From NCBI RefSeq assembly GCF_037042905.1, contig NC_087251.1, positions 15,254,001 to 15,318,000 of the forward strand: DNA of 64,000 nt. The letters are read 5' to 3'. Positions 1 through 64,000 of the stretch are shown here, one piece after another. Position numbers and translations under genes: made by a program. The stretch is from Lytechinus pictus. Its lineage: Eukaryota. How positions within the stretch are numbered: position 1 is the stretch's first letter; each line of letters starts with the position of its first letter. The notes beneath the pieces were generated by a model, which was not told the origin of the DNA, did not search any database, and was given only the letters and a program-made list of their open reading frames with translations.

Positions 1-269
1 AAATTTACTGGCAATTTGGAATCACAGCAATTGTCTCTTTCTTCTGGAAAGACATGAAAAAACATTTATTTAAGATGTATTATTAAATTGACCAAGTCAT
101 TTTAGTTATGTGAGTATATTTTGTGCATCTCTGATCTCATGAATTCACCTGCAAAAAGCACATCCATTTCAACTGTATTTGGTGAAGAATGGGTGACTTT
201 GCTGTGACTTGATGAATGGTTTGTTATTGAATCTAATTTTCTTGTCTATTAATATATTTCCTTTCTTAG

Positions 270-345
270 ATATTTCTGGTCCTTTGCGGATAGGTTACTA
301 CAAATTGCTGCATGCCCTTCATCTCCAAACCCATTTCAGTGCTAG
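270..345 (+). CDS. RyR: RyR exon ([18 protein letters not shown])
   Basis: ttcttag/gtaag; matches RyR GPLRxGyY motif. Confidence 0.9.
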
Positions 346-2064
346 GTAAGATTGAAAATCCTTTTTTGGGCAGTTTTACAAAAGTGTCGCACCTCTTAGA
401 AGCCTGAAAATACCTGGGGCTTGGGCAACTTGATCACAAACTGTAAGGAGAAAGTTGTTTGACAGCTACCTTAAAAAGGGTTCAATTCAAAATACAATTT
501 GGTATGAAAAGGTGTAGAAAAAGTTGTTTTTCTCGTAGGCTGTCAATTGCGTATATCTCATAAAAAACAATGTTAATCCTATAATGCTTGGTGATTTTGG
601 TCGTCCGATAAGTAAGAGTCGGTTGACTCACACAATATTGTTTTCATTTAAGTGTAAAAATATGTGCCAAAAGTGATGTGGTGTCTCGATACACCTCAGC
701 TCTCATGCAAGTCATAATATGACACTTGCATTTGCATTATTATTTTATATTTCTTGATGAGTACATGTTTAATCTATGTACAGATGTATCAATGTAACCT
801 GTAATGCATTGTTTGATGTTAGAGGGGTATTTTTTTCTTATTGTTTATTTGTTCCACAATTGAACATCATTTTAAGCTTTGTGTATACGCATAAAATGCT
901 ATTAAAGGCCAAGTCCACCCCAGGAAAATGCTGACTTGAATAAATAGAGAAAAATCAAACTAGCATAGTGCTGAAAATTTCATCAAAATCGGATTTAAAA
1001 TAACAAAGTTATTACATTGTAAAGTTTCGCTTATTTTTCACAAAACAGTGATATGCACAACTAGGTGAGTCGGTCGATGATGTCCATCACTCACTATTTC
1101 TTTTGTTTTTTATTGTTTGAATTATACAATATTTCATTTTTTATAGATTTGACAATAAGGACCAACTTGACTGAACCATATAGTATTAAACAATGCTAAT
1201 TCTACATGTTCAGGGAGGAATTAATCGTTGTATCACTTGACAATGAGGAGAAAATTAGAATATTTCATATTTAATATAATAAAATACAAAAGAAATAGTG
1301 AGTGGATGATGTCATAGTCTCCTCATTTGCATACCAGCCAGGATGTGCATATAACTGTTTTGTGAAATTAAGCGAAACTTAAGAATGTCATAACTTTCTT
1401 ATTTTACATCCGATTTTGATGAAATTTTCAGTGTTATGCTTGTTGGATTTTTCTCTTTTTATTCAAATCAACTTTTTGTTGGGGTGGACTTGTCCTTTAA
1501 TATTTTTCTACTTTATTTTTGCTATGGATCCGATTTTGCTATGGATGAATATATGTGATTCATTATAATCAAATGTGGTCTTTTTTCATCTGCATTCAGG
1601 TTAAAAACTCAAGATGAGTTTATCATCCCCCTAATGACTGGTCCCAAGCCTGTAGATGAAGAATTGGACATTTCTAGTTGTATGTCCATCAAACGAGCCT
1701 TGAGTACCACCAAGAGTGTCTCCATCAGACCACAACTTAATATAGGACCATCAGCAGACAGGTAAGAGTTGTAGACTATGTTTCTGCCTGCTACCAAAAA
1801 TATAGACCAAAATATAGAGGAGGAATATAGACATCATCCTCTCTCTTATCTCATTCCATGACAGACAGTTGTAATAATAATTTCTCTTATTCTTACTTTC
1901 TTTTTTTTATGAGTGAGCATGTACTTGTACGTGTATTTCAGTACAGCAGTGATATGATGTATGAAACCACAGTAGAGGGTTTTTTTTTCTTAGTGGTAGT
2001 AGTAGTGGTAGTCGTAATAATAGTAGCCGTACTAGTAGTAATATTAGTAGTAGAAGTAGTAGTG

Positions 2065-2161
<97 letters not shown>

Positions 2162-5100
2162 GTAGTAAAAGTAGGAGGAGGAGGAGGAAGACAAGTAGGA
2201 GTAGGAGAAGATTACTGGAAAATATGAAATGTACTATGAAATTGTAATACAGGTATTTTGTTGTTGTTATATTGAAAGATTTGTCACCTTTCTCTTTCCT
2301 TTTCTATTATATAGTTGTAATGTTACTACATGTATGTATTTGCTTCTCTTCTACTTTCCTCCTACCATCCTTACCTCCCCTATGCAGTAGTCATCAGAGC
2401 TTTGGTCAGAGTATCAAGGCATCAGAGCAAGCTCCTCCAAGCTTCAACCTCAAGGTGCTCAAGCAGCATGTCATAACGTCGTTGGGTGAGGCAGTGGAAC
2501 ACGGTGTGTCCCACTGTCGAGATCCCATCGGTGGCAACTATAATAACCTCTTTGTGTAAGTTTTAATCACTTCCTATGATGTCAGCAGAAGTATGATCAT
2601 GCTTAACCATGAATATTTGGGCCTTAATTCAATTATTATTATAATTAATCATTGTCAGAATAATTTTCAACAAATCTTTCATAATAATATTCACTGAAAT
2701 TATAAGTCATTGCATTGCATTATAGATTTTCCAAATTTTATAGCATCAAATCAATCTTTGAAACAGAGAAGATACAGATAAATGATAGGAATATGAATCC
2801 AATTCATATTGACTCGCAAACTATTTCTTCAATAATTGTTTGTGTTAATTAATATGTTCATACATATAAACCTTCATATTGGTTCTTATCATTTTGTTCT
2901 CTATATCTTTTTACAGGCCTTTGTTACAATTATGTGATGCTCTTCTTGTTATCGGTAAGTGTGAACGATTGTTTTTTTTTTTTTTTTTTTTAAATCATGT
3001 CCAGGAAATCTTTTTTGTAAAAAAACCCTTCTTTTTTTATTGTCAGAAAACATCCTTCATAAAACTGCACCAGAAAATCAAAATGTTTCATATCTCTCTG
3101 TTCAAATTGCAATCGGCAGTGAGAATTAACAAGTCAATTTGAAGGGAATGGTTCAAACAATATCTTCACCTACAACCTAACCCATTGTGCTGTTCCCTTG
3201 TTATTTTACAGGAGAGTTTGACGATGATGACTTGAAGAGTCTTCTTATTCTCATTGATCCTGCTACATTCGATGAAACATACAAAAAAGGTATGTAACCA
3301 TTTAAAAAATATATGTATCTACAGTGGTGGACCGTGACCCGAAGGAGACAAATGATTGGAGTGGCACTGTATTCTTTGTGAACAATGCTGTGCCCCTACA
3401 ATGCTTTGTCTCCTCTGGGTCACGGTACGCCACTGTGTATTTAGATTTTTCATATGTTGAAATATGTATAATTATGCAGTAGTAACTTGTGCCATTTAAT
3501 TAGCAGTTGTATGTAAATTTAGGAGAAGTAGAATATCAAGATGTAAAAACAATAAGATTGAATATGGTTTGTCTGTTTATCTTATTTTGTGCACTTCTTG
3601 AAGGAAGACAACATTTCAAAGATAGATGTAAAGTTAGTAAATTCATTTGATTCAATTTAAATGAATCCAGTATGATATAAGTTATAATTCTTTCTGAAGT
3701 GTGAGTGACACCATTGTATAGTATTAGCTGCACGTTGATTGATGTGCTTTTTTAAGATAGTCAATCTAACTTGAACAGATTTGAATTGAACAAATTGATT
3801 TAATTTGATTTTATTTGATTCGATCCAATTTGATTTGTCAGGTGTAAGTGATACAGTTGGAATGCTTCAGATGCATCTGGATGAGCCTGTCAAGCTTGCT
3901 ATGTGCTTCCTACTCCAACATCTCTGTGACAGTCAGCTTAGGCATCGGGTTGAATCAATCATCAACTTCTCTGATGACTTTGTAGAAGAATGCCAAGCAG
4001 TGAGTACCTAAGTCCTTGTTTCCAGTCAATACTTAAAAAAAACATTCCCAATTCCATTTGGAGACTTTTTTGTATGAGAAATTTTGATCAAATGAAAATG
4101 GAAAAGATGATTAGGATGCTACCTTACTTAGCCAACTTAGCCAAATTTATTTATGAATGCTCCTCCTGCTGAGAGATATGTCAGGAAATGATTGAGGTAT
4201 TGCATTGACATTAGTGTAAAGGTTGTTCTTCCTTATTTTTCTTTATATCCCAGCAATCCTTAAATTGTGCTAATAGACTTCAAGTCTAAGTCTTGTATTT
4301 TTTAAGTTTCAATGTACTTTAAATTCATCCAAAGAAAACTGTAATTTCCCCATAATCATTTAATAATGAGTACATGAGCACAATAAGTTTCCATTTATGA
4401 ATATTCCATGAGGGTGGCTTGTATGATATAAACCAATTTATAACTTTAATGGGTTATATAAAAGAATAATATACATGTAGGAGCTTATGGTATTTTCATT
4501 GTTTATAATGTTTCTTCATATTTTCTTTTCTCTCCTCCCAGGATCAACTGAGAAGATTCTTAGAAGTTAGAAACACTGACATGCCTCCTGTCATAGCGGC
4601 CAAGAAAACCAGAGAATTCAGATCTACCCCTCAAGAGCAGGTAATGATGACAACCATTTTTCAAGATTTATTTGGTGCTTAATATGACAGTGCTGGCAAT
4701 ATAAGTGGTTTAATTTCAATTACAACTCATTGAAAATCCATGTAAAAGGTACAATTATTCAATATTTGAAATGTATTTCACACTGTTAGTCTGTAACCAA
4801 AGAGAAGGTTTGCTGATTTTTCATTAATTGTTATAAATCAAGTAATTTTGCATCAGTGGTCCCATTGCTAAAAAACGAATGTTGTTTGGTATAAATTGCC
4901 ACCACTAAATGTATCATAAATTAACATCAATGTTAAATCAGATGTTTACTTGTTACAGATAGTCCATGCAAAATGCCTGTGGGTATTACAATTTTCAGTA
5001 GTTACCAAATTGGGTTAGGTTGTAGATTATATTTATATTGTAACCATAAACAGATTAGGACTTTATTAAAGGAGAAATATATTGATTATGAATATGGCCT

Positions 5101-8100
5101 TATTATATATCAGTGGAAAGGTCATGATGTGGGGATTATCATTTGGTCATTCAAAAATAACGAAAGTAATACATAAGGTGGAAATCGCCAATTAAAAAGC
5201 GCTAAAATGCCTCTCCGAAATACGCCTCCCATCGGTCTCTGAATTGACTCAAATTTTATGACGTGTATGAGTGTACGAGAGACGTGATTGGCTCTCCCAC
5301 GTCAAGCTCCACTTGCATGCAAAACCTGTTGCGAGGGTACGTTTTCTCCACACTGTCACTGAATACTTCGATCACGTAATGAAAGAAAACCCAGAAGTTT
5401 ATCTAGATTTTGGATTTTAAATTGATGATTTTGAAGATGAAGATGAAGAGAATGATGATGAAGTTTCTAGCTCTATAGTGACGTGGATGGAGGTAAATTA
5501 GGGGAATTACGTCTATGATGATGAGTCGGACAATTCAACTTGCATGCCGATTCACTACCAACTCATGCAGCTGCTAGTGCTAGCTGCACGTAGGCCTACT
5601 GCGGGCCAAAATAAATCCATGAAAATTCCAGCCTGACCATCCATACAGAGTCTCTTCCCTCTGTCAAGGCTCTAAAGAAGGAAATTAATGATATAACTGT
5701 ACTTACAAACAAGTGAATATATCCGAATCTGAAGGCAAATCAACTCAACGAATAGCAGCAGACGATATTCACCGATGATAAAGTTCACGTGGCTGGGATA
5801 AATTGTCACTCGTTCTGTTAGATATAATTTCTATCTCATTATTTTGACAAAATTAAGAAACTCGGGAATTATTTATCTATATAAAAATATAGTAACACCT
5901 CGTACTATTTTTAAATTACAATAAAACCTTTTTTGAAGCAAAAAGTTGAGGTAAATTAGAATAGATGTAAAAGATCATCCCCAACATGCGTAGCTGGTAT
6001 GTGATTGTAAACAAACCTTCACAAACACACATTGCTTGCTTGGCTGAGAGAGTAGATGCACGTGTTGCACAGCTCTCAATCAGCATTTTGGATGGTTTGT
6101 TTACAATCACATACGAGCTGTGCATGTTGGGGATGATCTTTTACATCTAATTTTAATTTACCTCAACTTTTTGCTTCAAAAAAGGTTTTATCGTAATTTA
6201 AAAATAGTACGAGGTGTTACTATATTTTTATATAGATAAATAATTCCCAGAGTTTCGTAATTTTGTCAAAATAATGAGGTAGAAATTATATCTAACAGAA
6301 CGAGTGACAATTTATCTCAGCCACGTGAACCCGGCACGTGAAGTTTATCGTCGGTAAATATCGTCTGCTGCTATTCGTTGAGTTGATTTGCCTTCAGATT
6401 CGGATATATTCACTTGTTTGTAAGTACAGTAATATCATTACTTTCCTTCTTTAGAGCCTTGACAGAGGGAAGAGAGTCTGTATGGATGGTCAGGCTGGAA
6501 TTTTCATGGATTTATTTTGGCCCGCGGTAGGCCTACGTGCAGCTAGCACTAGCAGCTGCATGAGTTGGTAGCGAAACGGCATGCAAGTTGAATTGTCCGA
6601 CTCATCATCATAGACGTAATTTCCCTAATTTACCTCCATCCACGTCTCTAAAGCTAGAAAATTCTCTTCATCTTCAAAATCATCAATTTGAAAATCCAAA
6701 ATCTAGTTAAACTTCTGGGTTTTCTTTCATTTCGTGATCGAAGTATTCAGTGACAGTGTGGAGAAAACGTACCCTCTCAACAGGTTTTGCATGCAAGTGG
6801 AGCTTGACGTGGGAGAGCCAATCACGTCTCTCGTACACTTATACACATCATCAAAAAAACCCAATTTCGCGGACGTAATCGAGCGTGTTTGAAGCATATT
6901 CAGACAGAGAACTTTAAACTATCAATTAAGTGAGTTTCATCGGTCTCCATGATAGATGATGTACACCATCGTGTTCTTCTTATTTTCCCCTTTAATTTGA
7001 TATATAATTCTTCATTTTTATGATTTTCAATATATTTCTACTTTAAGGAAAAAGAAGTATAGAACTCCTTTCAGGTATATAACTGATTGCCTGAACCTGG
7101 AATAAAGAACACCAAACAATATCAAATTACCAAAACATTACATACAAACAGTTTATTCTCATCATGATTGAGAAAAATATCAAAAGTTTTCAAAACTACC
7201 AATTAATTCAAGATTAGCTAATTCACCACAATGATAAAGTAAGTCCATTATGAAATCTTCACCCCACCATGCCCCTTTCCTCCTCCCTAGATGCGGATGC
7301 TACTGAACTTCAAGGAAGGTGATGATGGGATGTGTCCTTGCCGGGAGGATCTTCGGTCGGTCCTACAGGAGTTCCATTCCACCTTGGCCAAGCACTGTGG
7401 TGTGCATGAGACCCAAGAGGAGAGGAACAACGATGGTGGAGGGGTAATCAGACGGTTCCTCTCATGGTTGTCTGGTAGGAGGAAAGATGCCAGTCCTGTA
7501 GGGGCCATCACGCAGGAAAAGTTCTCAAGTGGTAAGATATTATTTCATTTCATAAATTGGTTCAGTCCTGGGAAGCGTTTCATGAAAGTAGTCGGCATTG
7601 ACATTATTGTCTGCTTGGACGATTTCAGTGATATCCTTTGTTTTTATTGGCTGAGAAGTTCCAATCTCAGACTGTTACTATGGTAAAGGTCAGAGAATGA
7701 CAATTTGTCAGTGCTGACAAGCTTCATGACATTATGCTCTGGATGTGAACAATAGCACAAACGATGCAAATCATATTACGTGAACAGAGCTTGCCAGTAT
7801 AACTTGAGTCCCTGTGAGCCTGGGTAATTGAAACATGTTAAATACAAACAACAAGATTGAATCATGTCAATTGTAGCATGACTAGAATGAAATCGACAGT
7901 GACTTTAACTAATTTGAATATTCCCTTTTTTGTTTTTTTGCATTTAATATGAGATTACTAAAGTATGAGCATTTTAGTCATTTATATGATGACTTTGTAT
8001 TAAATTATAATCATAATAATAGCGCTTAACACTTACTTGATCAATCTACAGTAATGCAGCATTATTACCCTGGCTTTAGCAAAGCAGCTGTTATATGGGC

Positions 8101-11100
8101 TGCGTTTCAAGGAAAAATACCTGCCAGGTACCCATTTACCTCACCTGGGTTGAGTGCAGCACATTGTGGATCAATTTCTTGCTGAAGGAAACTACACCAT
8201 GGCTGGGATTTGAACCCATGACCCTCAGTTTCAAAGTCCGGAGACTAATCCACTGGGCCACGATGCTCCTCATCTGTAGAGTCATAGAGACATCCGCAAG
8301 AAGAATATTGTTTTATTTCCCTACATATTATATCATATTTTCTTGCATGTATTTGAAGGAAAATGATTTCCAAACATTTATGCACTCTGTATACGTATTT
8401 TCAGCTGGGAAGTTGATGTAGATTCAATCAATAGCAATTGAACTCCCCATGAAATGAAATAAAAAGGAGAGAATTCCTTTTCCATACATTTGTTCTCTCT
8501 TTCTATTTGATCACATCTAGGGCCCATAGAAGAGAGTTGCATAATTTTGATTCTGATTGGTTGAAAATCAAGTTACGATTCAATTTTGAAGTTGCATTTG
8601 ATTGTTATTCTTTGTGCACCAGGTTCCTGGAATATAGATAAAGATTCATGTAGTTTTATGCAGTGTTATTCTGCTACATGTACATGTATGATGCATGACC
8701 TTTACAGAAGGAAAAAAAAACTATCCCTTTCATCATCTCTTTTTCTCTTGTCTTGTCTTGTCTTAGACTCCCTTTCCCATCTAATCTCCAACACAATGAT
8801 CAAATGGGCTGAAGAGAAGCATATTGAGGACCCTACCTTGGTGAGAGAGATGTTCAATCTATTACATCGTCAGTATGATGGAGTAGGAGAGGTAAGAATA
8901 TTCACTTCTTTCATGAGATCGATTATGATATATTGTTGGGACACTTTTTTTCACATTGCCAAGGAATTCTTGGACAAACTTACTATTCCCTGGTACACTT
9001 TAGTAGGAGGTGGATTGACACTAATGTGCTCTGGAATATGATTTTCTAAAGTAATTTTAAGTCTACCTAAAAAAAAAATCAAAGTGTTTGAAAAAAAAAT
9101 CTATTTAAAGCTAACGTAATTGTGTTATTAAACTATTGGGTATCAGAAAGTAAAAGTAGATTTTATTTCATATAATAGTCTAACTTCAATTTCAAGTTCA
9201 GTTAAAATTCCAAATCATCTTTCAGTTACCTTTATGTTTCATGAATTGAAACAAATATTAAATTCATGCATTGTAACAACGACTGAATAAGATATCAATG
9301 TCAGTATTTCTTGATGTTGTTGACTTGATTGTTTGCAAAAGCTGTCATTGATAAAGTGATATTTCCAGTCACTCAGAGCTCAGCTAGTATAATTGTTACT
9401 AATTGTATCTCCTTACAGCTTTGCCGTGCCTTGCAGAAATCTTACGTCGTAAGCAGCAATCAGTGTGATGACATCGTTCACCTCTTGACCTCGCTAGGTC
9501 AGATCAGGTCATTGCTGACCGTTCAGATGGGATCAGTAGAAGAGGAAGCACTCATTAAACATCTCTGGTAAGTTAAATGAAGGACTTGGTCTGTCTTATT
9601 GAAGTTTTGCGTGATGAAGTACATTATTTTGAAAGCAATCTGAACAAAGTGTATCTTATTAATACAAACATACATGGAGCCTCAGCCCAAAGATCTGTAA
9701 ATTCTAGAAATTGTTGTATTTCAAATCAAGACTTCATAGCTTGCTTAACTATTGGTCATGTCTTTGTGGTGGGGATAAAATATTTAGATAAGTCTAATGT
9801 AAAAAAATATTTGAAGACATACTAAAATTATTAATTGTATCTTTATTGCAACACTTCTTTCATTTATTTTTTTATTTGAAGACTTTCTCAAGTGTGTTTG
9901 AGTCAGTAGGTAAACTTGAATTTGGTGCAGTACAATTTCTTTCATAATTGTATCCACATCATTTCAAGATGATTTTTCATGATGTTATCATATAGGGAGT
10001 TGACGGACAACAAGGTATTCTACCAGCATCCAGACCTTATGAGGGCTTTGTGTGTCCACGAGACTGTCATGAATGTGATGGTCAATGTTCTTGAGAAGCA
10101 TCAGACGTCCATCCAACTTACCAGTGATCAGGAGGCCGAGTCCGCTGCCCAGAGCCAGGGAGGGGCTGCAGCAAGCACAGCAGCCACACCCAAATCACAG
10201 GTAAGGAATGAAATGTGTAGATCAGAGCTGGTTGCTCATCAAGGTGGGGTGTCTTTAAGCCCTGTAATGATACAATCAATCTTAAAGTCATCACGCTTAG
10301 TTCCGTTGAGGCCATCGTATTAATGTTACGATTGATGATAAGTGTATCTTTTGTGTGTTACAGGGATTTTCAATGGTGCTTTGCTGGAAAGACAAATATT
10401 ATTCAGTGGTCCTGTGGCCCCACGTGTCAAACTCTTTAATGTGGATGGTCTATGGGTATGGAAGGGGTGTGTGAATCATAGACTCTCTTTGGATGTTTAA
10501 GTTGGCTATTACTTTATCATGCATTTCATATCTCTGCATTGAACGGTGTTCCTTACGAAATTATTCATGTTTATTTGAGCATGCTAGTAGAGCAGAATTA
10601 TTTCCTTAAGATAAGCAAAATTTAAAAGAATAATTAAGTCTTCCATCATATTTTTTAATTTTGTTTTTCAGGTTGAAACTAAACAAACTATTAAAAAATA
10701 TATCTGAATACCTAAAATGTACTCATGGCATCTGGATGTAAGTCTGTGTATGTACTAGGGTTTTTGGAATATCAGCTTGTCTGATTATAAAATTAATTGT
10801 ATTTATACAATGTAGTTCTTTTCTTGGTCTCAGATTTGTTTTAAAGCTCTTATTTGGGTTAATAAAATTTAACAATATGTTTGTTTTGGGGTCTCCAGTA
10901 ATTTCATTCTGCTTCGGTTGCATTGAATAAACAACAAGTTTTGAAATAATATCCTCAAAAGTCAAACCCATCTATTGCTGATATTCCCCTCCCCCTCCCC
11001 CAAATGAAACCCCCTTCCCTGACAGGAATCTGATTTCAACCGTGAGCTAATCACCGCCTGCTCGCGCTTCCTCAGCTACTTTTGCCGTGTCAGCCGTCGA

Positions 11101-14100
11101 AACCAGATGGCCAGTTTCGATCACATCACTTACTTTTTAGAGCAGAGCGACATTGGACTTTGTAAGTGCTTGCAAAGATCGGAATGACAATGGAAATTTA
11201 CCATAAACAAACTCAAATTGCCTTGCAAGAGTTCACCGCTAACAAGAAATGGACTGTTCCGATCAGTTGTCTTGCCTGCAGACTGTGAGGGCGTCCTAAT
11301 TTTATATTTTGTGGTTGTTTTTTTTTTCACCCCTCACACTTGATGCATGCCTGGGTTGAATTCATATCAAAACTCACTGCATCATATTAATTGAACACAC
11401 TAATCATAGAAAATAGATTGCATTGGTAACTCAGATTTTTTGTTTATGTATAGTTATGTAGCCATTTGTAACAATAACATTTACACATTAATACCATAAG
11501 TAGTGGATAGGAATCTTAAAATTCTTAGATATTATTCTTTGTATTAATATAAATTGAAAGTATCAAATCGGTAAATTTTTAACAATAAAACTTTGCCTGA
11601 ACATCTTCATATTACATTATACACTTATTCATTTGTCATTTTCTAAATTGTTACCAAATTACCTTTGACACATAGTAATCAATTCTTGTAATTTAAACCA
11701 TTGCACAATATACACGCTGGAGTATTTTTTTAAGGATTTGTATTCAGTTAGGTCATGACAAATTATCTTGATGATTTGTTATAATAAATGTAAAATTTTA
11801 TTCTGACCATTTATTAATTAGTTTAATAGGGCTAATGAGTCAATTCTGAATTTTTCTTTCAAATCAAGTATCCGTACATCCATATTCTTTTCATTTATTT
11901 TCATTTGTTTGACAGGTACTCTATTTGATACATGTATATGAATTTCAATACTATAATCTTCCTTTGAAATTGATTTGATTATGCACAATAATGATAATTC
12001 AAAGATGGTGTAAAGTTTTGAGGAAGTGTCAATCCTCATTCAAATATGATGCAGCAGAGCTCAGCAATGTTTTTTGTACTGTTCAGATAAGGTAAGACAA
12101 GTCACACCAATTATTAATGCACTGTATATGCTTCAAGTCTTTAAGAAATAGTCCAAAATTGCACAAGAAAAGCCATGACATTATAATGGTTCTTCTTGGT
12201 ATCATGACCTAAAAATTATTTCATTATTTCACCATCAGTCATGTTGAAGGATGTCGGTGTTTTTACTCATGAGTATGCAACTTTGGACATATTTCACAAT
12301 TCAATAGCGCTTAACTTCAGAAGAATTTGATCGATCCCTAGTTGCTTGTTACATTGGAACAAAATAAATGACTCCTTTCCAACATATTTTTAAGGCTTCA
12401 GTGACTTTGTACACAGAAACTTTGCTTAGCTCTTTTGTGACATGTTTGAATGAGCCTATACACAGGCCAAACTTCCTATTCCGACTTACATTGGTTTGAT
12501 ACAGGTATATGGGTTGATGATATTTTGGGTTGTCAGCATGCTTAGTTTTTTATTGACATAGTTAATAGAATAAATGGAGAGAATGAACATTGCTGTGGTT
12601 TATGTTTATATAGAGTGATCTACATATGAAGCATGTTAGGATGAGAGTGTTAATGTGTTAATCCATTTTGTCATTCAACTATGCACAAATTTCATGAATA
12701 TGAGTATCAAATTAAAGTAATTGTTAACAATTCTAATCCTCCTTAAAAAAGTACATCTTCAAAATTTATATAAACAAGTCTCCATTAGGTGCTCTTTAAC
12801 GTTATAATATGAAAAGAGATACATTTTACGAGCTTCTTTTTAAGACTTGTATTCTCAAATGGATACAATGATAGGAAAGATAAAGAGAAATAGCCGATTA
12901 TCATATTCACTGAATGTATGTATTTGTCGGGTTTGGTTTTCCTCTTATCACCATCTAATATTGCAGGCATTCACCTTTGCAATGTTTGATCAATTTCACA
13001 TCCTACAAACCATGCATTTTCACCAAGTAAAGGTGAAAGCAAGCTCATGGGGAGTGTTTCATCAACCTTTTTGGCTGACAAGTCAGATCTGACAACATTC
13101 CTGATTTTGATTGGCTGAGAAGCACTGTTACAATGGTAACTGTCGGATATAACAGGACTAGTCAGACAAGTGTTTGACAAGTCCTTTTAAGAAATGTTCC
13201 CCTGATCACATTGCAGCATTACAAAGGTGAATGCACTGTGACCTATGGTGACCTTTAACCTCACACCTCCTACCCTTCTACCCATGTTTTTTTTTATTAA
13301 CCCTTTGAAGCAGATGTGCGTTTACAGGTTCCTGGCCCGCCAGGCCCGGATGTGCCGTTCCGAGGACAGGTTTGCCCGTGAGCTCATCGCCAGCTGCTGC
13401 CGATTCCTCTGCTACTTCTGCCGCACCAGCCGGCAGAATCAGAGGGCGCTGTTTGATAAACTCCTCTACCTCCTTGATCACGGCTTCATAGGGCTGTGTG
13501 AGTAGACAAATGATTCTCATCATTGTCTTGAAGGTTCTGATGATGCCGACTCTCTTCTGTATTTAAGTCAATAAGCAGTGTATTCTCTGGCAACAATTGC
13601 CCTTTGGATAATGGGTCCCCAATATATGAAAATTTCTCAATATGGCAGATTCTTCAATGATGAAAGTCACTTAAAAATATATGATCGGCATAATGCTGAT
13701 CATAAAAATAGACAGTCAATACTATGAACCTTTGCAAGCAAGTGTATATTATTTGCTATGTCCATTACACAACTTGCTGAACTATAGTTGAGTTTCCATT
13801 TGATATTTCAAACATTGTCATTAATTTGTGTGTAAAGAAATAGTATGAAGCCTGTGAAAATTCAACTTGATTCTTGTAAATAATGTTGAAGATAAATATA
13901 ATAGTGATAATTATGATGAAAGGATCATTCTTGTTCAGCACATCACAAAATTAAAATTGTTGAATCATGCACAAATTGAATTCAACCCTTACATGTACTT
14001 GGCATGGTGTGCAGATGTATTTTTCCCAAAATGAAATAATGCTTGTTAATTTTACCAATGGTTTTTTTTTCACCATGGGAAGGAGAGCTCTATGTTTCAT

Positions 14101-17100
14101 GTAACTTTTATTTTTTGGAGAGAGCAATTGTTGCCAGAGCATACTTTTGCTCAGTATATGAATCTAAATGTATGTCTGCATATTGAAGGTGCATTAAAGC
14201 TGCATTAATAGTGCATTCAATTTTTACCAATAACAGGTCAGAACAATTTCAAATGGAGTAAGTGCATCATCATATTATGAAACCAAAGTATGATTTGAAC
14301 CTAAGAATGAAAAACCAACATGGAAAGGAATACCGAATGTATATTACAGCATTATTTCTCTTTGATAATCATATCATATTTTTAATTTGAATAACTTATC
14401 AATTTCGTTCCATGTCTTGGTGAATTGTTGCATTTGCTTTTAGTTTTTGTTTTGCACTTTAATTTGGAATGGATTTTATTGTTTGCTGAATTATACATGT
14501 AGAGCATGATTTTTAGCACAATTCTAGAGCATGGTTTGCATTTACTCAATTATTTCATTGATTGTATTTAAATGTCTCTAATGTACTAATGAATTGATCT
14601 TAACAAGTGATACAGTAGACCTCTTTCAATTTTGAAAGGGCAATGTCCAAAATAAAATCTTTTTAAATGTTTATAAGATATCACACAAAACTGTGATTTA
14701 ATCTTTTAGTGTAGTAATGGATTAATTCAGACCATGTTCGTAATTGAATCTGTTTAATGCATATGAATAGTGTGTCTATCAAATGTAACTATGAAATGAC
14801 AAATTTTATCTATGTATGCAGTACAGCTTGAAAAAAAAACCAACCATTTTCAGCCCATTAAAAACCAATATTGAAGATCTTTTCAAATGCATATAAAATA
14901 CACATTATGTTGTTTATTTGATTGATGAATGTGAAATCCAAAGCACAAACAATGAAAGCAACTATTTAACAATTCTAAGAACAATATCATTGAATTTCCC
15001 AAGAATAAAATACAATGTTAGGTTTGTTGAGAGGTGTGTTTTCTGTAAATTTCATTCATAATGATGTAGGAAGTTAAGACAAATTTTTAGTGCCAGCTTA
15101 CTTTTTTTTATTTGATCCTAATTTAAATCAATGAACCTATAGCTTACCCATCATTACGAGGTTCCTGCCCCTTGGATGTAGCTGCTGCCTCCCTGATGGA
15201 CAACAATGAACTAGCCCTCGCACTCAGGGAACAGCACCTGGAGAAAGTCATCACCTTCTTGTCTAGGTGCGGGGTGCAGGACAACGCCCGTCTGAGGGCC
15301 ATGGGGAAACCCCTCACTGGATGGGACCCTCTAGATGGAGAGCGGTATCTGGATTTCATGAGGCATGCTGTGTGGGTCAATGGTAAGAGAGGATGGAGTC
15401 GTCAAATGAAGAGGCGGAAGTGGAGAGGTGGGATAGGTTAATCCATCGATTACTAAAATTTCTTGATATACAACCTTTTCTGCTTTCAACCTGTTAAAAC
15501 TATTAAAGAAAATTTAATATGAAATTGAAATGAGTCAAAATTGGAGATTCTATATTTTTATTTTATTATATTTTAATTATTAATGTTTGAAAAAATGTTC
15601 AATATATATATATATATATAAATATAAATAGTAAAAGGTTAGAGAAAATGGAAATAGGTGTAATTTCCATTTTATGATTCCTATGACAGGAGAGACTGTT
15701 GAAGAGAATGCTAACCTGATAGTGAGACTGCTGATCAGACATCCTGAGTGCCTTGGCCCAGCCTTGAGAGGGGAAGGAAAGGGCCTCCTAGCAGCCATGG
15801 AGGAGGCTATTGATCTCTCAGAGACAGCAGAGGAAGGGTATCTCATCTCTGCCCCTACCATGGCAATCAGTGAAGAGGATGGAGAGAGTAGACCCATTGA
15901 TGGGTGAGTAGGGGCATTGGTGATTTAAATGATTGCAGGAGTCAAGAAGTAGGATATTGAAGACTTATTAATGGATATAAGTTGAGCAACTATACACTGC
16001 TAAAGAAAGAAAAAAAAAGAGTTAAATTGATAATCACTTCTGACTTTTTGGTGGCAGCAGTGGGATTAAGGAACGAGGCTCACGTTTAGAGGTTTCTATA
16101 ACGCATTGAGCCTTGTGTATGTCTCAGCTCAAATGTAATACTTCATGTACTCAATTAATTTCTATGTGTTTCAGTTAATTCTGCAAATGGATGGGTATAA
16201 TATTTCAGTTGTCATATTCATAGTCTACAGTACATCAGGACCTACAAATATTGATCTTTCTGTGAATTTTCAACCCTGCTGTTTCTATTCCAGTCAAGAT
16301 GATGAAGGTGATGAGGACGAGGATGATGTGGACACTGGTGGAGCCATCCTGACCTTCTATGCAACCCTGATAGATCTCCTGGGCCGTTGCGCCCCTGATG
16401 AGAACCGCCTCTCACAGGGCAGAACTGAACCCCAGAGGATCAGGGCCATCCTGCAGAGTCTGGTCCCTCTGGATGATCTGGTTGGGGTGCTCAACCTCAA
16501 GTTTGTCCTGCCTTCTCCTCAGAAGATTTATGAGAAGAAAGATGGTAAGAACAGAGTGACTTCTAGATAGCTGAGAATGGGTCAAGTCATTTACAACTGA
16601 ATTCTCTAGATCTCCTAGGCTTTGTGTAAAGGACTTCCTGTTCTTATATACACAGGTTTGATTGTAAATTGAAATATTGAGAACATAGTGCAAATTGATT
16701 GGGTGAAGGTTGCCATGTGTGATTCAATAACCGTTTTTTGTTGAAAGTGTATCATGTGATGATAATCAGTGATCCTCCCATTTTGTTCATAAATTGTCTG
16801 TATACCAGTACCAGTGTAAAGTACTGGTCTCAACGTGAGAACACATGTAGGTCTAACTAGATAAGACACAATTCTTTGAATGGGTCCTCCATTGTGTACA
16901 AACAATATAGCTCTTGAAATGGTATTGTATCTAACCTGGTTGGATCCACAGCTGCATTATGGTATACTGTACATTGGTAATAGTGGATAGCATTTAACAC
17001 TCATGAATGGATGGCATCATAGAGAATCTGTGATCCACTGACTCGTTTCCCATTCTTCCCCTCAGATGGAGCTGGTAAACCATTGGGTGCTGATCTGAAG

Positions 17101-20100
17101 GGTCTTACCCCAGTCCACAAGGAAGCCATGCTACTGTTTCTGGAGAGGGTGTATGGTATAGGGAATCAGGAGCTCTTCTTTGAGCTCCTTGAGGTGGGAT
17201 TCCTTCCTGATCTCAGGGCAGCCACAACCATGGACACGGTAAGAAATCTTGTTGAGTGACAATCTCATGAAAAACAAGTTGGGATGATGATGCAATAGAT
17301 ATTTTTGATGAAGGATGCATATGCTTGATGTTCTTTGAAGATTTGCATGGTGGTACAGATCACATAGAGGGTTTAAATGTCACTTGATTATTCATCCAGG
17401 AAAGACTCTTCGGTGTAGGAAATTGAAGGCACATACATGTACCTGTAATAAATTAAAGTGTTCTTTCCAGAGACTGGATGACGCTCCTGAAAAGGAATGT
17501 AAACTAGAGGAGATGCACAGAGATTGGGATTAGGGAATAAGGTAAGGAAAGTCATTGCTTGTGGGCCACAAATATTTATATAACCATTTTCTCTTGTCAC
17601 CATCCCACAGCCCACCACCCATGACCATGACATGGCCCTGGCTCTCAATCGCTACATCTGTAATTCGGTGCTACCCCTCCTAACCCGACACAGTGAGATG
17701 TTTGAGAGTGCTGACCACTATGCCTCTCTCTTGGATTCTACTCTCCACACCGTCTACAGGCTGGCCAGCTGTCGGTCACTCACTAGGGGACAGAGGGACA
17801 CAGTGGCTGATTTCTTGGTGGCCCTTACAAGGTTTGGAGACCAACTATTGTAGCCATGGGGTTTTAAATTATTCTGTATGAATATCAAACTCGACAGAGA
17901 GAAATCCTCAATTTCTATTTGACAATAAGAGGGGTTCTTTTCCTTGTGATGTGTCTAGATATAAACTTTTCAAATGAATTTTGTTTGAAAACATATGTTT
18001 TCGTAAATCATTTTTGTCTCGCCTGCATAGCAGAGCGAGACTATAGGTGCCGCTTTTCCGACGGCGGCGGCGGCGGCGTCGTCAACATTGAAATCTTAAC
18101 CAAGGTTAAGTTTTTGAAATGTCATCATAACTTAGAAAGTATATGGACCTAGTTCATGAAACTTGGACATAAGGATAATCAAGTATTACTTAACATCTTG
18201 CCTGAGTTTCAGGTCACATGACCAAGGTCAAAGGTCATTTAGGGTCAATGAACTTAGACCATGTTGGGGGAATTAATATCGAAATCTTAACCAAGGTTAA
18301 GTTTTTGAAATGTCGTAATAACTTCCAAAGTATATGGACCTAGTTCATGAAAATTGAACATAAGGGTGATAGTGTATCATTGAAGATCCTGCCTAAGTTT
18401 CAGGTCACATGACCAAGGTCAAAGGTCACTTAGGGTCTACGAACTGTGACCATGTTGGGGGTATTTGTGGAATCGTCATAATTTTAAAAGTTTATAGATC
18501 TAGTTCATAGAAACTTTGGACATAAGAGTAACCATGTATCCCTGAATGTCTTGTGCTTGTTTCAGGTCACATGACCAAAATCAAAGGTCATTTACGGTCA
18601 ATGAACTTTGGCCGTGTTGGGGGTATTTGTTGAATTGGCATTATAACTTAGAAAGTTTATGGATCTACACATGTAGTTCATGAAACATATACATAAGGGT
18701 AATCGAGTTGTTTTGCACATGTCTGAGGTCACATGATCATGGTCAAAGGTCATGTTGGGTAAATGGACATAGTATTTTATTATCGTATGAGTGTTTTCTT
18801 TTATGAATAATTATTTAATTGCTGTTTTCAAAGTCAGCACTGCTGGTATATCGAATGGCGTAATGCAGGCGAGACTGCCAGAGGCGTTCCACTTGTTATA
18901 CTTAACTTTAACTTTTTTTTTAGTTCTTTCCTTTGTCATATATTAAGAAATTAACTATTATATCACTTAACGTTTTTCTTAGTTCTTTCATTTCTTATAT
19001 AGTAAGCAACTGACTCTTATATCGCTAAGTATTTAAACTATATTCCTTAAAAATGACTGCTTGTTGAGTCTTAATCTATACTTATTTTGTACACTGTAAG
19101 TAGGGAGAAACATTTGTTGAATGTAATTGGGGGTCCAGTCCTTATTTATAATGCTGATTAGTAAAATTCATATTCACAATGACACAAAAGAGTGCAAGGT
19201 TTTATATCCTCCATCTTTCTCTTTTATGTAATCAACAGGAGTCTGAAGCCTTCCATGATGCAGCGGTTACTGCGGAAGCTAATCAACGATGTGCCTATTC
19301 TAGCTGAATACTCTTATGTGGCCTTAAAGGTGAGCTTGACACCAAACATATGCTACCTCTCATCTAGATACCATTTATTGTATGAAATATAAATCATGAT
19401 TTTTTTTTCATTCATATGTGTTTGGGAAGATGAACTATCCTTCTCTCATCTCTGTAATTTTATTGTTTCACCTTCAAGTACAATAGGTCATATCTGTCAT
19501 CCATGGGATGCATGCATACTCTTTCTTACTCTTGTGCCAATTAAAAAAAAAATCAGGAGTGGGATAGTTATAATGTCTCTTGCCTGAAAATGTGTCTTTA
19601 ATACTTTTCTGTGTTTCTTCATGTATATACATGAACTACTGAATTCCGATATTCCATTAATGAATTAAGGATAATGAATACAAACAGTATGAGTCTTATG
19701 ATTGTAGAAAAATGAAACAATGAAGATAAAAACCTGTCGATATGTTTACCCAACAGATTCTCCAGCTTCACTATGAGCGCTGTGTGACATACTATGGTAG
19801 CAGTGGTGGATGGGGTAGCTATGGAGCTGCTAATGACGAAGAGAAGAGACTCACTATGATGCTGTTCACTGGTCTATTTGATGCCCTGGCTGAGAAGGTA
19901 TGATGGGGGAAACTTTCATGAGAATGATCAGCATTCTGCTTTGATTGTCTTGGAGTTGTTTCTGTATTCTGTTTGGTGCCGTGACATGAGCACCAATTGA
20001 GTGGGATGAACAATCCGTGCATTAAGCCAAATTTAAAACCTGACCTCAGAGGTATCTGGACCATAATTTTAACTCTCACATTATTCTGTACCAAATCCCT

Positions 20101-23100
20101 ATCACAATCAATATACCTGCACCTGTCGATCTTCCAAAAATTAGACGAGCAATTTTCAGTAGAGCATATGTTATGGTGCCATTTTTATGTGCTCTTCGTC
20201 TTCATAAGGAAATTCAGAACTTTCTTAAACCATCTAAAATATTGCAATACTGTATGTTACAATACTAATGATAGGCAAGTCCAATTCCATCTCTCTACTT
20301 CATATCTTAATGTTATGTCATTTAACATAAATCTGTTTGACCTTTGTCTTTCTTTCATTGAAAAATCATCTGTACCTACCTTGTTTTCATTTTTTGTTTC
20401 TTCATTTTAATTACATTTCATATCATTGTTTCATTTAATTTATCAATATCACTTGATATTTTTGCAGGAGTATGATGAGGAATTGTTTGATAGAGCTTTA
20501 CCTTGCCTGACAGCCATAGGAAGTGCCTTGCCTCCAGACTATAGTATGTCATATCATGATGAAAGCTACGTCAGGGAATCTTGCTTTGATGCTGATGGCA
20601 TATACCAACCAAAACCAGTCGACACAAACAAGTAAGATGAATATAACATTGTCCCTCCTTGATTTTGATATATTTTATTGGATTACAGATGCATTTTGAA
20701 TTCTCTGTATCTCCCCTCACTCTTTTTCTCTTTCTTTATTTACTTCATTCATTTTTTTTTTCATTTATATCTTACTTTCTGCCTTTATTTTTTGTGTGTG
20801 TGTCTTGTACTTAATTATCTTTTCTTTGAAGAGGTTTAATTGCTATCTTGTATTTTATTGCCTTATGCTAATTTTTTTTCCTTTTTACTCTTCACTTGCT
20901 TTGTTAGAGTTATTTAATTAGATTAATGAATTCATTAATGCAAATTTCAGTGTACCTTAGTAAATGAATTCATATTTATTTCACATTTACAACGTACATG
21001 TGTGAACACGTCACTTTTTATTTTTTCAATTGTTTTTCAGGGTGCTACTGAATGAAAGCTTGTTGTCTTTCAGTGATAGATTTGCTGAGCATCTTCATGA
21101 TAGCTGGGCTTTAGCAATGGTAGGCCAGGTTCATTGATATACATTTGTGTGCTCTAACATTGTTTTATTTCTTCTCAAAGAATATATGAACTGAGTCATA
21201 GCAATTTGCTTAGGATAACTCAAAATTATCAACTCAATTTATTTGTTTAGAGTTGCTCTTTAAATAGTCTGATTCAAAATGTACTAAACTCTAAAAAGTA
21301 AACCTAGGAACATATAATTTTCTTCTTTTTTTGTTGCTCTTAAATTGCATACAGACATGATAATATAATATATCATCTGCGGTTTTAAAATTGTTTATTA
21401 TTATAATTGGATTTAAGTTGCATAATGATGCTCACATGCTCACATGTGTCATGACAATGATTTTCTTATTTTCTTCTGCAGTTTGACAATGGATGGACAC
21501 ATGGCGAAACAGAAAACAGTGCAATGAAAGAATCCTTCCTTCTAAGACCTTATAAGACACTCACAACAAAGGTAGGTTCATCCTCCAGATATTCTTATTG
21601 ATGCATTAAGTCACTTGATCAGAACTTCCCATCTTCATGGAAAAACCTCTTCCTGCACAATACTAAAGGCTAACCAAGACGTGAAGTACTACTTCAGTAC
21701 CGTATAAGTGATATGCGTAGCTTTCAAAAATGAATTTAAGATACCCAATTTGGTTTTTCTGGTAATTCTAAAATGTATTTGAGAATGTTGTTCAGTTTAT
21801 CAGGCAAGGAAAGTCCTTCCCATTCAGGGTTCCCAGCCCATCAGGGAAATCAGGGAAAATTATTTTTACTTTTTTCCAGTCAGGAAAAAATCATGGAATT
21901 TGATAAAAAAATACCTCAAATCATGGAAAAATCAGGGAATTTTGATCGGCCCAAAAGTCGAAAGCACGGTAGTCAGTCAGACTCTGTTATATTTTTTTGC
22001 ATATCAAAACAACATTCATTGAATGCCTGGTTATGGTGGTACTAATTAGTTTTACATTATTATTTTTGTACTGAAAATACATGTAATTCACTGCAACAAC
22101 AACAGCGAAACTGGGAATGGGTTTAAATACTTATCAGGGAATTTAGAAAATTCATGGGGGAAAATCAGGGAATTTTGTTTTCTTGAAAAGCTGGGAACCC
22201 TGCCATTAAAGACATAACCCTTAGAGATACAGGAATTTCCTAAATCTGCTTTTACCCATCAGATTGGCATCAATTATTCAAATTAATAATAATTGCAAAA
22301 TTTATCCAAAAAGTTGCAATTTTGCATTTCATAAATGGTGATATTTTTTCATTGTATTGCCAATTTACATGGTTAAGACAGTTACTTATGATTATTAATC
22401 TAAGTACAGTATTATGGTTCACCGTACCGCTTTGAGAATTGAATAATATTTCAGTGCATTTTCTCTTTCTGAGCTTATATCATGTGTGATAGTCAGGATC
22501 AAAATATACTGTAAATGACACTGTACCACTGTGGGCTAACCACCGTTTGCTCTCACCTCAAAGCCTTGATGTATCTTTTTTTTACTGTTTTGTAGGAGAA
22601 GGACTCATACAGAGAGCCAGTAAGGGAGTGTATCAAAGCTCTCCTTGCATGGGGCTGGGCTATAGAGCGAAGCAAAGCATCAGAACAGCAATCACAAGCT
22701 CATAGACCTAGGAGATTATCAAAAGCAAGTCTGGTAAGTAAAGACTAACTCCTGGACATGCCTCCAACATTTCTTATTGAAAACAGATAAAGATCACTTT
22801 ACTGGAAAAATAGGAATGAACAGCATACAAAAGTACTCTATCAAACGACTATTTTATTGGAACATCATATTGCAATAAGAGCTCAGAATATTGTCATAAT
22901 TTTCAAGTGACTTATTACTACATGATAACAAATTTGCATACATTTATATATTTGGTTACCAAATAAAGATCAACGATGTGATTTTTTTTCACAAAACCTG
23001 CATTTAAGACCTTCTATTGATATTGTGCATTCTATAAGTTGATATCCACTGCTGATAGTGTATGCATCTGTTTTTACATCCAACTGCTTCTGTTTTCAAT

Positions 23101-25203
23101 TGCCAATGCTCTCAGAGTTCATTATACAATTTACTTTTTAAAACTGCTCAGAAACGTATTTCCTGTTTCATTTACATGTAATTCACCTTTCTTTCCTTCG
23201 AACAAAGTTTCTCTCCTTTACCAAATAAAAAGGCTATTTCAACATTCGTATAACCTTCTGATACCATTGAAATATATGTACTATTTATGCAGTATTTAAC
23301 TGAATGTTTGATGATATGTGAAATAGAAAGTTTTCACTCAATTTTCCTTGATTTTGTTAATGATATACAGGGTGCAATGGAGTCTCCCCATGGTTATAAC
23401 CCACGACCCATTGATGTCTCAAACATTACACTCACAAGAGAGATGCAGGTAAGTCTCAAGAACAACATTTTCATTCTATTTTATTTTGTATGAAATGACA
23501 AGAAAGTTTAGCAGGGAGAAATTGTCTTTTAGTTATATGAGACTCTTATATGTGTTTAGTATGTGTGTTTCCTAAATGACAATGAGACTACTTCCACACT
23601 CTCAATTTTTACTTAGTGACTAACATTTCCTTAGGCTTGATGAAGGGTCCAAAAGATCCCATACCCAATTATACTAGTATACTAAAGGCTTAGTATCAAG
23701 ACATTATAGGGTCCGGCTTTTTATTAATAATCAGAGTCAATTTCAAACCAATGGTCAAGAGCCCTTTGTGACCAAAGCCAGGAGCAGGAATCCTAAAGAA
23801 TATCTTGTTAATTTTAAAAATTCAATTTTTACGAAGAGAAATCAATGTTGGGATTAGGAAATGAATGTCAAAATACCAGGTATGGTGAAGCCCCTGAAAA
23901 AATAATAATCTTTTTAACTCTGCCCGTTTTGATCAACTCAAGTCACATTCTATTCACAATACACACAGAGTGCATTAAGTTTATTGTTCGTACACACATA
24001 CACAATAGTGATGTGTGCATCGCTTTGTACTGTGTACACACAAAGCTTTTCTTTACAATAAGCCAATCAAAAGCTATTGTGAGCTGCATTAGCATAGTCC
24101 ACGCAAAATCCCTCTTAAGGTTGCACCTTGAAATTAATGTGGCGCAGGAGAGTTGAGAGTTAAGTTGTCAATGCTATTAAGCTCAATCCTCATGTAGAAT
24201 TTATTGGTATTGATATGGGCTTTGATCTATTATTGTTTGCTTTTTCTCATTCATTGCAGAACATGGCAGAAAGGCTAGCAGAGAATGCCCATGATGTATG
24301 GGCCAAGAAAACCAAGCTAGAAATGGAACTAAGAGGTCAGTTCATTGAAAAAAAATATCTGATGAAATCAACCTAACCCTCAAAGTCTTGTGATAAAAAT
24401 GTTCAATTTATTCTTAAGCATTTTTTTTTGTAAAGTGAATTTGTTTTATGCCATAGATGAGTTGTGGTAGAATTGTAGGATGGCAATTAGGAGATATTAG
24501 ATTGAAATCCTCCTACTAGTCAAAGCTGAATATTAACACAAAACTTTGCTGTAATGTATTTCCTTTTGAGGTTTGAGATGAGAGTCAAGTGATCATTTAT
24601 ATGAATATGATACTCTAATCATTAATGAGGAGCTTATGTTCATAAGTGATGTACATTTACATGTAATTCAGGGGAAATTTTCAAGGTCAAGGTCAACAAA
24701 AGATGACATACAGTGTAATTAGTGTTTTAAAAAGGTTTCCATTAATCCATTTCTTCATTAATGTAAGATCCAGAGATCACACTGGTAAGGGAATATTCAG
24801 AAGTACAAGTATAAGGGAAATGATGTAAATTAACTATTGTTTGGTCCTGCCTCATTTTCTTAGCTTTCAGATCAACATTTTTATCATGATTTTTATGAAA
24901 GTTTTTTCTGTGATTGATGAGTTGTAGAAATTAGTAATTTCATGTGAGGGAAAAGAATGGAAAAATATTGCAAACTTAAAAATATTTAGGTGTATGAACC
25001 ATGAAGATTTACCCTGACCCTTACCCTGACATTTTTCCTCAAACAGGAAGTGGTTGCCACACCCAAATGGTGCCCTTTGACATCTTGACAGACAGTGAGA
25101 AGAAGAAAGATAGAGACATGGCACATGCACTGCTCAAGTTCCTTCAAGTGAATGGATACAGGTTGCAGAGGTATGTGTGGGTTTGTACCAGCGATAGTGA
25201 GGG

Positions 25204-25234
<31 letters not shown>

Positions 25235-28200
25235 GGTGGTGGTGATGATGTGGTGATGATGTGGTGATGGTGGTGATGATGGTGATGAGGATGATTATTA
25301 TACTGCTGTAATTATAAAACTGATGTTGGTAATGATGTTGATAAGGATGATGATGATGTCATTGTTGTAGATGATTATTCTGGTGATGGTAATGATGTTC
25401 TGATAATAAAAACATGATGATCCAGAGCTGTGTAGTACGTAAATCATATGATTACCTTTAAAATGTGATTTTTCTAGTCTAGTGGAAGCAACCAGTTTCT
25501 TTTTTCAGCATCTTCTTCATCTCGGCAATTATGAGTTTTAATATAAACTTACATACATGTACCCTCTCGTAAAATAAATTCAAATGTATACTGTATGTTG
25601 TTTACTTTAAGTTCAATATTTTATTCATGATCATAACAGTGAAGAGGAAGAAGCAAAGAAGAGGTAATATAGATTGATTTTATGAAGGAATCATGGTTGT
25701 GTTGTGCATGTTTTCATTTTGTATTTGTACATGGTTTAATAGGGGCTTGAATCATTAACAGCCAAATCAGTTGAACTGTAGACCAATTAAAAAGATGATA
25801 TCCTCTCTCTTTTAGAATTTATTTCAGCTGTTGGTGAATCCCCTTCCCCTTCCCTGTTTTTGTGCATGTTATAGATATGCCCTTGGTGTCGTGGTTTGGA
25901 TATGATTTAGTAAAGTATGATTCAATAAGTCATAAATCTGCCAAACGAAGACAAATTTGAGTGTGTTTCTCTGTTAGCGCACTTTTAAAATATTTGAGTT
26001 GCCACTTGATGTAGGCCATGTGTTTTGTGCATGTAAGCTGTTGTCCAGGTCATTGACAATTTTATTAGTATTCATGATATCAATATTTCAATGTATTGTA
26101 TTTTGGAATTTTAATATTCAGTTCCGGAAAAAAATCTATGAGCCAGTTCTGAGGCTTGCTTACATTTACAGATTCACAGATACATGTATTCATTACCTAC
26201 ATGTACATGTATCCATGCCAATTTGATATTGTGCTGTTTGTCAAATGATTCTGTTGCAATTATATGTACATTAGGTCTGGTGGTCAGTTGTGAAATAGGG
26301 ATAAAACTTGTATTTGGTTGGTTGTTTTGTTTTTTCATTATGAAATAAAGAACCAGATTAGTTGTCATTTCTTTTTTATAATTATAATTTTTCATTATAT
26401 GAAAATATCAATAAATTTCATGGGGGACAGAAATATCTTAGTGTAACATAGACATCTCCTGGCAGGTTAGGGTACGGGTTAGGGTACATAGAGATTACAG
26501 TGTGATGTATAATTCTTGACTGTAGTTGGTGTTAGTTTCTGCATGCATGTTTTACTTCATATTTTGGAGTTGTATAATTAGGTAGATTACTTTCATTTCT
26601 AGATTATCTGTAATGATAAAGTCATGGTAGATTATTGAAGACTAGCCAGTTTGTTGTTGATGACTTTCATTGGTCATTGTTTCAAAGATTATTTGTTGAT
26701 TTGTCTTAAATCGATATTGTAAACAGTGGTTTTCCTGCTTGCATTTTTGCATGAAGGTTTGAATTGATGCTGATTGATTTTTTTGTCAATTTTATTTTAA
26801 CACTTTTTGAACCGATGACAGAAATGCATTTATCAGCCGAGCAAAGTAAGTATGGTTGGATAACCCATATGAAACATACATGTTCATTTTCAAATGAATA
26901 AGGATCAAAATTCTTTTTAATTATGGAGTTGAAACTGCTTTATGAGAAATCACCCTCAATTATTTAAAGTTTGCCGCTCTAGACAAGGCATGTAATTGAG
27001 CACTATTATAATCATCTTGCAATGATTATTTCTCATTGTGGATGATTTTCCTTACAGACACAGCCTATCTATGGATCATGATGGCATCATCAGAGGACAT
27101 AGCACCATAGAGAAAAGATTTGCCTTCAATCTCCTTGACAAACTCCTGCATTATGTGGACAAATCACAGGCAAATCTCAAACCAATGAGGCGCAGTCAAG
27201 ATGGTGGGTACTGTGATGGTTTGAACAGTTATTGTGATTAGACAATTTATAATATTTTTTTAAAAACTTTCTTTGATCAGCTTTATTCTTTAAATATGCA
27301 AAGGTATTTTCATCTTGTTGCTACATTTTGCATTTCAAATTTTATGCAATAGAAGTAAATAGATTTTGATTACAGAAAATATATTTCAAATAATTTTTTT
27401 TCCGATTTGTGGAGAAAACAGTGGTTTTGACGTTTACACGGCATTGCCAATTTAAGGATTTTTATGATCATTTTCCTCGCTTTTTGGTATAACACAAGAG
27501 GTATTAATGTTATAAATATGTTAATGTTATAAATATGTCCACTCCATGTGTTATTTTGAAGGAAAAAAAAGTTCTGGGATGATGAATTCCAGATCTGGCC
27601 ATGGTAGATATCTAAGTTGAGAATATGTCTAGAATCCATCTTGTACACAGTTCTAAGTTTACCAATGCAAATGACATGATATCCAATGTTGGTTTCACTT
27701 ATCCAGCTTTCCGTTCTTCCAAGAAAGAGAGCTCAGGAGATAGAGGGTACAAGTTCTTTGCCAAGGTATTTTTACTCTATATTTTTAATGAATATTTTAT
27801 TTAATGTATTTACAAGTTAATATATGTGAGAGAAAAAATATTTTTTACTCTTTTTGCTATCAAATAATCTATATTATGAATATGATCATAAATATGAAAT
27901 AAATTTGCTTGATGGTTAAAATGTAAAGTTACCCATTTGAAACCTTCTCCTATTAATAGAACCACCTCCACCCCCTGCTTCATTTCCTACCATAGCATAT
28001 TCCTTAATAATTTTCTGCATCCTAACTCAAAAGTAGTATTACTCTTACTCCTTCCTTTTACTTTCATCTCATAAATGTCATTTTTTTAATTATCTGGATA
28101 TCGCAACCTAGATTTGAGGGTAACAAAATAAAAAAAAATAATCCTAAATCCCAATTGACTGAATTTTATCTCCAGGTTGTTCTTCCTCTGATTGAGAAGT

Positions 28201-31200
28201 ACTTCCAGGCTCATAGCTCTTACTTTGTAGCTGATCCCAATGCTCCTCAGGCAGGCAGGTCAGGTGGATCATCCACTCGGGAGAAAGAACTTGTATCAAG
28301 GTAATAAACATATTCAAAAACTTTATGTACTTTGTGGTGCATTCATTATATTTTTTATTGGATAGAATTTTAAAGTCACTGTATTTGTTTGCAGATGATA
28401 AATGAAAATGTGTTTTGATTCTGGGGTTTATAAAGCATTTTTAAATAGCACTGATTTATACAATCTAAATGCATTTGAGCCAAAAACATGTTTTTGTTCA
28501 AATGAGAGATAAATGCAAAGCTGTTTTTAAATGCATTTTAAACATCAGCTGTTTCCAGTTTCAGAGAATATCTTAGCACTGTGCCAAGTTTACAGCCACA
28601 ATACAAAAATATATATATATAGACCTTACAAAACAGCACAATGCAACCCTGCAGTGACAAGACAGGTTTACCTGTTGTGTAATGAGGTGATAAACACAGA
28701 CTTTTGAGAAATACATTGGTAAAGGTCTTTGGAAATGTAGTTTAATAGGTACAGAATCATATTTATAACTGGAAAAGCTGATTACGCAGACTTATACATG
28801 CCTATGAGAGGGACCTCCTGTGATATATATTATGTTTGTAGGGGGAGCAGAGGAGGAGGTTGGGTGAGGGGATGTTAAAGACACCATGATACCATCAGAG
28901 TATACTCTGTTTTCTTTGTATGATGTGCATTATCATTTGCCACTCTTGACTGAGGAGTGGGTTATTCTGTCTATGTATGAAATGCAACCAGCAGCCAAAA
29001 CTCATTGCCATAGACAGTGTAATGATTTTGAAAGCCACTTTCTTGACACAAAGTCATCGTGGGAATTTTTACAGAGCAGAGATTTATGATTTTACCAGTA
29101 TGAATTTAAAACTTTAACAATGTTTATGGATAAGAATTTGATTGTTTAATTATCATCAAGGATCACCCTTTAATAATAAAGTTGTAAGATGATATATTCT
29201 TCAGCTATGATATTGTCAAATCATTATAGTAGCTTTGAACAATATGCATGTACAAGTATATCTCTCAATTCATTTATAGTATATTGAAGTTGCATGATTT
29301 CATCTATATCTGGATCTGACGTGGATATCTTTGTATTACTTTTATGCCTTGAAAATGTTTCGCTTTGCGTGCTACTTTCTGCATCATGCATTTTGTATAG
29401 CTTTTATACAAGTTTATTATAGACTGGATTTTGTATCGTGTGTAGTATATTTGATAAACTCTCAAAACTGTATCCATCCAGTGTGATATTAAAAAAAAAA
29501 TTAAAGATATATTACCCCATGAATACCCCTATCTTCATTTCATTCATCTACATTAAGATAATTTTTTTTTTAATTTTTTGGATTATGTGATATCTGGGTA
29601 TATATGTTTTATATTGCCTTAGGTGCATCTTGTGTGGAGAGACAGGTGAAATGGTTTCTGGCCCAAAACTTATGTTGTTGCTTAAAGAACTCCTACTTTA
29701 GTCATTTTATTGTTATCATTTCATATAAGGAAATACTGTATTCCTCTTGTATGCCCCCACATTCCCTCTTTCCCTTGGTCCATGTCATTCAATTATCAAT
29801 CTTTCCTTTATACATATTTTGGCTCAGCTTACTTTGTTATGAAATGCTAGCTTTGTGGTTTTGCTTAAACCAAACTAATATCTCTCTCTTCATTTCTGCC
29901 CAACTAACCTTGTTTGCAATCGATCAATCATTGCCTATAGTGAGATGATGTTTATGCCCTATGCATCTCATGTGGAGAAAGCTATGGTAGCCAGGTGAGA
30001 ATATAGTGCTGCTATGTCGGGTAACTTCTTGTTTGGTGGATGGTTTTGTGTATTTAGAAGTCACCCACAGTGTTGATTATTTGTGCTTGCATGAACAGGT
30101 TGTTACAAAATTTTGTCTTTTTCCATTTGTGATTGGTTTCTCTAGCTAATAATAATAATATAGGATTTGTATAGCGCACATATCCACCTTGCTAGGTGCT
30201 CAAGGCGCTCCTATATTACCCCGGCTATGCTAGTCTGCCGATTCTGATGCGCACAGCTTTTTGAGGAATTACTTCCTGCCAGTACCCATTTACTTCACCT
30301 GGGTCGAGTGCAGCACAGTTGGGATAAATTTCTACAATTTATTTCTCTCAAAATATTATTTAGGAAAGCATTCTCTGCCAAATTGCTATTAAAGAGCCAT
30401 GATTAGACACAGGTATCATACATGAATGATTTTACCCTTATGATTTTGATTTTATTCTTGCCTGCATAGCATGAGACTATAGGTGCTGCTTTTCCGACGG
30501 CGACAGTGACAGCGGTGGTGATGGCGTCATCAACATTTAAATCTTAAGCAAAGTCAAATCTTTGAAATGTTATCATAAGTTTGAAAGGATGTGGACCTAT
30601 TTCATGAAACTTGGACATAATTGTAATCAAGTATCAACAATCGTCTTGAATGAGTTTCAGGTCACATAATTAAGGTCAAAGGTCATTTGGGGTCAGTGAA
30701 CTTTCACTATTTATGGATCTAGTTTATGAAACTTGGACATAAGGGTAATCAAGTACCACTGATCATTTTTTTACGAGCTTTAGTTCACATGATCAAGGTC
30801 AAAGGTCATTTAGGGTCAATGAACTTAGTATGTTGACATATGAATTGCGTTTTTGTGATTATTTATTTGTCTTCGTTGATTTCAGAGTCAGCGCTGCTGC
30901 TGTATTGAATTGCGTAATGCAGGCAAGACTGCCAGAGGCGTTCCACTTGTTTCTTATCTTATTTTTTTACTGTCAGTCAGCAAAATTTTGTAATGTTTTA
31001 CTGTTAAAATATGAAGAGAAATTCATACATGTATTTCAGTTCTATACAAACTTTTCCCTATAGTTTTTTCTTGTACAATCTTCCAATTTAATTGGTATTC
31101 TTGAATTAGTTAAAAATATAACATCTTTCTTTGAGCTTTAATCATGTTGTATGTCTTTTGGTGAAAGTTTGCTAATCTCTACATAAATTACTCTTCATAT

Positions 31201-34200
31201 TGTTATTCTAAGAGGATATATCAGTACATGTAGCTTTGAGTATGTTTTTTTTTTTTTTTAGTTCAAGATCATTGTTTTTAAGGATGGCTAATGTACTGTA
31301 GATTAGTGTATTCTGTTGCATTCCTGGTATGAGTTAGGAATAAACTCTTGGCCTTCATGTACATGTATGTACAAATTTATATAATCTTTCTAAATCCTGT
31401 AAAGACTATATATTAAGATTTATTCCTTTCAAATATGATATCTTGAAAGGGTGTTCTCTTCAAAATAATGCTTCTTTTGAATGCTATCAAATGAACTTTT
31501 AATAAGTCATGAAGCATATATTGGTAAAAATGTATAAAAGCTGTTACCAAACTGGTCTTTGCCAGATCCCTGCAGCACAAATATTTGCAATCAATCTCAA
31601 ATTTTAAACAACTATTTTGATTGGTTGATAATGGGTTTGTTAAATGATTTTGATTGATCATTGTCATTGTATAATTGATTGTGAAAATTTTGTGTTACTG
31701 GGCCTGAGGACAATTCTGTTTTAAACTTATAGTTAATATAGGCATTTTTCACAGAATTATATCAAATCAATAATGTTCCATTCTCATTCATTGTTATCCT
31801 TTACTTCATTTTGCATGCCTGTCACTCCATAGTGTAAGCAGGAGTACTGTATACTTGTACACAAATGTATATATATTGCTTTGTTTATCCAATATAATGA
31901 TTCTTTGTGTTATACTATGTTCTTTAATTATTGCATGCTGTAGTATACATGTAGTTTTCAATCTAGTTCCACATGAGTATTTAGCATTACTCTTCATGTC
32001 TAATAATTAATTTTTATCTCTGCATATTATGTTATGTCATATATCCAAGTCTTATTTAGAATATTAGAGGTAAATAGCCTCTCTTTGTAGTCTTGTATAT
32101 TAGAAAAAAATAAGAATGAAAATGATGGAAAATTGCTCCATAGACATCACTATTGAAACAATTTCTCTGAAAATAACAAAATCTGCTGAAATATGTATGT
32201 TTTAAGAATATAATTTTATTTACTTTGTTGTTACTGTAATTTTAATTTTTTTCTCTGAAATATATTACAAAATTATCATATCAATAGTAGTTTTTTTTCT
32301 CCAAATGTTATTCAGAAAAGTCTAATGTCAATCTAGATTATTTGCAGTTAGCTAATCTACCTCCTTTGATATATTGTAAAGAAGAAATGTACCTTTTGTT
32401 GGACTCTTCTTAAAAAAGTGTCTTCTGAAAAATGTACTGATTGCTACTATATACATTGTACATGTATGTGTTTACTTTCTGAAAATGATATAAGGTTTGT
32501 ACAGTATTAATGGATGTATAATTTTCAATATTATGTACCAAATGGATCATATTTTAATTGTGTTATTGTATATGTACTTGTAATGAATTTATTGAAAATA
32601 TAAGATGTGTGAATAATTCTGGGATTTATTAATAGATTTATAGAAAATTTAAGATGATTTGATATACACTGACAATTGACAATATATATCTTTCTTTATT
32701 TTCCAGTCTGTTCTGCAAACTTGCACAGCTTATTCGACAGAAGATCAATCTGTTTGGTGAGTGAATGAGATCATTCTGACTTCTTCATTTTTCAATTCTT
32801 CAATAATTGACAGTGTTATCAAAATAAAAAGAAGTTTTCTGTGAAAATGAAGAGGTAGTTCCGAGTACGTAGGTGTTAACCATAAGCTATACTCATGCTA
32901 TACAAATACATGTATGGTCTGTTGTAGTCATCATTGGTCCTTGTATCTATGTGTATCCATTCGGGCTACTACCCTGTCAGTGTAAGGGTTCTTTATATTT
33001 CTCCTGCCAGTGTTTTATACATTTGTGTAGTATTTATCCTATTTAATTAATTTGAACCCTAATTATTAGGAATCAAATTTAATGAAACAACTACCTCAAG
33101 GTAGCTTTGATACTATTAAGAACATTTTTTTTATGAGATACTTTGTAGCTTGGTCAATGCAATAGGCCTGTGACATAAATGCAGAGAGAAGATTTTTTAC
33201 AAGATTACTTATGGTCCCTACACATAGATTTATAGCATTCTGCACATCTGAAAAGTCATTCATTCAAAACTAATCACCTTCTTGTTAATGCCTGACTGTT
33301 CTTTAGATATTGTTACTATTTGATAAACACTAACTTGAACTTATTGGTTTTTTTTTGCAGGTCGTGACCTGCTCCCCTTCATTCGCTGTATAAGAGTGGT
33401 TGCCCAGTCAATAGATGCAAGGTATGTCCGTTTCATGTATATTACAATCCTTCTCATTCTCTCTATATCTCACACACATAGACAGACACACACACCCACA
33501 CACAATGGTTTGTGTCCTCATAGCATTGACCTAGTCATCTAATCTTAGAGAGACCTTACTTTTACAAAAGGCCAATGCATTTTCCAAAGTCTTCTGAAAA
33601 CAATGTTTTGTTATGAAATAACAGGAAAGCAAAATCTTAGTATGAAATTGTGAAAAACTGGTTACCTTCTATTTGTTATGAATATTGATTGAGGGAGATA
33701 GAGCCCAGCATTCCTTCTAAAAGAGGACTAGATACATGTAGATACAGGGTTTATCTTTACCATGACCTAGGTTAATTTATTAGAGCGCCACTAAACATTT
33801 TTCATATAAATGTGCATTCCAGAGAAATTGAATGTTAAACGGTCCCCTTTTTTCTTAATCATACATGCAACCACACACTCAAACTCTCTTCTTTATTTCA
33901 TGAATGGAAATCCACAATACATGTACCTACTCACACTGTATGTTACATTCACATCCTAAATTTGTCTTATCTGTCTTAAATCTAGCAAGTAATAGTACTT
34001 TGCTTTTCTATCACACACTTTACACTCCACAAACACGCTATATCTCTCGTATCCCCTTTTCCAGACAAAATTCAAACTTCATTTTCTGATCACACCGACA
34101 AAGTCTACACAGTAAGCACTTGCACACACACAAAATCTACTCTTCTCCCTTCTCTCTCTCTCTTTCTTTCTCTTACTATCTCCTATGTAGGATTGGTTTT

Positions 34201-37200
34201 CACTGATTGATTGCATTAAAAATTATGTTCAATCAGTTATAAAAATCATCAACTGAGTGAAGTGATCAATTGCTATACTTTGTGTTATGAAGCACTCATA
34301 TACTTCATTACATTGCTATAATAGAATTCTTACATTTTCATCCAAAGTAGAAAAGACAAATAAAAAAAAAAGAAAAATAGAAAAATAGTATGTGCAGACG
34401 TGTTGTAGTGAAAATGTATATTGATAAATAGTTAATGGTTTGATAGCTTGCAAATCAAGTGAACTGAATTGCAGATTTTAGAGAGGAAAAAAAGAGGTAG
34501 GAATTCTCTTAAAAAGCAAGCAACAGTATACAATTTTAGGTCAAGTGTGAAGGGGTTATGTTCCTACTACTTACCCTCAGGATACGTGCCCTATATTTCA
34601 TGTTATCAGTTGATGATTATTAGTCTATGTATACAAACACACACACACAGTCATTTCTTGGATCTTGTAAAGTTATATTGGCATGCACCAATGCCATGTT
34701 CAAATTAGTATGCCATAGTAGCTGTAAGACAGACATAAATCAAAGTATTTTATTGGCTTAAAACAAAGTATATCATGATTTTATTAAATTGATGACTAAT
34801 AACAAGAAACAGGAGATTGGTATATGCCTGTGCTACTAATTAACCAACTTCATTTGTTCTTAGTCCGCAGATCGGCCTTTATATTTCAGAATATATTGCC
34901 AAACTGTCAAGAAAATAAAATAAATTATTATTAGGGCAGAAGTAAAACAAAAATTCCAAATATTGTTACATCTAAAACTGTCAACATAATCCATGAGTTT
35001 GTGGGTTTTATTGTGCCTTTGATTTTTTTTATAATTTGGTATCCCTCCAATTTTTACAGATACATTTATATTATTGTATTTTTTAAAGTTATATTGCCTT
35101 AGAAATGCTGTTCCTATATAACTTTATTTAATAACTAAAGAGTTGTATATAGATGTATGTACATGTATCTGAATTTAGAACTAATACCATAGCAGTTGTG
35201 AAAAATGCATTGTACAGTTTCAGTAAAGGCATAATGCTTTAATAATAAAGGATTTTGGATTTGTTCTGCAGTTGATTAATAATACTATGTAATTTTCCAC
35301 ACAGCTCACACATTTTTATTTGTTCATCATAACCCGTTCTTTTTTCCCCCTAGAGTTCTTTGATCTTATAATTTGCTATCCCATGCACAATTTGTTTTTT
35401 TTCATCATGCTTATCTCTATCTCTGTCTTATTACAACCATAGGGTGTCTCATTCAGATGGGCGAAGGTACCGAGTGTGATTTTTTTCTTTAACGTGTGGG
35501 TTCTTTCTTCACCCCCTTTCCACCCTCCCCATTTAATTCTGCCATTTACGTTGTCAGCCATCTTCCTCATCAGCGTTGAAATGCGGCTTCGTCTTGTTTT
35601 GCCCTTTCATGCATCTCATTGATACAAAGGCCCAGTAGCACAAAGCCTAGGGATTAATTGTTGAGTTGATTTGTATGATTGATTGCTGATTATGATCAAT
35701 GCAATCAATTCTAAAAATCTGCCATGCAATCAATTGCTACGATTTATGTTACAAAGCCCAGTTATGTGTATCATCTTTTCGTAATCATTCTTGTTTTAGT
35801 TTGTTTTGCCCTCCCCCATCTTTGCATAATTCCCCCCCCCCCTCGCCATTCCCCTCCCCTCACAGTTCACCTTTAAGATTTGATTTCATTAAAAAAGCAC
35901 CCATACCACACCCATCTCTCGACCACTTCCATCATTACTTGTATAGTTTTGTGAAAAGAATTATATCAAACAGAAAAACTGGTGCTTTTGAGCACCTTTA
36001 AACTATTTTATGAACAAGACACTGTTTTTTTAACAAATGAAATGTAGATTCCTGTTCTGCTAGTTGAGTTTCTTTATCAAAATTCATTTCTCAAAGTGTT
36101 ATTTGAACAATGACAATAATTTGTAACCCTGATTTGATTTCTTCTGAAGAACTTTGCTTTAATTGTTTCAATGGTTTCCGTGTTTGATTAAATGTGAATT
36201 TGAAGGAATATATCGCAGCATCAATATGTGTTTTGCAGCATTGTAATTTACATTATCTTGTCAGTTTGAACAATAATTTTATGTGCTGTAACAATTGCTC
36301 ATTAAGTCATAATGATAATATCTTCTGTTTCTGTCATTGTTATGAATATATATAACACTGTTCCTTTACAAGTAAAGGTCTATTTCTCTTCTATTTTTAT
36401 TGATGAGTTACAGAGTTAAACAAGTTATATGGCCTCTTATAATAATAATTTTTTTAAATGTTTTCATGTTTAAAATAAGACAGAAAAAAATGTGTGTGCA
36501 TGATCTCTTCAGCTTTCATCTTTCACCGTTTGAAATTTTTTTTTCACAATGATTCTTGAATGGATCATTTTCGTCTCACTTGCACCTGATTTTTTTTATA
36601 TGTTCTTCAAATTTTCTTCAGATGTTGCCATATACAGTATCAATATAGCTGCAAATGTTTAGATAAATTCATTGTACTTTTCTCATGCCAATGTACCTGA
36701 AAATATGCATATAAATTCAAGGTAAACTAAATAATGGTACCATTGTAGTTTTTTAAGTTTCATATTAAAAAAAATATTATATAAAACAGATTCTCGTGTA
36801 GGTGGTAGATATGCATGATCATATAGATGCTTACTATAATTACTCTTAAACCATTATCTTTACCTCTGAAGCTATTTACAATGTAGTGGTCAGGGACACT
36901 TAACTTTAAATCTATTTGTACCATACTCATTATTTGAGTATATATATATATATATACTTCTGGTAATATACCAATATCAACTTCATTTGTCTTATCAATA
37001 ATGTGATATCAACATTCTTAGTCAAACTTACCATGATTATATAATGTTACGTTTTCATCAAGTACGGGATGTTTGAGTCTTCATATCATTCATAATTTAG
37101 AAGATTTTTTTCTTTTTTTCTTTGGGGGGAGGTGAAAAATACTGACTAATCACTAATCAGCGCTATATTCACAGTGAATGTACAATTTCAAAATTTTGAG

Positions 37201-40200
37201 ACATGTAAATGGTTATTGGGTTCTAGGCATTATAACAAATTTTACCTTAAAGGAGCTTAACACAATTTCTTATACAATTTGTTAATGTCCATTTATGAAA
37301 TACGAACTATGCATGTAACATTATTTTCAAAGAAGAAACACAACCTATCCATCTGTTTAATTTATTAGTTCTGTTGTGAAGCACAGTGCAGACGCCATCA
37401 AGAATGGCCTGCTAGTCTTCTTCCGCCATGCTTCTGATGACCTCATTGCTACGGTGGAATCGGTCACCTCAGGAGGGCGCTTTACACATATCAAGTCTGG
37501 TCAGGTTCACAAGCACAGCCTGGCCGTCAACTATGTTCCAGGTGTGCTGGTTCCAGTCTTGATCAGCCTCTTCCAGCATCTTGCCAGGCATAACTATGGT
37601 GCTGATTTACTTTGTAAGTTAACATTATTGAAAATTATAATGGTGATATTCAAAATAATAATTGTAATGATAACAATAGTTTGTTGTTGATAATGATACA
37701 AGTAGTGATTACAGTGTTAATTATAATAATGTATATTTAATAGTTGTATTCAGCTTCTAAATATAGGATAAAATCATGAATCCTGTATAAGATATTCATG
37801 TATGAATTTCTAGTCTAATTTTTCATGCTTAGTAATTTTAATGTGCAAATTGTGTGTATATTGTGCATGGTTTAGCAGAACTTGTAGAGTCCTACCAAAT
37901 AAATGTATAAAAGTTCAGCTCTGTTAGGTAGTTCAGCTCTGTTAAGTAGTTCATCCTGATTTTTTTTTTTTGGGGGGGGAATAAGTTCATTCATTCATTT
38001 GTAACAATAAGTATTATGATGATGAAACATGTACATTTTATTCATACATTTACAATCCTTTCAATTTTTATTTCAGTGGATCAAATCCAGGTGTATTGCT
38101 ATAGAATTCTCAGCTGTCTCTACAGGCTGGGTGCTGATCAGTCTATCTATGTTAAGAAGTAAGTCAAATCAATCAACTTGAATCATAAACCATTACCTAC
38201 TGGAACCAGGTTGTTCCTGTACAAAGCGTATGGGATTAACAGAATTCAGAAGTCAACTGGTTAAGATAAAGGTTGTCTAAATTTGTATATATTGTAAACA
38301 GATGGTAGAAAACATTCTAATGGTTATACATGTATTTGTCTTGTGAGTTTTTATTTCTTTCTTTTTAATCAACTGGAAAATTTAGCTCAAAGGGTTTTAA
38401 ATTGGCCACATCATAAAATTTCCGTATTCATTGAGCTCTAGAGCTCAAATTTTTATCTCTGATTTTGACGTAACTTCTTTGTCTTGTAATGTAATTAATA
38501 TTTCATTAACTGTTGGGTATTGGGATCTCTTTATTACTTATTTTAGTTTTATATCTGTTTTGCCATATGTTTGTAATGTTTTGCTCCATCATGTGTAAAA
38601 ACAGATTAAATTCTCAGTTTCTACTACCATGATTATCAACATCTTCTGCACTTGTGTTTAAATTTTTTATTTAAATGAGTGATTCTGCAATTGTTATCTC
38701 TAAAGGATGAAAAAATTTGTCTTTTGTTTTCTGCTTATCTAAAAGAAATAGTACGCATCAAAATAATTCTTTCTGAACCAACTCGTAAAAATACAGCTAC
38801 CTAATTCTGTAAGTGATGAAATAGCTCAAAAGTATTAACTGTATTAACTTTAATTAACTTTAATACAGATTGCTTACTGCAGCATATCCGAAAAATAGGT
38901 TCTTTTACTGTTAGTATTGAGCTATTTAGATCTATTTTAGGATGTGTTTTCTATACCAACTTGATTAATTATCTCTATTTATAGCGAGGAGGCCAAAGAT
39001 GTTGGAGAGAGGTAAAATCAGGATTGAATGCCATACATCAATAGCCTTCTTGCAGTGACTAACACCCATGATGTATATTATGTTTAATAAATGATACATA
39101 CGTTTATGTACGAAAACCATGGAAACTGGAGTTTGGTTTTTAAGATGTACGCAGATGATACACAAAAGCTGCAAAATGTTGAAAACTTGAAAATTTTGTC
39201 ATTCATGGTTTGATAATAGGACATTCTCAAAAAGCTTCTCAGTAATTTGACTTTGTAATTTCTTTATCATTTGCATCTTTTGCAGTCATTCTTTGCAAAT
39301 TATTTGCATTGCCTGTGGAAAAAATGCATTTACTTTAATTGTGATTCAACTGCACAGTGAATGGAAGATTGTGATTTCCACATAAATCTGCAATTCAACA
39401 TTTCTTATTCAGAATGCAAAAAAAAAGAAAAAAATAATTTCATGTATACTCAGGAGGGGAGGGAAAAGGGGTAGAAATAACTTTTATGACCATTGTTCAT
39501 AATTTTAATTTGTTTAGGAAGTTATAAATCTGCTGCCAAATATTTCATCCACTGTATAAAGACACAGTTGGAGTTGTGTAGTTATGGATTACAAAAGCAT
39601 ATAAATAAGGAATATATTTTAGAAGTACATGTATTTCACTATGAATTTGAATGCAGACATTAAGAGGCGACATGAGATAGAAGTTTAAAGTGTTTTCACT
39701 TCAGTTGATTTCTTTTCAGCACAATTTTATCATTGCACTTACTAATCCTCATATAAACCAGTTTGACAGTATTTGACATATGGTGCATTGTAATGAGATC
39801 CCTATCACATCATTTTGAAATCTTTGTTCCAGATTTCAAATTTTGAAATCTTAGTTCCCGATTTCAAATTTTGAAACTGCATTTAAGAGAGTATGTTACT
39901 TTTGAGCTCTAGCTTATAATTTTAGTGGATCTAAAGCAATTCCTGTCAAAGTTTTTTTTTTATTTCATTTAGTTTCCATTCCGTGAAACTTTCATCATGT
40001 ATGTTTTCAAAGTCAGTTTCAAAGTTGTATTATAGTGTAAATTGTATGCCTGCATTGTTTCATAATTCTGCATCATAGAATATATTACATACTTTCAAAA
40101 TAAAAAGTACGGTTCATACATTTGATACTGTAATTGGATTATATATATTGGATTGTAACAGTAGAGCATAATTTTTGATGTTTTGTAAAAAAAAAAAATG

Positions 40201-43200
40201 AAATTTAGAATGATTCATTGAATTTTGAATTGACATTAGAATACATTTGATTAATGATTGCATGTAATGCACATTTATACTTAGAGTATTGAATTGAAAA
40301 CTGAAAACATATCTCATCAGCCTGCTACATGTAGAATCTACTCTGAATGAAAATCGAATGATATTTACTCTGTGTGAATAAATGAATGGCCATTCATTTG
40401 AAAGCCCCTATTTACTCTTCGCCTCAGTAACACTCAATTTATTATTGTAGAATTATCCCTGTGATCAATTACTATGCTTTTTGTAAAAGAGCCCTGGACA
40501 AAATAAGATAAATTCTATGACTTGCGGCAGCATCAATAGCTGTGTAAAATCTGGACTTTATTTAAATCATACATGTACAATCTGAACTTTCATTCATATC
40601 CTATCTCTTTTAAAATTCTCAACCAAAAACACTATCACAGTTACAACTTCCACCCTTTATTTTCAGAGAATATGATTTAAGCATTTTCAAACAGAGGGTC
40701 GTACTGTAGGTTCAAACCCCAACCGTGGCATATTTCCCTTCAGCAAGTAATTTATCCATATTGTGCCACACCCAACCCTGGCTAGGTTAATTTGTACCCA
40801 GCAGGATTAATTCCTTCGAAGCATTGAGGTTTGGAACTTATATATCTTCTTCATTATTAAACATGCTTATTATATCCCGTTTGTTTTATTGATTTAATGA
40901 CTATATACACTGTAATCATTCACAATTCTAGGTTACGTCCTGCCATTGGTGAGCTCTTGGCCGCCTTCTCAGGAGCATTTCCCGTTGCCTTCCTGGAACC
41001 ACACCTCAACAAGAACAACCCTAACTCTCTGCTAGGACAGATTGAGCTAAGAGGCTCCACCGTTGAGGGTAAAGGTATATGTATCGTTGTTGCTACACCT
41101 TGTGTGAAAAGTGTTGTATTATTTAGTTTATATCTTATGGAAAGTGTTAAAGTGTACCCAGTGGAAATTTTATTGGTGTTGCCCTGTGAAAAGTCTAAGA
41201 TGTGCTGTACTGTGTTCAAGATTGCCTATTCATAATGCATCTGGAAAGAATTTCATGAAAGGATTGGTCGTATGATTTATCCGACAAGTCCGTTTTTATC
41301 TGACAGTTACCATAGTAATGGTGATTCTCAACCAATCAGAATCGAGGAAAGTTGTCAGATCTGACAACTTGATGGATAAAAATATTGATGAAACACTCCC
41401 CTTGTTTCCAAAAGAAAAGTTTGATATGCAAATTTTGACAAGTATGTGTCATATACATGTAGTACATGTTTTATATGCTATATAATGGGAAAAATTATAA
41501 ATCTACAAATTATTTTAGAAAATCTTATGGATAGCATAACAGAAACACTTTACTTTTCAAATTTCGTAGGTACTTTGGGATGATTTAAACAAGATTCTGT
41601 AAAATTATGCAAAACCTGCTATGTACTCAATTTGTAGAAAGTGTTCTCCATTTCTGTTAGCAAATTTGGTTTCCTTGTGCATGCATGTACAGTAATTCTT
41701 ATTTTGTAATATCAATATGAAATTTTGTGTATGTATATATTAAGTGTAAATATGGTCACATGTGTATTTACACTTTTCAACCCATCAATCCTTATTTGTT
41801 CCATAAATGTTGGTGGAGATAATGTAAATGTGTCTACTTTCTTACAGTACATTTTATAACAAATCCAAGGCAGTTGCTTTTCTCAAGAGAGGTCATGTTC
41901 CAAATACATGTTCATTAAAAAATTTGCCTTTTGAAAATTTTCTGATTCATTTTGAGCATTTTGACTGTACTTTCAATTGTTTGAAAAAATGTTTAACCAT
42001 GTTAACAGCAAATTACAGATGACACCTGTTAAGAACTATACTACATTGATTCCATTAAAATTGTGTCCTTTTATGAAGCAATAACTCTATTTCTCTCAGA
42101 GAGAATGTGAAGCAGTTTAGTGCCTTTGCTTTTGTAAAACTCCCACAAACCTTCATAGGAGTACTTGTTAGATGATTTCACAATCTAAATAATTCGATTT
42201 ATTTATTATATAAAGACAAAATACATACAATGGTAAAGTATGCATAAATGACACAAAATTACACATGATGAAGAATATACAGAAATGTAATACAAAATTG
42301 TGGAATTAATAAAGGAGAGACAATTTCATTTCAATGAGCTGGGTTATTGTCATATTTTGCATTTGTCTTTCTACTTAACTTCCAGATGAGCTCATCAAGC
42401 TTGCATCAGGAATCCCTACACTTCCAGCTGTTGTAACAGAGATTGATAAGATGGCAACGTCAGGAGCCAAGTACGACCAAGCTCCTCATATCATTGAGGT
42501 CATTCTCCCCATGCTCTGCAGGTAATTGATTCTCTTCAAAAGTGTAATGATTTTTCAACACTTTAAATATCTAATGCCATATTTCACCGATGTAACATTT
42601 TTTAATGTACTATAATTGTCTCTGAGGATGTACATGTAATAGATAAAATTGAAAAGTGATGACAAAATTTGCAGGATTACTGCAGAAAAGATGCAGCTCT
42701 TATTTTTGGTAAGGTTTCTTAACTAGTTATATGTAAAAAGTTGTTGAAATGTCAAGGTTGCAGTTTCTATACTTTTGTTGACATTGGTAAGTTTACATTG
42801 AATTTTTTCTCATAAAATGACATATTAGTTTCTCTTTTATGTGTTGCATTCCAAAGTCTAGAATTCTGAATTTGTAAAGGGACCCCTTTGCTCCAATAGA
42901 CAATGGATTAGGAATTGTAAGCAAGATCAATCAAGCAACACAGTTCAAGACAATATCTGATATGTCTTCTCTATTTCTTCTCTCAGCTATCTGAATTACT
43001 GGTGGCAACAAGGACCTGATAACATCTGTCGCAGACAAGGGTGAGTTCTTAATAATGCTACATGACCTAGGCTCTGTGGAATAAAAGATGAAATAACTTG
43101 TACAGTTTATCTTAATCTAAGGCTGTGGCAAACCACGTATAAAAAAGTTACAACTAATTGTTCTCCTTTATATTACCAGGCCCTGTATTTGATACCAATA

Positions 43201-46200
43201 TTTTAAAGAAGAAAGTGACATATTGCTGTCAAAAAGTTGTTGATCAAAATACTTTGTAGTTATTCTTAAAAGTGATTTCTCTCTTGGCTCATGTATGGGT
43301 ATTGATACCTGTTATTGCTGATAGAAGAATTCAATTAATTTTCTCCTCCAGATTGTTGTTTTGAAATTTTATCATGGTACTTTTATGGTGCCTTAAAAAT
43401 TTCAAACTTCTTTTCCCCCCTTTTTTTAGGAATTACTGGACTATGGTAAACTCTGGGAATCTGAACAACACCCTCGGCAATGTGCTCACCCTGGTCAAGA
43501 ACAATCTTGGTTCGGAGAATGCACCCTGGATGTCCCGCATTGCAGGTAAGTCCATTACTGGCTGACTGAGGTGTGCCCTGTGGCGCAACTGAATAGACGG
43601 CTGGCATGTCATATTTTTGTGATTATCTCAGTATATATGCAAGTCATCACTTATCTATCAAATGTTTACGTGGATATGGAAATTATACACAAATGAACAA
43701 TGAAAATTAAAACTTAGAATGATAATGATATACTTTTTCTTGATCAGCCACTGCTCAACCAATATTAAACGATGCCCAACCAGAGCTTCTGAAGACCCAC
43801 TTTGTGCCCGTGGTTGAAAAGCTAGAGGAACGAACAACCAAGGTCTCCAAGGCAGAGGAAGATCTGAAAAAGGAATATCCCATGGGTGGACAGGAGATGG
43901 AAGAGGCTGAGTTTGCCATCTTGGAGGTCAGTTCGGTCTTCTCTGACGCTTTTTCTTAATCCTGTCTGTGAAATCATTGATATCTGAATTCTTATCAAAG
44001 AATTACGAATGATAAAGGGGTGTTTCATATCATGAGGAATTAAACTTCAGTTGGATTTTATCTCTTACAGACAGTTCAAGACATTGATTCCTCTCGTCCT
44101 TTCTGGGCCCTGTTTCTTAAAAACTTCTTATTAGGTTACAACATTGATGTTGATTTGCTACCATGCCCTGTTACAATGGTAGTTACCATTATACAAAAGT
44201 TACCATAATAGTAAGTTCTTTCTGAAATAGGCTCCTGGCATTGGTATCTGAGTATGAGGTTAACTACTCATTATTACCAAAGCAGTCTCACAACTCTAAC
44301 ACTCAACCTGAAATTCCCCTATTAAAATTAATTATTTTGCAATTAGAATTCTACTTGTTATGTGTTTCTTTTAGTGCATCTTCTTCTCTTGTATTCATGC
44401 AGGATTACCATTTGATAATCAGGGATCTCTATGCCTTCTACCCTCTCCTCGTCAAGTTTGTTGACTCACAAAGGTACAAAATATATGTTGTATTGTACAT
44501 GTAGATATTATTATAAACAATTCTGATTAGAAATACTAGTAATTGTTGATTTTTATATTCACTTTGAATTTTTGGATCATTGATGCAAATAGTAATTCTT
44601 GATTTTCTTCTCTGATACAAAATGGAGTGAAAGAGTTCATTATATCAGTTGTCAAATTTGAAATTATGGGAATATTTGCATGCAAAGAGTTTAATTTTAT
44701 ATCATGACCTAGAATGAAGTTCAAAATGCAAAAGATACATCTGCATATTGCTTCTTTATTATCTCTTTACCAATTATTCAATGCTAAAGAACTCTTATGA
44801 TCTTATCAAATTAATTTTAGTCTCTAAAATCTGTTTGAAAAGATTGCCCGTTGTAGCTAATTTGACAATCTACATATTATGTTAATGTTGTTCAAACCCA
44901 TAATTGATCAATTTGTTTTACCCTTTCATTCTCTAGGAGTCAGTGGCTCAAGTTACCCTCTCTTGATGCTGAGAAACTTTACTACAAAGTTTCATCAATC
45001 TTCAATTCATGGGCACGATCAGCAGTAAGTAACTGGAAATTTGGCCTTTTCCAGATTGAAAATCACTTTGTCGGCAAATAAAAAGTCCAGTGACTGCTGT
45101 TTTTCCTGCAATGTCATACAGTGTTTAATTTTGTCAAGGGATATGGATTAAAATGTTCAAGAAATATATCATAAGCTTTTTCTGTCAATTTTTTTAACAG
45201 AACTTCCGTCGTGAGGAGCAGAACTACGTGGCCCAGACTGAGGTGGACAGTTCGGCCGCTCTGACCTCCGCGATGTCCAAGTCTGGCGGTGGTGGCGGGA
45301 GCAGCAACTCTCCCTACGGGGGTAGCCTCCCGGGGGATCCGCCGAAGCTCCAGTCGACCGCACCTAAGCGTCCGGACGGTCAGCACGGGAGTCCACCCAG
45401 CCTGATCCTGGCTGCTCTCAAGAGACTGCTCCCCATTGGAATGAATCAGTATGGTGCTAGAGAACAGGAACTGGTCCAACAGGCAAAGCTCAGGTTTGGA
45501 CAGGTGAGTCAGGCCTTTCAAATGAGCTGACATAGTGGTTTAGTGATCTTTTAGTCAATTATTATTGATAGATTTAGCTTTCATTAAGGTTGATGTTGCT
45601 CTTTAATAGTGCAAATAAGGGAAAATTGTGACAGTTATTTCAGTTGAGTTGGTTAGTGATATACAGAACACTATGATCTTCATTATAAGACTTGTTGCAA
45701 CCAATGAATGCATGTATAGCTTGAGAGGTTACTCCTATGTTATAAGAATCAATATAACACTATACATTAATACATACATACATACATACATGTACATACA
45801 TGTAAATTAATCTACTTGTTCAACAAGCTAAGCTCTGGTTTATCTTATCAGGCTTCTACTAAAAATGATGAAGCAATGAGAAACTTTATATGAATAATTG
45901 AGTGGCCAGGATCTGGTCTAGCAGGTTAATCTGAGAGTTGGATTGGCCAGTGAGCCTTTTTACAGTATATTATTGTGTCTTTGTGGCTTTTGATTTTGGT
46001 CAGCTTCAAAATTGAAATAAAATGGTTACCGTTAAATTTAGCTATTCCATGTGAAATAGATTATCAAATATCATCAAATCAAGGGCCCCCAAAACATGGT
46101 AGTTTCTTAGAACTCAAGATGTACATTAGAAATAAAATGTGAATGTATAGAATGTTAATAATTTAAGAACTATCTGAAGTAGATGTGAACAGTCTAGCAT

Positions 46201-49200
46201 ATTTCACAGGTAACAAAGTGTGCTATCAATAATGTCCATGTTGGTTTTATTTTCACTGATGTCACTTGTCCAACCTTACTGAAATTTCCTCTTCTTTATA
46301 TTGTAAATGCTGCCCAGAAAAAAATTACATCTTGTGTATATGCTAAATGAGATCTTTTTTAATTGTACAAATATTGGCTTATACCAGTAAAGTATAAATT
46401 AAGAGCATGTTAGAGTCCTTTTCATGACAATCCAACTCATTTGTTTAGAGATAGGGTAATATCTCTGGCTCAAATCTATCATCACCATGAAAAATTACAA
46501 CAAAAATATTAAATCCAGACATGCCCAGCCTCTAGTCTGATGCATGAGATTTACACACCAGGGACTCTTGCTTGTCGTCACTATATATCTGTCTCATACC
46601 TACAAGTGCAGTACTCCATTCCTTCATACATCATACACAACAATTGGTGATCCCAAGTCAAGATAGTGTGCAGACTAAAATATTGTGTATTATCTGTCTT
46701 TGTGACTACTTATTTTTGTGATTCTGTGTAATTTTAAAGCATTTTCTCTTTTCTCTGCAGAAAGAGACAGACAAGGAAGTGCGTGACTACCTACTCCAGC
46801 AGCTGCATATTCAAGAGAAAGAGAAGGTGGAGGAAACGGCCCGGCTGACAGCCCGTAGTCATGCCCAAGCCTATTTATCACGAAAACCATCCGTATCTTT
46901 CTCATCATCACCACCCTCATCATCATCTTCTGCTTCAGCTCCTGCACTCGCATCTTCTTCTGCTACCAGCACCACTACCAGCACCTCTTCCTCTCCTCCT
47001 CCTTCCTCTTCTTCCTCCTCCTCCCCATCCTCAGTAGCTCCTCAAGAGTCTCCCCAGCCGGCCCACATTAGAACCCGGAGGCAGTCCATAGCCGCCTGGC
47101 AGTCTGCTGCTTCTCGTGTCACTGCTGCTCGCATAACTGCAAGTGTCTTGGGTTTTTCTCTTCCCTTCGTTTCGCTTTTATATTGCTTCAAGTTCCCTAC
47201 CCACTTTCAAGATTTCAATTTGCCCTTGTATAAACGAGCATATGTATCAGCCATAATTTTTACAAAATCCAATCATAGATTTATAAAGTTAGGTCAGTTT
47301 ACCTCTGAATAAACCTTGACCATGATTGAAGAATCCAATGACAGATTTCATTTCCACAAAGAATTCTTAGTTAAGTTTTAGTAAAAAAAAAAAGAAATCA
47401 TGGTGATATGATGAAATGGATAGCAATACAATACAGAGGACTGTAGATTTTAGTAGAAATCAGGATTGTTAACATGTCATGGATATTTTTCATAAAATTT
47501 TAAAACATGGTGCAATTTTCTCATTTAAATAAAAAATACAAATACATAATTCAAAATTCATAATGCTGGCAACATAGTATTTTGATAGGTTTTATAAAAG
47601 ACAAGAATTGAAATTTTTATGTAGGTCTTATTCCTTTGTTTTTTTTACATAATTTTGATGATTTTTAAATGCTGTTTATTATTTTCTTTGTACGGCCTCC
47701 ACTAAAAAATTCATGTGACTTCCAAATGTAAGTCTTTTCCATTTGTCATTATACATTTTTATGACATGAAAATAACAACTAACAAGAGATATCTGTCCAG
47801 TACATATTTTTCCCTTTCCATGCCATATTCCGACCCCTTCATAGAATTATACCATCTGCAATAAAAATGTCCTTGCAATATATATCCTTCATTAAATAAA
47901 CTCTTAATTGTAGTACCTTATAGTAATTGTAGCACCTAAGAATGTTGCCCTTTCTTACAGTATAGGTATACTCTAGCATTAGAGATTCTGTTTTCCTCTT
48001 TTATTTTCATGAAGGGGATGGTGGTATGAAAGATAAAAAATGATATTTGAAAACAATCTTTTTTTTCTTCCTTGGGGGTTGAAAATGCATCTTACATGTA
48101 TATTCAACTGTATGATAAAAAATAATCTTAAATTATAAAAAAAATCAGCTAAAAGAAATGGCTGAAATATATTAGAAACGAAGGGCCATTTTTTTCTCCA
48201 AACCTCATTCATTTGTTACAACAGTTAACAATGTGTTCCCAGATATGAAATGCCAAAAGCCTATTATTGATAGCCCGGCTGGAAACAAAATGCAGGAGGA
48301 ATTACTGAAAATTGATGAGGTTGGAGGAGTGCATGTTGTATTTGATGCTGTGCTGTGGAATTCTTAGTATATTGTTGCTGTTTCCATGTACATTTATTTG
48401 CACAGCCTGTTCACCATGCACTGCTCATCCATCTATCTTCTCTTGAAATGCTGTTAATACCATTCTTAAAAACAAAATTAGTTCTCTTTGAGAGAGAAGG
48501 GAGAAGAAATAATTTCTTCGTATTGAAAAAAAAAATGGGGTTCCTAAAAACAAAATTGATTGTTCTTTCCTTGAGGGAGGGAGAGGGAATAATTTTTTCT
48601 GATTTATAAGATGATTTGGATTCTCAATATCAAAATTAATTGTTCTCTTATTAGAGAGGGGAGAGTGATCATATCTTATTAAAAGAATAATGGGATTCTT
48701 AAAAATGAATTGGAATAAATTAGAAGAGGAAAAAAATATCGATAGATTAAGAAAAAGAGCATAATCATTTAAAGCATAGTTTAATCAAGTTATTAATTAT
48801 ATTTGTTAATAGAATGATTATTTGAATGCATCATATGTGTATTAAATAATGAAGTTTCTGCTTGATTTAACTCTATCAGTTACATGTTTTTAGCTAGACA
48901 TTCCTCTTTTATCCCTGTTCATTGTTTTTTTTTTCTTTACTGCTTTTTAAAATAAGGACCTATTCCCTTAATTTTTCTGAAGATAACCCCATTACCAAAA
49001 TGGTTACTTTATGAAATACAGAGCCTACATAAAACCAAACAAAAAGTCATTACATTAACACACCTTTTTTGTTTTATTCCATATTTTTAAGGTGAAAGGT
49101 CTTCAGAAATCTTTTTTAAGAGAAAAAAATATTGTAATGTTACATCTATATAAGGATTGATGATTATAGCATGACCATTGTGTAACAAATGTAAAGAGCT

Positions 49201-52200
49201 ATAGGAAGCCAAAATTTCTACATATGAAGACCATGCTCATATTGAAATTCTACGTATCCTGATTTTTCATATTTTCTTTTCATACTCTCATACTCTATAA
49301 TACCTTCCAAACTATAGAATGCCCAGTAAAGTTTACCAATATTCATTGTGCATTTGTATTTCTTGTGCTGTGTTTCTATGGGGGTTGTCTAGAGTCATGT
49401 ACAGACAGTGTATGGCCATTATGGTTTCAATTTGCATACAATATGGGTATGTTCTTTACATGTATGCTGCTTCTCTTCCCAAATAACATCTTGTAATATT
49501 GTGTCCAACTTGTGGTTCGGCCATATTCTCTCAATTATGGGCTCCGGTCCTTCCCCTTTAGAAGTGCCCTCATTATTTCTTGGGAAAATGGTAACCCCTA
49601 GTCTTTCCTGTTGATAATATATGTAGTGCGTCCGTGAATGATGAACATTTCCCTTTCATTTCTCTTGAAAAGATCAAGATCATATTTACCTTTGTAATCC
49701 CTTTTAATTTTCTTTTCTCATGAACTTTTGATGATTTAAAATCTCAGTAGTGATATAAAAAAATGTAAGAAACTCCTTAACTTTCCTATATTCTATTTTC
49801 ACCTCTTTTCTGCCCTGTAAATTTCTAAGATATACATGTACATATATATCAATAACTATGCATATTTACTTGTAAATACTAATGTATAGACTTATGGTAA
49901 TATTAATGATCACTTGGCTTCGCCTTTCACAAAATATGGCATATCAATGTATTCTCACATTTATTAACAAAGCTATATTAAGGTCTGAGATTATTATTCA
50001 TTGCAAATTTTAGTAAATGCATATTCTAACTTGCTGCTCTAATCATTCCATTTATTTTCTTTCTTCATAAATTACATGACGGAATATCATATACTCCATG
50101 GCTCATTGATTTATTTGTCTTCAATAAATTTATAAATATTCATCTAACTCTCTTTATATATGAAATATAAAATTTGTGATTGAATTGATTAGATTTCAAA
50201 TTGTAAAGGATTCATACCAGCTTGGAAAAAAAAATGTAATCAAAAGAGGTTAGATTTTGCTTGCTTCATTAGTGGACTTGGCCACATGAATTAATGTTGA
50301 CAATTATCCTCACATAATTTTAGCCCAATCTTATCATGACTAGCATAAGATAACATGAAATGGTTCATAGGATTACATGTAATGTATTATTCATGTTATC
50401 GTTTATGTGGTCTTGACTCCGAAGTGTAATTTCATGTATCTAACGTTCAGCTCGATTTAAGTGTCAGTGACACAACGGCCATTTGTTATAGAAAGCATGA
50501 TCTGAATAAATTCAAATAATGGAAATCCAGCAAAACCATGATATATACATGTATGATATATTTATTAAAAAGTTTTATGCATATTGCTCTGAAGGGATGT
50601 CAAATGGTTGTCTATCACCCATCCTGATATTTGTTTACAAATCTTGGTGTGGCTGGCTTTCCATAGTTGATTGTGATTAATCACAATAAGCAAGGACATT
50701 TCTTTATTAGTATTGGCCTGGGGTTTGAGTGAAGATAATGATCACTGAAGTGTCACCTGGGCCCCCATTTCATTAAAAGTTGGTACAGAATGATAGCAAC
50801 TAATGCTAGAATGTACACTTCCATGACAACAGTGAAAATTCTGATTCCTGATTGGCTCAGGGTTCCAAGCCCATCAGGGAAATCAGGGAAAATTATTTTA
50901 CTTTCTTCCAGTCAGGGAAAAATTAGGGAATTTGATTTTTAAAAATACCTCAAATCAGGGAAAAATCAGGGAATTTTGATCAGCCCAAAAGTCGAGAGCA
51001 CGGTAGACAGTCAGACTCTGTTATATTTTGTTGTAATCAAAACAACATCCATTGAATGACTGGTTATGGTGGTACTAATTAATTTTACATTATTGTTTTT
51101 AATTAATTTTACATTGTTTTTATACTGAAAATACATGTAGTTCACTGCAACAACTTAGAAAACATGCGAAACTGGGAATGTGTTTAAGTAATTATCAGGG
51201 AATTTTGTTTTCTTGAAAAGCTGGAAACCCAGTGGCTCATCCAATATGAAAGATTGGATCCTAAACTGAAAGTTGACATTCCAGTAAGAGTTGCTATCAC
51301 AGCAACTTTTTTATGAAATGGGACCCTGGATGAAATCCTTGCATCTGATTGGCTCAGAGCAAATTTGTCAGTTAAAATCTCTGATAAAATTCTTCATGAA
51401 ACACTCCCCTGGTCTAAGAACCTTGGTTCTTCATAACTAATTTTGATGAGGATCAACTAAATGAACCAAGTGCTGAAGATTGAATCCTTATTTGTTTTAT
51501 TTTGCTTATGATTTTGGTCTTAACAGCAAACAGACTCTAAAGGATGGCAGCGTCATCTATACAACAAGATGGCTGCCAGTAAGCTGGTTCAGGTGGTTGA
51601 ACTTACCAAGGATAAGGTGATTGAACGCATCATCAACATGGCCCAAGTCCTCCATCGACTTCATCAGGTAGGTGAAACTTTCACTTGATCTTGCTTTTCT
51701 TACATTGTACCAGCAATTGCGATAGAAAATTAGTGTATGTTGGTCAGATGATAAGAGAATGATTGCAGAAGATCTAGTAGAGACCATGGTAGAGGGTAAA
51801 TGGGGAAAGGGGTAGACAGTTTAACACTAAGTTCGATGATGTCAAGAAATGTGCAGGCCTTAGTTATTATGTGGTTAAAAAAAGGGTTTGTGAAAAAAGG
51901 CAATAGAAGTGCAGTCGCCAACCACCTTGCTAGGGACAGAATCATATGTATATATGTATGGATGGTGATGATGATGGTGATGATGGTGATGGTGGTGATG
52001 GTGGTGGTGGTGGTGGTGGTGGTGGTGGTGGTGGTGGTGGTGGTGGTGATGATGGTGGTGGTGGTGGTGGTGATGGTGATGATGGTGATGATGATGATGG
52101 TGGTGGTGGTGGTGGTGGTGGTGGTGGTGGTGGTGGTGGTGGTGGTGGTGGTGGTGGTGGTGGTGATGATGATGGTGATGGTGATGGTGATGGTGATGGT

Positions 52201-54588
52201 GATGATGGGGGTGGTGGTGGTGATGACAGTGAGGGATATGATGATGATAGTTAATGATGAATTTTATTCTTTTTGCTATGATAGATGGAGCACCCATCGG
52301 TGTCTAAGAAGAGTGCATGGAGAAGGCTGATGTCTGCTCAGCGTAAGAGAGCTATCATGGCCTGCTTCAGAATGATACCACTCCACCATCTACCAAGGTA
52401 TTGTACCTAACAAATTCAGTGATGGCTGATTTACAGTAGATACTTTTTTCAAACAATCCCTTTTTCAAATTGCAAAAAAAAAAAGTATTTTTTATTATTA
52501 TCTTGAAATTTTCTGAGAAAAAAAAATTCTTGAAATTTTTATATCATTTTACCCTGGTTTTAAAAGAAAAATCTTTCAATTATTACTTTTTTATTTCTGT
52601 TCCAGACATCGGGCAATTAACTATTTCCTCAAGGCTTATAAAGAGAAATGGCTGAGCAATGAAGAGTCAGCCCAACATCTCTTGATTGATGATTTAACTG
52701 TAAGTATACTTTATCCTCAATTCATTTGTTGACTCATATATTATTGTTTCTTTCTTTTTCTTTTTTTTGAAAATACTTTTGTTTAATTAGATCGCTGTAT
52801 CATTAGTATTAACTTTGACTTTGCCATGAGAGATAAAATATGGACATTTGTTTCATTGTATGTCATGATGTCATATGTCATTTTATATTAGTAAAATATA
52901 TAAAAAAGTTGGATGCAGTAGATGCATCCTTTTGAATAATAATAAAACAATGTTATGGTACTGTATAACAGTAATAATGACATGCACATATGTATGTATA
53001 CAAGTAACGCAATATCTTAGATAATGGTAGCATTAGAATTTGGACCCCTTGGTTTCAAAAGAAAAGGAGAACAACTTTTTTTATATAAACTTATGTGGTT
53101 GTTGGAGTTTCTATTATTGGTCAATAAATTAATTGTATTTTCAAAGGGTAGAACAAATTTTACTACTTTAAACATGCGTTATTGGAATTAAAGTGAAATG
53201 ACTGTTCTGAATAAACAGATTAATATTGTAGTTCAATCAAAGTTGATTCATATTTTAATTGTTGCATTTGATCTATCAAACAGAAATGCAGTTCTGAAGA
53301 GCTGCAGGAGTTTGAGCCAGAGAATGTGAAAGATCCCCTCTATCAACTAATCTTGACCTTCAGTCGAGCCTTTGGACTTCAACAGGAGTAAGTGACACAT
53401 TCTAATATATCCAAACCGATGATTATTGAATTCTGGGGGTGTTTCACCAAGAATTAAGTATGATTTAAAGTCGTACTTAAATGTCCTTTTGCATGCTGAA
53501 TTAAAGGCATCATCACATTGGTCAAATCATGCTAAAATGACGCGCGCTACTGCGTATTAATCTATAAGATTGCGCGTTAAATAATCGTGTGCGCATCAGC
53601 ATTTCAAGTCATGCGTAACTCTATGTGAAATACCCCCTAATGTAATTTGTTAATATAATTGTTATTATGTAACTTTCATTTTTTTATAATAGATGTGAGG
53701 GAAAAGGTTAATACTATACATTGTAATCATAATTTAAAATTTTTAGAGAATTTTGACAGTTGACTTTGAACAGTAATTCTGTTAATTTGAAGTACATTTT
53801 AGGCATCTTCCTCTATCCCAGTATATTAATGAAAACACCTCAAAGGCATTTTGTTGATCATACGTACATTTTGAATGCAAATTTTAATTCAATTTGAATA
53901 TTTATCATTTTCTTTACTATGGCTCATTAACTATGCATAAATACAATCTCCGTTCTATTGGCCATGGAGCTACCCGGCGTAATGCATTAGCTATAGATGG
54001 GAACGAGTCTGTTGTTAGTTAGGTATCTATTACAAAAGATTCTAATTGATTTTCATTTCCATTTGTGTTTTTATACCAGTATGTTAGATGAAGATTTCCT
54101 GTATCAGTCCTATGCTGACATCATGAGCAAAAGCTGTAGCGGAGGAGAGGATGATGACGATGATGATGAAGAAGGAGAAGAGAATGGGACATCCTTCCAG
54201 GTATCATAAAGTTTCCCTAGGAGTGTAGTGATTAAATTAAGGAATATGGGAAGTCACCTTTCAAAAAACCTCTCTTAAGTAAAGACTTCATTAAGAGATT
54301 TCACTCTTTATATCAATCATTAAATCAATCTCTCATAAAGGAAGTAAATAAGATTAACTCAATCGCTGAATGTCCAGTCATTGATTTATTGAAAAGAGAG
54401 CAGGGACTACAAGTAATATTTTTTTATGGTGATATAATTGTCACTGGATCATTTATTGAATACTGTTTTTCAATTTTTTCCCATTTAGGAGCAAGAGATG
54501 GAGAAACAGAAGCTGTTGTCAGAGCAGGCTAGGCTGGCTGAGAGAGGGTGTGCAGAGATGGTGCTTCTTCTTATAAGTGCAAGCAAAG
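270..54588 (+). CDS. RyR: Ryanodine receptor, internal multi-exon portion (gene extends beyond both window ends)
   Basis: 48 GT-AG exon positions join in frame (phases checked by hand). They encode RyR motifs: [87 protein letters not shown]. Confidence 0.97.
906..1496. mobile_element. TTAA-flanked MITE (Kolobok/piggyBac-like non-autonomous element)
   Basis: TTAA|AGGCCAAGTCCACCCC ... GGGGTGGACTTGTCCT|TTAA, with long imperfect subterminal inverted repeats. Confidence 0.85.
1600..1761 (+). CDS. RyR: RyR exon ([11 protein letters not shown]...SIRPQL)
   Basis: cag/gtaag, phase 2-2, open frame. Confidence 0.9.
1990..2210. repeat. Compound (GTA)n/(GCA)n/(GGA)n microsatellite
   Basis: Directly visible; explains the poly-V/A and poly-L ORFs. 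Confidence 0.95.
2388..2555 (+). CDS. RyR: RyR exon (…[14 protein letters not shown])
   Basis: RDPIGG motif; cagtag (NAGNAG) acceptor, gtaag donor. Confidence 0.92.
2917..2954 (+). CDS. RyR: RyR exon ([12 protein letters not shown])
   Basis: ttacag/gtaagt, phase 2-1. Confidence 0.9.
3212..3289 (+). CDS. RyR: RyR exon ([20 protein letters not shown])
   Basis: tacag/gtatg, phase 1-1. Confidence 0.9.
3322..3435. mobile_element. Tiny hAT-like MITE (about 114 bp hairpin)
   Basis: TIR CAGTGGTGGACCGTGACCC / GGGTCACGGTACGCCACTG; flanks tgtatcta / tgtattta (7 of 8 match, putative 8-bp TSD). Confidence 0.7.
3842..3999 (+). CDS. RyR: RyR exon ([13 protein letters not shown]…[10 protein letters not shown])
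   Basis: RyR motif; cag/gtgag. Confidence 0.95.
4542..4640 (+). CDS. RyR: RyR exon ([15 protein letters not shown])
   Basis: TREFRSPPQEQ-like motif; cag/gtaat. Confidence 0.95.
5070..7042. mobile_element. TTAA-flanked non-autonomous DNA transposon with an internal palindrome of about 1.6 kb
   Basis: TTAA|AGGAGAAATATATTGA … TCAATATATTTCTACT|TTAA; 5259-~6050 is the reverse complement of ~6070-6850. Confidence 0.85.
7291..7531 (+). CDS. RyR: RyR exon (MRMLLNFK…[10 protein letters not shown])
   Basis: ctag/gtaag; MLLNFK…CP…FH..L..HCG motif. Confidence 0.93.
8010..8269 (-). mobile_element. tRNA-derived SINE
   Basis: Minus strand begins GGAGCATCGTGGCCCAGTGG (A box) … GGTTCAAATCCC (B box). Related fragments at 30147-30333 (-) and 40685-40825 (+). 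Confidence 0.75.
8767..8891 (+). CDS. RyR: RyR exon ([12 protein letters not shown]…[11 protein letters not shown])
   Basis: LLHRQYDG motif; ttag/gtaag. Confidence 0.95.
9419..9567 (+). CDS. RyR: RyR exon ([13 protein letters not shown])
   Basis: Conserved motif; cag/gtaag. Confidence 0.95.
9996..10200 (+). CDS. RyR: RyR exon ([28 protein letters not shown])
   Basis: Conserved motif; tag/gtaag. Confidence 0.96.
11026..11161 (+). CDS. RyR: RyR alternative exon A ([45 protein letters not shown])
   Basis: gacag/gtaagt, phase 0-1; paralogous to exon B. Confidence 0.88.
13314..13497 (+). CDS. RyR: RyR alternative exon B (…[42 protein letters not shown])
   Basis: gtgagt donor, phase 0-1; acceptor uncertain (13314 or 13344, both phase 0). 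Confidence 0.88.
15143..15382 (+). CDS. RyR: RyR exon ([23 protein letters not shown])
   Basis: Conserved motif; tag/gtaag. Confidence 0.96.
15690..15903 (+). CDS. RyR: RyR exon ([26 protein letters not shown])
   Basis: Conserved motif; cag/gtgag. Confidence 0.96.
16294..16544 (+). CDS. RyR: RyR exon ([18 protein letters not shown])
   Basis: Conserved motif; cag/gtaag. Confidence 0.96.
17066..17238 (+). CDS. RyR: RyR exon ([15 protein letters not shown]…GFLPDLRAA)
   Basis: Conserved motif; cag/gtaag. Confidence 0.95.
17611..17831 (+). CDS. RyR: RyR exon ([17 protein letters not shown])
   Basis: Conserved motif; cag/gtttg. Confidence 0.95.
18011..18896 (+). mobile_element. Helentron-associated (HINE/DINE-1/pearl-like) non-autonomous element with internal ~180-bp tandem repeats
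   Basis: 5' T-run and GTCTCGCCTGCA, (GGC)n tract, about 4 tandem cores containing GGTCACATGACCAAGGTCAAAGGTCA, 3' TGCAGGCGAGAC…CACTTGTT; second copy at 30450-30951. Confidence 0.75.
19239..19329 (+). CDS. RyR: RyR exon ([18 protein letters not shown])
   Basis: cag/gtgag; conserved motif. Confidence 0.94.
19757..19897 (+). CDS. RyR: RyR exon (HYERCVTYY…GLFDALAEK)
   Basis: HYERC motif; cag/gtatg. Confidence 0.95.
20468..20631 (+). CDS. RyR: RyR exon ([16 protein letters not shown])
   Basis: Conserved motif; cag/gtaag. Confidence 0.95.
21041..21119 (+). CDS. RyR: RyR exon, RyR repeat 3 ([10 protein letters not shown])
   Basis: AExxHDxW motif; cag/gtagg. Confidence 0.94.
21482..21571 (+). CDS. 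RyR: RyR exon, RyR repeat 3 (NGWTHGE…LRPYKTL)
   Basis: GWxxG…LRPY motif; cag/gtagg. Confidence 0.93.
21825..22202. mobile_element. MITE with 5-bp TSD (copy 1)
   Basis: CCATT|CAGGGTTCCCAGC…GCTGGGAACCCTG|CCATT; internal TCAGGGAA repeats. Confidence 0.85.
22596..22733 (+). CDS. RyR: RyR exon, phosphorylation loop (…[11 protein letters not shown])
   Basis: [25 protein letters not shown]; tag/gtaag. Confidence 0.95.
23371..23448 (+). CDS. RyR: RyR exon ([19 protein letters not shown])
   Basis: Conserved motif; cag/gtaag. Confidence 0.95.
24260..24335 (+). CDS. RyR: RyR exon, repeat 4 ([16 protein letters not shown])
   Basis: Conserved motif; cag/gtcag. Confidence 0.95.
25047..25170 (+). CDS. 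RyR: RyR exon, repeat 4 ([15 protein letters not shown]…[10 protein letters not shown])
   Basis: Conserved motif; cag/gtatg. Confidence 0.95.
25200..25295. repeat. (GAT)n/(GGT)n microsatellite
   Basis: Directly visible. Confidence 0.9.
25640..25663 (+). CDS. RyR: Candidate 24-nt RyR microexon (SEEEEAKKR)
   Basis: aacag/gtaat, phase 2-2, purine-rich, no stop. Confidence 0.55.
26822..26845 (+). CDS. RyR: Candidate 24-nt RyR microexon (RNAFISRAK)
   Basis: U-rich tract, gacag/gtaagt, phase 2-2, no stop. Confidence 0.55.
27058..27203 (+). CDS. RyR: RyR exon ([20 protein letters not shown])
   Basis: IEKRFA motif; cag/gtggg. Confidence 0.92.
27707..27765 (+). CDS. RyR: RyR exon (…GYKFFAK)
   Basis: KFFAK motif; cag/gtatt; phase 1-0. 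Confidence 0.9.
28176..28300 (+). CDS. RyR: RyR exon ([13 protein letters not shown]…STREKELVS)
   Basis: Conserved motif; cag/gtaat. Confidence 0.94.
29941..29994 (+). CDS. RyR: Candidate alternative RyR exon ([18 protein letters not shown])
   Basis: ctaac branch point, tatag/gtgag, phase 2-2; resembles RyR ASxxEKEMxxS. Confidence 0.7.
30450..30951 (+). mobile_element. HINE/DINE-1-like element, second shorter copy
   Basis: Same termini and core repeat as 18011-18896. Confidence 0.75.
32707..32756 (+). CDS. RyR: RyR exon ([16 protein letters not shown])
   Basis: SLFCKLA motif; cag/gtgag. Confidence 0.94.
33361..33421 (+). CDS. RyR: RyR exon ([12 protein letters not shown])
   Basis: gcag/gtatg; phase 1-2. 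Confidence 0.9.
35443..35466 (+). CDS. RyR: Candidate 24-nt RyR microexon (RVSHSDGRS)
   Basis: Pyrimidine tract, catag/gtacc, phase 2-2, no stop. Confidence 0.4.
37369..37613 (+). CDS. RyR: RyR exon ([17 protein letters not shown]…[16 protein letters not shown])
   Basis: Conserved motif; ttag/gtaag. Confidence 0.94.
38077..38158 (+). CDS. RyR: RyR exon ([18 protein letters not shown])
   Basis: QVxCYRIL motif; cag/gtaag. Confidence 0.94.
38985..39011 (+). CDS. RyR: Candidate 27-nt RyR microexon ([10 protein letters not shown])
   Basis: tatag/gtaaa, phase 2-2, purine-rich, no stop. Confidence 0.5.
40932..41074 (+). CDS. RyR: RyR exon ([23 protein letters not shown])
   Basis: PVAFLEP motif; alternative in-phase donor after 41068. 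Confidence 0.94.
42386..42521 (+). CDS. RyR: RyR exon ([20 protein letters not shown])
   Basis: PHxIEVxLPMLC motif; cag/gtaat. Confidence 0.95.
42987..43040 (+). CDS. RyR: RyR exon ([12 protein letters not shown])
   Basis: YLxxWWxxGP motif; cag/gtgag. Confidence 0.93.
43430..43545 (+). CDS. RyR: RyR exon ([24 protein letters not shown])
   Basis: Conserved motif; ttag/gtaag. Confidence 0.94.
43748..43926 (+). CDS. RyR: RyR exon (AQPIL…[13 protein letters not shown])
   Basis: Conserved motif; cag/gtcag. Confidence 0.93.
44403..44473 (+). CDS. RyR: RyR exon ([16 protein letters not shown])
   Basis: Conserved motif; cag/gtaca. Confidence 0.95.
44937..45024 (+). CDS. RyR: RyR exon ([17 protein letters not shown])
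   Basis: ctag/gtaag; phase 2-0. Confidence 0.92.
45201..45503 (+). CDS. RyR: RyR exon ([10 protein letters not shown]…[16 protein letters not shown])
   Basis: Conserved motifs at both ends; cag/gtgag. Confidence 0.95.
46761..46826 (+). CDS. RyR: RyR exon ([22 protein letters not shown]); weak donor, frame stays open to 47312
   Basis: Matches the KDTDEEVREFL-type motif; AAG/gtggag donor. Confidence 0.85.
48225..48319 (+). CDS. RyR: Candidate RyR alternative exon ([31 protein letters not shown])
   Basis: Pyrimidine tract, aacag/gttgg; phase 1-0 complements the phase-1 donor after 47292. Confidence 0.4.
50858..51232. mobile_element. MITE with 5-bp TSD (copy 2), nested in an older CWG-flanked MITE (~50757-51329)
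   Basis: TGGCT|CAGGGTTCCAAGC…GCTGGAAACCCAG|TGGCT; highly similar to 21825-22202. Confidence 0.85.
51527..51667 (+). CDS. RyR: RyR exon (WQRHLYNK…[17 protein letters not shown])
   Basis: WQxxLY motif; cag/gtagg. Confidence 0.93.
51958..52250. repeat. (GGT)n/(GAT)n microsatellite
   Basis: Directly visible; explains the poly-V, poly-H and poly-G ORFs. Confidence 0.95.
52285..52397 (+). CDS. RyR: RyR exon, calmodulin-binding helix ([27 protein letters not shown])
   Basis: Matches vertebrate KKAVWHKLLSKQRxRAVVACFRM. Confidence 0.96.
52606..52699 (+). CDS. RyR: RyR exon ([16 protein letters not shown]…LIDDL)
   Basis: Conserved motif; cag/gtaag. Confidence 0.95.
53284..53387 (+). CDS. RyR: RyR exon ([13 protein letters not shown])
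   Basis: DPLxQLxxxFSR motif; cag/gtaag. Confidence 0.94.
54080..54200 (+). CDS. RyR: RyR exon ([18 protein letters not shown])
   Basis: YADIMxKSC motif; cag/gtatc. Confidence 0.95.
54489..54588 (+). CDS. RyR: RyR exon ([24 protein letters not shown])
   Basis: Conserved motif; ttag/gtact; last constitutive exon seen. Confidence 0.95.
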
Positions 54589-55708
54589 GTACTGTGTTCC
54601 CCCACCCCTCATCCTCCTCCATTCCCTCTTCTCCTTCCTCCTCTCCCTCCTTCCTTCTCTATATATACATCTGTCACCTTTTCTGTCTGTTTGTATCTAC
54701 CTATCTTTCTTTCTTTCATTCTTGTTCACTTTATCATTTACTATCTTGTCTCCCATAGTTCTTTCAGTTCCTTCTCATTCTCTCTCACACTCATTCATCT
54801 TTCACCCTTTTTCTTCTCCATGCTCTAAAAATGTCTCTATTATCCCTTATACCTCATCTTCCCTTTTATTTATACCTACACATTTCTTTATATCTTCAAA
54901 TCCTCCCAAAGCATGTGACATCATGATGGTTTTACAATGTTTTCTTACACTGTTATTGGTGCCTGTGCTTGTATTGTGATGCTTTCATTGTTATACGTTT
55001 AGAAGTAGATATTAGGCACTCTTGTTGAATAGCTTAAGTTTTTATGTTAATGAATGCTGCAGACTTTCGAAGTAAACCAACTAGTCAATTAAGAAAATTG
55101 TGCGGATGATTATGTATTTGTTCAAGTCTTCACTACATATGCTGTTTGCTATTATTTTAACATATTAAGTTTAGTAATTATAATGTAAAGGATGATACAT
55201 ATAATCGCTAGAGGGTATTCATTTGTCTCGCAATCTACTATGGTCAACAAGGAAATTCGTGATCACTCTCGCAAAAAGTGTTCACTGGCTTTCTAGGAAA
55301 TTCGTGATCACTCTCGCAAAAAGTGTTCACTAGCTTACAAGTTCACGAGCTTTCGAGTGCCACTGCAACTCTTTATCAAGTGACGAAAATTATCTGATAA
55401 CGTACTCTATTTATACTAATCTCCAGGACCGTACGCACGAACGCGAGAACAATAGGTGGGCATTGATCCGTTGCGTCGGTATGCGGTGCGGCCGGTAATC
55501 CGTATATGCAAATAAGCCGGGGGTATATGCAAATACGCCGTGGGTCGGCGATATGCAAATTAGACAAAATTGGCGGGCTCGCTAGTTTCCCGTGGGCGGG
55601 GGCTGACTAGCTGAGCGGTCCCTCGTTCGGGGCCGGGAACGATCGTAACTACCGATCATAACTCACCCACCTGAACTCCCGAAAGAAAGAGCACACATAC
55701 GTGGCGCC

Positions 55709-56548
55709 TTGTACAGCAACGGCTACCCACGCCGTTTTATCAAGAACACTTTCAAGAAAAAACTACCACCAAGGGATCAGAAGGTTTTCAAGACTTACAC
55801 AGTCTTGCCATACATAGATGGCCTCTCACAACAACTTAAACGCCGATTAGAAGGTCACGGTATCCGAACGGTTTTCCGCTCGGACACCACCTTACACAAA
55901 CAGCTTGTACACCCCAAAGACCCTATCCCTGATCACAGACGTGATGGCGTAGTATACAACATTCCTTGCCAGGGATGTGACGGGTCTTACATCGGAGAAA
56001 CAGCCCGACCGATAGTTGAACGCATTTCTGAACACAAGCGCGATGTTCGGTTACAGCGAACCGACACATCCGCGGTGGCAGAACATGCTTGGGAGAAACA
56101 ACACCACCCAGATTGGGAGGGTGTACATTGCATTGCCAAAGAGAGACATTGGTATACACGCAGGATTAAGGAGGCTATTAGTATACGTCTTTGTCCTAAC
56201 AACTTCAACAGAGACAGCGGGATCGACATCCCCGACTTCTGGATGCGAACCATCAGACAGCACAATACCCCCTTGCCTGGCAGTGCACGCCGACCCGATC
56301 GTTCCCGGCCCCGAACGAGGGACCGCTCAGCTAGTCAGCTAGCGAGCCCGCCAATTTTGTCTAATTTGCATATCGCCGACCCACGGCGTATTTGCATATA
56401 CCCCCGGCTTATTTGCATATACAGATTACCGGCCGCACCGCATACCGACGCAACGGATCAATGCCCACCTATTGTTCTCGCGTTCGTGCGTACGGTCCTG
56501 GAGATTACTATAAATAGAGTACGTTATCAGATAATTTTCGTCACTTGA
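55709..56548 (+). pseudogene. C-terminal fragment of Penelope-like ORF (RT thumb/linker plus GIY-YIG endonuclease)
   Basis: NGYP…LPY…GVVYNIPCQGCDGSYIGET.R…R..EH…EAISI…NRDSG; RT core missing. Confidence 0.88.
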
Positions 56549-56581
56549 TAAAGAGTTGCAGCGGCACTCGAAAGCTCGTGA
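56541..56581 (+). ncRNA. Minimal type-I hammerhead ribozyme variant in pseudo-LTR (antisense copy at 55343-55383)
   Basis: TCAC TTGATAAA GAGTTGC-AGCG-GCACTC GAAA GC TC GTGA. Confidence 0.6.
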
Positions 56582-57521
56582 ACTTGTAAGCTAGTGAACA
56601 CTTTTTGCGAGAGTGATCACGAATTTCCTAGAAAGCCAGTGAACACTTTTTGCGAGAGTGATCACAAATTTCCTTGTTGACCATAGTAGATTGCGAGACA
56701 AATGAATACCCTCTAGCGATTATTTCAATCCGCAATAATGAACCTATTTAGTATGATACATATAGTCTGCCTGTATAGATTACACTATATTCGGTTCACA
56801 TAAAATCTATCGATATCTAATTTGTTTTCAATGATACAGAAAAGTGGATAAAGAAAGAAACTTTCAATGATAATTTGAAATTCTTAATCTTCCAGTGATA
56901 TTTTTCAAATGAATATCTATTTTTTTAAATATATATAATGTTTTATACAAGTTGTTGTTTGTAATGTCTTGATGCACATCTCATTTAACTATGCATCTTC
57001 TTGCATTTGCTAATTCCCTTGCATTTATTTGTTTGCATAGAAATGCATTGGAAATGTATTTGCACTTTTGATAAATGCATATTTATTGAATTATTGGCAT
57101 AATAGAACAACAACAAAAAACACCCCCCCCCCAAAAAAAAAAAAAAAAATAATAATGATAATAATAACAATAAAAATAAATGAATAAAAAAAATAAATAA
57201 ATGAATAAAAACAGAGCTGAATAATTTTGGAACCACTCATTTGCAAACAATACCCCATCTAATTACTTTTCTGTTTATGTCTTCTTTTTATGGTTTCAAA
57301 TTTATATTTGCAAAAGACATTTTTTTCACATGTAAATGCTGCTACTATGGCTCCCAGCATGGCTTTTATCAAGTAAAATAAGGATGAAGTATAAGATTTT
57401 ACTTTGAATCCTCACTTTGAATGTATGATAATGTCTTGTATATACATGTATGAGATGTATGCTTAAATAGATTAGTTGAAATGAAAACCCCCTTTTGCAT
57501 CTCTAATCTCTGTAACTGCAG

Positions 57522-57542
57522 ACAGAACCCGCTATTCCTATG
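57522..57542 (+). CDS. RyR: Candidate 21-nt RyR microexon (DRTRYSY)
   Basis: ctaat branch point, ctgcag/gtaagt, phase 1-1 matching the upstream exon, no stop. Confidence 0.6.
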
Positions 57543-58060
57543 GTAAGTTTGGGGTCTTGATTTTTTAGACTAATTATTGATTTTACCATTTTTCAGTAAT
57601 AACACATTTGTTTGTCCTAAGAAAATGATGAAAATCGGCTTTTGGGTGATGGAATCGATTTATCTCCATTTGGAAATTAATCATATTATTTTCCTTTTCG
57701 CCATCCTCATCTTTGATTTCAATAAAATCTAAATATTTTCAACTAATTTGATTAAAAGAAATGTAATTAAATGCATGTGTTCTTGAGCCGTGATCATTTT
57801 CTCATTAGTTCATGCATGAATGGAATGCTGAAGCTTGCAGTTGTCTATTTATTCAAAGAAATTTTCAGCATTTTTGCTTTCAGTTTTCATTTCTATAGTT
57901 ATGAGATTTAGTCGTATTAAGAATGAATGGCTGAATGTTCAAGCCAAATCTTAACAGTGTGAATTTTATATTGTAGGAGTATGCCGAAGTGCTTTTTTAA
58001 TACCATACATTAAAATACTTGAAAAATCATAATATTGATGAAACACAAATTCATTATATA

Positions 58061-59262
58061 CAGTGCGTATAAAAAAACGGGACAGATTTGAAAAGTCCTT
58101 AAAATTTTTGTTTCAAATTATGATGTCTATATTTTGGTGTTAATAGGTGCTCTAAGGTCTTATCCTTGAAATGCAATAAAAAAATAATTTTTGCTCATGC
58201 TTGAGCGAACACGGGACATTTTTGTTGGGGGTTCAAAAAGAGGCTTGCGCCAGAATTGCAGAATATGATTAATATGATGATCAGACTTCTTGCTAATCAG
58301 GAGTCTTCCTCTTGACCTTTTCACTATCTGTGCCACAATTTTTGAATTATGCTGTCAAATTTTATTTACAAATTTATTTATTTACTTGAATTATTTTGTT
58401 TTTTCATTTAAACTTCTCTTACCTTTTAATTTTCCTTCATAAGTAACTGAGAAAAGAAGATTTTTTGTCAACCCAAGCAAGAAGATTTGCATTATTAATT
58501 GGGAAAACTTGTGATTATTCAAATCCTTTTATTATGTGAAACAAATTATGTTATGTACCTTTAAAAGACATGAATCTATTTTCAAGGGGTCATTGATTTC
58601 TTGACCAATTTTAATTGCTTGACAGGAAACACAGGAAGGGATTCATGTCTTTCAATGACAATGGTGTATTGAGTCAATTTTGATGGAGCTAGATATGGTA
58701 GATCGGGGAAAATGTATTAAAAAGTTGTATTCAGAAAATAATGTCATATTTCACTTTCTTTCCTTTTATTTCCTGTCCACTTTTTTTCTTGGTCATGATT
58801 TTTTTTAATTGAGGGGGGGGGGGGAGCATCCCGAGCCCCCGCCCATCTGTGTAGCACTGTTCAAACGGCACCATAACCTTTGTAGCACACAATGAAAGGA
58901 TTTGAAAAAAAATCCACGCTCTCCCATACTTCGGTTGAAACAAAATTGTTTTAGCTTAAAGAAGGAATATTCAAAGCTAACAGAGAGCATATTAAAAAGA
59001 AACAACAACAGAACAATTCAAGCAAATAAATAGATCTGAAAATGAATTTTGACCGCATGATTTGAAAATTATGGCAAAGATAATGAAAAGGTTAAGAGAA
59101 AGTCTGCTATGCTAATTAGCAAGAAATCCGATCATCATATTTATAATTTTATGCCATTTTGGCGCAAGTCTCCTTTTTAACCCCAGACAAAAACATTCCG
59201 TGTTCGCTCAAGCATGAACAAAACTACATTTTTTTAATAGCATTTGAAAGATAAGACCTTTA
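58061..59262. mobile_element. Tc1/mariner-like MITE, interrupted in its right inverted repeat
   Basis: TA|CAGTGCGTATAAAAAAACGGGACA; ~58152-58330 is the reverse complement of ~59090-59262, after which similarity stops abruptly. Confidence 0.65.
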
Positions 59263-59339
59263 GTCCGGCAGCCCAGGAGGTTTATTCAACCGAAAGCCGG
59301 ACAAGCAAATGACCCCATAGCTGGATGGCATGGACCCTG

Positions 59340-62300
59340 GGGCGGTATTCTGAAAATCGTGTTAACTTTGGTGTTAAATATCGTGTTATCTCTCTGATTT
59401 AACACGCCCCTAACATACCCCCAAATCGGTATTCTGAAAACCGTGTTATCTGCGTGTTATCTCGTTTCGTGTTATCTTCGGCTCCTCCCACTCTGCATCT
59501 ATTTAATCCAATCAAATGCGCTGTTACAGAAACAAATCGCGCAAAATTTTCAGGGAAAAGGGGAGCGCGCGCTCGGTGACACGAAGCTTGCATTGTGACA
59601 TCATTTTTGAAAGCGCATACAGCTAAATAAAAGTTAGAGCAATAAAAATACGCAGGGAGGGGTGATTGTGACAATTAAGAATTTTATTTTATTTATTTTT
59701 ATTTTATTAAAACATCTTTCAACAGGATTAAACATTAATCAGCTCGCAGGCTGTTTCACATAATGGTCCTGCATAAAGAAAATATACACATATTAAAATG
59801 AAAGATTACAAATAATTAGGAATACATGTAATTATAAACAGCAAAGATTAAAATACAAATAATGCTAAAAATGAAACTTCAGAAAAAAAAAACAATTAGC
59901 AAGATTTATCTCATAGTAAGATAAAGAAGTGAAGAAAAAGGAAAGAGGTACATTTTATATATCGATATTGACAGGAATGGGTCTCAATTTAAAGAATCGT
60001 AACAATATTAATACTCATAGGAAATCATAATAATCGATAATAAGTAGATGTGTATTATTTGGCAATCATGCTAATAGTATCAATACTACAGATATATATG
60101 GACCAATGTAGAACAGTTGAATAATTCTTATATATTTGAGCGAAGTTTCTTGTAATGATGTTTGAAACTTTCAACAGAAATGGCATTCTGGATGTCTTCC
60201 GGGAGTTTGTTCCAAGTTACTGCTCCGGCATATTTGAAGGATTGTTTAAATAAGGATATGTTAGGTTTGGGTAATACTACATTTAGTGAATTTGCATTCC
60301 TAGTGTTCATGCCATGGCGATCGAAATACATTTCAATTTCATTTGATAAGCGGGGAGGGGCAACGCCCCTTATACACTTGTACATGAGAATTGCCAGAAA
60401 ATAATCTCGACGTTGGTCAATAGTTTGCCAGGAGAGTTGATTTATCAATGCATTCCCGCTCGCAATTTGATAGTCAGAAATTCCAGATACATATCTGGCA
60501 GCTCTTTTTTGCAATCTGTTTAGGGGCAGTTTGTAGGCTGCTGGACAGTTGCCCCAAACAGAGATTGCATAGTTTATACAGGGCTGAATTATGCATTTAT
60601 ACATGATATTTAGTACATGTGAACTCAGGAATTACTCAACTTGCCTAAAGAGTAGATCTTATAGGCAATCGATTTACATAATTCTCTTAAATATACATTC
60701 CATTTCAGGTTTTCATCTATCACAATGCCTAAATATCTTATAGACTTTACCTGTTCAATCAGATCATTATTAATGAATATATTCAATGTATCAGATGATC
60801 TTAATTTAATTAGTATTGTTTTGGTTTTGCTTGTATTAATGCGTAATCGGTTTCGGTTATACCAGTCATTTAAGGCGTCTACATTTTTCTGTAATTTCTT
60901 TGTTACATCTTCCAACTTACTGTCAGAGGAAAATACTACTACATCATCAGCAAATATGCTGCAAGTACCTTCAGTAATACATTCAGATATATCATTAATA
61001 AAAATTAAGAACAGGATGGGGGCCAGAACACTGCCCTGCGGTACTCCAATTGAAAGCTTTTTAATATTAGATAATTTACCTTTGGAAAATACAGCTTGCT
61101 GTCTATCATTTAAGTAGTTTTTGAACCAAGTGAGCATATTATTGATAATTCCATATTTTTCGAGTTTGAATAGAAGAAGTCCATGATCTACACAATCAAA
61201 ACATTTTGAGATGTCTAGAAAGCATGCAGCAACCATTTCTTTCATATTTAATGCATCATAGAAATCATCTAAGACACGATGGATTATTTCAGACAGCATG
61301 GATACAAAATTATGACAGGAGACAGAGGCCTCGATCGATTGTGGAGCAGGCAGGGGACGATCGCCCCTAAAATATGGGGGCAAGCATAATTCATACATGC
61401 CCCCAATTTTTTTAAGAACTTGAAAAAATAAAAATGCAATGTAAATTTTGAAAAGCATGAAAAGCACTTTAAGAAAAATTAAACCTGACATAGAAATATC
61501 AAACATACAAAATTGTATTGTTTTTCTTTATTAAAATTTGATGCGTATAGCGATCAGCCCCCCCCCCCCCAAAAAAAAAACTTTTGCCCCCCTCCCCTAT
61601 CCGAAGCATATATATTGACTGGCGGAATAGATGAATTAAGGATAACCTAGAAGCATTGAGAGTAAAAAAAGGTGTTACATTGGAACTATATAACCATTGA
61701 AAGGGGGGGGGGGGGAATTGTGAATATTATAGAAGAGTTCCCCCATCGCCAATTCTATTCCTTTTAATTTCTGTTTGTGACTTTTTTAAAGACGTTTTAA
61801 ATTTTCTTCCTCTCATTCTGTCTTTTTTATATTATGGCAAAAAGTAACTAAATGAATAACTCATGAGCATTTATGATAGTGATTTTAATTAATACAAATT
61901 AAAGATGCATTTGAAGTGTATTTTCACAGAAATTGTTGTTTAATCATTGTTAGTAGAGAGAAAGGTAGATGGAAAATAAAGCTGTTAAAATGAAAGAAAA
62001 TTACTGGTAAATTCTGCCAGACGATAGTTATATGCCCGTTTATGTTCTTTTTGACGTTTGCGTTTGCTAAAAAAAGTGCAGCCATCATCATCCCCAACTT
62101 AACCTCTCTTTAACGCAGTGTTAAATGTTCGTGTTATCTTTGAACAAAATTTTAGCTAACACCATTTTCAGAATACCAAATTTCGTGTTATCTTCTTCCC
62201 TAACACCGCGTACGGGGGTTGCGCGTTGCGCTCTGCGTATTTCATGACCTGCGCGGTGTTACCACTTGGGCCACGTGTTTTTCATGCTAACACGATTTTC

Positions 62301-62362
62301 AGAATACCAATCGTGTTAGCTAACACCGTTTTTGTGCTAACACGGTTTTCAGAATACCGCCC
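59340..62362. mobile_element. PIF/Harbinger-like non-autonomous element (CTG TSD) carrying a LINE insertion
   Basis: CTG|GGGCGGTATTCTGAAAA … TTTTCAGAATACCGCCC|CTG; repeated CGTGTTA subterminal motifs. Confidence 0.8.
59681..61295 (-). mobile_element. 5'-truncated LINE (CR1/L2/Crack-type RT), frameshifted
   Basis: FLDISKCFDCVDH, GVPQGSVLAPILFLIFINDI, FADD, YLG motifs; the two ORFs are out of frame at ~60605-60625; 3' UTR with (AAAT)n-like tail. Confidence 0.9.
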
Positions 62363-63689
62363 CTGAAGTTTACAAAAATGCATTGCTGCCGGGTTCTATC
62401 CATGGTCTTCCCTCCGAAATGACGTAATATATGACGTCACTACAAAATGGCCCTATTTCACCATTTTTTAGACATTCTACACATAGCATGAAGTCAAGGG
62501 GAAATATCTCAGCCAAATCATGCTTGTTTTGTATGAAACTTTCAAAATATATTGTTCAAATAGTGCACAGGAAATATGCAAAATTTCACGCACAGAAATT
62601 ATTGTTTACATATGCAAATTACGTAATGAAATTCGCATATCATTAGTTTGAGAGATTTCTTGCACAATAATTGTCGAAAATCGAATCAGAAATTTATTTT
62701 CTTTTTTAATGTACTTTATTTGATATATTTCCTCTCAAACATAATATCATTCTCTTCATCTTTATCTCTACTTTTAGAAAATATATGCCAGTAATTGGAA
62801 ATGACATTATAGACTGTAATTTCAGCCCCCTTTTCAATATGATGCGCACATAGAAATCGTGCGTTTTTGGCCTATTTTCACCATATAGCTGAGGTGTGCG
62901 AACGATATGCGTACTTTATTGATGTTTCCTGCATTTTGCATAATATTTAATCTTCCAAACAACATATTTTCATCTCCACTATATCTCTGCTGATTAATAA
63001 ATGATTTCAGCAAAGATTGATTGCCCACTGGGCAGTCTATAGGCTTCGTTTTCAGCCCAGTTTTCAACAATGAACCTATACCATGTATGACTGCATTATT
63101 GTAGTCGAGTCGGAAATGGGAGTTCCTTTGCACCATCATAATATATTTTTTACTCAACGTTTTTGTATTTAGTTAATGAATCTTGATCTTCCCTTTGCAA
63201 AATCGTGTCCAACGGGGTTCAATATTGATATCTTTGGCGGCCCTCTTGGTTTTTTTTTAATGAAAAGTAATTATTTTCATATTTTTTGCACAGAGTGTGA
63301 CAATGGGACAATCTTAAATGAATACGTATTTCACTATGATTCGGATAGTAGAAATCGATTGAATTCGTTTTCTGGACAGCTAATATATTTTGAAATAAAA
63401 TTCATCCCGAAATTGCCATGATTTTGGTCAAAAATTTGCATGTGCATTGATATCTATCTGTTCAATCATTAACATCAACAACTATTGCACAATATCAGCA
63501 TTCGACACGAAAGAGGACATAATATACCGATAATACTGAAACGCTTCATTACAGTATGTATGTCTAAATTTGCTTAGTTAAAGGGCAAATACCATATATT
63601 ACTCGATATTGCGATAAAATGACACCAAAAAGCAACCTCTGTGACAGTATAATTTTTGTCTATCAGCTACATTATAAAGAAATGAGGGC

Positions 63690-64000
63690 GCAGCAAAGCC
63701 TACCCCCCCCCCTTATGGGACCGCCGGAGTCCCCCATCCTTTTTTCGTATTTTGCCCATTTCTTGGAAAATTCTACATTTTTGGAGCCTCATTAAAGGGA
63801 AAAGATGTTTCTGCTTTGCAGTAAAGGCACTTTTACTGTTGTTTAACCACTTAGGGATAAAAGAGTAGAGTTTTCTCTATCTGCTACATATAAAGAAGTG
63901 CTGGTACAGCAAAGCCTATCCCCTCTGGGGACTGCCAAAGTTACCCACCCTTTTTATGTATTTTATCCATTTACGGGAAAATATGCTAATCTGGAGCCCC
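63690..64000. repeat. Diverged tandem repeat, unit about 217 bp (truncated by window end)
   Basis: CAGCAAAGCCTA…GGAGCC recurs at ~63691 and ~63907. Confidence 0.6.

Follow-up and report, generated by a model that had tools for sequence, protein, structure and literature searches.

Invertebrate ryanodine receptor (RyR) genes are single and serve muscle, neurons, and eggs. In insects, a pair of exons termed a/b (ASI) encodes alternative versions of 31 residues in the second SPRY domain (~1135-1165; PMC3989282, PMC6026295). The pair is documented for Bactrocera dorsalis (PMC3989282), for 26 insect and mite species (PMC6026295), and for Diaphorina citri (PMC9785964), and the choice between a and b is reported to be under developmental and anatomical regulation. 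A survey of tandem duplicated exon substitution events includes human RYR3, fly RyR, and worm unc-68 (PMC9741552); there, the RYR3 and fly events are labeled 'different region, convergent', and events of this kind recur in ion-channel genes. The unc-68 gene of C. elegans has tissue-specific alternative exons in divergent region 2 (DR2) together with alternative first exons, and exon deletion in this gene leads to specific behavioral defects (PMC7644089).

Here we describe a further pair of tandem exons, A and B, in a 64,000-nucleotide stretch of Lytechinus pictus DNA, which we refer to as the window. The two exons are adjacent, lie between identical constitutive neighbors (one ending at 10200, the other starting at 15143), and sit in the sole RyR gene detected in the genome (Table 1). 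Our preferred reading, to which we assign a probability of roughly 80%, is that tandem duplication of one ancestral exon gave rise to A and B and that the copies are now mutually exclusive alternative exons. The ancestor would be the counterpart of the exon in which human RYR1 encodes residues 2233 and 2241. We found no published description of an exon pair at the RIH/bridging-solenoid segment of RyR in a literature search that took in only a small part of the subscription journals.

Table 1 Features of the exon A/exon B locus, in window positions
Feature	Positions	Strand	Description	Basis
Upstream constitutive RyR exon	9996..10200	+	Ends phase 0, donor GT at 10201	Sequence, in-silico joining
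Exon A	11026..11161	+	136 nt, phase 0 to 1, 45 codons + 1 nt	
CAG separating the paired NAGNAG acceptors	13311..13313	+		RNA junction, translation
Exon B	13314..13497	+	184 nt, phase 0 to 1, 61 codons + 1 nt	
Downstream constitutive exon	15143..15382	+	Starts phase 1, common to both forms	

The insect a/b pair resembles the A/B pair in consisting of tandem similar exons in a single invertebrate RyR gene, of which each transcript uses one. Unlike the insect exons, the A/B pair lies ~1100 residues further on, at RyR1 2227-2265, in the RIH domain. The A/B pair stems from a duplication independent of the insect SPRY2 pair and at another site. The RYR3, fly RyR, and unc-68 events share both the device and the gene family with A/B; the RYR3 and unc-68 events may or may not share its site. 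The unc-68 gene is likewise a single invertebrate RyR gene diversified through alternative exons, but what varies there in DR2 is a set of cassette exons, an exon with long and short forms, and promoter choice rather than a pair of homologous RIH exons. The vertebrate RyR1, RyR2, and RyR3 genes vary the same segment between gene copies (RyR1 ..TSCC.. versus RyR2 ..ANCC.., with changes at the C-terminal end as well). The vertebrate paralogs differ from the A/B pair, however, in that they arose by gene duplication rather than exon duplication and keep four cysteines, two of which are lost here.

Exons A and B resemble each other well beyond what chance would give. A six-frame search of their own genome, queried with exon B, recovered exon A at an E value of 4.1e-10 and 57% identity, which bears out the original prediction of two paralogous exons between common flanks. 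The one further match in this search was weak (E 0.57) and lay on another contig (contig 11); it matches no Pfam family and was treated as chance. Exon A aligns to RyR1 PDB chains at residues 2227-2265 (E 4-6e-11, best 4.2e-11), and exon B aligns to RyR2 at 2190-2228 and to RyR1 at 2222-2265 (E about 2e-13; 1.8e-13 for RyR2). Against the Pfam RIH profile (PF01365), exon A covers positions 79-113 with 25.5 bits, compared with a curated cut-off of 22.3, and exon B covers positions 77-113 with 33.9 bits, likewise over the cut-off. The profile is followed in order through the locus, from the upstream exon (positions 27-75) through either copy to the downstream exon (positions 117-175), the last of which is single copy in the assembly. 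By these matches, both exons are assigned to the second RIH domain of the ryanodine receptor. Exon B is of the canonical [10 protein letters not shown] type and carries a 16-residue N-terminal extension relative to exon A. The GC content of exon A is 0.49, versus 0.30-0.35 in the introns, and its GC3 is 0.62; both GC and GC3 equal those of the flanking exons.

Exon A is preceded by an AG acceptor behind a C-rich pyrimidine tract and followed by a GTAAGT donor, whereas exon B has a GTGAGT donor after 13497 and in-frame AG acceptors that would give starts at 13314 or 13344. Both exons are open, as had been predicted along with their common phase, and both are of length 3n+1; their lengths are 48 nt apart, unlike those of many textbook mutually exclusive pairs. 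When joined in silico, the upstream exon, either A or B, and the downstream exon form an open frame. The series that contains A followed by B reaches a stop 21 codons into exon B, and the direct joining of the upstream to the downstream exon leads to a stop inside the latter. Because A and B are both 3n+1, including both or neither shifts the frame, just as the original prediction held, and brings an early stop. The mRNA would comprise the exon ending at 10200, then A or B, and then the exon from 15143. Productive mRNAs would carry exactly one copy, and nonsense-mediated decay would remove the double and skipped transcripts.

RNA evidence was drawn from small-share contig runs and from raw-read runs chosen by species label, of which X1, X10, and X11 are the closest to the genome of the window and X13 is from a related organism. 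The raw-read runs X10 and X11 were sampled at 6%, reads were placed at 90% likeness, depth was about 1-10 throughout, and the threshold for listing a junction was 3 reads. Inclusion of exon B is observed at both of its ends: a 3758-nt contig in X1, which spans 9995-10197/10200 of the upstream exon, joins 10200>13314 and 13497>15143, the first of these joints is present in five reads of X10, two of X11, and one of X13, and the second is present in seven reads of X11. A minor form of exon B uses the acceptor at 13311 (10200>13311, three reads in X11, given as 10198>13309, cut +2), and on translation it gains one Gln. Of the two starts foreseen for exon B, then, 13314 is the one in use and no joint to 13344 was seen in these runs; the 13311 start is an additional, minor one.

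Support for exon A in RNA is thin and consists of three reads with two starts in X13, the single related-organism run, that join 11161>15143 and skip exon B. The downstream acceptor at 15143 takes joints from both 11161 and 13497. That these reads were misplaced from another locus or organism, with exon A unexpressed, strikes us as extremely improbable: they are few, come from a different organism, and were placed under a 90% threshold, but their joint is exact at GT..AG, has 62 letters on its shorter side, and ends on the acceptor of exon B, while neither A nor the downstream exon has a second copy in the assembly, and the DNA of A is too unlike that of B for cross-mapping. The joint 10200>11026 was absent among those listed in the four runs at a depth of about 1-10 and a threshold of 3 reads, as were 11161>13311/13314 and 10200>15143, and at this depth low-level double inclusion or skipping is compatible with the data. 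Three of the four joints proposed for counting (10200>13314, 13497>15143, and 11161>15143) were thus seen, and 10200>11026 was not listed. The predicted mutual exclusivity finds support in the direct splicing of A to 15143, and the 5' junction of exon A is inferred to be 10200>11026.

Depth over the exon A bins was 0 in X1, X10, and X11 and 0.94+0.32 in X13, where the exon B bins had a depth of 0.69. The contrast between runs may be an effect of species rather than of tissue. One account of this pattern is a lineage preference instead of a switch, in which the species of the window uses only B, its relative uses mostly A, and the unused copy is being lost. The B-only runs do all come from one organism, close to the genome of the window, and the run with the A junction from the relative. 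We nonetheless regard this account as very unlikely, as X13 also contains a 10200>13314 read and depth on exon B, which indicates that the relative uses both copies, and in the window the frame of exon A is still open, its acceptor and donor are strong, and its GC is like that of exons. Moreover, the organism of the B-only runs is represented by three runs, two of them raw-read runs sampled at 6%. Returning to the reading of two alternative exons, the choice varies between RNA samples, which makes its regulation by tissue, stage, or species probable.

Sequences from other genomes bear on whether exon A is maintained. It is open in three other genomic ORFs, two of which align to it with no indels within the exon (P0009, 43/45 identical, 96%; P0010, 42/45 identical, 93%). 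The intron flanks of P0009 align solely via frame changes and stops, and those of P0010 are unalignable past the acceptor-side pyrimidine tract. The third, P0086, is a distant A-type copy with 51% identity and borders that match those of exon A, and a further ORF, P0117, is B-type, with 77% identity over the core. A tree built from 77 distinct cores unites the four A-type rows in a single split (100/100), within which the placement of P0086 is less sure because of its long branch (1.45) and odd composition, and exon B of the window pairs with P0117 (96/83). A profile search with the four A-type peptides among proteins of <=2000 residues returned just the three known ORFs, the 133 library matches include no vertebrate or arthropod A-type copy, and a scan of metagenome contigs for DNA of relatives gave 111 pattern matches, 0 of which were confirmed. 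Both copies appear to be kept under constraint in relatives. The open copies in relatives, the diverged flanking intron, and the supported tree split argue that exon A is maintained and not decaying.

Conservation, composition, and the A junction together rule out a decaying duplicate. A copy that decays and is never spliced in was the outcome that the original prediction named against itself, and the junction in X13 and the three open ORFs are the reverse of it. An exon can also be conserved while being non-productive or rare, either as splicing noise or as a poison exon with B, such that no A-type protein is made. The lack of any reads over exon A in X1, X10, and X11, the stop reached when A is followed by B, and the absence of 10200>11026 from the listed joints would all fit such an exon. 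We judge this explanation unlikely, however, given that the sole A junction seen runs to 15143 without B, which is the productive layout, and that the frame is free of indels in three ORFs with introns unalignable in one. A poison exon, furthermore, would have no need for a conserved RIH-like peptide that scores over the Pfam cut-off.

In Dscam-type clusters, exclusive splicing is controlled by competing RNA pairing between a docking site and selector sequences. Inverted repeats in 4.9 kb of AT-rich intron sequence amounted to 28 pairs, none of them distinctive, and the duplex energies of 10 pairs of splice-site flanks fell within 1.5 sd of dinucleotide shuffles. Pairing better than chance, as between a docking site and a selector, was not found among these candidates.

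Alternative use of A and B would yield two proteins that are unlike only over ~45-61 residues of the second RIH domain, where the bridging solenoid begins. The segment, which corresponds to human RYR1 exon 41 (codons 2233 and 2241), was originally placed in the central solenoid; a published table assigns it instead to the bridging solenoid (Bsol) and to MH/CCD hotspot 2 (PMC6182665). A cysteine motif reads C-S..S..C in exon A and C-C..C..C in exon B and canonical RyRs, and the serines of exon A sit at RyR1 C2233 and C2237. The latter is given as an S-acylation site in a review table. A variant of uncertain significance, C2233R, falls in the segment (PMC6182665). The predicted swap of two conserved cysteines for serines is therefore present, but the cysteines are not strictly invariant, since each change also turns up by itself in lineages with one exon here (of 136 fetched proteins, 8 have CS.C.C and 4 have a serine in place of the third cysteine). 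All four cysteines are kept in every vertebrate-type copy among the fetched proteins. Exons A and B differ at 16/39 core positions, comprising the two Cys/Ser sites and 14 others, and the two forms may differ in function.

A conserved toggle for cysteine modification at hotspot 2 is a conceivable, though doubtful, role for the A/B pair. If such a toggle exists, tissues that choose A would make a channel without lipid modification or oxidation at this point, which would gate differently, and the pair would be an exon-level equivalent of the separate RyR genes of vertebrates. The natural A and B versions, which differ at 16 of 39 positions and in two of the four cysteines, offer a comparison for the role of the helix pair in gating, S-acylation, and redox. 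Overall, the A/B pair adds a third site of exon choice, next to the SPRY2 pair of insects and the DR2 exons of the worm, and it supports the repeated, independent gain of exon-substitution switches by RyR genes.

The two paralogous exons A and B lie on the + strand of an RyR gene whose RyR-like open frames span most of the window (within contig 7 of an 812-Mb assembly), and they most likely represent a tandem exon duplication that now serves as two mutually exclusive exons. Both exons are open and have a length of 3n+1 nucleotides. When the exons are joined in silico, the frame stays open throughout if either A or B is placed between the upstream and downstream exons. Inclusion of both places a stop 21 codons into B, and omission of both places a stop in the downstream exon. 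An open frame is retained only in mRNAs that include a single one of the two, and double or skipped transcripts would be expected to be cleared by nonsense-mediated decay. The composition of exon A (GC 0.49, GC3 0.62) resembles that of the flanking exons, and the introns have a GC content of 0.30–0.35.

Features of the RyR exon pair and its surroundings, with exons read from the sequence and RNA evidence from runs of organism A (X1, X10, X11) and organism B (X13)
Feature	Position	Strand	Details
Upstream exon	ends 10200	+	phase 0 end; donor GTAAGG
Exon A	11026–11161 (136 nt)	+	acceptor AG after C-rich tract; donor GTAAGT
Exon B	ends 13497	+	donor GTGAGT
Tandem NAGNAG acceptor of B	13309–13314	+	AAG/CAG/ATG; 13311 and 13314 both used in RNA, one Gln more or less
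Downstream exon	starts 15143	+	
Junction into B	10200>13314		X1, 3758-nt contig; X10, 5 reads; X11, 2 reads; X13, 1 read
Junction into B, NAGNAG partner (+1 Gln)	10200>13311		X1, none; X10, 0; X11, 3 reads; X13, 0
Junction out of B	13497>15143		X1, the same 3758-nt contig; X10, 0; X11, 7 reads; X13, 0
Junction out of A, B skipped	11161>15143		X1, none; X10, 0; X11, 0; X13, 3 reads (2 starts, shorter side 62 letters)
Depth, exon-A bin (mate directions summed)			X1, X10, X11, 0; X13, 0.94+0.32
Depth, B bins (mate directions summed)			X1, 7.7 and 2.44; X10, 4.52 and 0.48; X11, 7.28 and 2.87; X13, 0.69 and 0
Dispersed repeat (~160 nt)	13048–13209		A–B intron, ~100 nt upstream of B acceptor
18-nt inverted repeat	12967–12984 / 13217–13234		94% complementary; brackets the dispersed repeat
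24-nt inverted repeat	13580–13603 / 14121–14144		92% complementary; 517 nt between arms; intron downstream of B
299-codon open frame	55649–56545	+	within RyR gene region
56-residue open frame, two copies	55414–55581; 56343–56510	-; +	inverted repeats of ~170 nt flanking the 299-codon frame; region 55379–56545
Trinucleotide/low-complexity runs	1965–2211; 24989–25311; 46722–47309; 51733–52327		long; poly-Ser, -His, -Gly, -Thr, or -Val by frame

The original prediction of a paralogous pair between the same flanking exons is confirmed by the sequence, by an assembly search, and by matches to RyR chains and the Pfam RIH domain. When the full assembly was searched in six frames with exon B, the matches were B itself, exon A (E 4.1e-10, 57% identity), and a single additional, weak one on another contig (E 0.57), for which no Pfam family was found. 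Because the matches to B are limited to these and the downstream exon is present in one copy, with copy counts from this search being lower bounds, the locus looks like a single RyR gene in which one exon was duplicated locally. Against solved RyR chains, A (E ~4–6e-11) and B (E ~2e-13) align over the same residues, 2227–2265 of RyR1 and 2190–2228 of RyR2. In the Pfam RIH profile, both score above the cut-off and occupy positions 77/79–113, with the flanking exons covering 27–75 and 117–175.

Exon A was scanned against 1.84 billion representative proteins, which gave 133 matches at E ≤ 0.001. Two of these are near-identical to it (P0009, 43/45; P0010, 42/45), both being gene-caller open frames that run through the genomic exon into introns. 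The flanks of P0009 can be aligned to the window only via frame changes and stops, and those of P0010 show no alignment past the acceptor-side pyrimidine tract; within exon A itself there is no indel, and the changes are all conservative. A far more diverged sequence, P0086 (51% identity to A), shares its borders with exon A and carries the hallmarks of A (LIT-x-CSRFL, YFL, and IGL), and P0117 is a relative's B-type copy, with 77% identity over the 39-residue core common to A and B. In a maximum-likelihood tree of 77 distinct cores (aligned segments below 38 residues, scores below 95, and duplicate cores left out), all four A-type rows group in one split (support 100/100), and B pairs with P0117 (96/83) among canonical RyRs; the branch of P0086 is long (1.45) and its composition odd, so its placement needs caution. 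A profile built from the four A-type peptides brought up no additional A-type sequence, and a metagenome scan for the relatives' DNA found none. The exon pair is real and is kept in relatives.

Four RNA runs from two organisms were aligned to positions 9900–15500 at 90% likeness, X1 as contigs. Junctions were listed from three reads upward and depth was low, so that unlisted junctions are weak absences. The runs of organism A are near-identical to the window; X13 differs at several exon positions, which identifies organism B as a relative. The raw reads of organism A share a single mate direction, as would be expected if the library were stranded and the gene on the + strand. For B the junctions to both flanking exons were found, for A only the 3' one, and each exon leaves the other out. 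Exon usage varies between runs, the A-using run being that of the related organism. The originally proposed junction 10200>11026, like A>B and 10200>15143, was not listed in the four runs. The proposed alternative B acceptor at 13344 was not seen in these runs, which use 13314 and 13311. Of the predicted tandem, mutually exclusive arrangement, the duplication, the frame rule, and the conservation of A stand; splicing to the flanking exons is seen at both junctions for B and only at the 3' junction for A. We put the probability that the A and B forms are both productive alternatives at about four in five.

Of the 39 core positions, 16 differ between A and B, and the N-terminal end of B is longer by 16 residues. 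Although the segment had been assigned to the central solenoid, a table in PMC6182665 places it in the bridging solenoid instead. By alignment to RyR1 chains, the two Cys-to-Ser changes of A fall at C2233 and C2237. The former is placed in Bsol, MH/CCD hotspot 2, where p.Cys2233Arg (exon 41) is a variant of uncertain significance (PMC6182665), and the latter appears among the S-acylated cysteines of RyR1 in a review table (PMC10903462). Given these two entries, it is a reasonable idea that isoform A may be without a lipid or redox modification site. When the four-cysteine pattern was sorted over 136 fetched proteins, 118 kept all four (C-C, C, C), 8 had Ser at the second only, 4 had Ser at the third (one also at the fourth), 3 had the A-type pattern (Ser at the second, Ser or Thr at the third), and 3 had no motif. 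Judged from sequence, this distribution would argue against a strict requirement for the four cysteines. Both predicted changes are present in A, but the cysteines it replaces are not strictly invariant, and Ser is seen singly elsewhere.

Competing intronic RNA pairings are a kind of control known from Dscam-type clusters. Among 28 inverted-repeat pairs in 4.9 kb of AT-rich intronic sequence none was distinctive, and ten splice-site-flank duplexes all lay <1.5 sd from shuffled controls. The dispersed repeat of the A–B intron is probably an element of the SINE or MITE type. There are 1630 first-look candidates for it in its own genome, with 40 scored copies ~82–85% identical on many contigs, and in 4/4 runs its RNA depth is in the hundreds to thousands for either strand, with numerous loose ends. 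Elsewhere in the window, the 299-codon open frame at 55649–56545, which matched no Pfam family at E ≤ 0.01, may resemble a retroelement end, and the low-complexity run at 46722–47309 shares its frame with a stretch resembling RyR and may code for an insert rich in Ser.

The well-described mutually exclusive pair of insect RyRs is located in SPRY domain 2, around residues 1135–1165 (PMC3989282, PMC6026295, PMC9785964), whereas the present pair lies in the RIH domain. For C. elegans unc-68, alternative first exons are described along with cassette exons in DR2 (PMC7644089). Tandem exon substitutions in human RYR3, in fly RyR, and in worm unc-68 are listed in PMC9741552, which classes those of human and fly as convergent and in different regions. 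Within the incomplete coverage of the full-text literature, an exon pair at the present RyR segment was not described; it is apparently undescribed in print, and both forms may already be present in automated gene models. The pair represents a new site in a gene family already known for the exon-substitution device.

Follow-up and report, generated by a model that had tools for sequence, protein, structure and literature searches.

Candidate alternative splicing at several sites of the single ryanodine receptor gene of a sea urchin

This study suggests that the single ryanodine receptor (RyR) gene of the sea urchin Lytechinus pictus is alternatively spliced at several sites of the bridging solenoid, a reading to which we assign a probability of roughly 0.7. 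With good support, exon B is the main form of a tandem exon pair, A/B, whose swap would tune calmodulin or redox control of the channel; the sites of m1, m4 and a Ser-rich extension are shared with crinoids, and m2 is an added exon. The best supported sites are m1, m4 and the Ser-rich extension, at which the same positions vary in crinoid models, and B, which was found in RNA contigs (Table 1).

Table 1. Position and nature of the gene and of its candidate alternative elements
Feature	Position	Strand	Description	Basis
RyR gene, middle part	270..64000	+	extends beyond the window on both sides	
Exon A	11026..11161	+	136 nt, phase 0 to 1; copy of B in tandem	residue identity to B
Exon B	13314..13497	+	184 nt, phase 0 to 1; carries the canonical Cys motif	spliced RNA contigs
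Microexon m1	25640..25663	+	24 nt, phase 2; acidic insert of 8 residues directly following Repeat34	crinoid isoform models, RNA depth
Microexon m2	26822..26845	+	24 nt, phase 2; shares intron with m1	RNA bin depth
Removable tail	28259..28300	+	last 42 nt of exon 28176-28300	phase-2 donor within the exon, following 28258
Duplicated half-exon	29941..29994	+	54 nt; candidate replacement for the 42-nt tail	similarity to tail
Candidate microexon m3	35443..35466	+	24 nt, phase 2, in frame	splice/coding score
Microexon m4	38985..39011	+	27 nt, phase 2	crinoid isoforms, rank 1/194
Ser/Thr-rich 3' extension	46827..47138	+	about 104 residues, extends exon 46761-46826; alternative donor choice	homologue isoforms
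Candidate microexon m5	57522..57542	+	21 nt, phase 1; within a 16-kb intron	splice score

The gene and the exon pair A/B

Within the window, by which we mean the whole stretch of 64,000 nucleotides analyzed, 45 exons from 2917 to 54588 chain by translation into one stop-free open frame, and in a PDB search the translated exons matched RyR1, RyR2 and RyR3 structures. We take this part of the gene to comprise the junctional and bridging solenoids, Repeat34, CaMBD2 and the start of the core solenoid; RyR exons flanking the window are present in the loci L003-L007. Only one RyR locus was found in the genome (G000, on C7), as two exon queries and PF06459 gave no other match, which bears out the premise of an earlier, sequence-only reading that this invertebrate has a single RyR gene. 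That reading had also proposed at least eight frame-restoring cassettes, and the eight it listed were all found in the sequence, each preserving the frame of the 45-exon chain. Every candidate element has AG/GT borders except the Ser-rich extension, which probably ends at a phase-0 GC donor at 47138. No further duplicated RyR exons were detected in the introns of the window. Among single-exon queries, no PDB match was obtained for exon A at 1e-11, exon 28176-28298 at 1e-3 or exon 40933-41073 at 1e-8, no relative of exon 37370-37612 in the metagenome scan, and no match of exon B above 0.82 in the protein atlas.

With regard to the exon pair, A and B are identical at 23 of 39 residues, and the N-terminal part of B is 16 residues longer than that of A. 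Both coding frames are intact, and the nucleotide differences are commonest at third codon positions (12/8/19 by codon position). Exon A carries two Cys-to-Ser changes relative to the canonical motif, and the same two serines are present in crinoid RyRs according to the protein comparison. Frame computation showed that either exon alone, having the same phases, is in frame; joining A to B leads to a stop after 67 codons, and skipping both to a stop after 12. As both of these outcomes give an early stop, it is probably nonsense-mediated decay, and not steric blocking, that would keep the two exons exclusive. The metagenome scan with exon 15145-15381 gave 32 non-urchin loci, 20 of which, on contigs that are often short, showed an exon of the A/B type, once each.

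RNA reads were mapped over 10091-30090 for four of the nine listed runs (X1, X3, X7 and X9, sample tissues not given), two of them sampled at about 6% of reads; spliced contigs show that RNA is contained in X1 and X3. Exon B was the form present in all four runs. One X3 contig (record 9) spliced 13311-13497 straight to 15143, that is, B without A, an X1 contig (record 1) contained 13314-13497, and sense depth in the bin of the B tail was 0.26 in X7 and 0.92 in X9. Depth in the A bin was 0 in X3, 0 and 0.03 (sense) in X7 and X9, and 0.45 in X1, where one low-depth contig fits a frame-shifting join in which 72 letters of A run into B. No A-only transcript was seen in the four runs.

By alignment, exon B corresponds to residues 2224-2265 of rabbit RyR1 and 2191-2229 of human RyR2. 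The N-lobe of apo-calmodulin touches RyR1 2190-2242, as stated in the available part of the source (PMC7864917), and a new detail is that the pair is predicted to overlap this interface at RyR1 2224-2242. A and B would encode interchangeable forms of the helices to which the N-lobe contact belongs, and an exchange of one for the other would alter how calmodulin or redox state controls gating. A calmodulin contact at RyR2 Tyr2202/2203 was looked for in the literature without success and plays no part in this reading.

Microexons and the serine-rich extension

Low thresholds let transposon reads dominate the joint and loose-end tables. As repeats filled the junction table, with 340 joints beyond the rows listed, the basis of the calls for m1, m2 and A is arithmetic on depth bins, not junction reads. 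This arithmetic predicted six clean depth bins within about 0.05; it also requires m2 and fits m1, and several other bins, some of them intronic, carried extra depth without explanation. The depth of the m2 bin in X3 (12.4) fits 171 letters, corresponding to m2 and the next exon (12.41 predicted), and not 145-147 letters (10.5-10.7); no close repeat was found within this bin, and no counterpart of m2 in crinoid RyRs. There is good support for m2 as an additional exon without a crinoid counterpart. For m1, the bin depth in X3 was 1.84, with 1.74 predicted for inclusion. In X7 and X9 the m1 bin was near zero (0 and 0.04) and the bin of a nearby 59-nt exon reached 1.18 and 0.75, which suggests that m1 is skipped in these runs, with the proviso that 24-nt pieces in raw reads may escape the aligner, which could mimic skipping.

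Homologue searches for complete RyR isoforms of sea urchins yielded no more than a piece of 314 residues from Diadema and some short fragments, and crinoids were therefore used as the comparison. The isoforms of Antedon mediterranea (X1-X9) and of the snail Gigantopelta are computed RefSeq models. Three of the six variable sites among the nine Antedon models coincide with the sites of m1, m4 and the Ser-rich extension, and two of six in Gigantopelta with those of m1 and m4. The m1 site has an optional segment of the same length, 8 residues, in Antedon (absent in one of nine models) and an optional 14-residue piece in Gigantopelta. At the m4 site, the same 9-residue option is present in Antedon, where three of the nine models skip it, and an alternative segment in Gigantopelta. 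The spacer before the RPAIGE helix measures 19 residues with m4 and 10 without it, and at this site it is long in most protostomes and short in vertebrates. A new detail, drawn from this comparison, is that m4 would toggle the loop between protostome length and vertebrate length.

The exon lengthened by the Ser-rich extension immediately precedes the one that encodes CaMBD2. At this point a Ser-rich piece is optional in Antedon, being absent in two of nine models; it comprises 28 residues compared with about 104 in the urchin, and a Diadema model reads through here into a Ser/Thr-rich tail. The Antedon isoforms are invariant at A/B, m2, the half-exon, m3 and m5; no isoform differences were seen at the half-exon site in Gigantopelta either, and an insert at the m3 site was absent from the homologues examined. 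The microexons and the Ser-rich piece would make surface loops differ in length and charge and leave the pore untouched.

A more detailed version of the preferred reading, which we advance only tentatively, is that the A/B swap exchanges the part on which the apo-calmodulin N-lobe docks and yields channels with differing calmodulin or redox control, for example in egg versus muscle, that three splice switches have persisted since crinoids and urchins diverged, and that m4 toggles between an ancestral loop of protostome length and the short loop fixed in vertebrates.

Chance, intron length and motifs

The elements m3, m4, m5 and the large Ser-rich insert lie outside the 20 kb mapped for RNA. 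Splice scores of at least 10 were reached by 16 real sites, against 10.9±3.8 in 20 dinucleotide shuffles, and scores of at least 14 by 2, against 1.75. When codon usage was added, m4, m5 and m1 took ranks 1, 2 and 3 of 194, and three real sites scored at least 16, against 0.68±0.86, a number reached in 1 of 50 shuffles; at thresholds from 10 to 14, however, sites on the reverse strand outnumbered those on the real one. By this score m2 (rank 24/194) and the half-exon (17/194) fall in the chance range, and the ranks of m3 (28/1236 by splice score, 6/194 with codon usage) are both within chance. In the shuffled-intron check named in the sequence-only reading, splice score alone barely beats shuffles.

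Candidate m5 had the top splice score of 1236, a splice-only score as high occurring 0.48 times per shuffled set, and keeps the frame into the following exon, located in L003; it is probably a real exon. Its insertion point follows the equivalent of human RyR2 residue 3748 in the PDB alignment. By the RyR domain borders this point lies in the core solenoid, not in the cytosolic shell where the cassettes had been placed. The half-exon is identical to the tail at 21 of 31 nucleotides, in frame. Its donor scores 10.7 and its acceptor -5.0, and the internal donor needed to remove the tail scores 9.1, against 8.2 for the normal donor. Its bin depth (8.73 in X3, 7.28 in X1) is too ambiguous to read as inclusion or skipping, and a repeat is present in bin 28100-28766. 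We lean slightly towards the half-exon being real and slightly away from m3. The high-scoring sites at 48015-48023, 14237-14257 and 17400-17414 and the repeat-derived ones at 18213, 18404 and 18566 were set aside as probable chance sites.

It is unlikely, though worth weighing, that only some sites are regulated: B would then be effectively constitutive, as would m2, A would be a poison exon or a decaying duplicate that lowers RyR output through decay of A+B transcripts, and m3, m5 and the half-exon would be unused look-alikes. The chance-range scores of m2, m3 and the half-exon agree with this, as does the fact that the putative A+B join in X1 is the only RNA trace of A, which is absent from the X3 contigs and close to zero in X7 and X9. 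However, the intact frame of A with its third-position excess and the use of an A-like Ser motif by crinoid RyRs argue against this reading, and the RNA sampling was confined to the four runs described above.

The cassettes had been said to tend towards longer introns, and the seven introns concerned do range from 1,887 to 16,173 nt, whereas the remaining 37 have a median of 503 nt (Mann-Whitney p=2e-5); split at the cassettes, they still have a median of 1,682 nt (p=1.6e-4), although the association is partly circular, since longer introns hold more chance sites. Rbfox-regulated exons are enriched in downstream TGCATG. This motif occurs within 250 nt downstream of four of eight exons (A, m1, the half-exon and m5) and of five of 44 constitutive ones (p=0.023), and not downstream of B, m2, m3 or m4. 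The signal is weak: the excess over random host-intron positions (20%) is not significant (p=0.057), and TGCATG density is equal in host and other introns. Microexons of the neural SRRM3/4 (eMIC) type are 3-27 nt long and frame-preserving in the available part of their description. The five microexons here (21-27 nt, all multiples of 3) fit that size definition. Those of eMIC type also depend on the eMIC factor for their neuron-enriched inclusion and carry UGC directly before the 3' splice site, a motif found for only one of the five, m5.

In its strongest form, the proposal would have all eight cassettes real and combining independently under Rbfox to yield tissue isoforms like RyR1, RyR2 and RyR3. 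Every testable pick (B, m1, m2, m4 and the Ser-rich extension) gained some support, but we regard this form as very improbable given the TGCATG background, the short loops that the cassettes change in comparison with vertebrate paralogs that are about 65% identical overall, and the 6 of 16 possible combinations detected in C. elegans, both figures as given in the accessible part of the source (PMC7644089). A chance origin of the small cassettes, as AG-3n-GT sites of introns that are long and AT-rich, agrees with the similar numbers of mid-scoring sites in shuffled and reverse-strand introns, but is largely refuted for m1, m2 and m4 by the match of m1 and m4 to crinoid optional segments in position and length and by the RNA depth at m1 and m2, and is extremely improbable overall.

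Comparison with known systems

Sea urchin eggs are the classic material for studying how cADPR and calmodulin act on calcium release through RyR, and an exon swap that occurs naturally at the interface with the calmodulin N-lobe would offer a direct two-variant test of how this contact sets gating. The crinoid-shared sites mark insert-tolerant loops of the bridging solenoid and may represent tuning points that preceded vertebrate gene duplication. An egg RyR cDNA of Hemicentrotus pulcherrimus (Shiwa et al. 2002) reportedly contains four in-frame insertions, one of them a serine cluster, which is presumably the Ser-rich extension described here; it is not known to include a mutually exclusive pair. 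In vertebrates, the RyR1 ASI/ASII and the RyR2 24-nt and 30-nt variants are short in-frame inserts that modulate channel behavior; we assume that their positions differ from the eight urchin sites.

The proposal that splicing supplies a single invertebrate gene with the diversity that vertebrates obtain from three paralogs is partly supported by the single locus, the crinoid-variable sites, the splicing of B and the RNA depth at m1 and m2, but it is not a new idea: the accessible text on C. elegans unc-68 calls it long proposed and describes its test by genome editing (PMC7644089). In the worm, too, alternative exons diversify one RyR gene, there into tissue-specific isoforms, whereas the unc-68 hotspot consists of divergent region 2 (exons 10-13) and alternative promoters (PMC7644089), and the urchin sites are spread over the bridging solenoid and further along the protein. 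The insect RyR, as far as the available parts of the reports describe it, likewise has one gene, a tandem exclusive pair and optional segments of 12-45 nt, spliced according to stage and body part; the insect a/b pair, however, is located in SPRY2 (residues ~1135-1168) and the urchin pair at RyR1 2224-2265, and the described optional exons sit elsewhere, for instance between repeats 3 and 4 (PMC3989282, PMC3342285, PMC6026295, PMC4519896). Interest is limited because the general principle is already established in C. elegans and insects, to which the sea urchin adds another invertebrate example.

The RyR locus and its frame-keeping candidates

The gene in the window joins 45 exons into one stop-free frame from 2917 to 54588, and its exon peptides matched RyR1/2/3 chains in the PDB. 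An RyR piece of Diadema antillarum shares 82% identity with the encoded chain, versus 48% with a crinoid, which points to a sea urchin as the source. This is the sole RyR locus found in the 812-Mb genome: two exon queries and Pfam PF06459 matched here alone, which bears out the single gene assumed by the sequence-only reading. The eight frame-restoring cassettes that this reading had proposed were likewise all located in the sequence, and every one keeps the frame.

Coordinates of the gene and of the candidate alternative elements (G000, genome; C7, its contig)
Feature	Position	Strand	Remark
Middle part of ryanodine receptor (RyR) gene	G000:C7:15254001-15318000	+	runs on past both window edges
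Candidate exon A	11026-11161	+	
Candidate exon B	13314-13497	+	
Candidate microexon m1	25640-25663	+	
Candidate microexon m2	26822-26845	+	
Candidate half-exon	29941-29994	+	paired with internal donor after 28258
Candidate microexon m3	35443-35466	+	
Candidate microexon m4	38985-39011	+	
Candidate Ser-rich extension	46827 to ~47138	+	end inferred from phase-0 GC donor
Candidate microexon m5	57522-57542	+	

Alternatively, the extension may end at the phase-1 donor 47142, followed by exon 48225-48319 or 49562-49590. In the intron after it, 48225-48319 and 48015-48023 are open segments with good scores, possibly further pieces or chance.

Splice weight matrices were trained on 44 constitutive exons. 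Among the 1236 frame-preserving AG-3n-GT sites detected, m5 ranked 1st by splice score, m4 5th, m1 14th, m3 28th, m2 46th and the half-exon 101st. With counts restricted to acceptors of at least 2 (which leaves out m2 and the half-exon) and donors of at least 3, real sites numbered 29, 16, 7 and 2 at thresholds 8, 10, 12 and 14, versus 18.5, 10.9, 5.0 and 1.8 in 20 shuffles. By splice scores alone, equally scoring sites are thus nearly as common in shuffled introns, which comes close to the outcome that the sequence-only reading had named as counting against it. When codon usage was added, m4, m5 and m1 stood at the top of 194 sites, and three real sites scored at least 16, compared with 0.68 in 50 shuffles (one of which reached three) and one on the reverse strand. 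At thresholds 10-14 with codon usage, the reverse strand gave 15, 8 and 5 sites, exceeding the 11, 3 and 3 of the real strand. The claimed placement in longer introns is a real tendency, yet partly circular, and the downstream TGCATG signal is present but weak. The longest intron without a named cassette (4641-7290, 2,650 nt) has one weak 21-nt candidate, at 6455-6475.

RNA evidence and the A/B pair

Four RNA runs, two contig sets (X1, X3) and two raw-read sets (X7, X9) at ~6% of reads, were aligned to 10091-30090. Repeats inside this stretch are very abundant in the runs: at 18095-18761, X7 has a sense depth of about 2,000. They swamped the read alignment and filled the joint tables, so that the usable evidence consists of the listed contig pieces and bin depths. 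Interspersed intronic repeats lie at 18010-18900, 21740-22210, 30460-30950, 50860-51230 and 13060-13170. The m5 intron holds an element (55194-56730) with 392-nt inverted arms (98% complementary) flanking a 299-codon frame (55649-56545); by eye, this frame resembles the terminal GIY-YIG endonuclease part of Penelope-like elements, but it had no Pfam match. The same intron contains a minus-strand non-LTR retrotransposon fragment (61527-60131; reverse transcriptase PF00078, E 2.6e-26).

Record 9 of X3 (depth 35.3) carries B spliced straight to exon 15143, and then on through the following exons. Predicting bin depth as contig letters times depth reproduced six clean bins (predicted/read: 5.663/5.66, 3.81/3.81, 12.65/12.6, 7.46/7.45, 4.43/4.42, 4.21/4.21). 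By the same arithmetic in X3, the bin of exon 27058-27203, at 12.4, requires m2 (12.41) and is too deep for the exon by itself (10.5-10.7); for the m1 bin, 1.74 was predicted and 1.84 read. No close repeat was found in either bin. Since other bins, some wholly intronic, show depth above that accounted for, we infer the use of m1 and m2 from depth rather than from a junction count. The intronic bin 26099-26765, between m1 and m2, has an X3 depth of 1.9, about the value that 26 letters from the same contig would contribute. The m1 bin is 0 in X7 and 0.04 in X9, which suggests either skipping of m1 or 24-nt pieces failing to place.

Exon A is absent from X3 and near 0 in X7 and X9; in the latter two, the bin of the exon upstream has depths of 0.83 and 1.1. 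Record 1 of X1 carries 72 letters upstream of B. In this set the A bin reads 0.45, the depth given by 72 x 4.2/667; the region occurs once in the genome. Because this depth matches the 72 letters while the upstream-exon bin is 0, the bin depths point to an A+B join. Such a join stops after 67 codons, and double inclusion would probably be cleared by decay. An A-only transcript was not seen in the four runs over 10091-30090.

Protein positions

Exon B aligns to rabbit RyR1 2224-2265. Residues 2190-2242 of RyR1 are in contact with the N-lobe of apo-calmodulin, which can open the channel via bending of the bridging solenoid (PMC7864917). The choice of A or B would alter this surface together with two cysteines, which could tune calmodulin or redox control. 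Both m1 and m2 come after the end of the Repeat34 domain, by comparison with structure entry 6j6o; the Ser-rich extension precedes the CaMBD2 exon (RyR1 3610-3645) by one 47-residue exon, and the m5 insertion point would follow the equivalent of human RyR2 3748. These four elements would alter the loops in length and charge as well as in potential phosphorylation sites.

Comparison with other RyRs

The crinoid and snail isoforms compared are computed RefSeq models rather than full-length cDNAs. Nine models of RyR from the crinoid Antedon differ at six sites, three of which coincide with m1 (8 residues directly after the NGYRLQ motif, missing in one model), m4 (9 residues ahead of the RPAIGE helix, missing in three) and the extension donor (Ser-rich 28 residues, missing in two). 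Of the remaining three sites, one falls upstream and one downstream of the window; the third is a 1-residue shift. The five models of the snail Gigantopelta also have six variable sites, including those of m1 and m4. The m4 spacer measures 18-19 residues in an insect, a tick, most flatworms and the snail, and in the long crinoid variant. It is 10 residues long in the three vertebrate sequences that were compared, in one model of Paragonimus and in the short crinoid variant; in the window it would be 19 or 10. The crinoid models lack any insert at the m2, m3 and m5 sites, and they do not vary at A/B or at the half-exon. Their counterpart of A and B has A's two serines but is about equally like both copies (21-22 of 39 residues to A, 22-23 to B).

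The exon junction at 45504-46760 varies among Schistosoma models by 16 residues and among those of Gigantopelta by one, and the 1,257-nt intron there held no convincing cassette. Beyond the downstream edge of the window, an intron of 6.7 kb (L003:9116-9193 to L004:5875) at the position of an optional 7-residue Antedon segment, close to the RyR1 ASII site, may conceal another microexon.

Shiwa et al. reportedly described in 2002 four insertions in sea urchin RyR, one of them Ser-rich. The literature covered on sea urchin and echinoderm RyR splicing and on RyR mutually exclusive exons, with few subscription journals, described neither a duplicated exon at the bridging-solenoid site nor the crinoid-shared sites. 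As a whole, the observation of a splicing programme is partly confirmed, and its interpretation partly supported. The idea is not new: splicing diversity from a single invertebrate RyR gene is described as a long-standing proposal, and put to the test, in PMC7644089, and it is also documented in insects (PMC3989282, PMC3342285, PMC6026295, PMC4519896).

Follow-up and report, generated by a model that had tools for sequence, protein, structure and literature searches.

Invertebrates carry one ryanodine receptor (RyR) gene, which is diversified by splicing. The 2002 cloning of the sea-urchin egg RyR reportedly identified splice variants and may list the insert described here. Our literature search, which was thin in subscription papers, returned no description of this RyR cassette event.

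Among described systems, the closest mechanism appears to be that of the Piccolo C2A domain, in which a nine-residue splice insert displaces a core secondary-structure element (PMC2924343, PMC2241867). Based on the available text of these reports, the two cases are alike in that a short insert added by splicing occupies the position of a core element and displaces the original, the RyR side being predicted. In that text, the Piccolo element is a beta-strand, the displacement was solved experimentally and a change in calcium binding was measured, whereas the RyR element is the start of a helix and its displacement is a prediction. Unlike the Piccolo insert as portrayed there, the RyR insert duplicates the element that it would displace, and the modeling suggests that the cassette acts like a homologous substitution. 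Tandem exon duplication-derived substitutions, as outlined in PMC8373072, likewise provide two homologous versions of a segment in one gene, and are old and conserved. As compared to the class outlined there, the RyR cassette duplicates part of an exon and is included along with the original copy, which makes it an insertion. The SPRY2 exons a and b of insect RyR are also homologous versions, but the accounts in PMC6026295 and PMC3989282 place them in a different RyR domain. Finally, the code of neuronal exons dependent on eMIC comprises a weak 3' splice site, a long AG exclusion zone, and UGC, UCUC and CUAAY motifs, and the text of the same report names Drosophila RyR as an eMIC target (PMC8797185); the UGC motif is also treated in 10.1101/2024.09.17.613571. 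The RyR cassette shares acceptor features with these eMIC/Srrm234 exons, but its 54 nt exceed the size of a microexon and its donor is strong, unlike those of the fly eMIC exon set as described in PMC8797185.

Gene assignment and exon structure

The window, a 64,000-nucleotide stretch of Lytechinus pictus DNA, covers the middle of the RyR gene on the + strand. Over approximately 2,100 residues of aligned cores, its exons matched L. pictus XP_063957443.1 and XP_054758833.1 with 0 mismatches; the same cores contained 17 mismatches to L. variegatus and 64 to Strongylocentrotus purpuratus. Exon 28176-28300 corresponds to residues 3001-3039 of RyR1, 2966-3004 of RyR2 and 2860-2898 of RyR3, with weak E-values (0.013-0.03). 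A fold search using a wider fragment confirmed this match, the top hits all being RyR1-3 with E-values down to 1e-11. In protein searches reaching proteins of up to 2000 residues, 28176-28298 alone yielded no match and exon 37370-37612 alone matched one fragment.

The exons, splice sites and motifs around the cassette all lie on the + strand. The constitutive exon at 28176..28300 (125 nt, phase 0-2) encodes a helix, the variable HD2/BSol1 loop and the original helix start, and was covered by unbroken contigs (28174-28300) in runs X5, X6 and X1. Its donor, 28298..28306, serves both 29941 and 32707, as judged from the joint to 29941 in X5 and X6 and from loose ends matching exon 32707 in X8 (6 reads) and X9 (3 reads). 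The alternative cassette exon at 29941..29994 (54 nt, phase 2-2, flanked by AG..GT) is present in contigs of X5 and X6 and in three RefSeq models, and adds 18 residues that end in a second copy of the helix start. Its donor, CAG/GTGAGA at 29992..30000, is joined to 32707 and scored 10.6, above 40 of the 48 real donors. The downstream constitutive exon, 32707..32756 (50 nt), holds the remainder of the helix.

A partial duplicate of the upstream exon

Checking of the sequence reproduced the coordinates, phases and translations given for the cassette and the upstream exon by the initial annotation, which had described the cassette as a duplicate of the 3' end of that exon. To score the two copies, we derived a 10-column profile of the helix-start motif from 34 non-urchin RyRs. 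The cassette copy scored 19.4 bits and ranked first of the 127,936 six-frame 10-mers in the window. It also ranked first when the comparison was confined to stop-free stretches that run up to a phase-2 GT (3,364 in total), the next unrelated stretch scoring 3.9. The upstream exon's own copy scored 11.2 bits and the homologues themselves had a minimum of 21.5. Thus, the intronic copy does fit the RyR consensus at least as well as the exonic one, as had been proposed. The final 30 nt of the two exons were identical at 19 positions, which fits duplication of an exon end plus its donor. Exon 29941-29994 is a real exon and a partial duplicate of the upstream exon end; it would have originated by duplication of that exon's 3' end together with its donor.

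All four possible joins are open in frame: 28300>32707, 28258>29941>32707, 28300>29941>32707 and 28258>32707. The cassette itself is a multiple of three in length and contains no stop, as expected of a frame-preserving cassette. The two segments are also homologous and either version is open in frame, two properties of homologous mutually exclusive exons.

Cassette inclusion in sequencing runs

Nine sequencing runs were listed, none of which is on record as RNA. Six were examined (X1 and X5-X9), with X2, X3 and X4 left out. Runs X5 and X6 are two samples from a single study with no recorded library type; the GT..AG splicing of their contigs led us to treat them as RNA. For X8 and X9, approximately 6% of each raw run was read. 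An initial placement of reads was swamped by the repeats at 30148-30950 and its joint table lacked exon junctions, so that only depth and one contig were used from it. Two or more high-copy repeats lie there, and had heavy, strand-specific coverage in the RNA runs.

X5 and X6 each contained one contig comprising 28271/2-28300, 29941-29994 and the first 26 nt of exon 32707, spliced at GT..AG. The depth of this cassette-including contig was 11.2 in X5 and 2.7 in X6. Two of the junctions that the initial annotation listed for checking, 28300>29941 and 29994>32707, were therein observed, the former in 2/2 including runs and as the sole upstream junction. By contrast, X8 contained 6 raw reads spanning 28300>32707 at zero cassette depth, and X9 contained 3 such reads, likewise at zero depth. 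With 0/9 including reads in X8 and X9, inclusion in these runs is below about 28%. Skipping was further represented by a contig, so that it was seen in raw reads of two runs and in a contig of a third. The bin 29767-29963, which holds the first 23 bases of the cassette, had zero depth in X7, X8, X9 and X1.

A 31-base node of the X5 graph, whose last base lies one position beyond 28300, had a depth of 20. Judging from the graph, this corresponds to about 11 including and about 9 skipping molecules, or inclusion in approximately half. With both inclusion junctions and the skipping junction in hand, the exon behaves as a cassette, and alternative splicing is borne out by its inclusion in X5 and X6 and its skipping in X8 and X9. 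The exon is thus sample-dependent, and almost certainly additive, being included behind the full upstream exon. The evidence for inclusion consists of two contigs of one study, whose library type is unrecorded, plus automated gene models.

A separate contig of X5 and X6 ran from the exon into the intron (28301-29500) at a depth like that of the cassette, and ended beside a 10-base A run (29491-29500). Translation of this read-through meets two stops at once. The contig likely reflects internal priming on unspliced RNA, or conceivably an intronic 3' end.

The exon-internal donor

In the initial annotation, the upstream exon's internal site CAG/GTCAGG (28256..28264; donor after 28258, phase 2) was the pivot of a mutually exclusive switch: its joining to the cassette would exchange one version of the helix start for the other. 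Using a weight matrix built from the gene's own donors, this site had the top score of the 286 exon-internal GTs in 50 exons, 8.6 versus 7.7 for the real donor at 28300. Only 0.7% of synonymous recodings of the upstream exon gave an equally strong phase-2 site in a test that was post hoc, and 3.4 sites of this score were expected gene-wide by chance upon synonymous recoding.

No use of the site was seen. In X5, X6, X8 and X9 (4/4 runs), 28258 coincided with no joint, loose end or contig break, and the predicted junction 28258>29941 was not seen; no read, contig or gene model uses 28258, and the swap form occurred in 0/6 of the urchin protein models covering the site. Moreover, the two versions, which in a mutually exclusive pair never occur together, were included together in X5, X6 and 3/3 including urchin models. 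Only 28300>29941 was seen, the outcome that the initial annotation had itself equated with a plain cassette. Thus, the cassette is not a mutually exclusive exon and the proposed splice mechanism is unsupported.

A weaker version of the switch is that 28258 is coupled to the cassette at least in a third isoform that is minor or confined to some tissues, in which 18 residues would replace 14. The length of the resulting loop would be near normal. Since rare variants are lost from contigs, and the raw runs were sampled at only about 6% each, low-level use of 28258 is conceivable, as it is from the site's rank as the gene's best-scoring exon-internal GT. Weighed against this are the silence of the site in all four runs and six models, the number of such sites expected by chance, and the loop lengths of RyRs, none of 128 of which has that of the swap form. 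We consider such an isoform decidedly unlikely.

Two other observations concern alternative splicing in this gene. First, 11026-11161 is a clean, in-frame candidate exon of 136 nt (AG..GTAAGT) that has the same phases as the annotated 187-nt exon 13311-13497 and duplicates its 3' part. Based on their sequences, these two are likely a true mutually exclusive pair; all RefSeq chains examined use 13311-13497. Second, an alternative 5' splice site occurs elsewhere in the gene, within 46761-47131: from its start at 46761, one exon either ends at a donor at 46826 or extends into a longer, low-complexity form, the latter being used by L. variegatus isoform X3.

Conservation of the insert

Conservation was compared at the protein level. 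Six urchin proteins cover the site. Three include the cassette behind the full upstream exon: XP_054758833.1 from L. pictus, and XP_041469245.1 and XP_041469246.1 (isoforms X1 and X2) from L. variegatus. The other three, XP_063957443.1, XP_041469247.1 and XP_030855111.1, skip it. The cassette peptide was identical in the two Lytechinus species. In the brittle star Amphiura filiformis, XP_072031407.1, a single model labelled 'low quality', has a homologous insert of 16 residues in this position, and there too the first copy is complete and precedes it. The additive form is therefore already present in automated RefSeq predictions, and these four carry no comment on duplication, conservation, structure or regulation.

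The Amphiura and Lytechinus inserts both start with S-E and share P-[YF]-A-S-x-x-E-x-x-M-V-A at their end. Both are uncharged at the two positions where the consensus has its first lysine and second glutamate. Against the profile, the two Amphiura copies rank in the reverse order to those of Lytechinus, the old one scoring 26.7 and the new one 11.8. The insert was absent from 10 crinoid sequences (nine Antedon isoforms and one Anneissia) and from the 15 isoforms listed, of 28, from the hemichordate Ptychodera.

The wider RyR set was assembled from a single search by taking the best 120 of its 1,717 hits and adding cluster members; it included no starfish or sea cucumber. It contained 151 long RyRs, 128 of which matched the counting pattern; among the 23 unmatched, those showing the motif had it without the insert. 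In the 128, the motif-to-motif distance ranged from 32 to 82, and six had a long loop: three from Lytechinus, that of Amphiura, a moth model and one with an unrelated insert. P0030 has a long loop that is no duplicate. P0198, a partial RyR model from Operophtera brumata, was set aside as a probable model artefact: at about residues 1990-2020 it has a near-identical tandem repeat of the same helix start, which is either an artefact or an independent duplication.

The identical peptide in two Lytechinus species and the same-site insert in the brittle-star model answer the question of conservation among orthologues in the affirmative. On the simplest reading of these sequences, the insert arose once before echinoids and ophiuroids split. 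The exon borders of Amphiura are not visible, and independent duplication is therefore possible. With one origin, the duplication would predate the split of sea urchins and brittle stars, which occurred roughly 480 million years ago.

Predicted fold of the two forms

Fragments of the long form (P0232) and the short form (P0273) were folded using AlphaFold and the same 19 homologues. The short form was predicted to have one helix running from residue 82 (T82) through the junction (82-101), with a pLDDT of 94 for residues 81-90. In the long form, the helix started at residue 100 (H100), on the cassette copy, with a pLDDT of 92 for residues 101-110. The shift between the forms was exactly 18 residues. 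The old copy lay in a long low-confidence loop, with pLDDT values down to 48. MAFFT placed the homologues on the old copy, so the alignment leaned against displacement. The predictions concern a 281-residue fragment and a 20-sequence alignment, with mean pLDDT values of 61.9-78.1 for the five models; the long-form query also has another, small insert, and the copy adjoining the downstream helix is favoured by chain continuity alone.

A rival reading is that the old copy keeps the helix position and that the 18 new residues either form a bulge or kink the helix. This is consistent with the alignment of the homologues to the old copy, with that copy's retention of two invariant residues and of more of the charge pattern, with its higher score in Amphiura, and with its persistence as a short helix in the long-form model. 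However, the same model has the new copy in the helix at high pLDDT, and the A-S cap, the glutamate and M-V-A stand in exact register in the two inserts, a constraint that a free loop would not need. In addition, the short-form helix is continuous across the insertion point, so a plain insertion requires a break in mid-helix. We judge this reading improbable. Displacement, in which the helix begins on the new copy and the old one is extruded as a loop, has a good probability based on the models, and the loop tolerates changes in length, as indicated by its range among the 128 RyRs.

The replacement of one helix version by the other envisaged in the initial annotation thus fails at the level of splicing and is retained at the level of the protein, as an AlphaFold prediction. 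With the long-form helix starting on the cassette copy, the swap likely occurs within the protein, a second donor being unneeded. Taken as a whole, an additive cassette whose copy of the helix start is predicted to supplant the old one, leaving the latter in a loop, is the best explanation and one that we hold to be reasonably probable.

A putative subunit-contact loop

In human RyR2, two contact pairs between subunits are described in the text of PMC10372021 and PMC9299551: H2995-D1070 and the C2991-C1078 disulfide. C2991, on the HD2 loop, faces C1078 of the neighbouring subunit, and the disulfide is reported to raise calcium leak (PMC10372021). H2995, and possibly R2988, are proposed as the BSol1 side of the RY1&2 contact stabilised by ARM210 (PMC9299551). 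Using the 35-residue offset between RyR1 and RyR2, H2995 is the residue directly before the A-S cap. In urchins, the equivalent residue changes from Gly to Tyr between the short and long forms, and the corresponding residues in Amphiura are Thr and Phe. As cysteine is missing from the urchin loop, the redox link of RyR2 has no direct counterpart there.

By analogy with RyR2, inclusion of the cassette probably lengthens and recomposes a subunit-contact loop. Specifically, it would lengthen the HD2/BSol1 loop, set an aromatic residue at the position of RyR2 H2995 and drop two helix charges. The changed loop would alter how the subunit engages its neighbour, and hence channel leak or gating. A measurable effect on gating is conceivable, at somewhat less than even chances.

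Acceptor signature and regulation

The cassette acceptor region, 29851..29940, contains an 88-nt AG-free zone, two CTAAY, a UCUC-rich tract and two TGC. The acceptor scored -2.0, below all 49 others of the gene, as befits the weak 3' splice sites of eMIC exons. Four of those 49 have an AG-free zone as long; none has two TGC, none has two CTAAY, and none has as many as the cassette's six UCUC/CUCU words. All four eMIC motif features occurred together in 1/50 acceptors, that of the cassette. The pattern had been spotted by eye before the published feature list was compared. Thus, every sequence feature of the neuronal eMIC type is present at this acceptor. Neuronal control of inclusion is somewhat favoured by this signature, and the eMIC/Srrm234 system would drive inclusion in neurons.

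The TGCATG noted by the initial annotation, an Rbfox-type word, is indeed present at 30088..30093. It was rejected as regulatory evidence: 4/51 exons have one within 150 nt downstream, with 0.089 expected per exon, which is a chance-level occurrence.

The weakness of this acceptor, the lowest-scoring in the gene, and the absence of the cassette from three raw-read runs would also suit tolerated splicing noise or a decaying, functionless duplicate. We consider this highly improbable given that, by the comparison of 31-mer and contig depths in the graph, about half of the spliced molecules of X5 include the cassette, that the peptide is shared by two Lytechinus species and the insert's site by a brittle star, and that the acceptor bears a specific regulatory signature.

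The window also contains two frame-preserving microexons of 24 nt, 25640-25663 and 35443-35466, which are present in some Lytechinus models and not in L. variegatus isoform X3. That at 35443 has an 85-nt AG-free zone and a UCUC tract.

Implications

The modeling suggests that when part of an exon is duplicated and spliced in as a plain cassette, the outcome in the protein can be a homologous substitution. In its fullest form, our tentative and rather speculative proposal is that an ancient echinoderm neuronal switch swaps helix starts within the folded protein, without mutually exclusive splicing, and rebuilds a subunit-clamping loop. It would amount to a naturally occurring gating variant, located at the contact stabilised by the drug ARM210 in human RyR2, and would exemplify 'hidden substitutions'. 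If true, these would form a class that isoform catalogues file as insertions, and the pattern of a partial-duplication cassette is searchable genome-wide. The event lies on a loop that in RyR2 contacts the neighbouring subunit and affects calcium leak; the two urchin forms may therefore be a ready-made pair for tests of gating.
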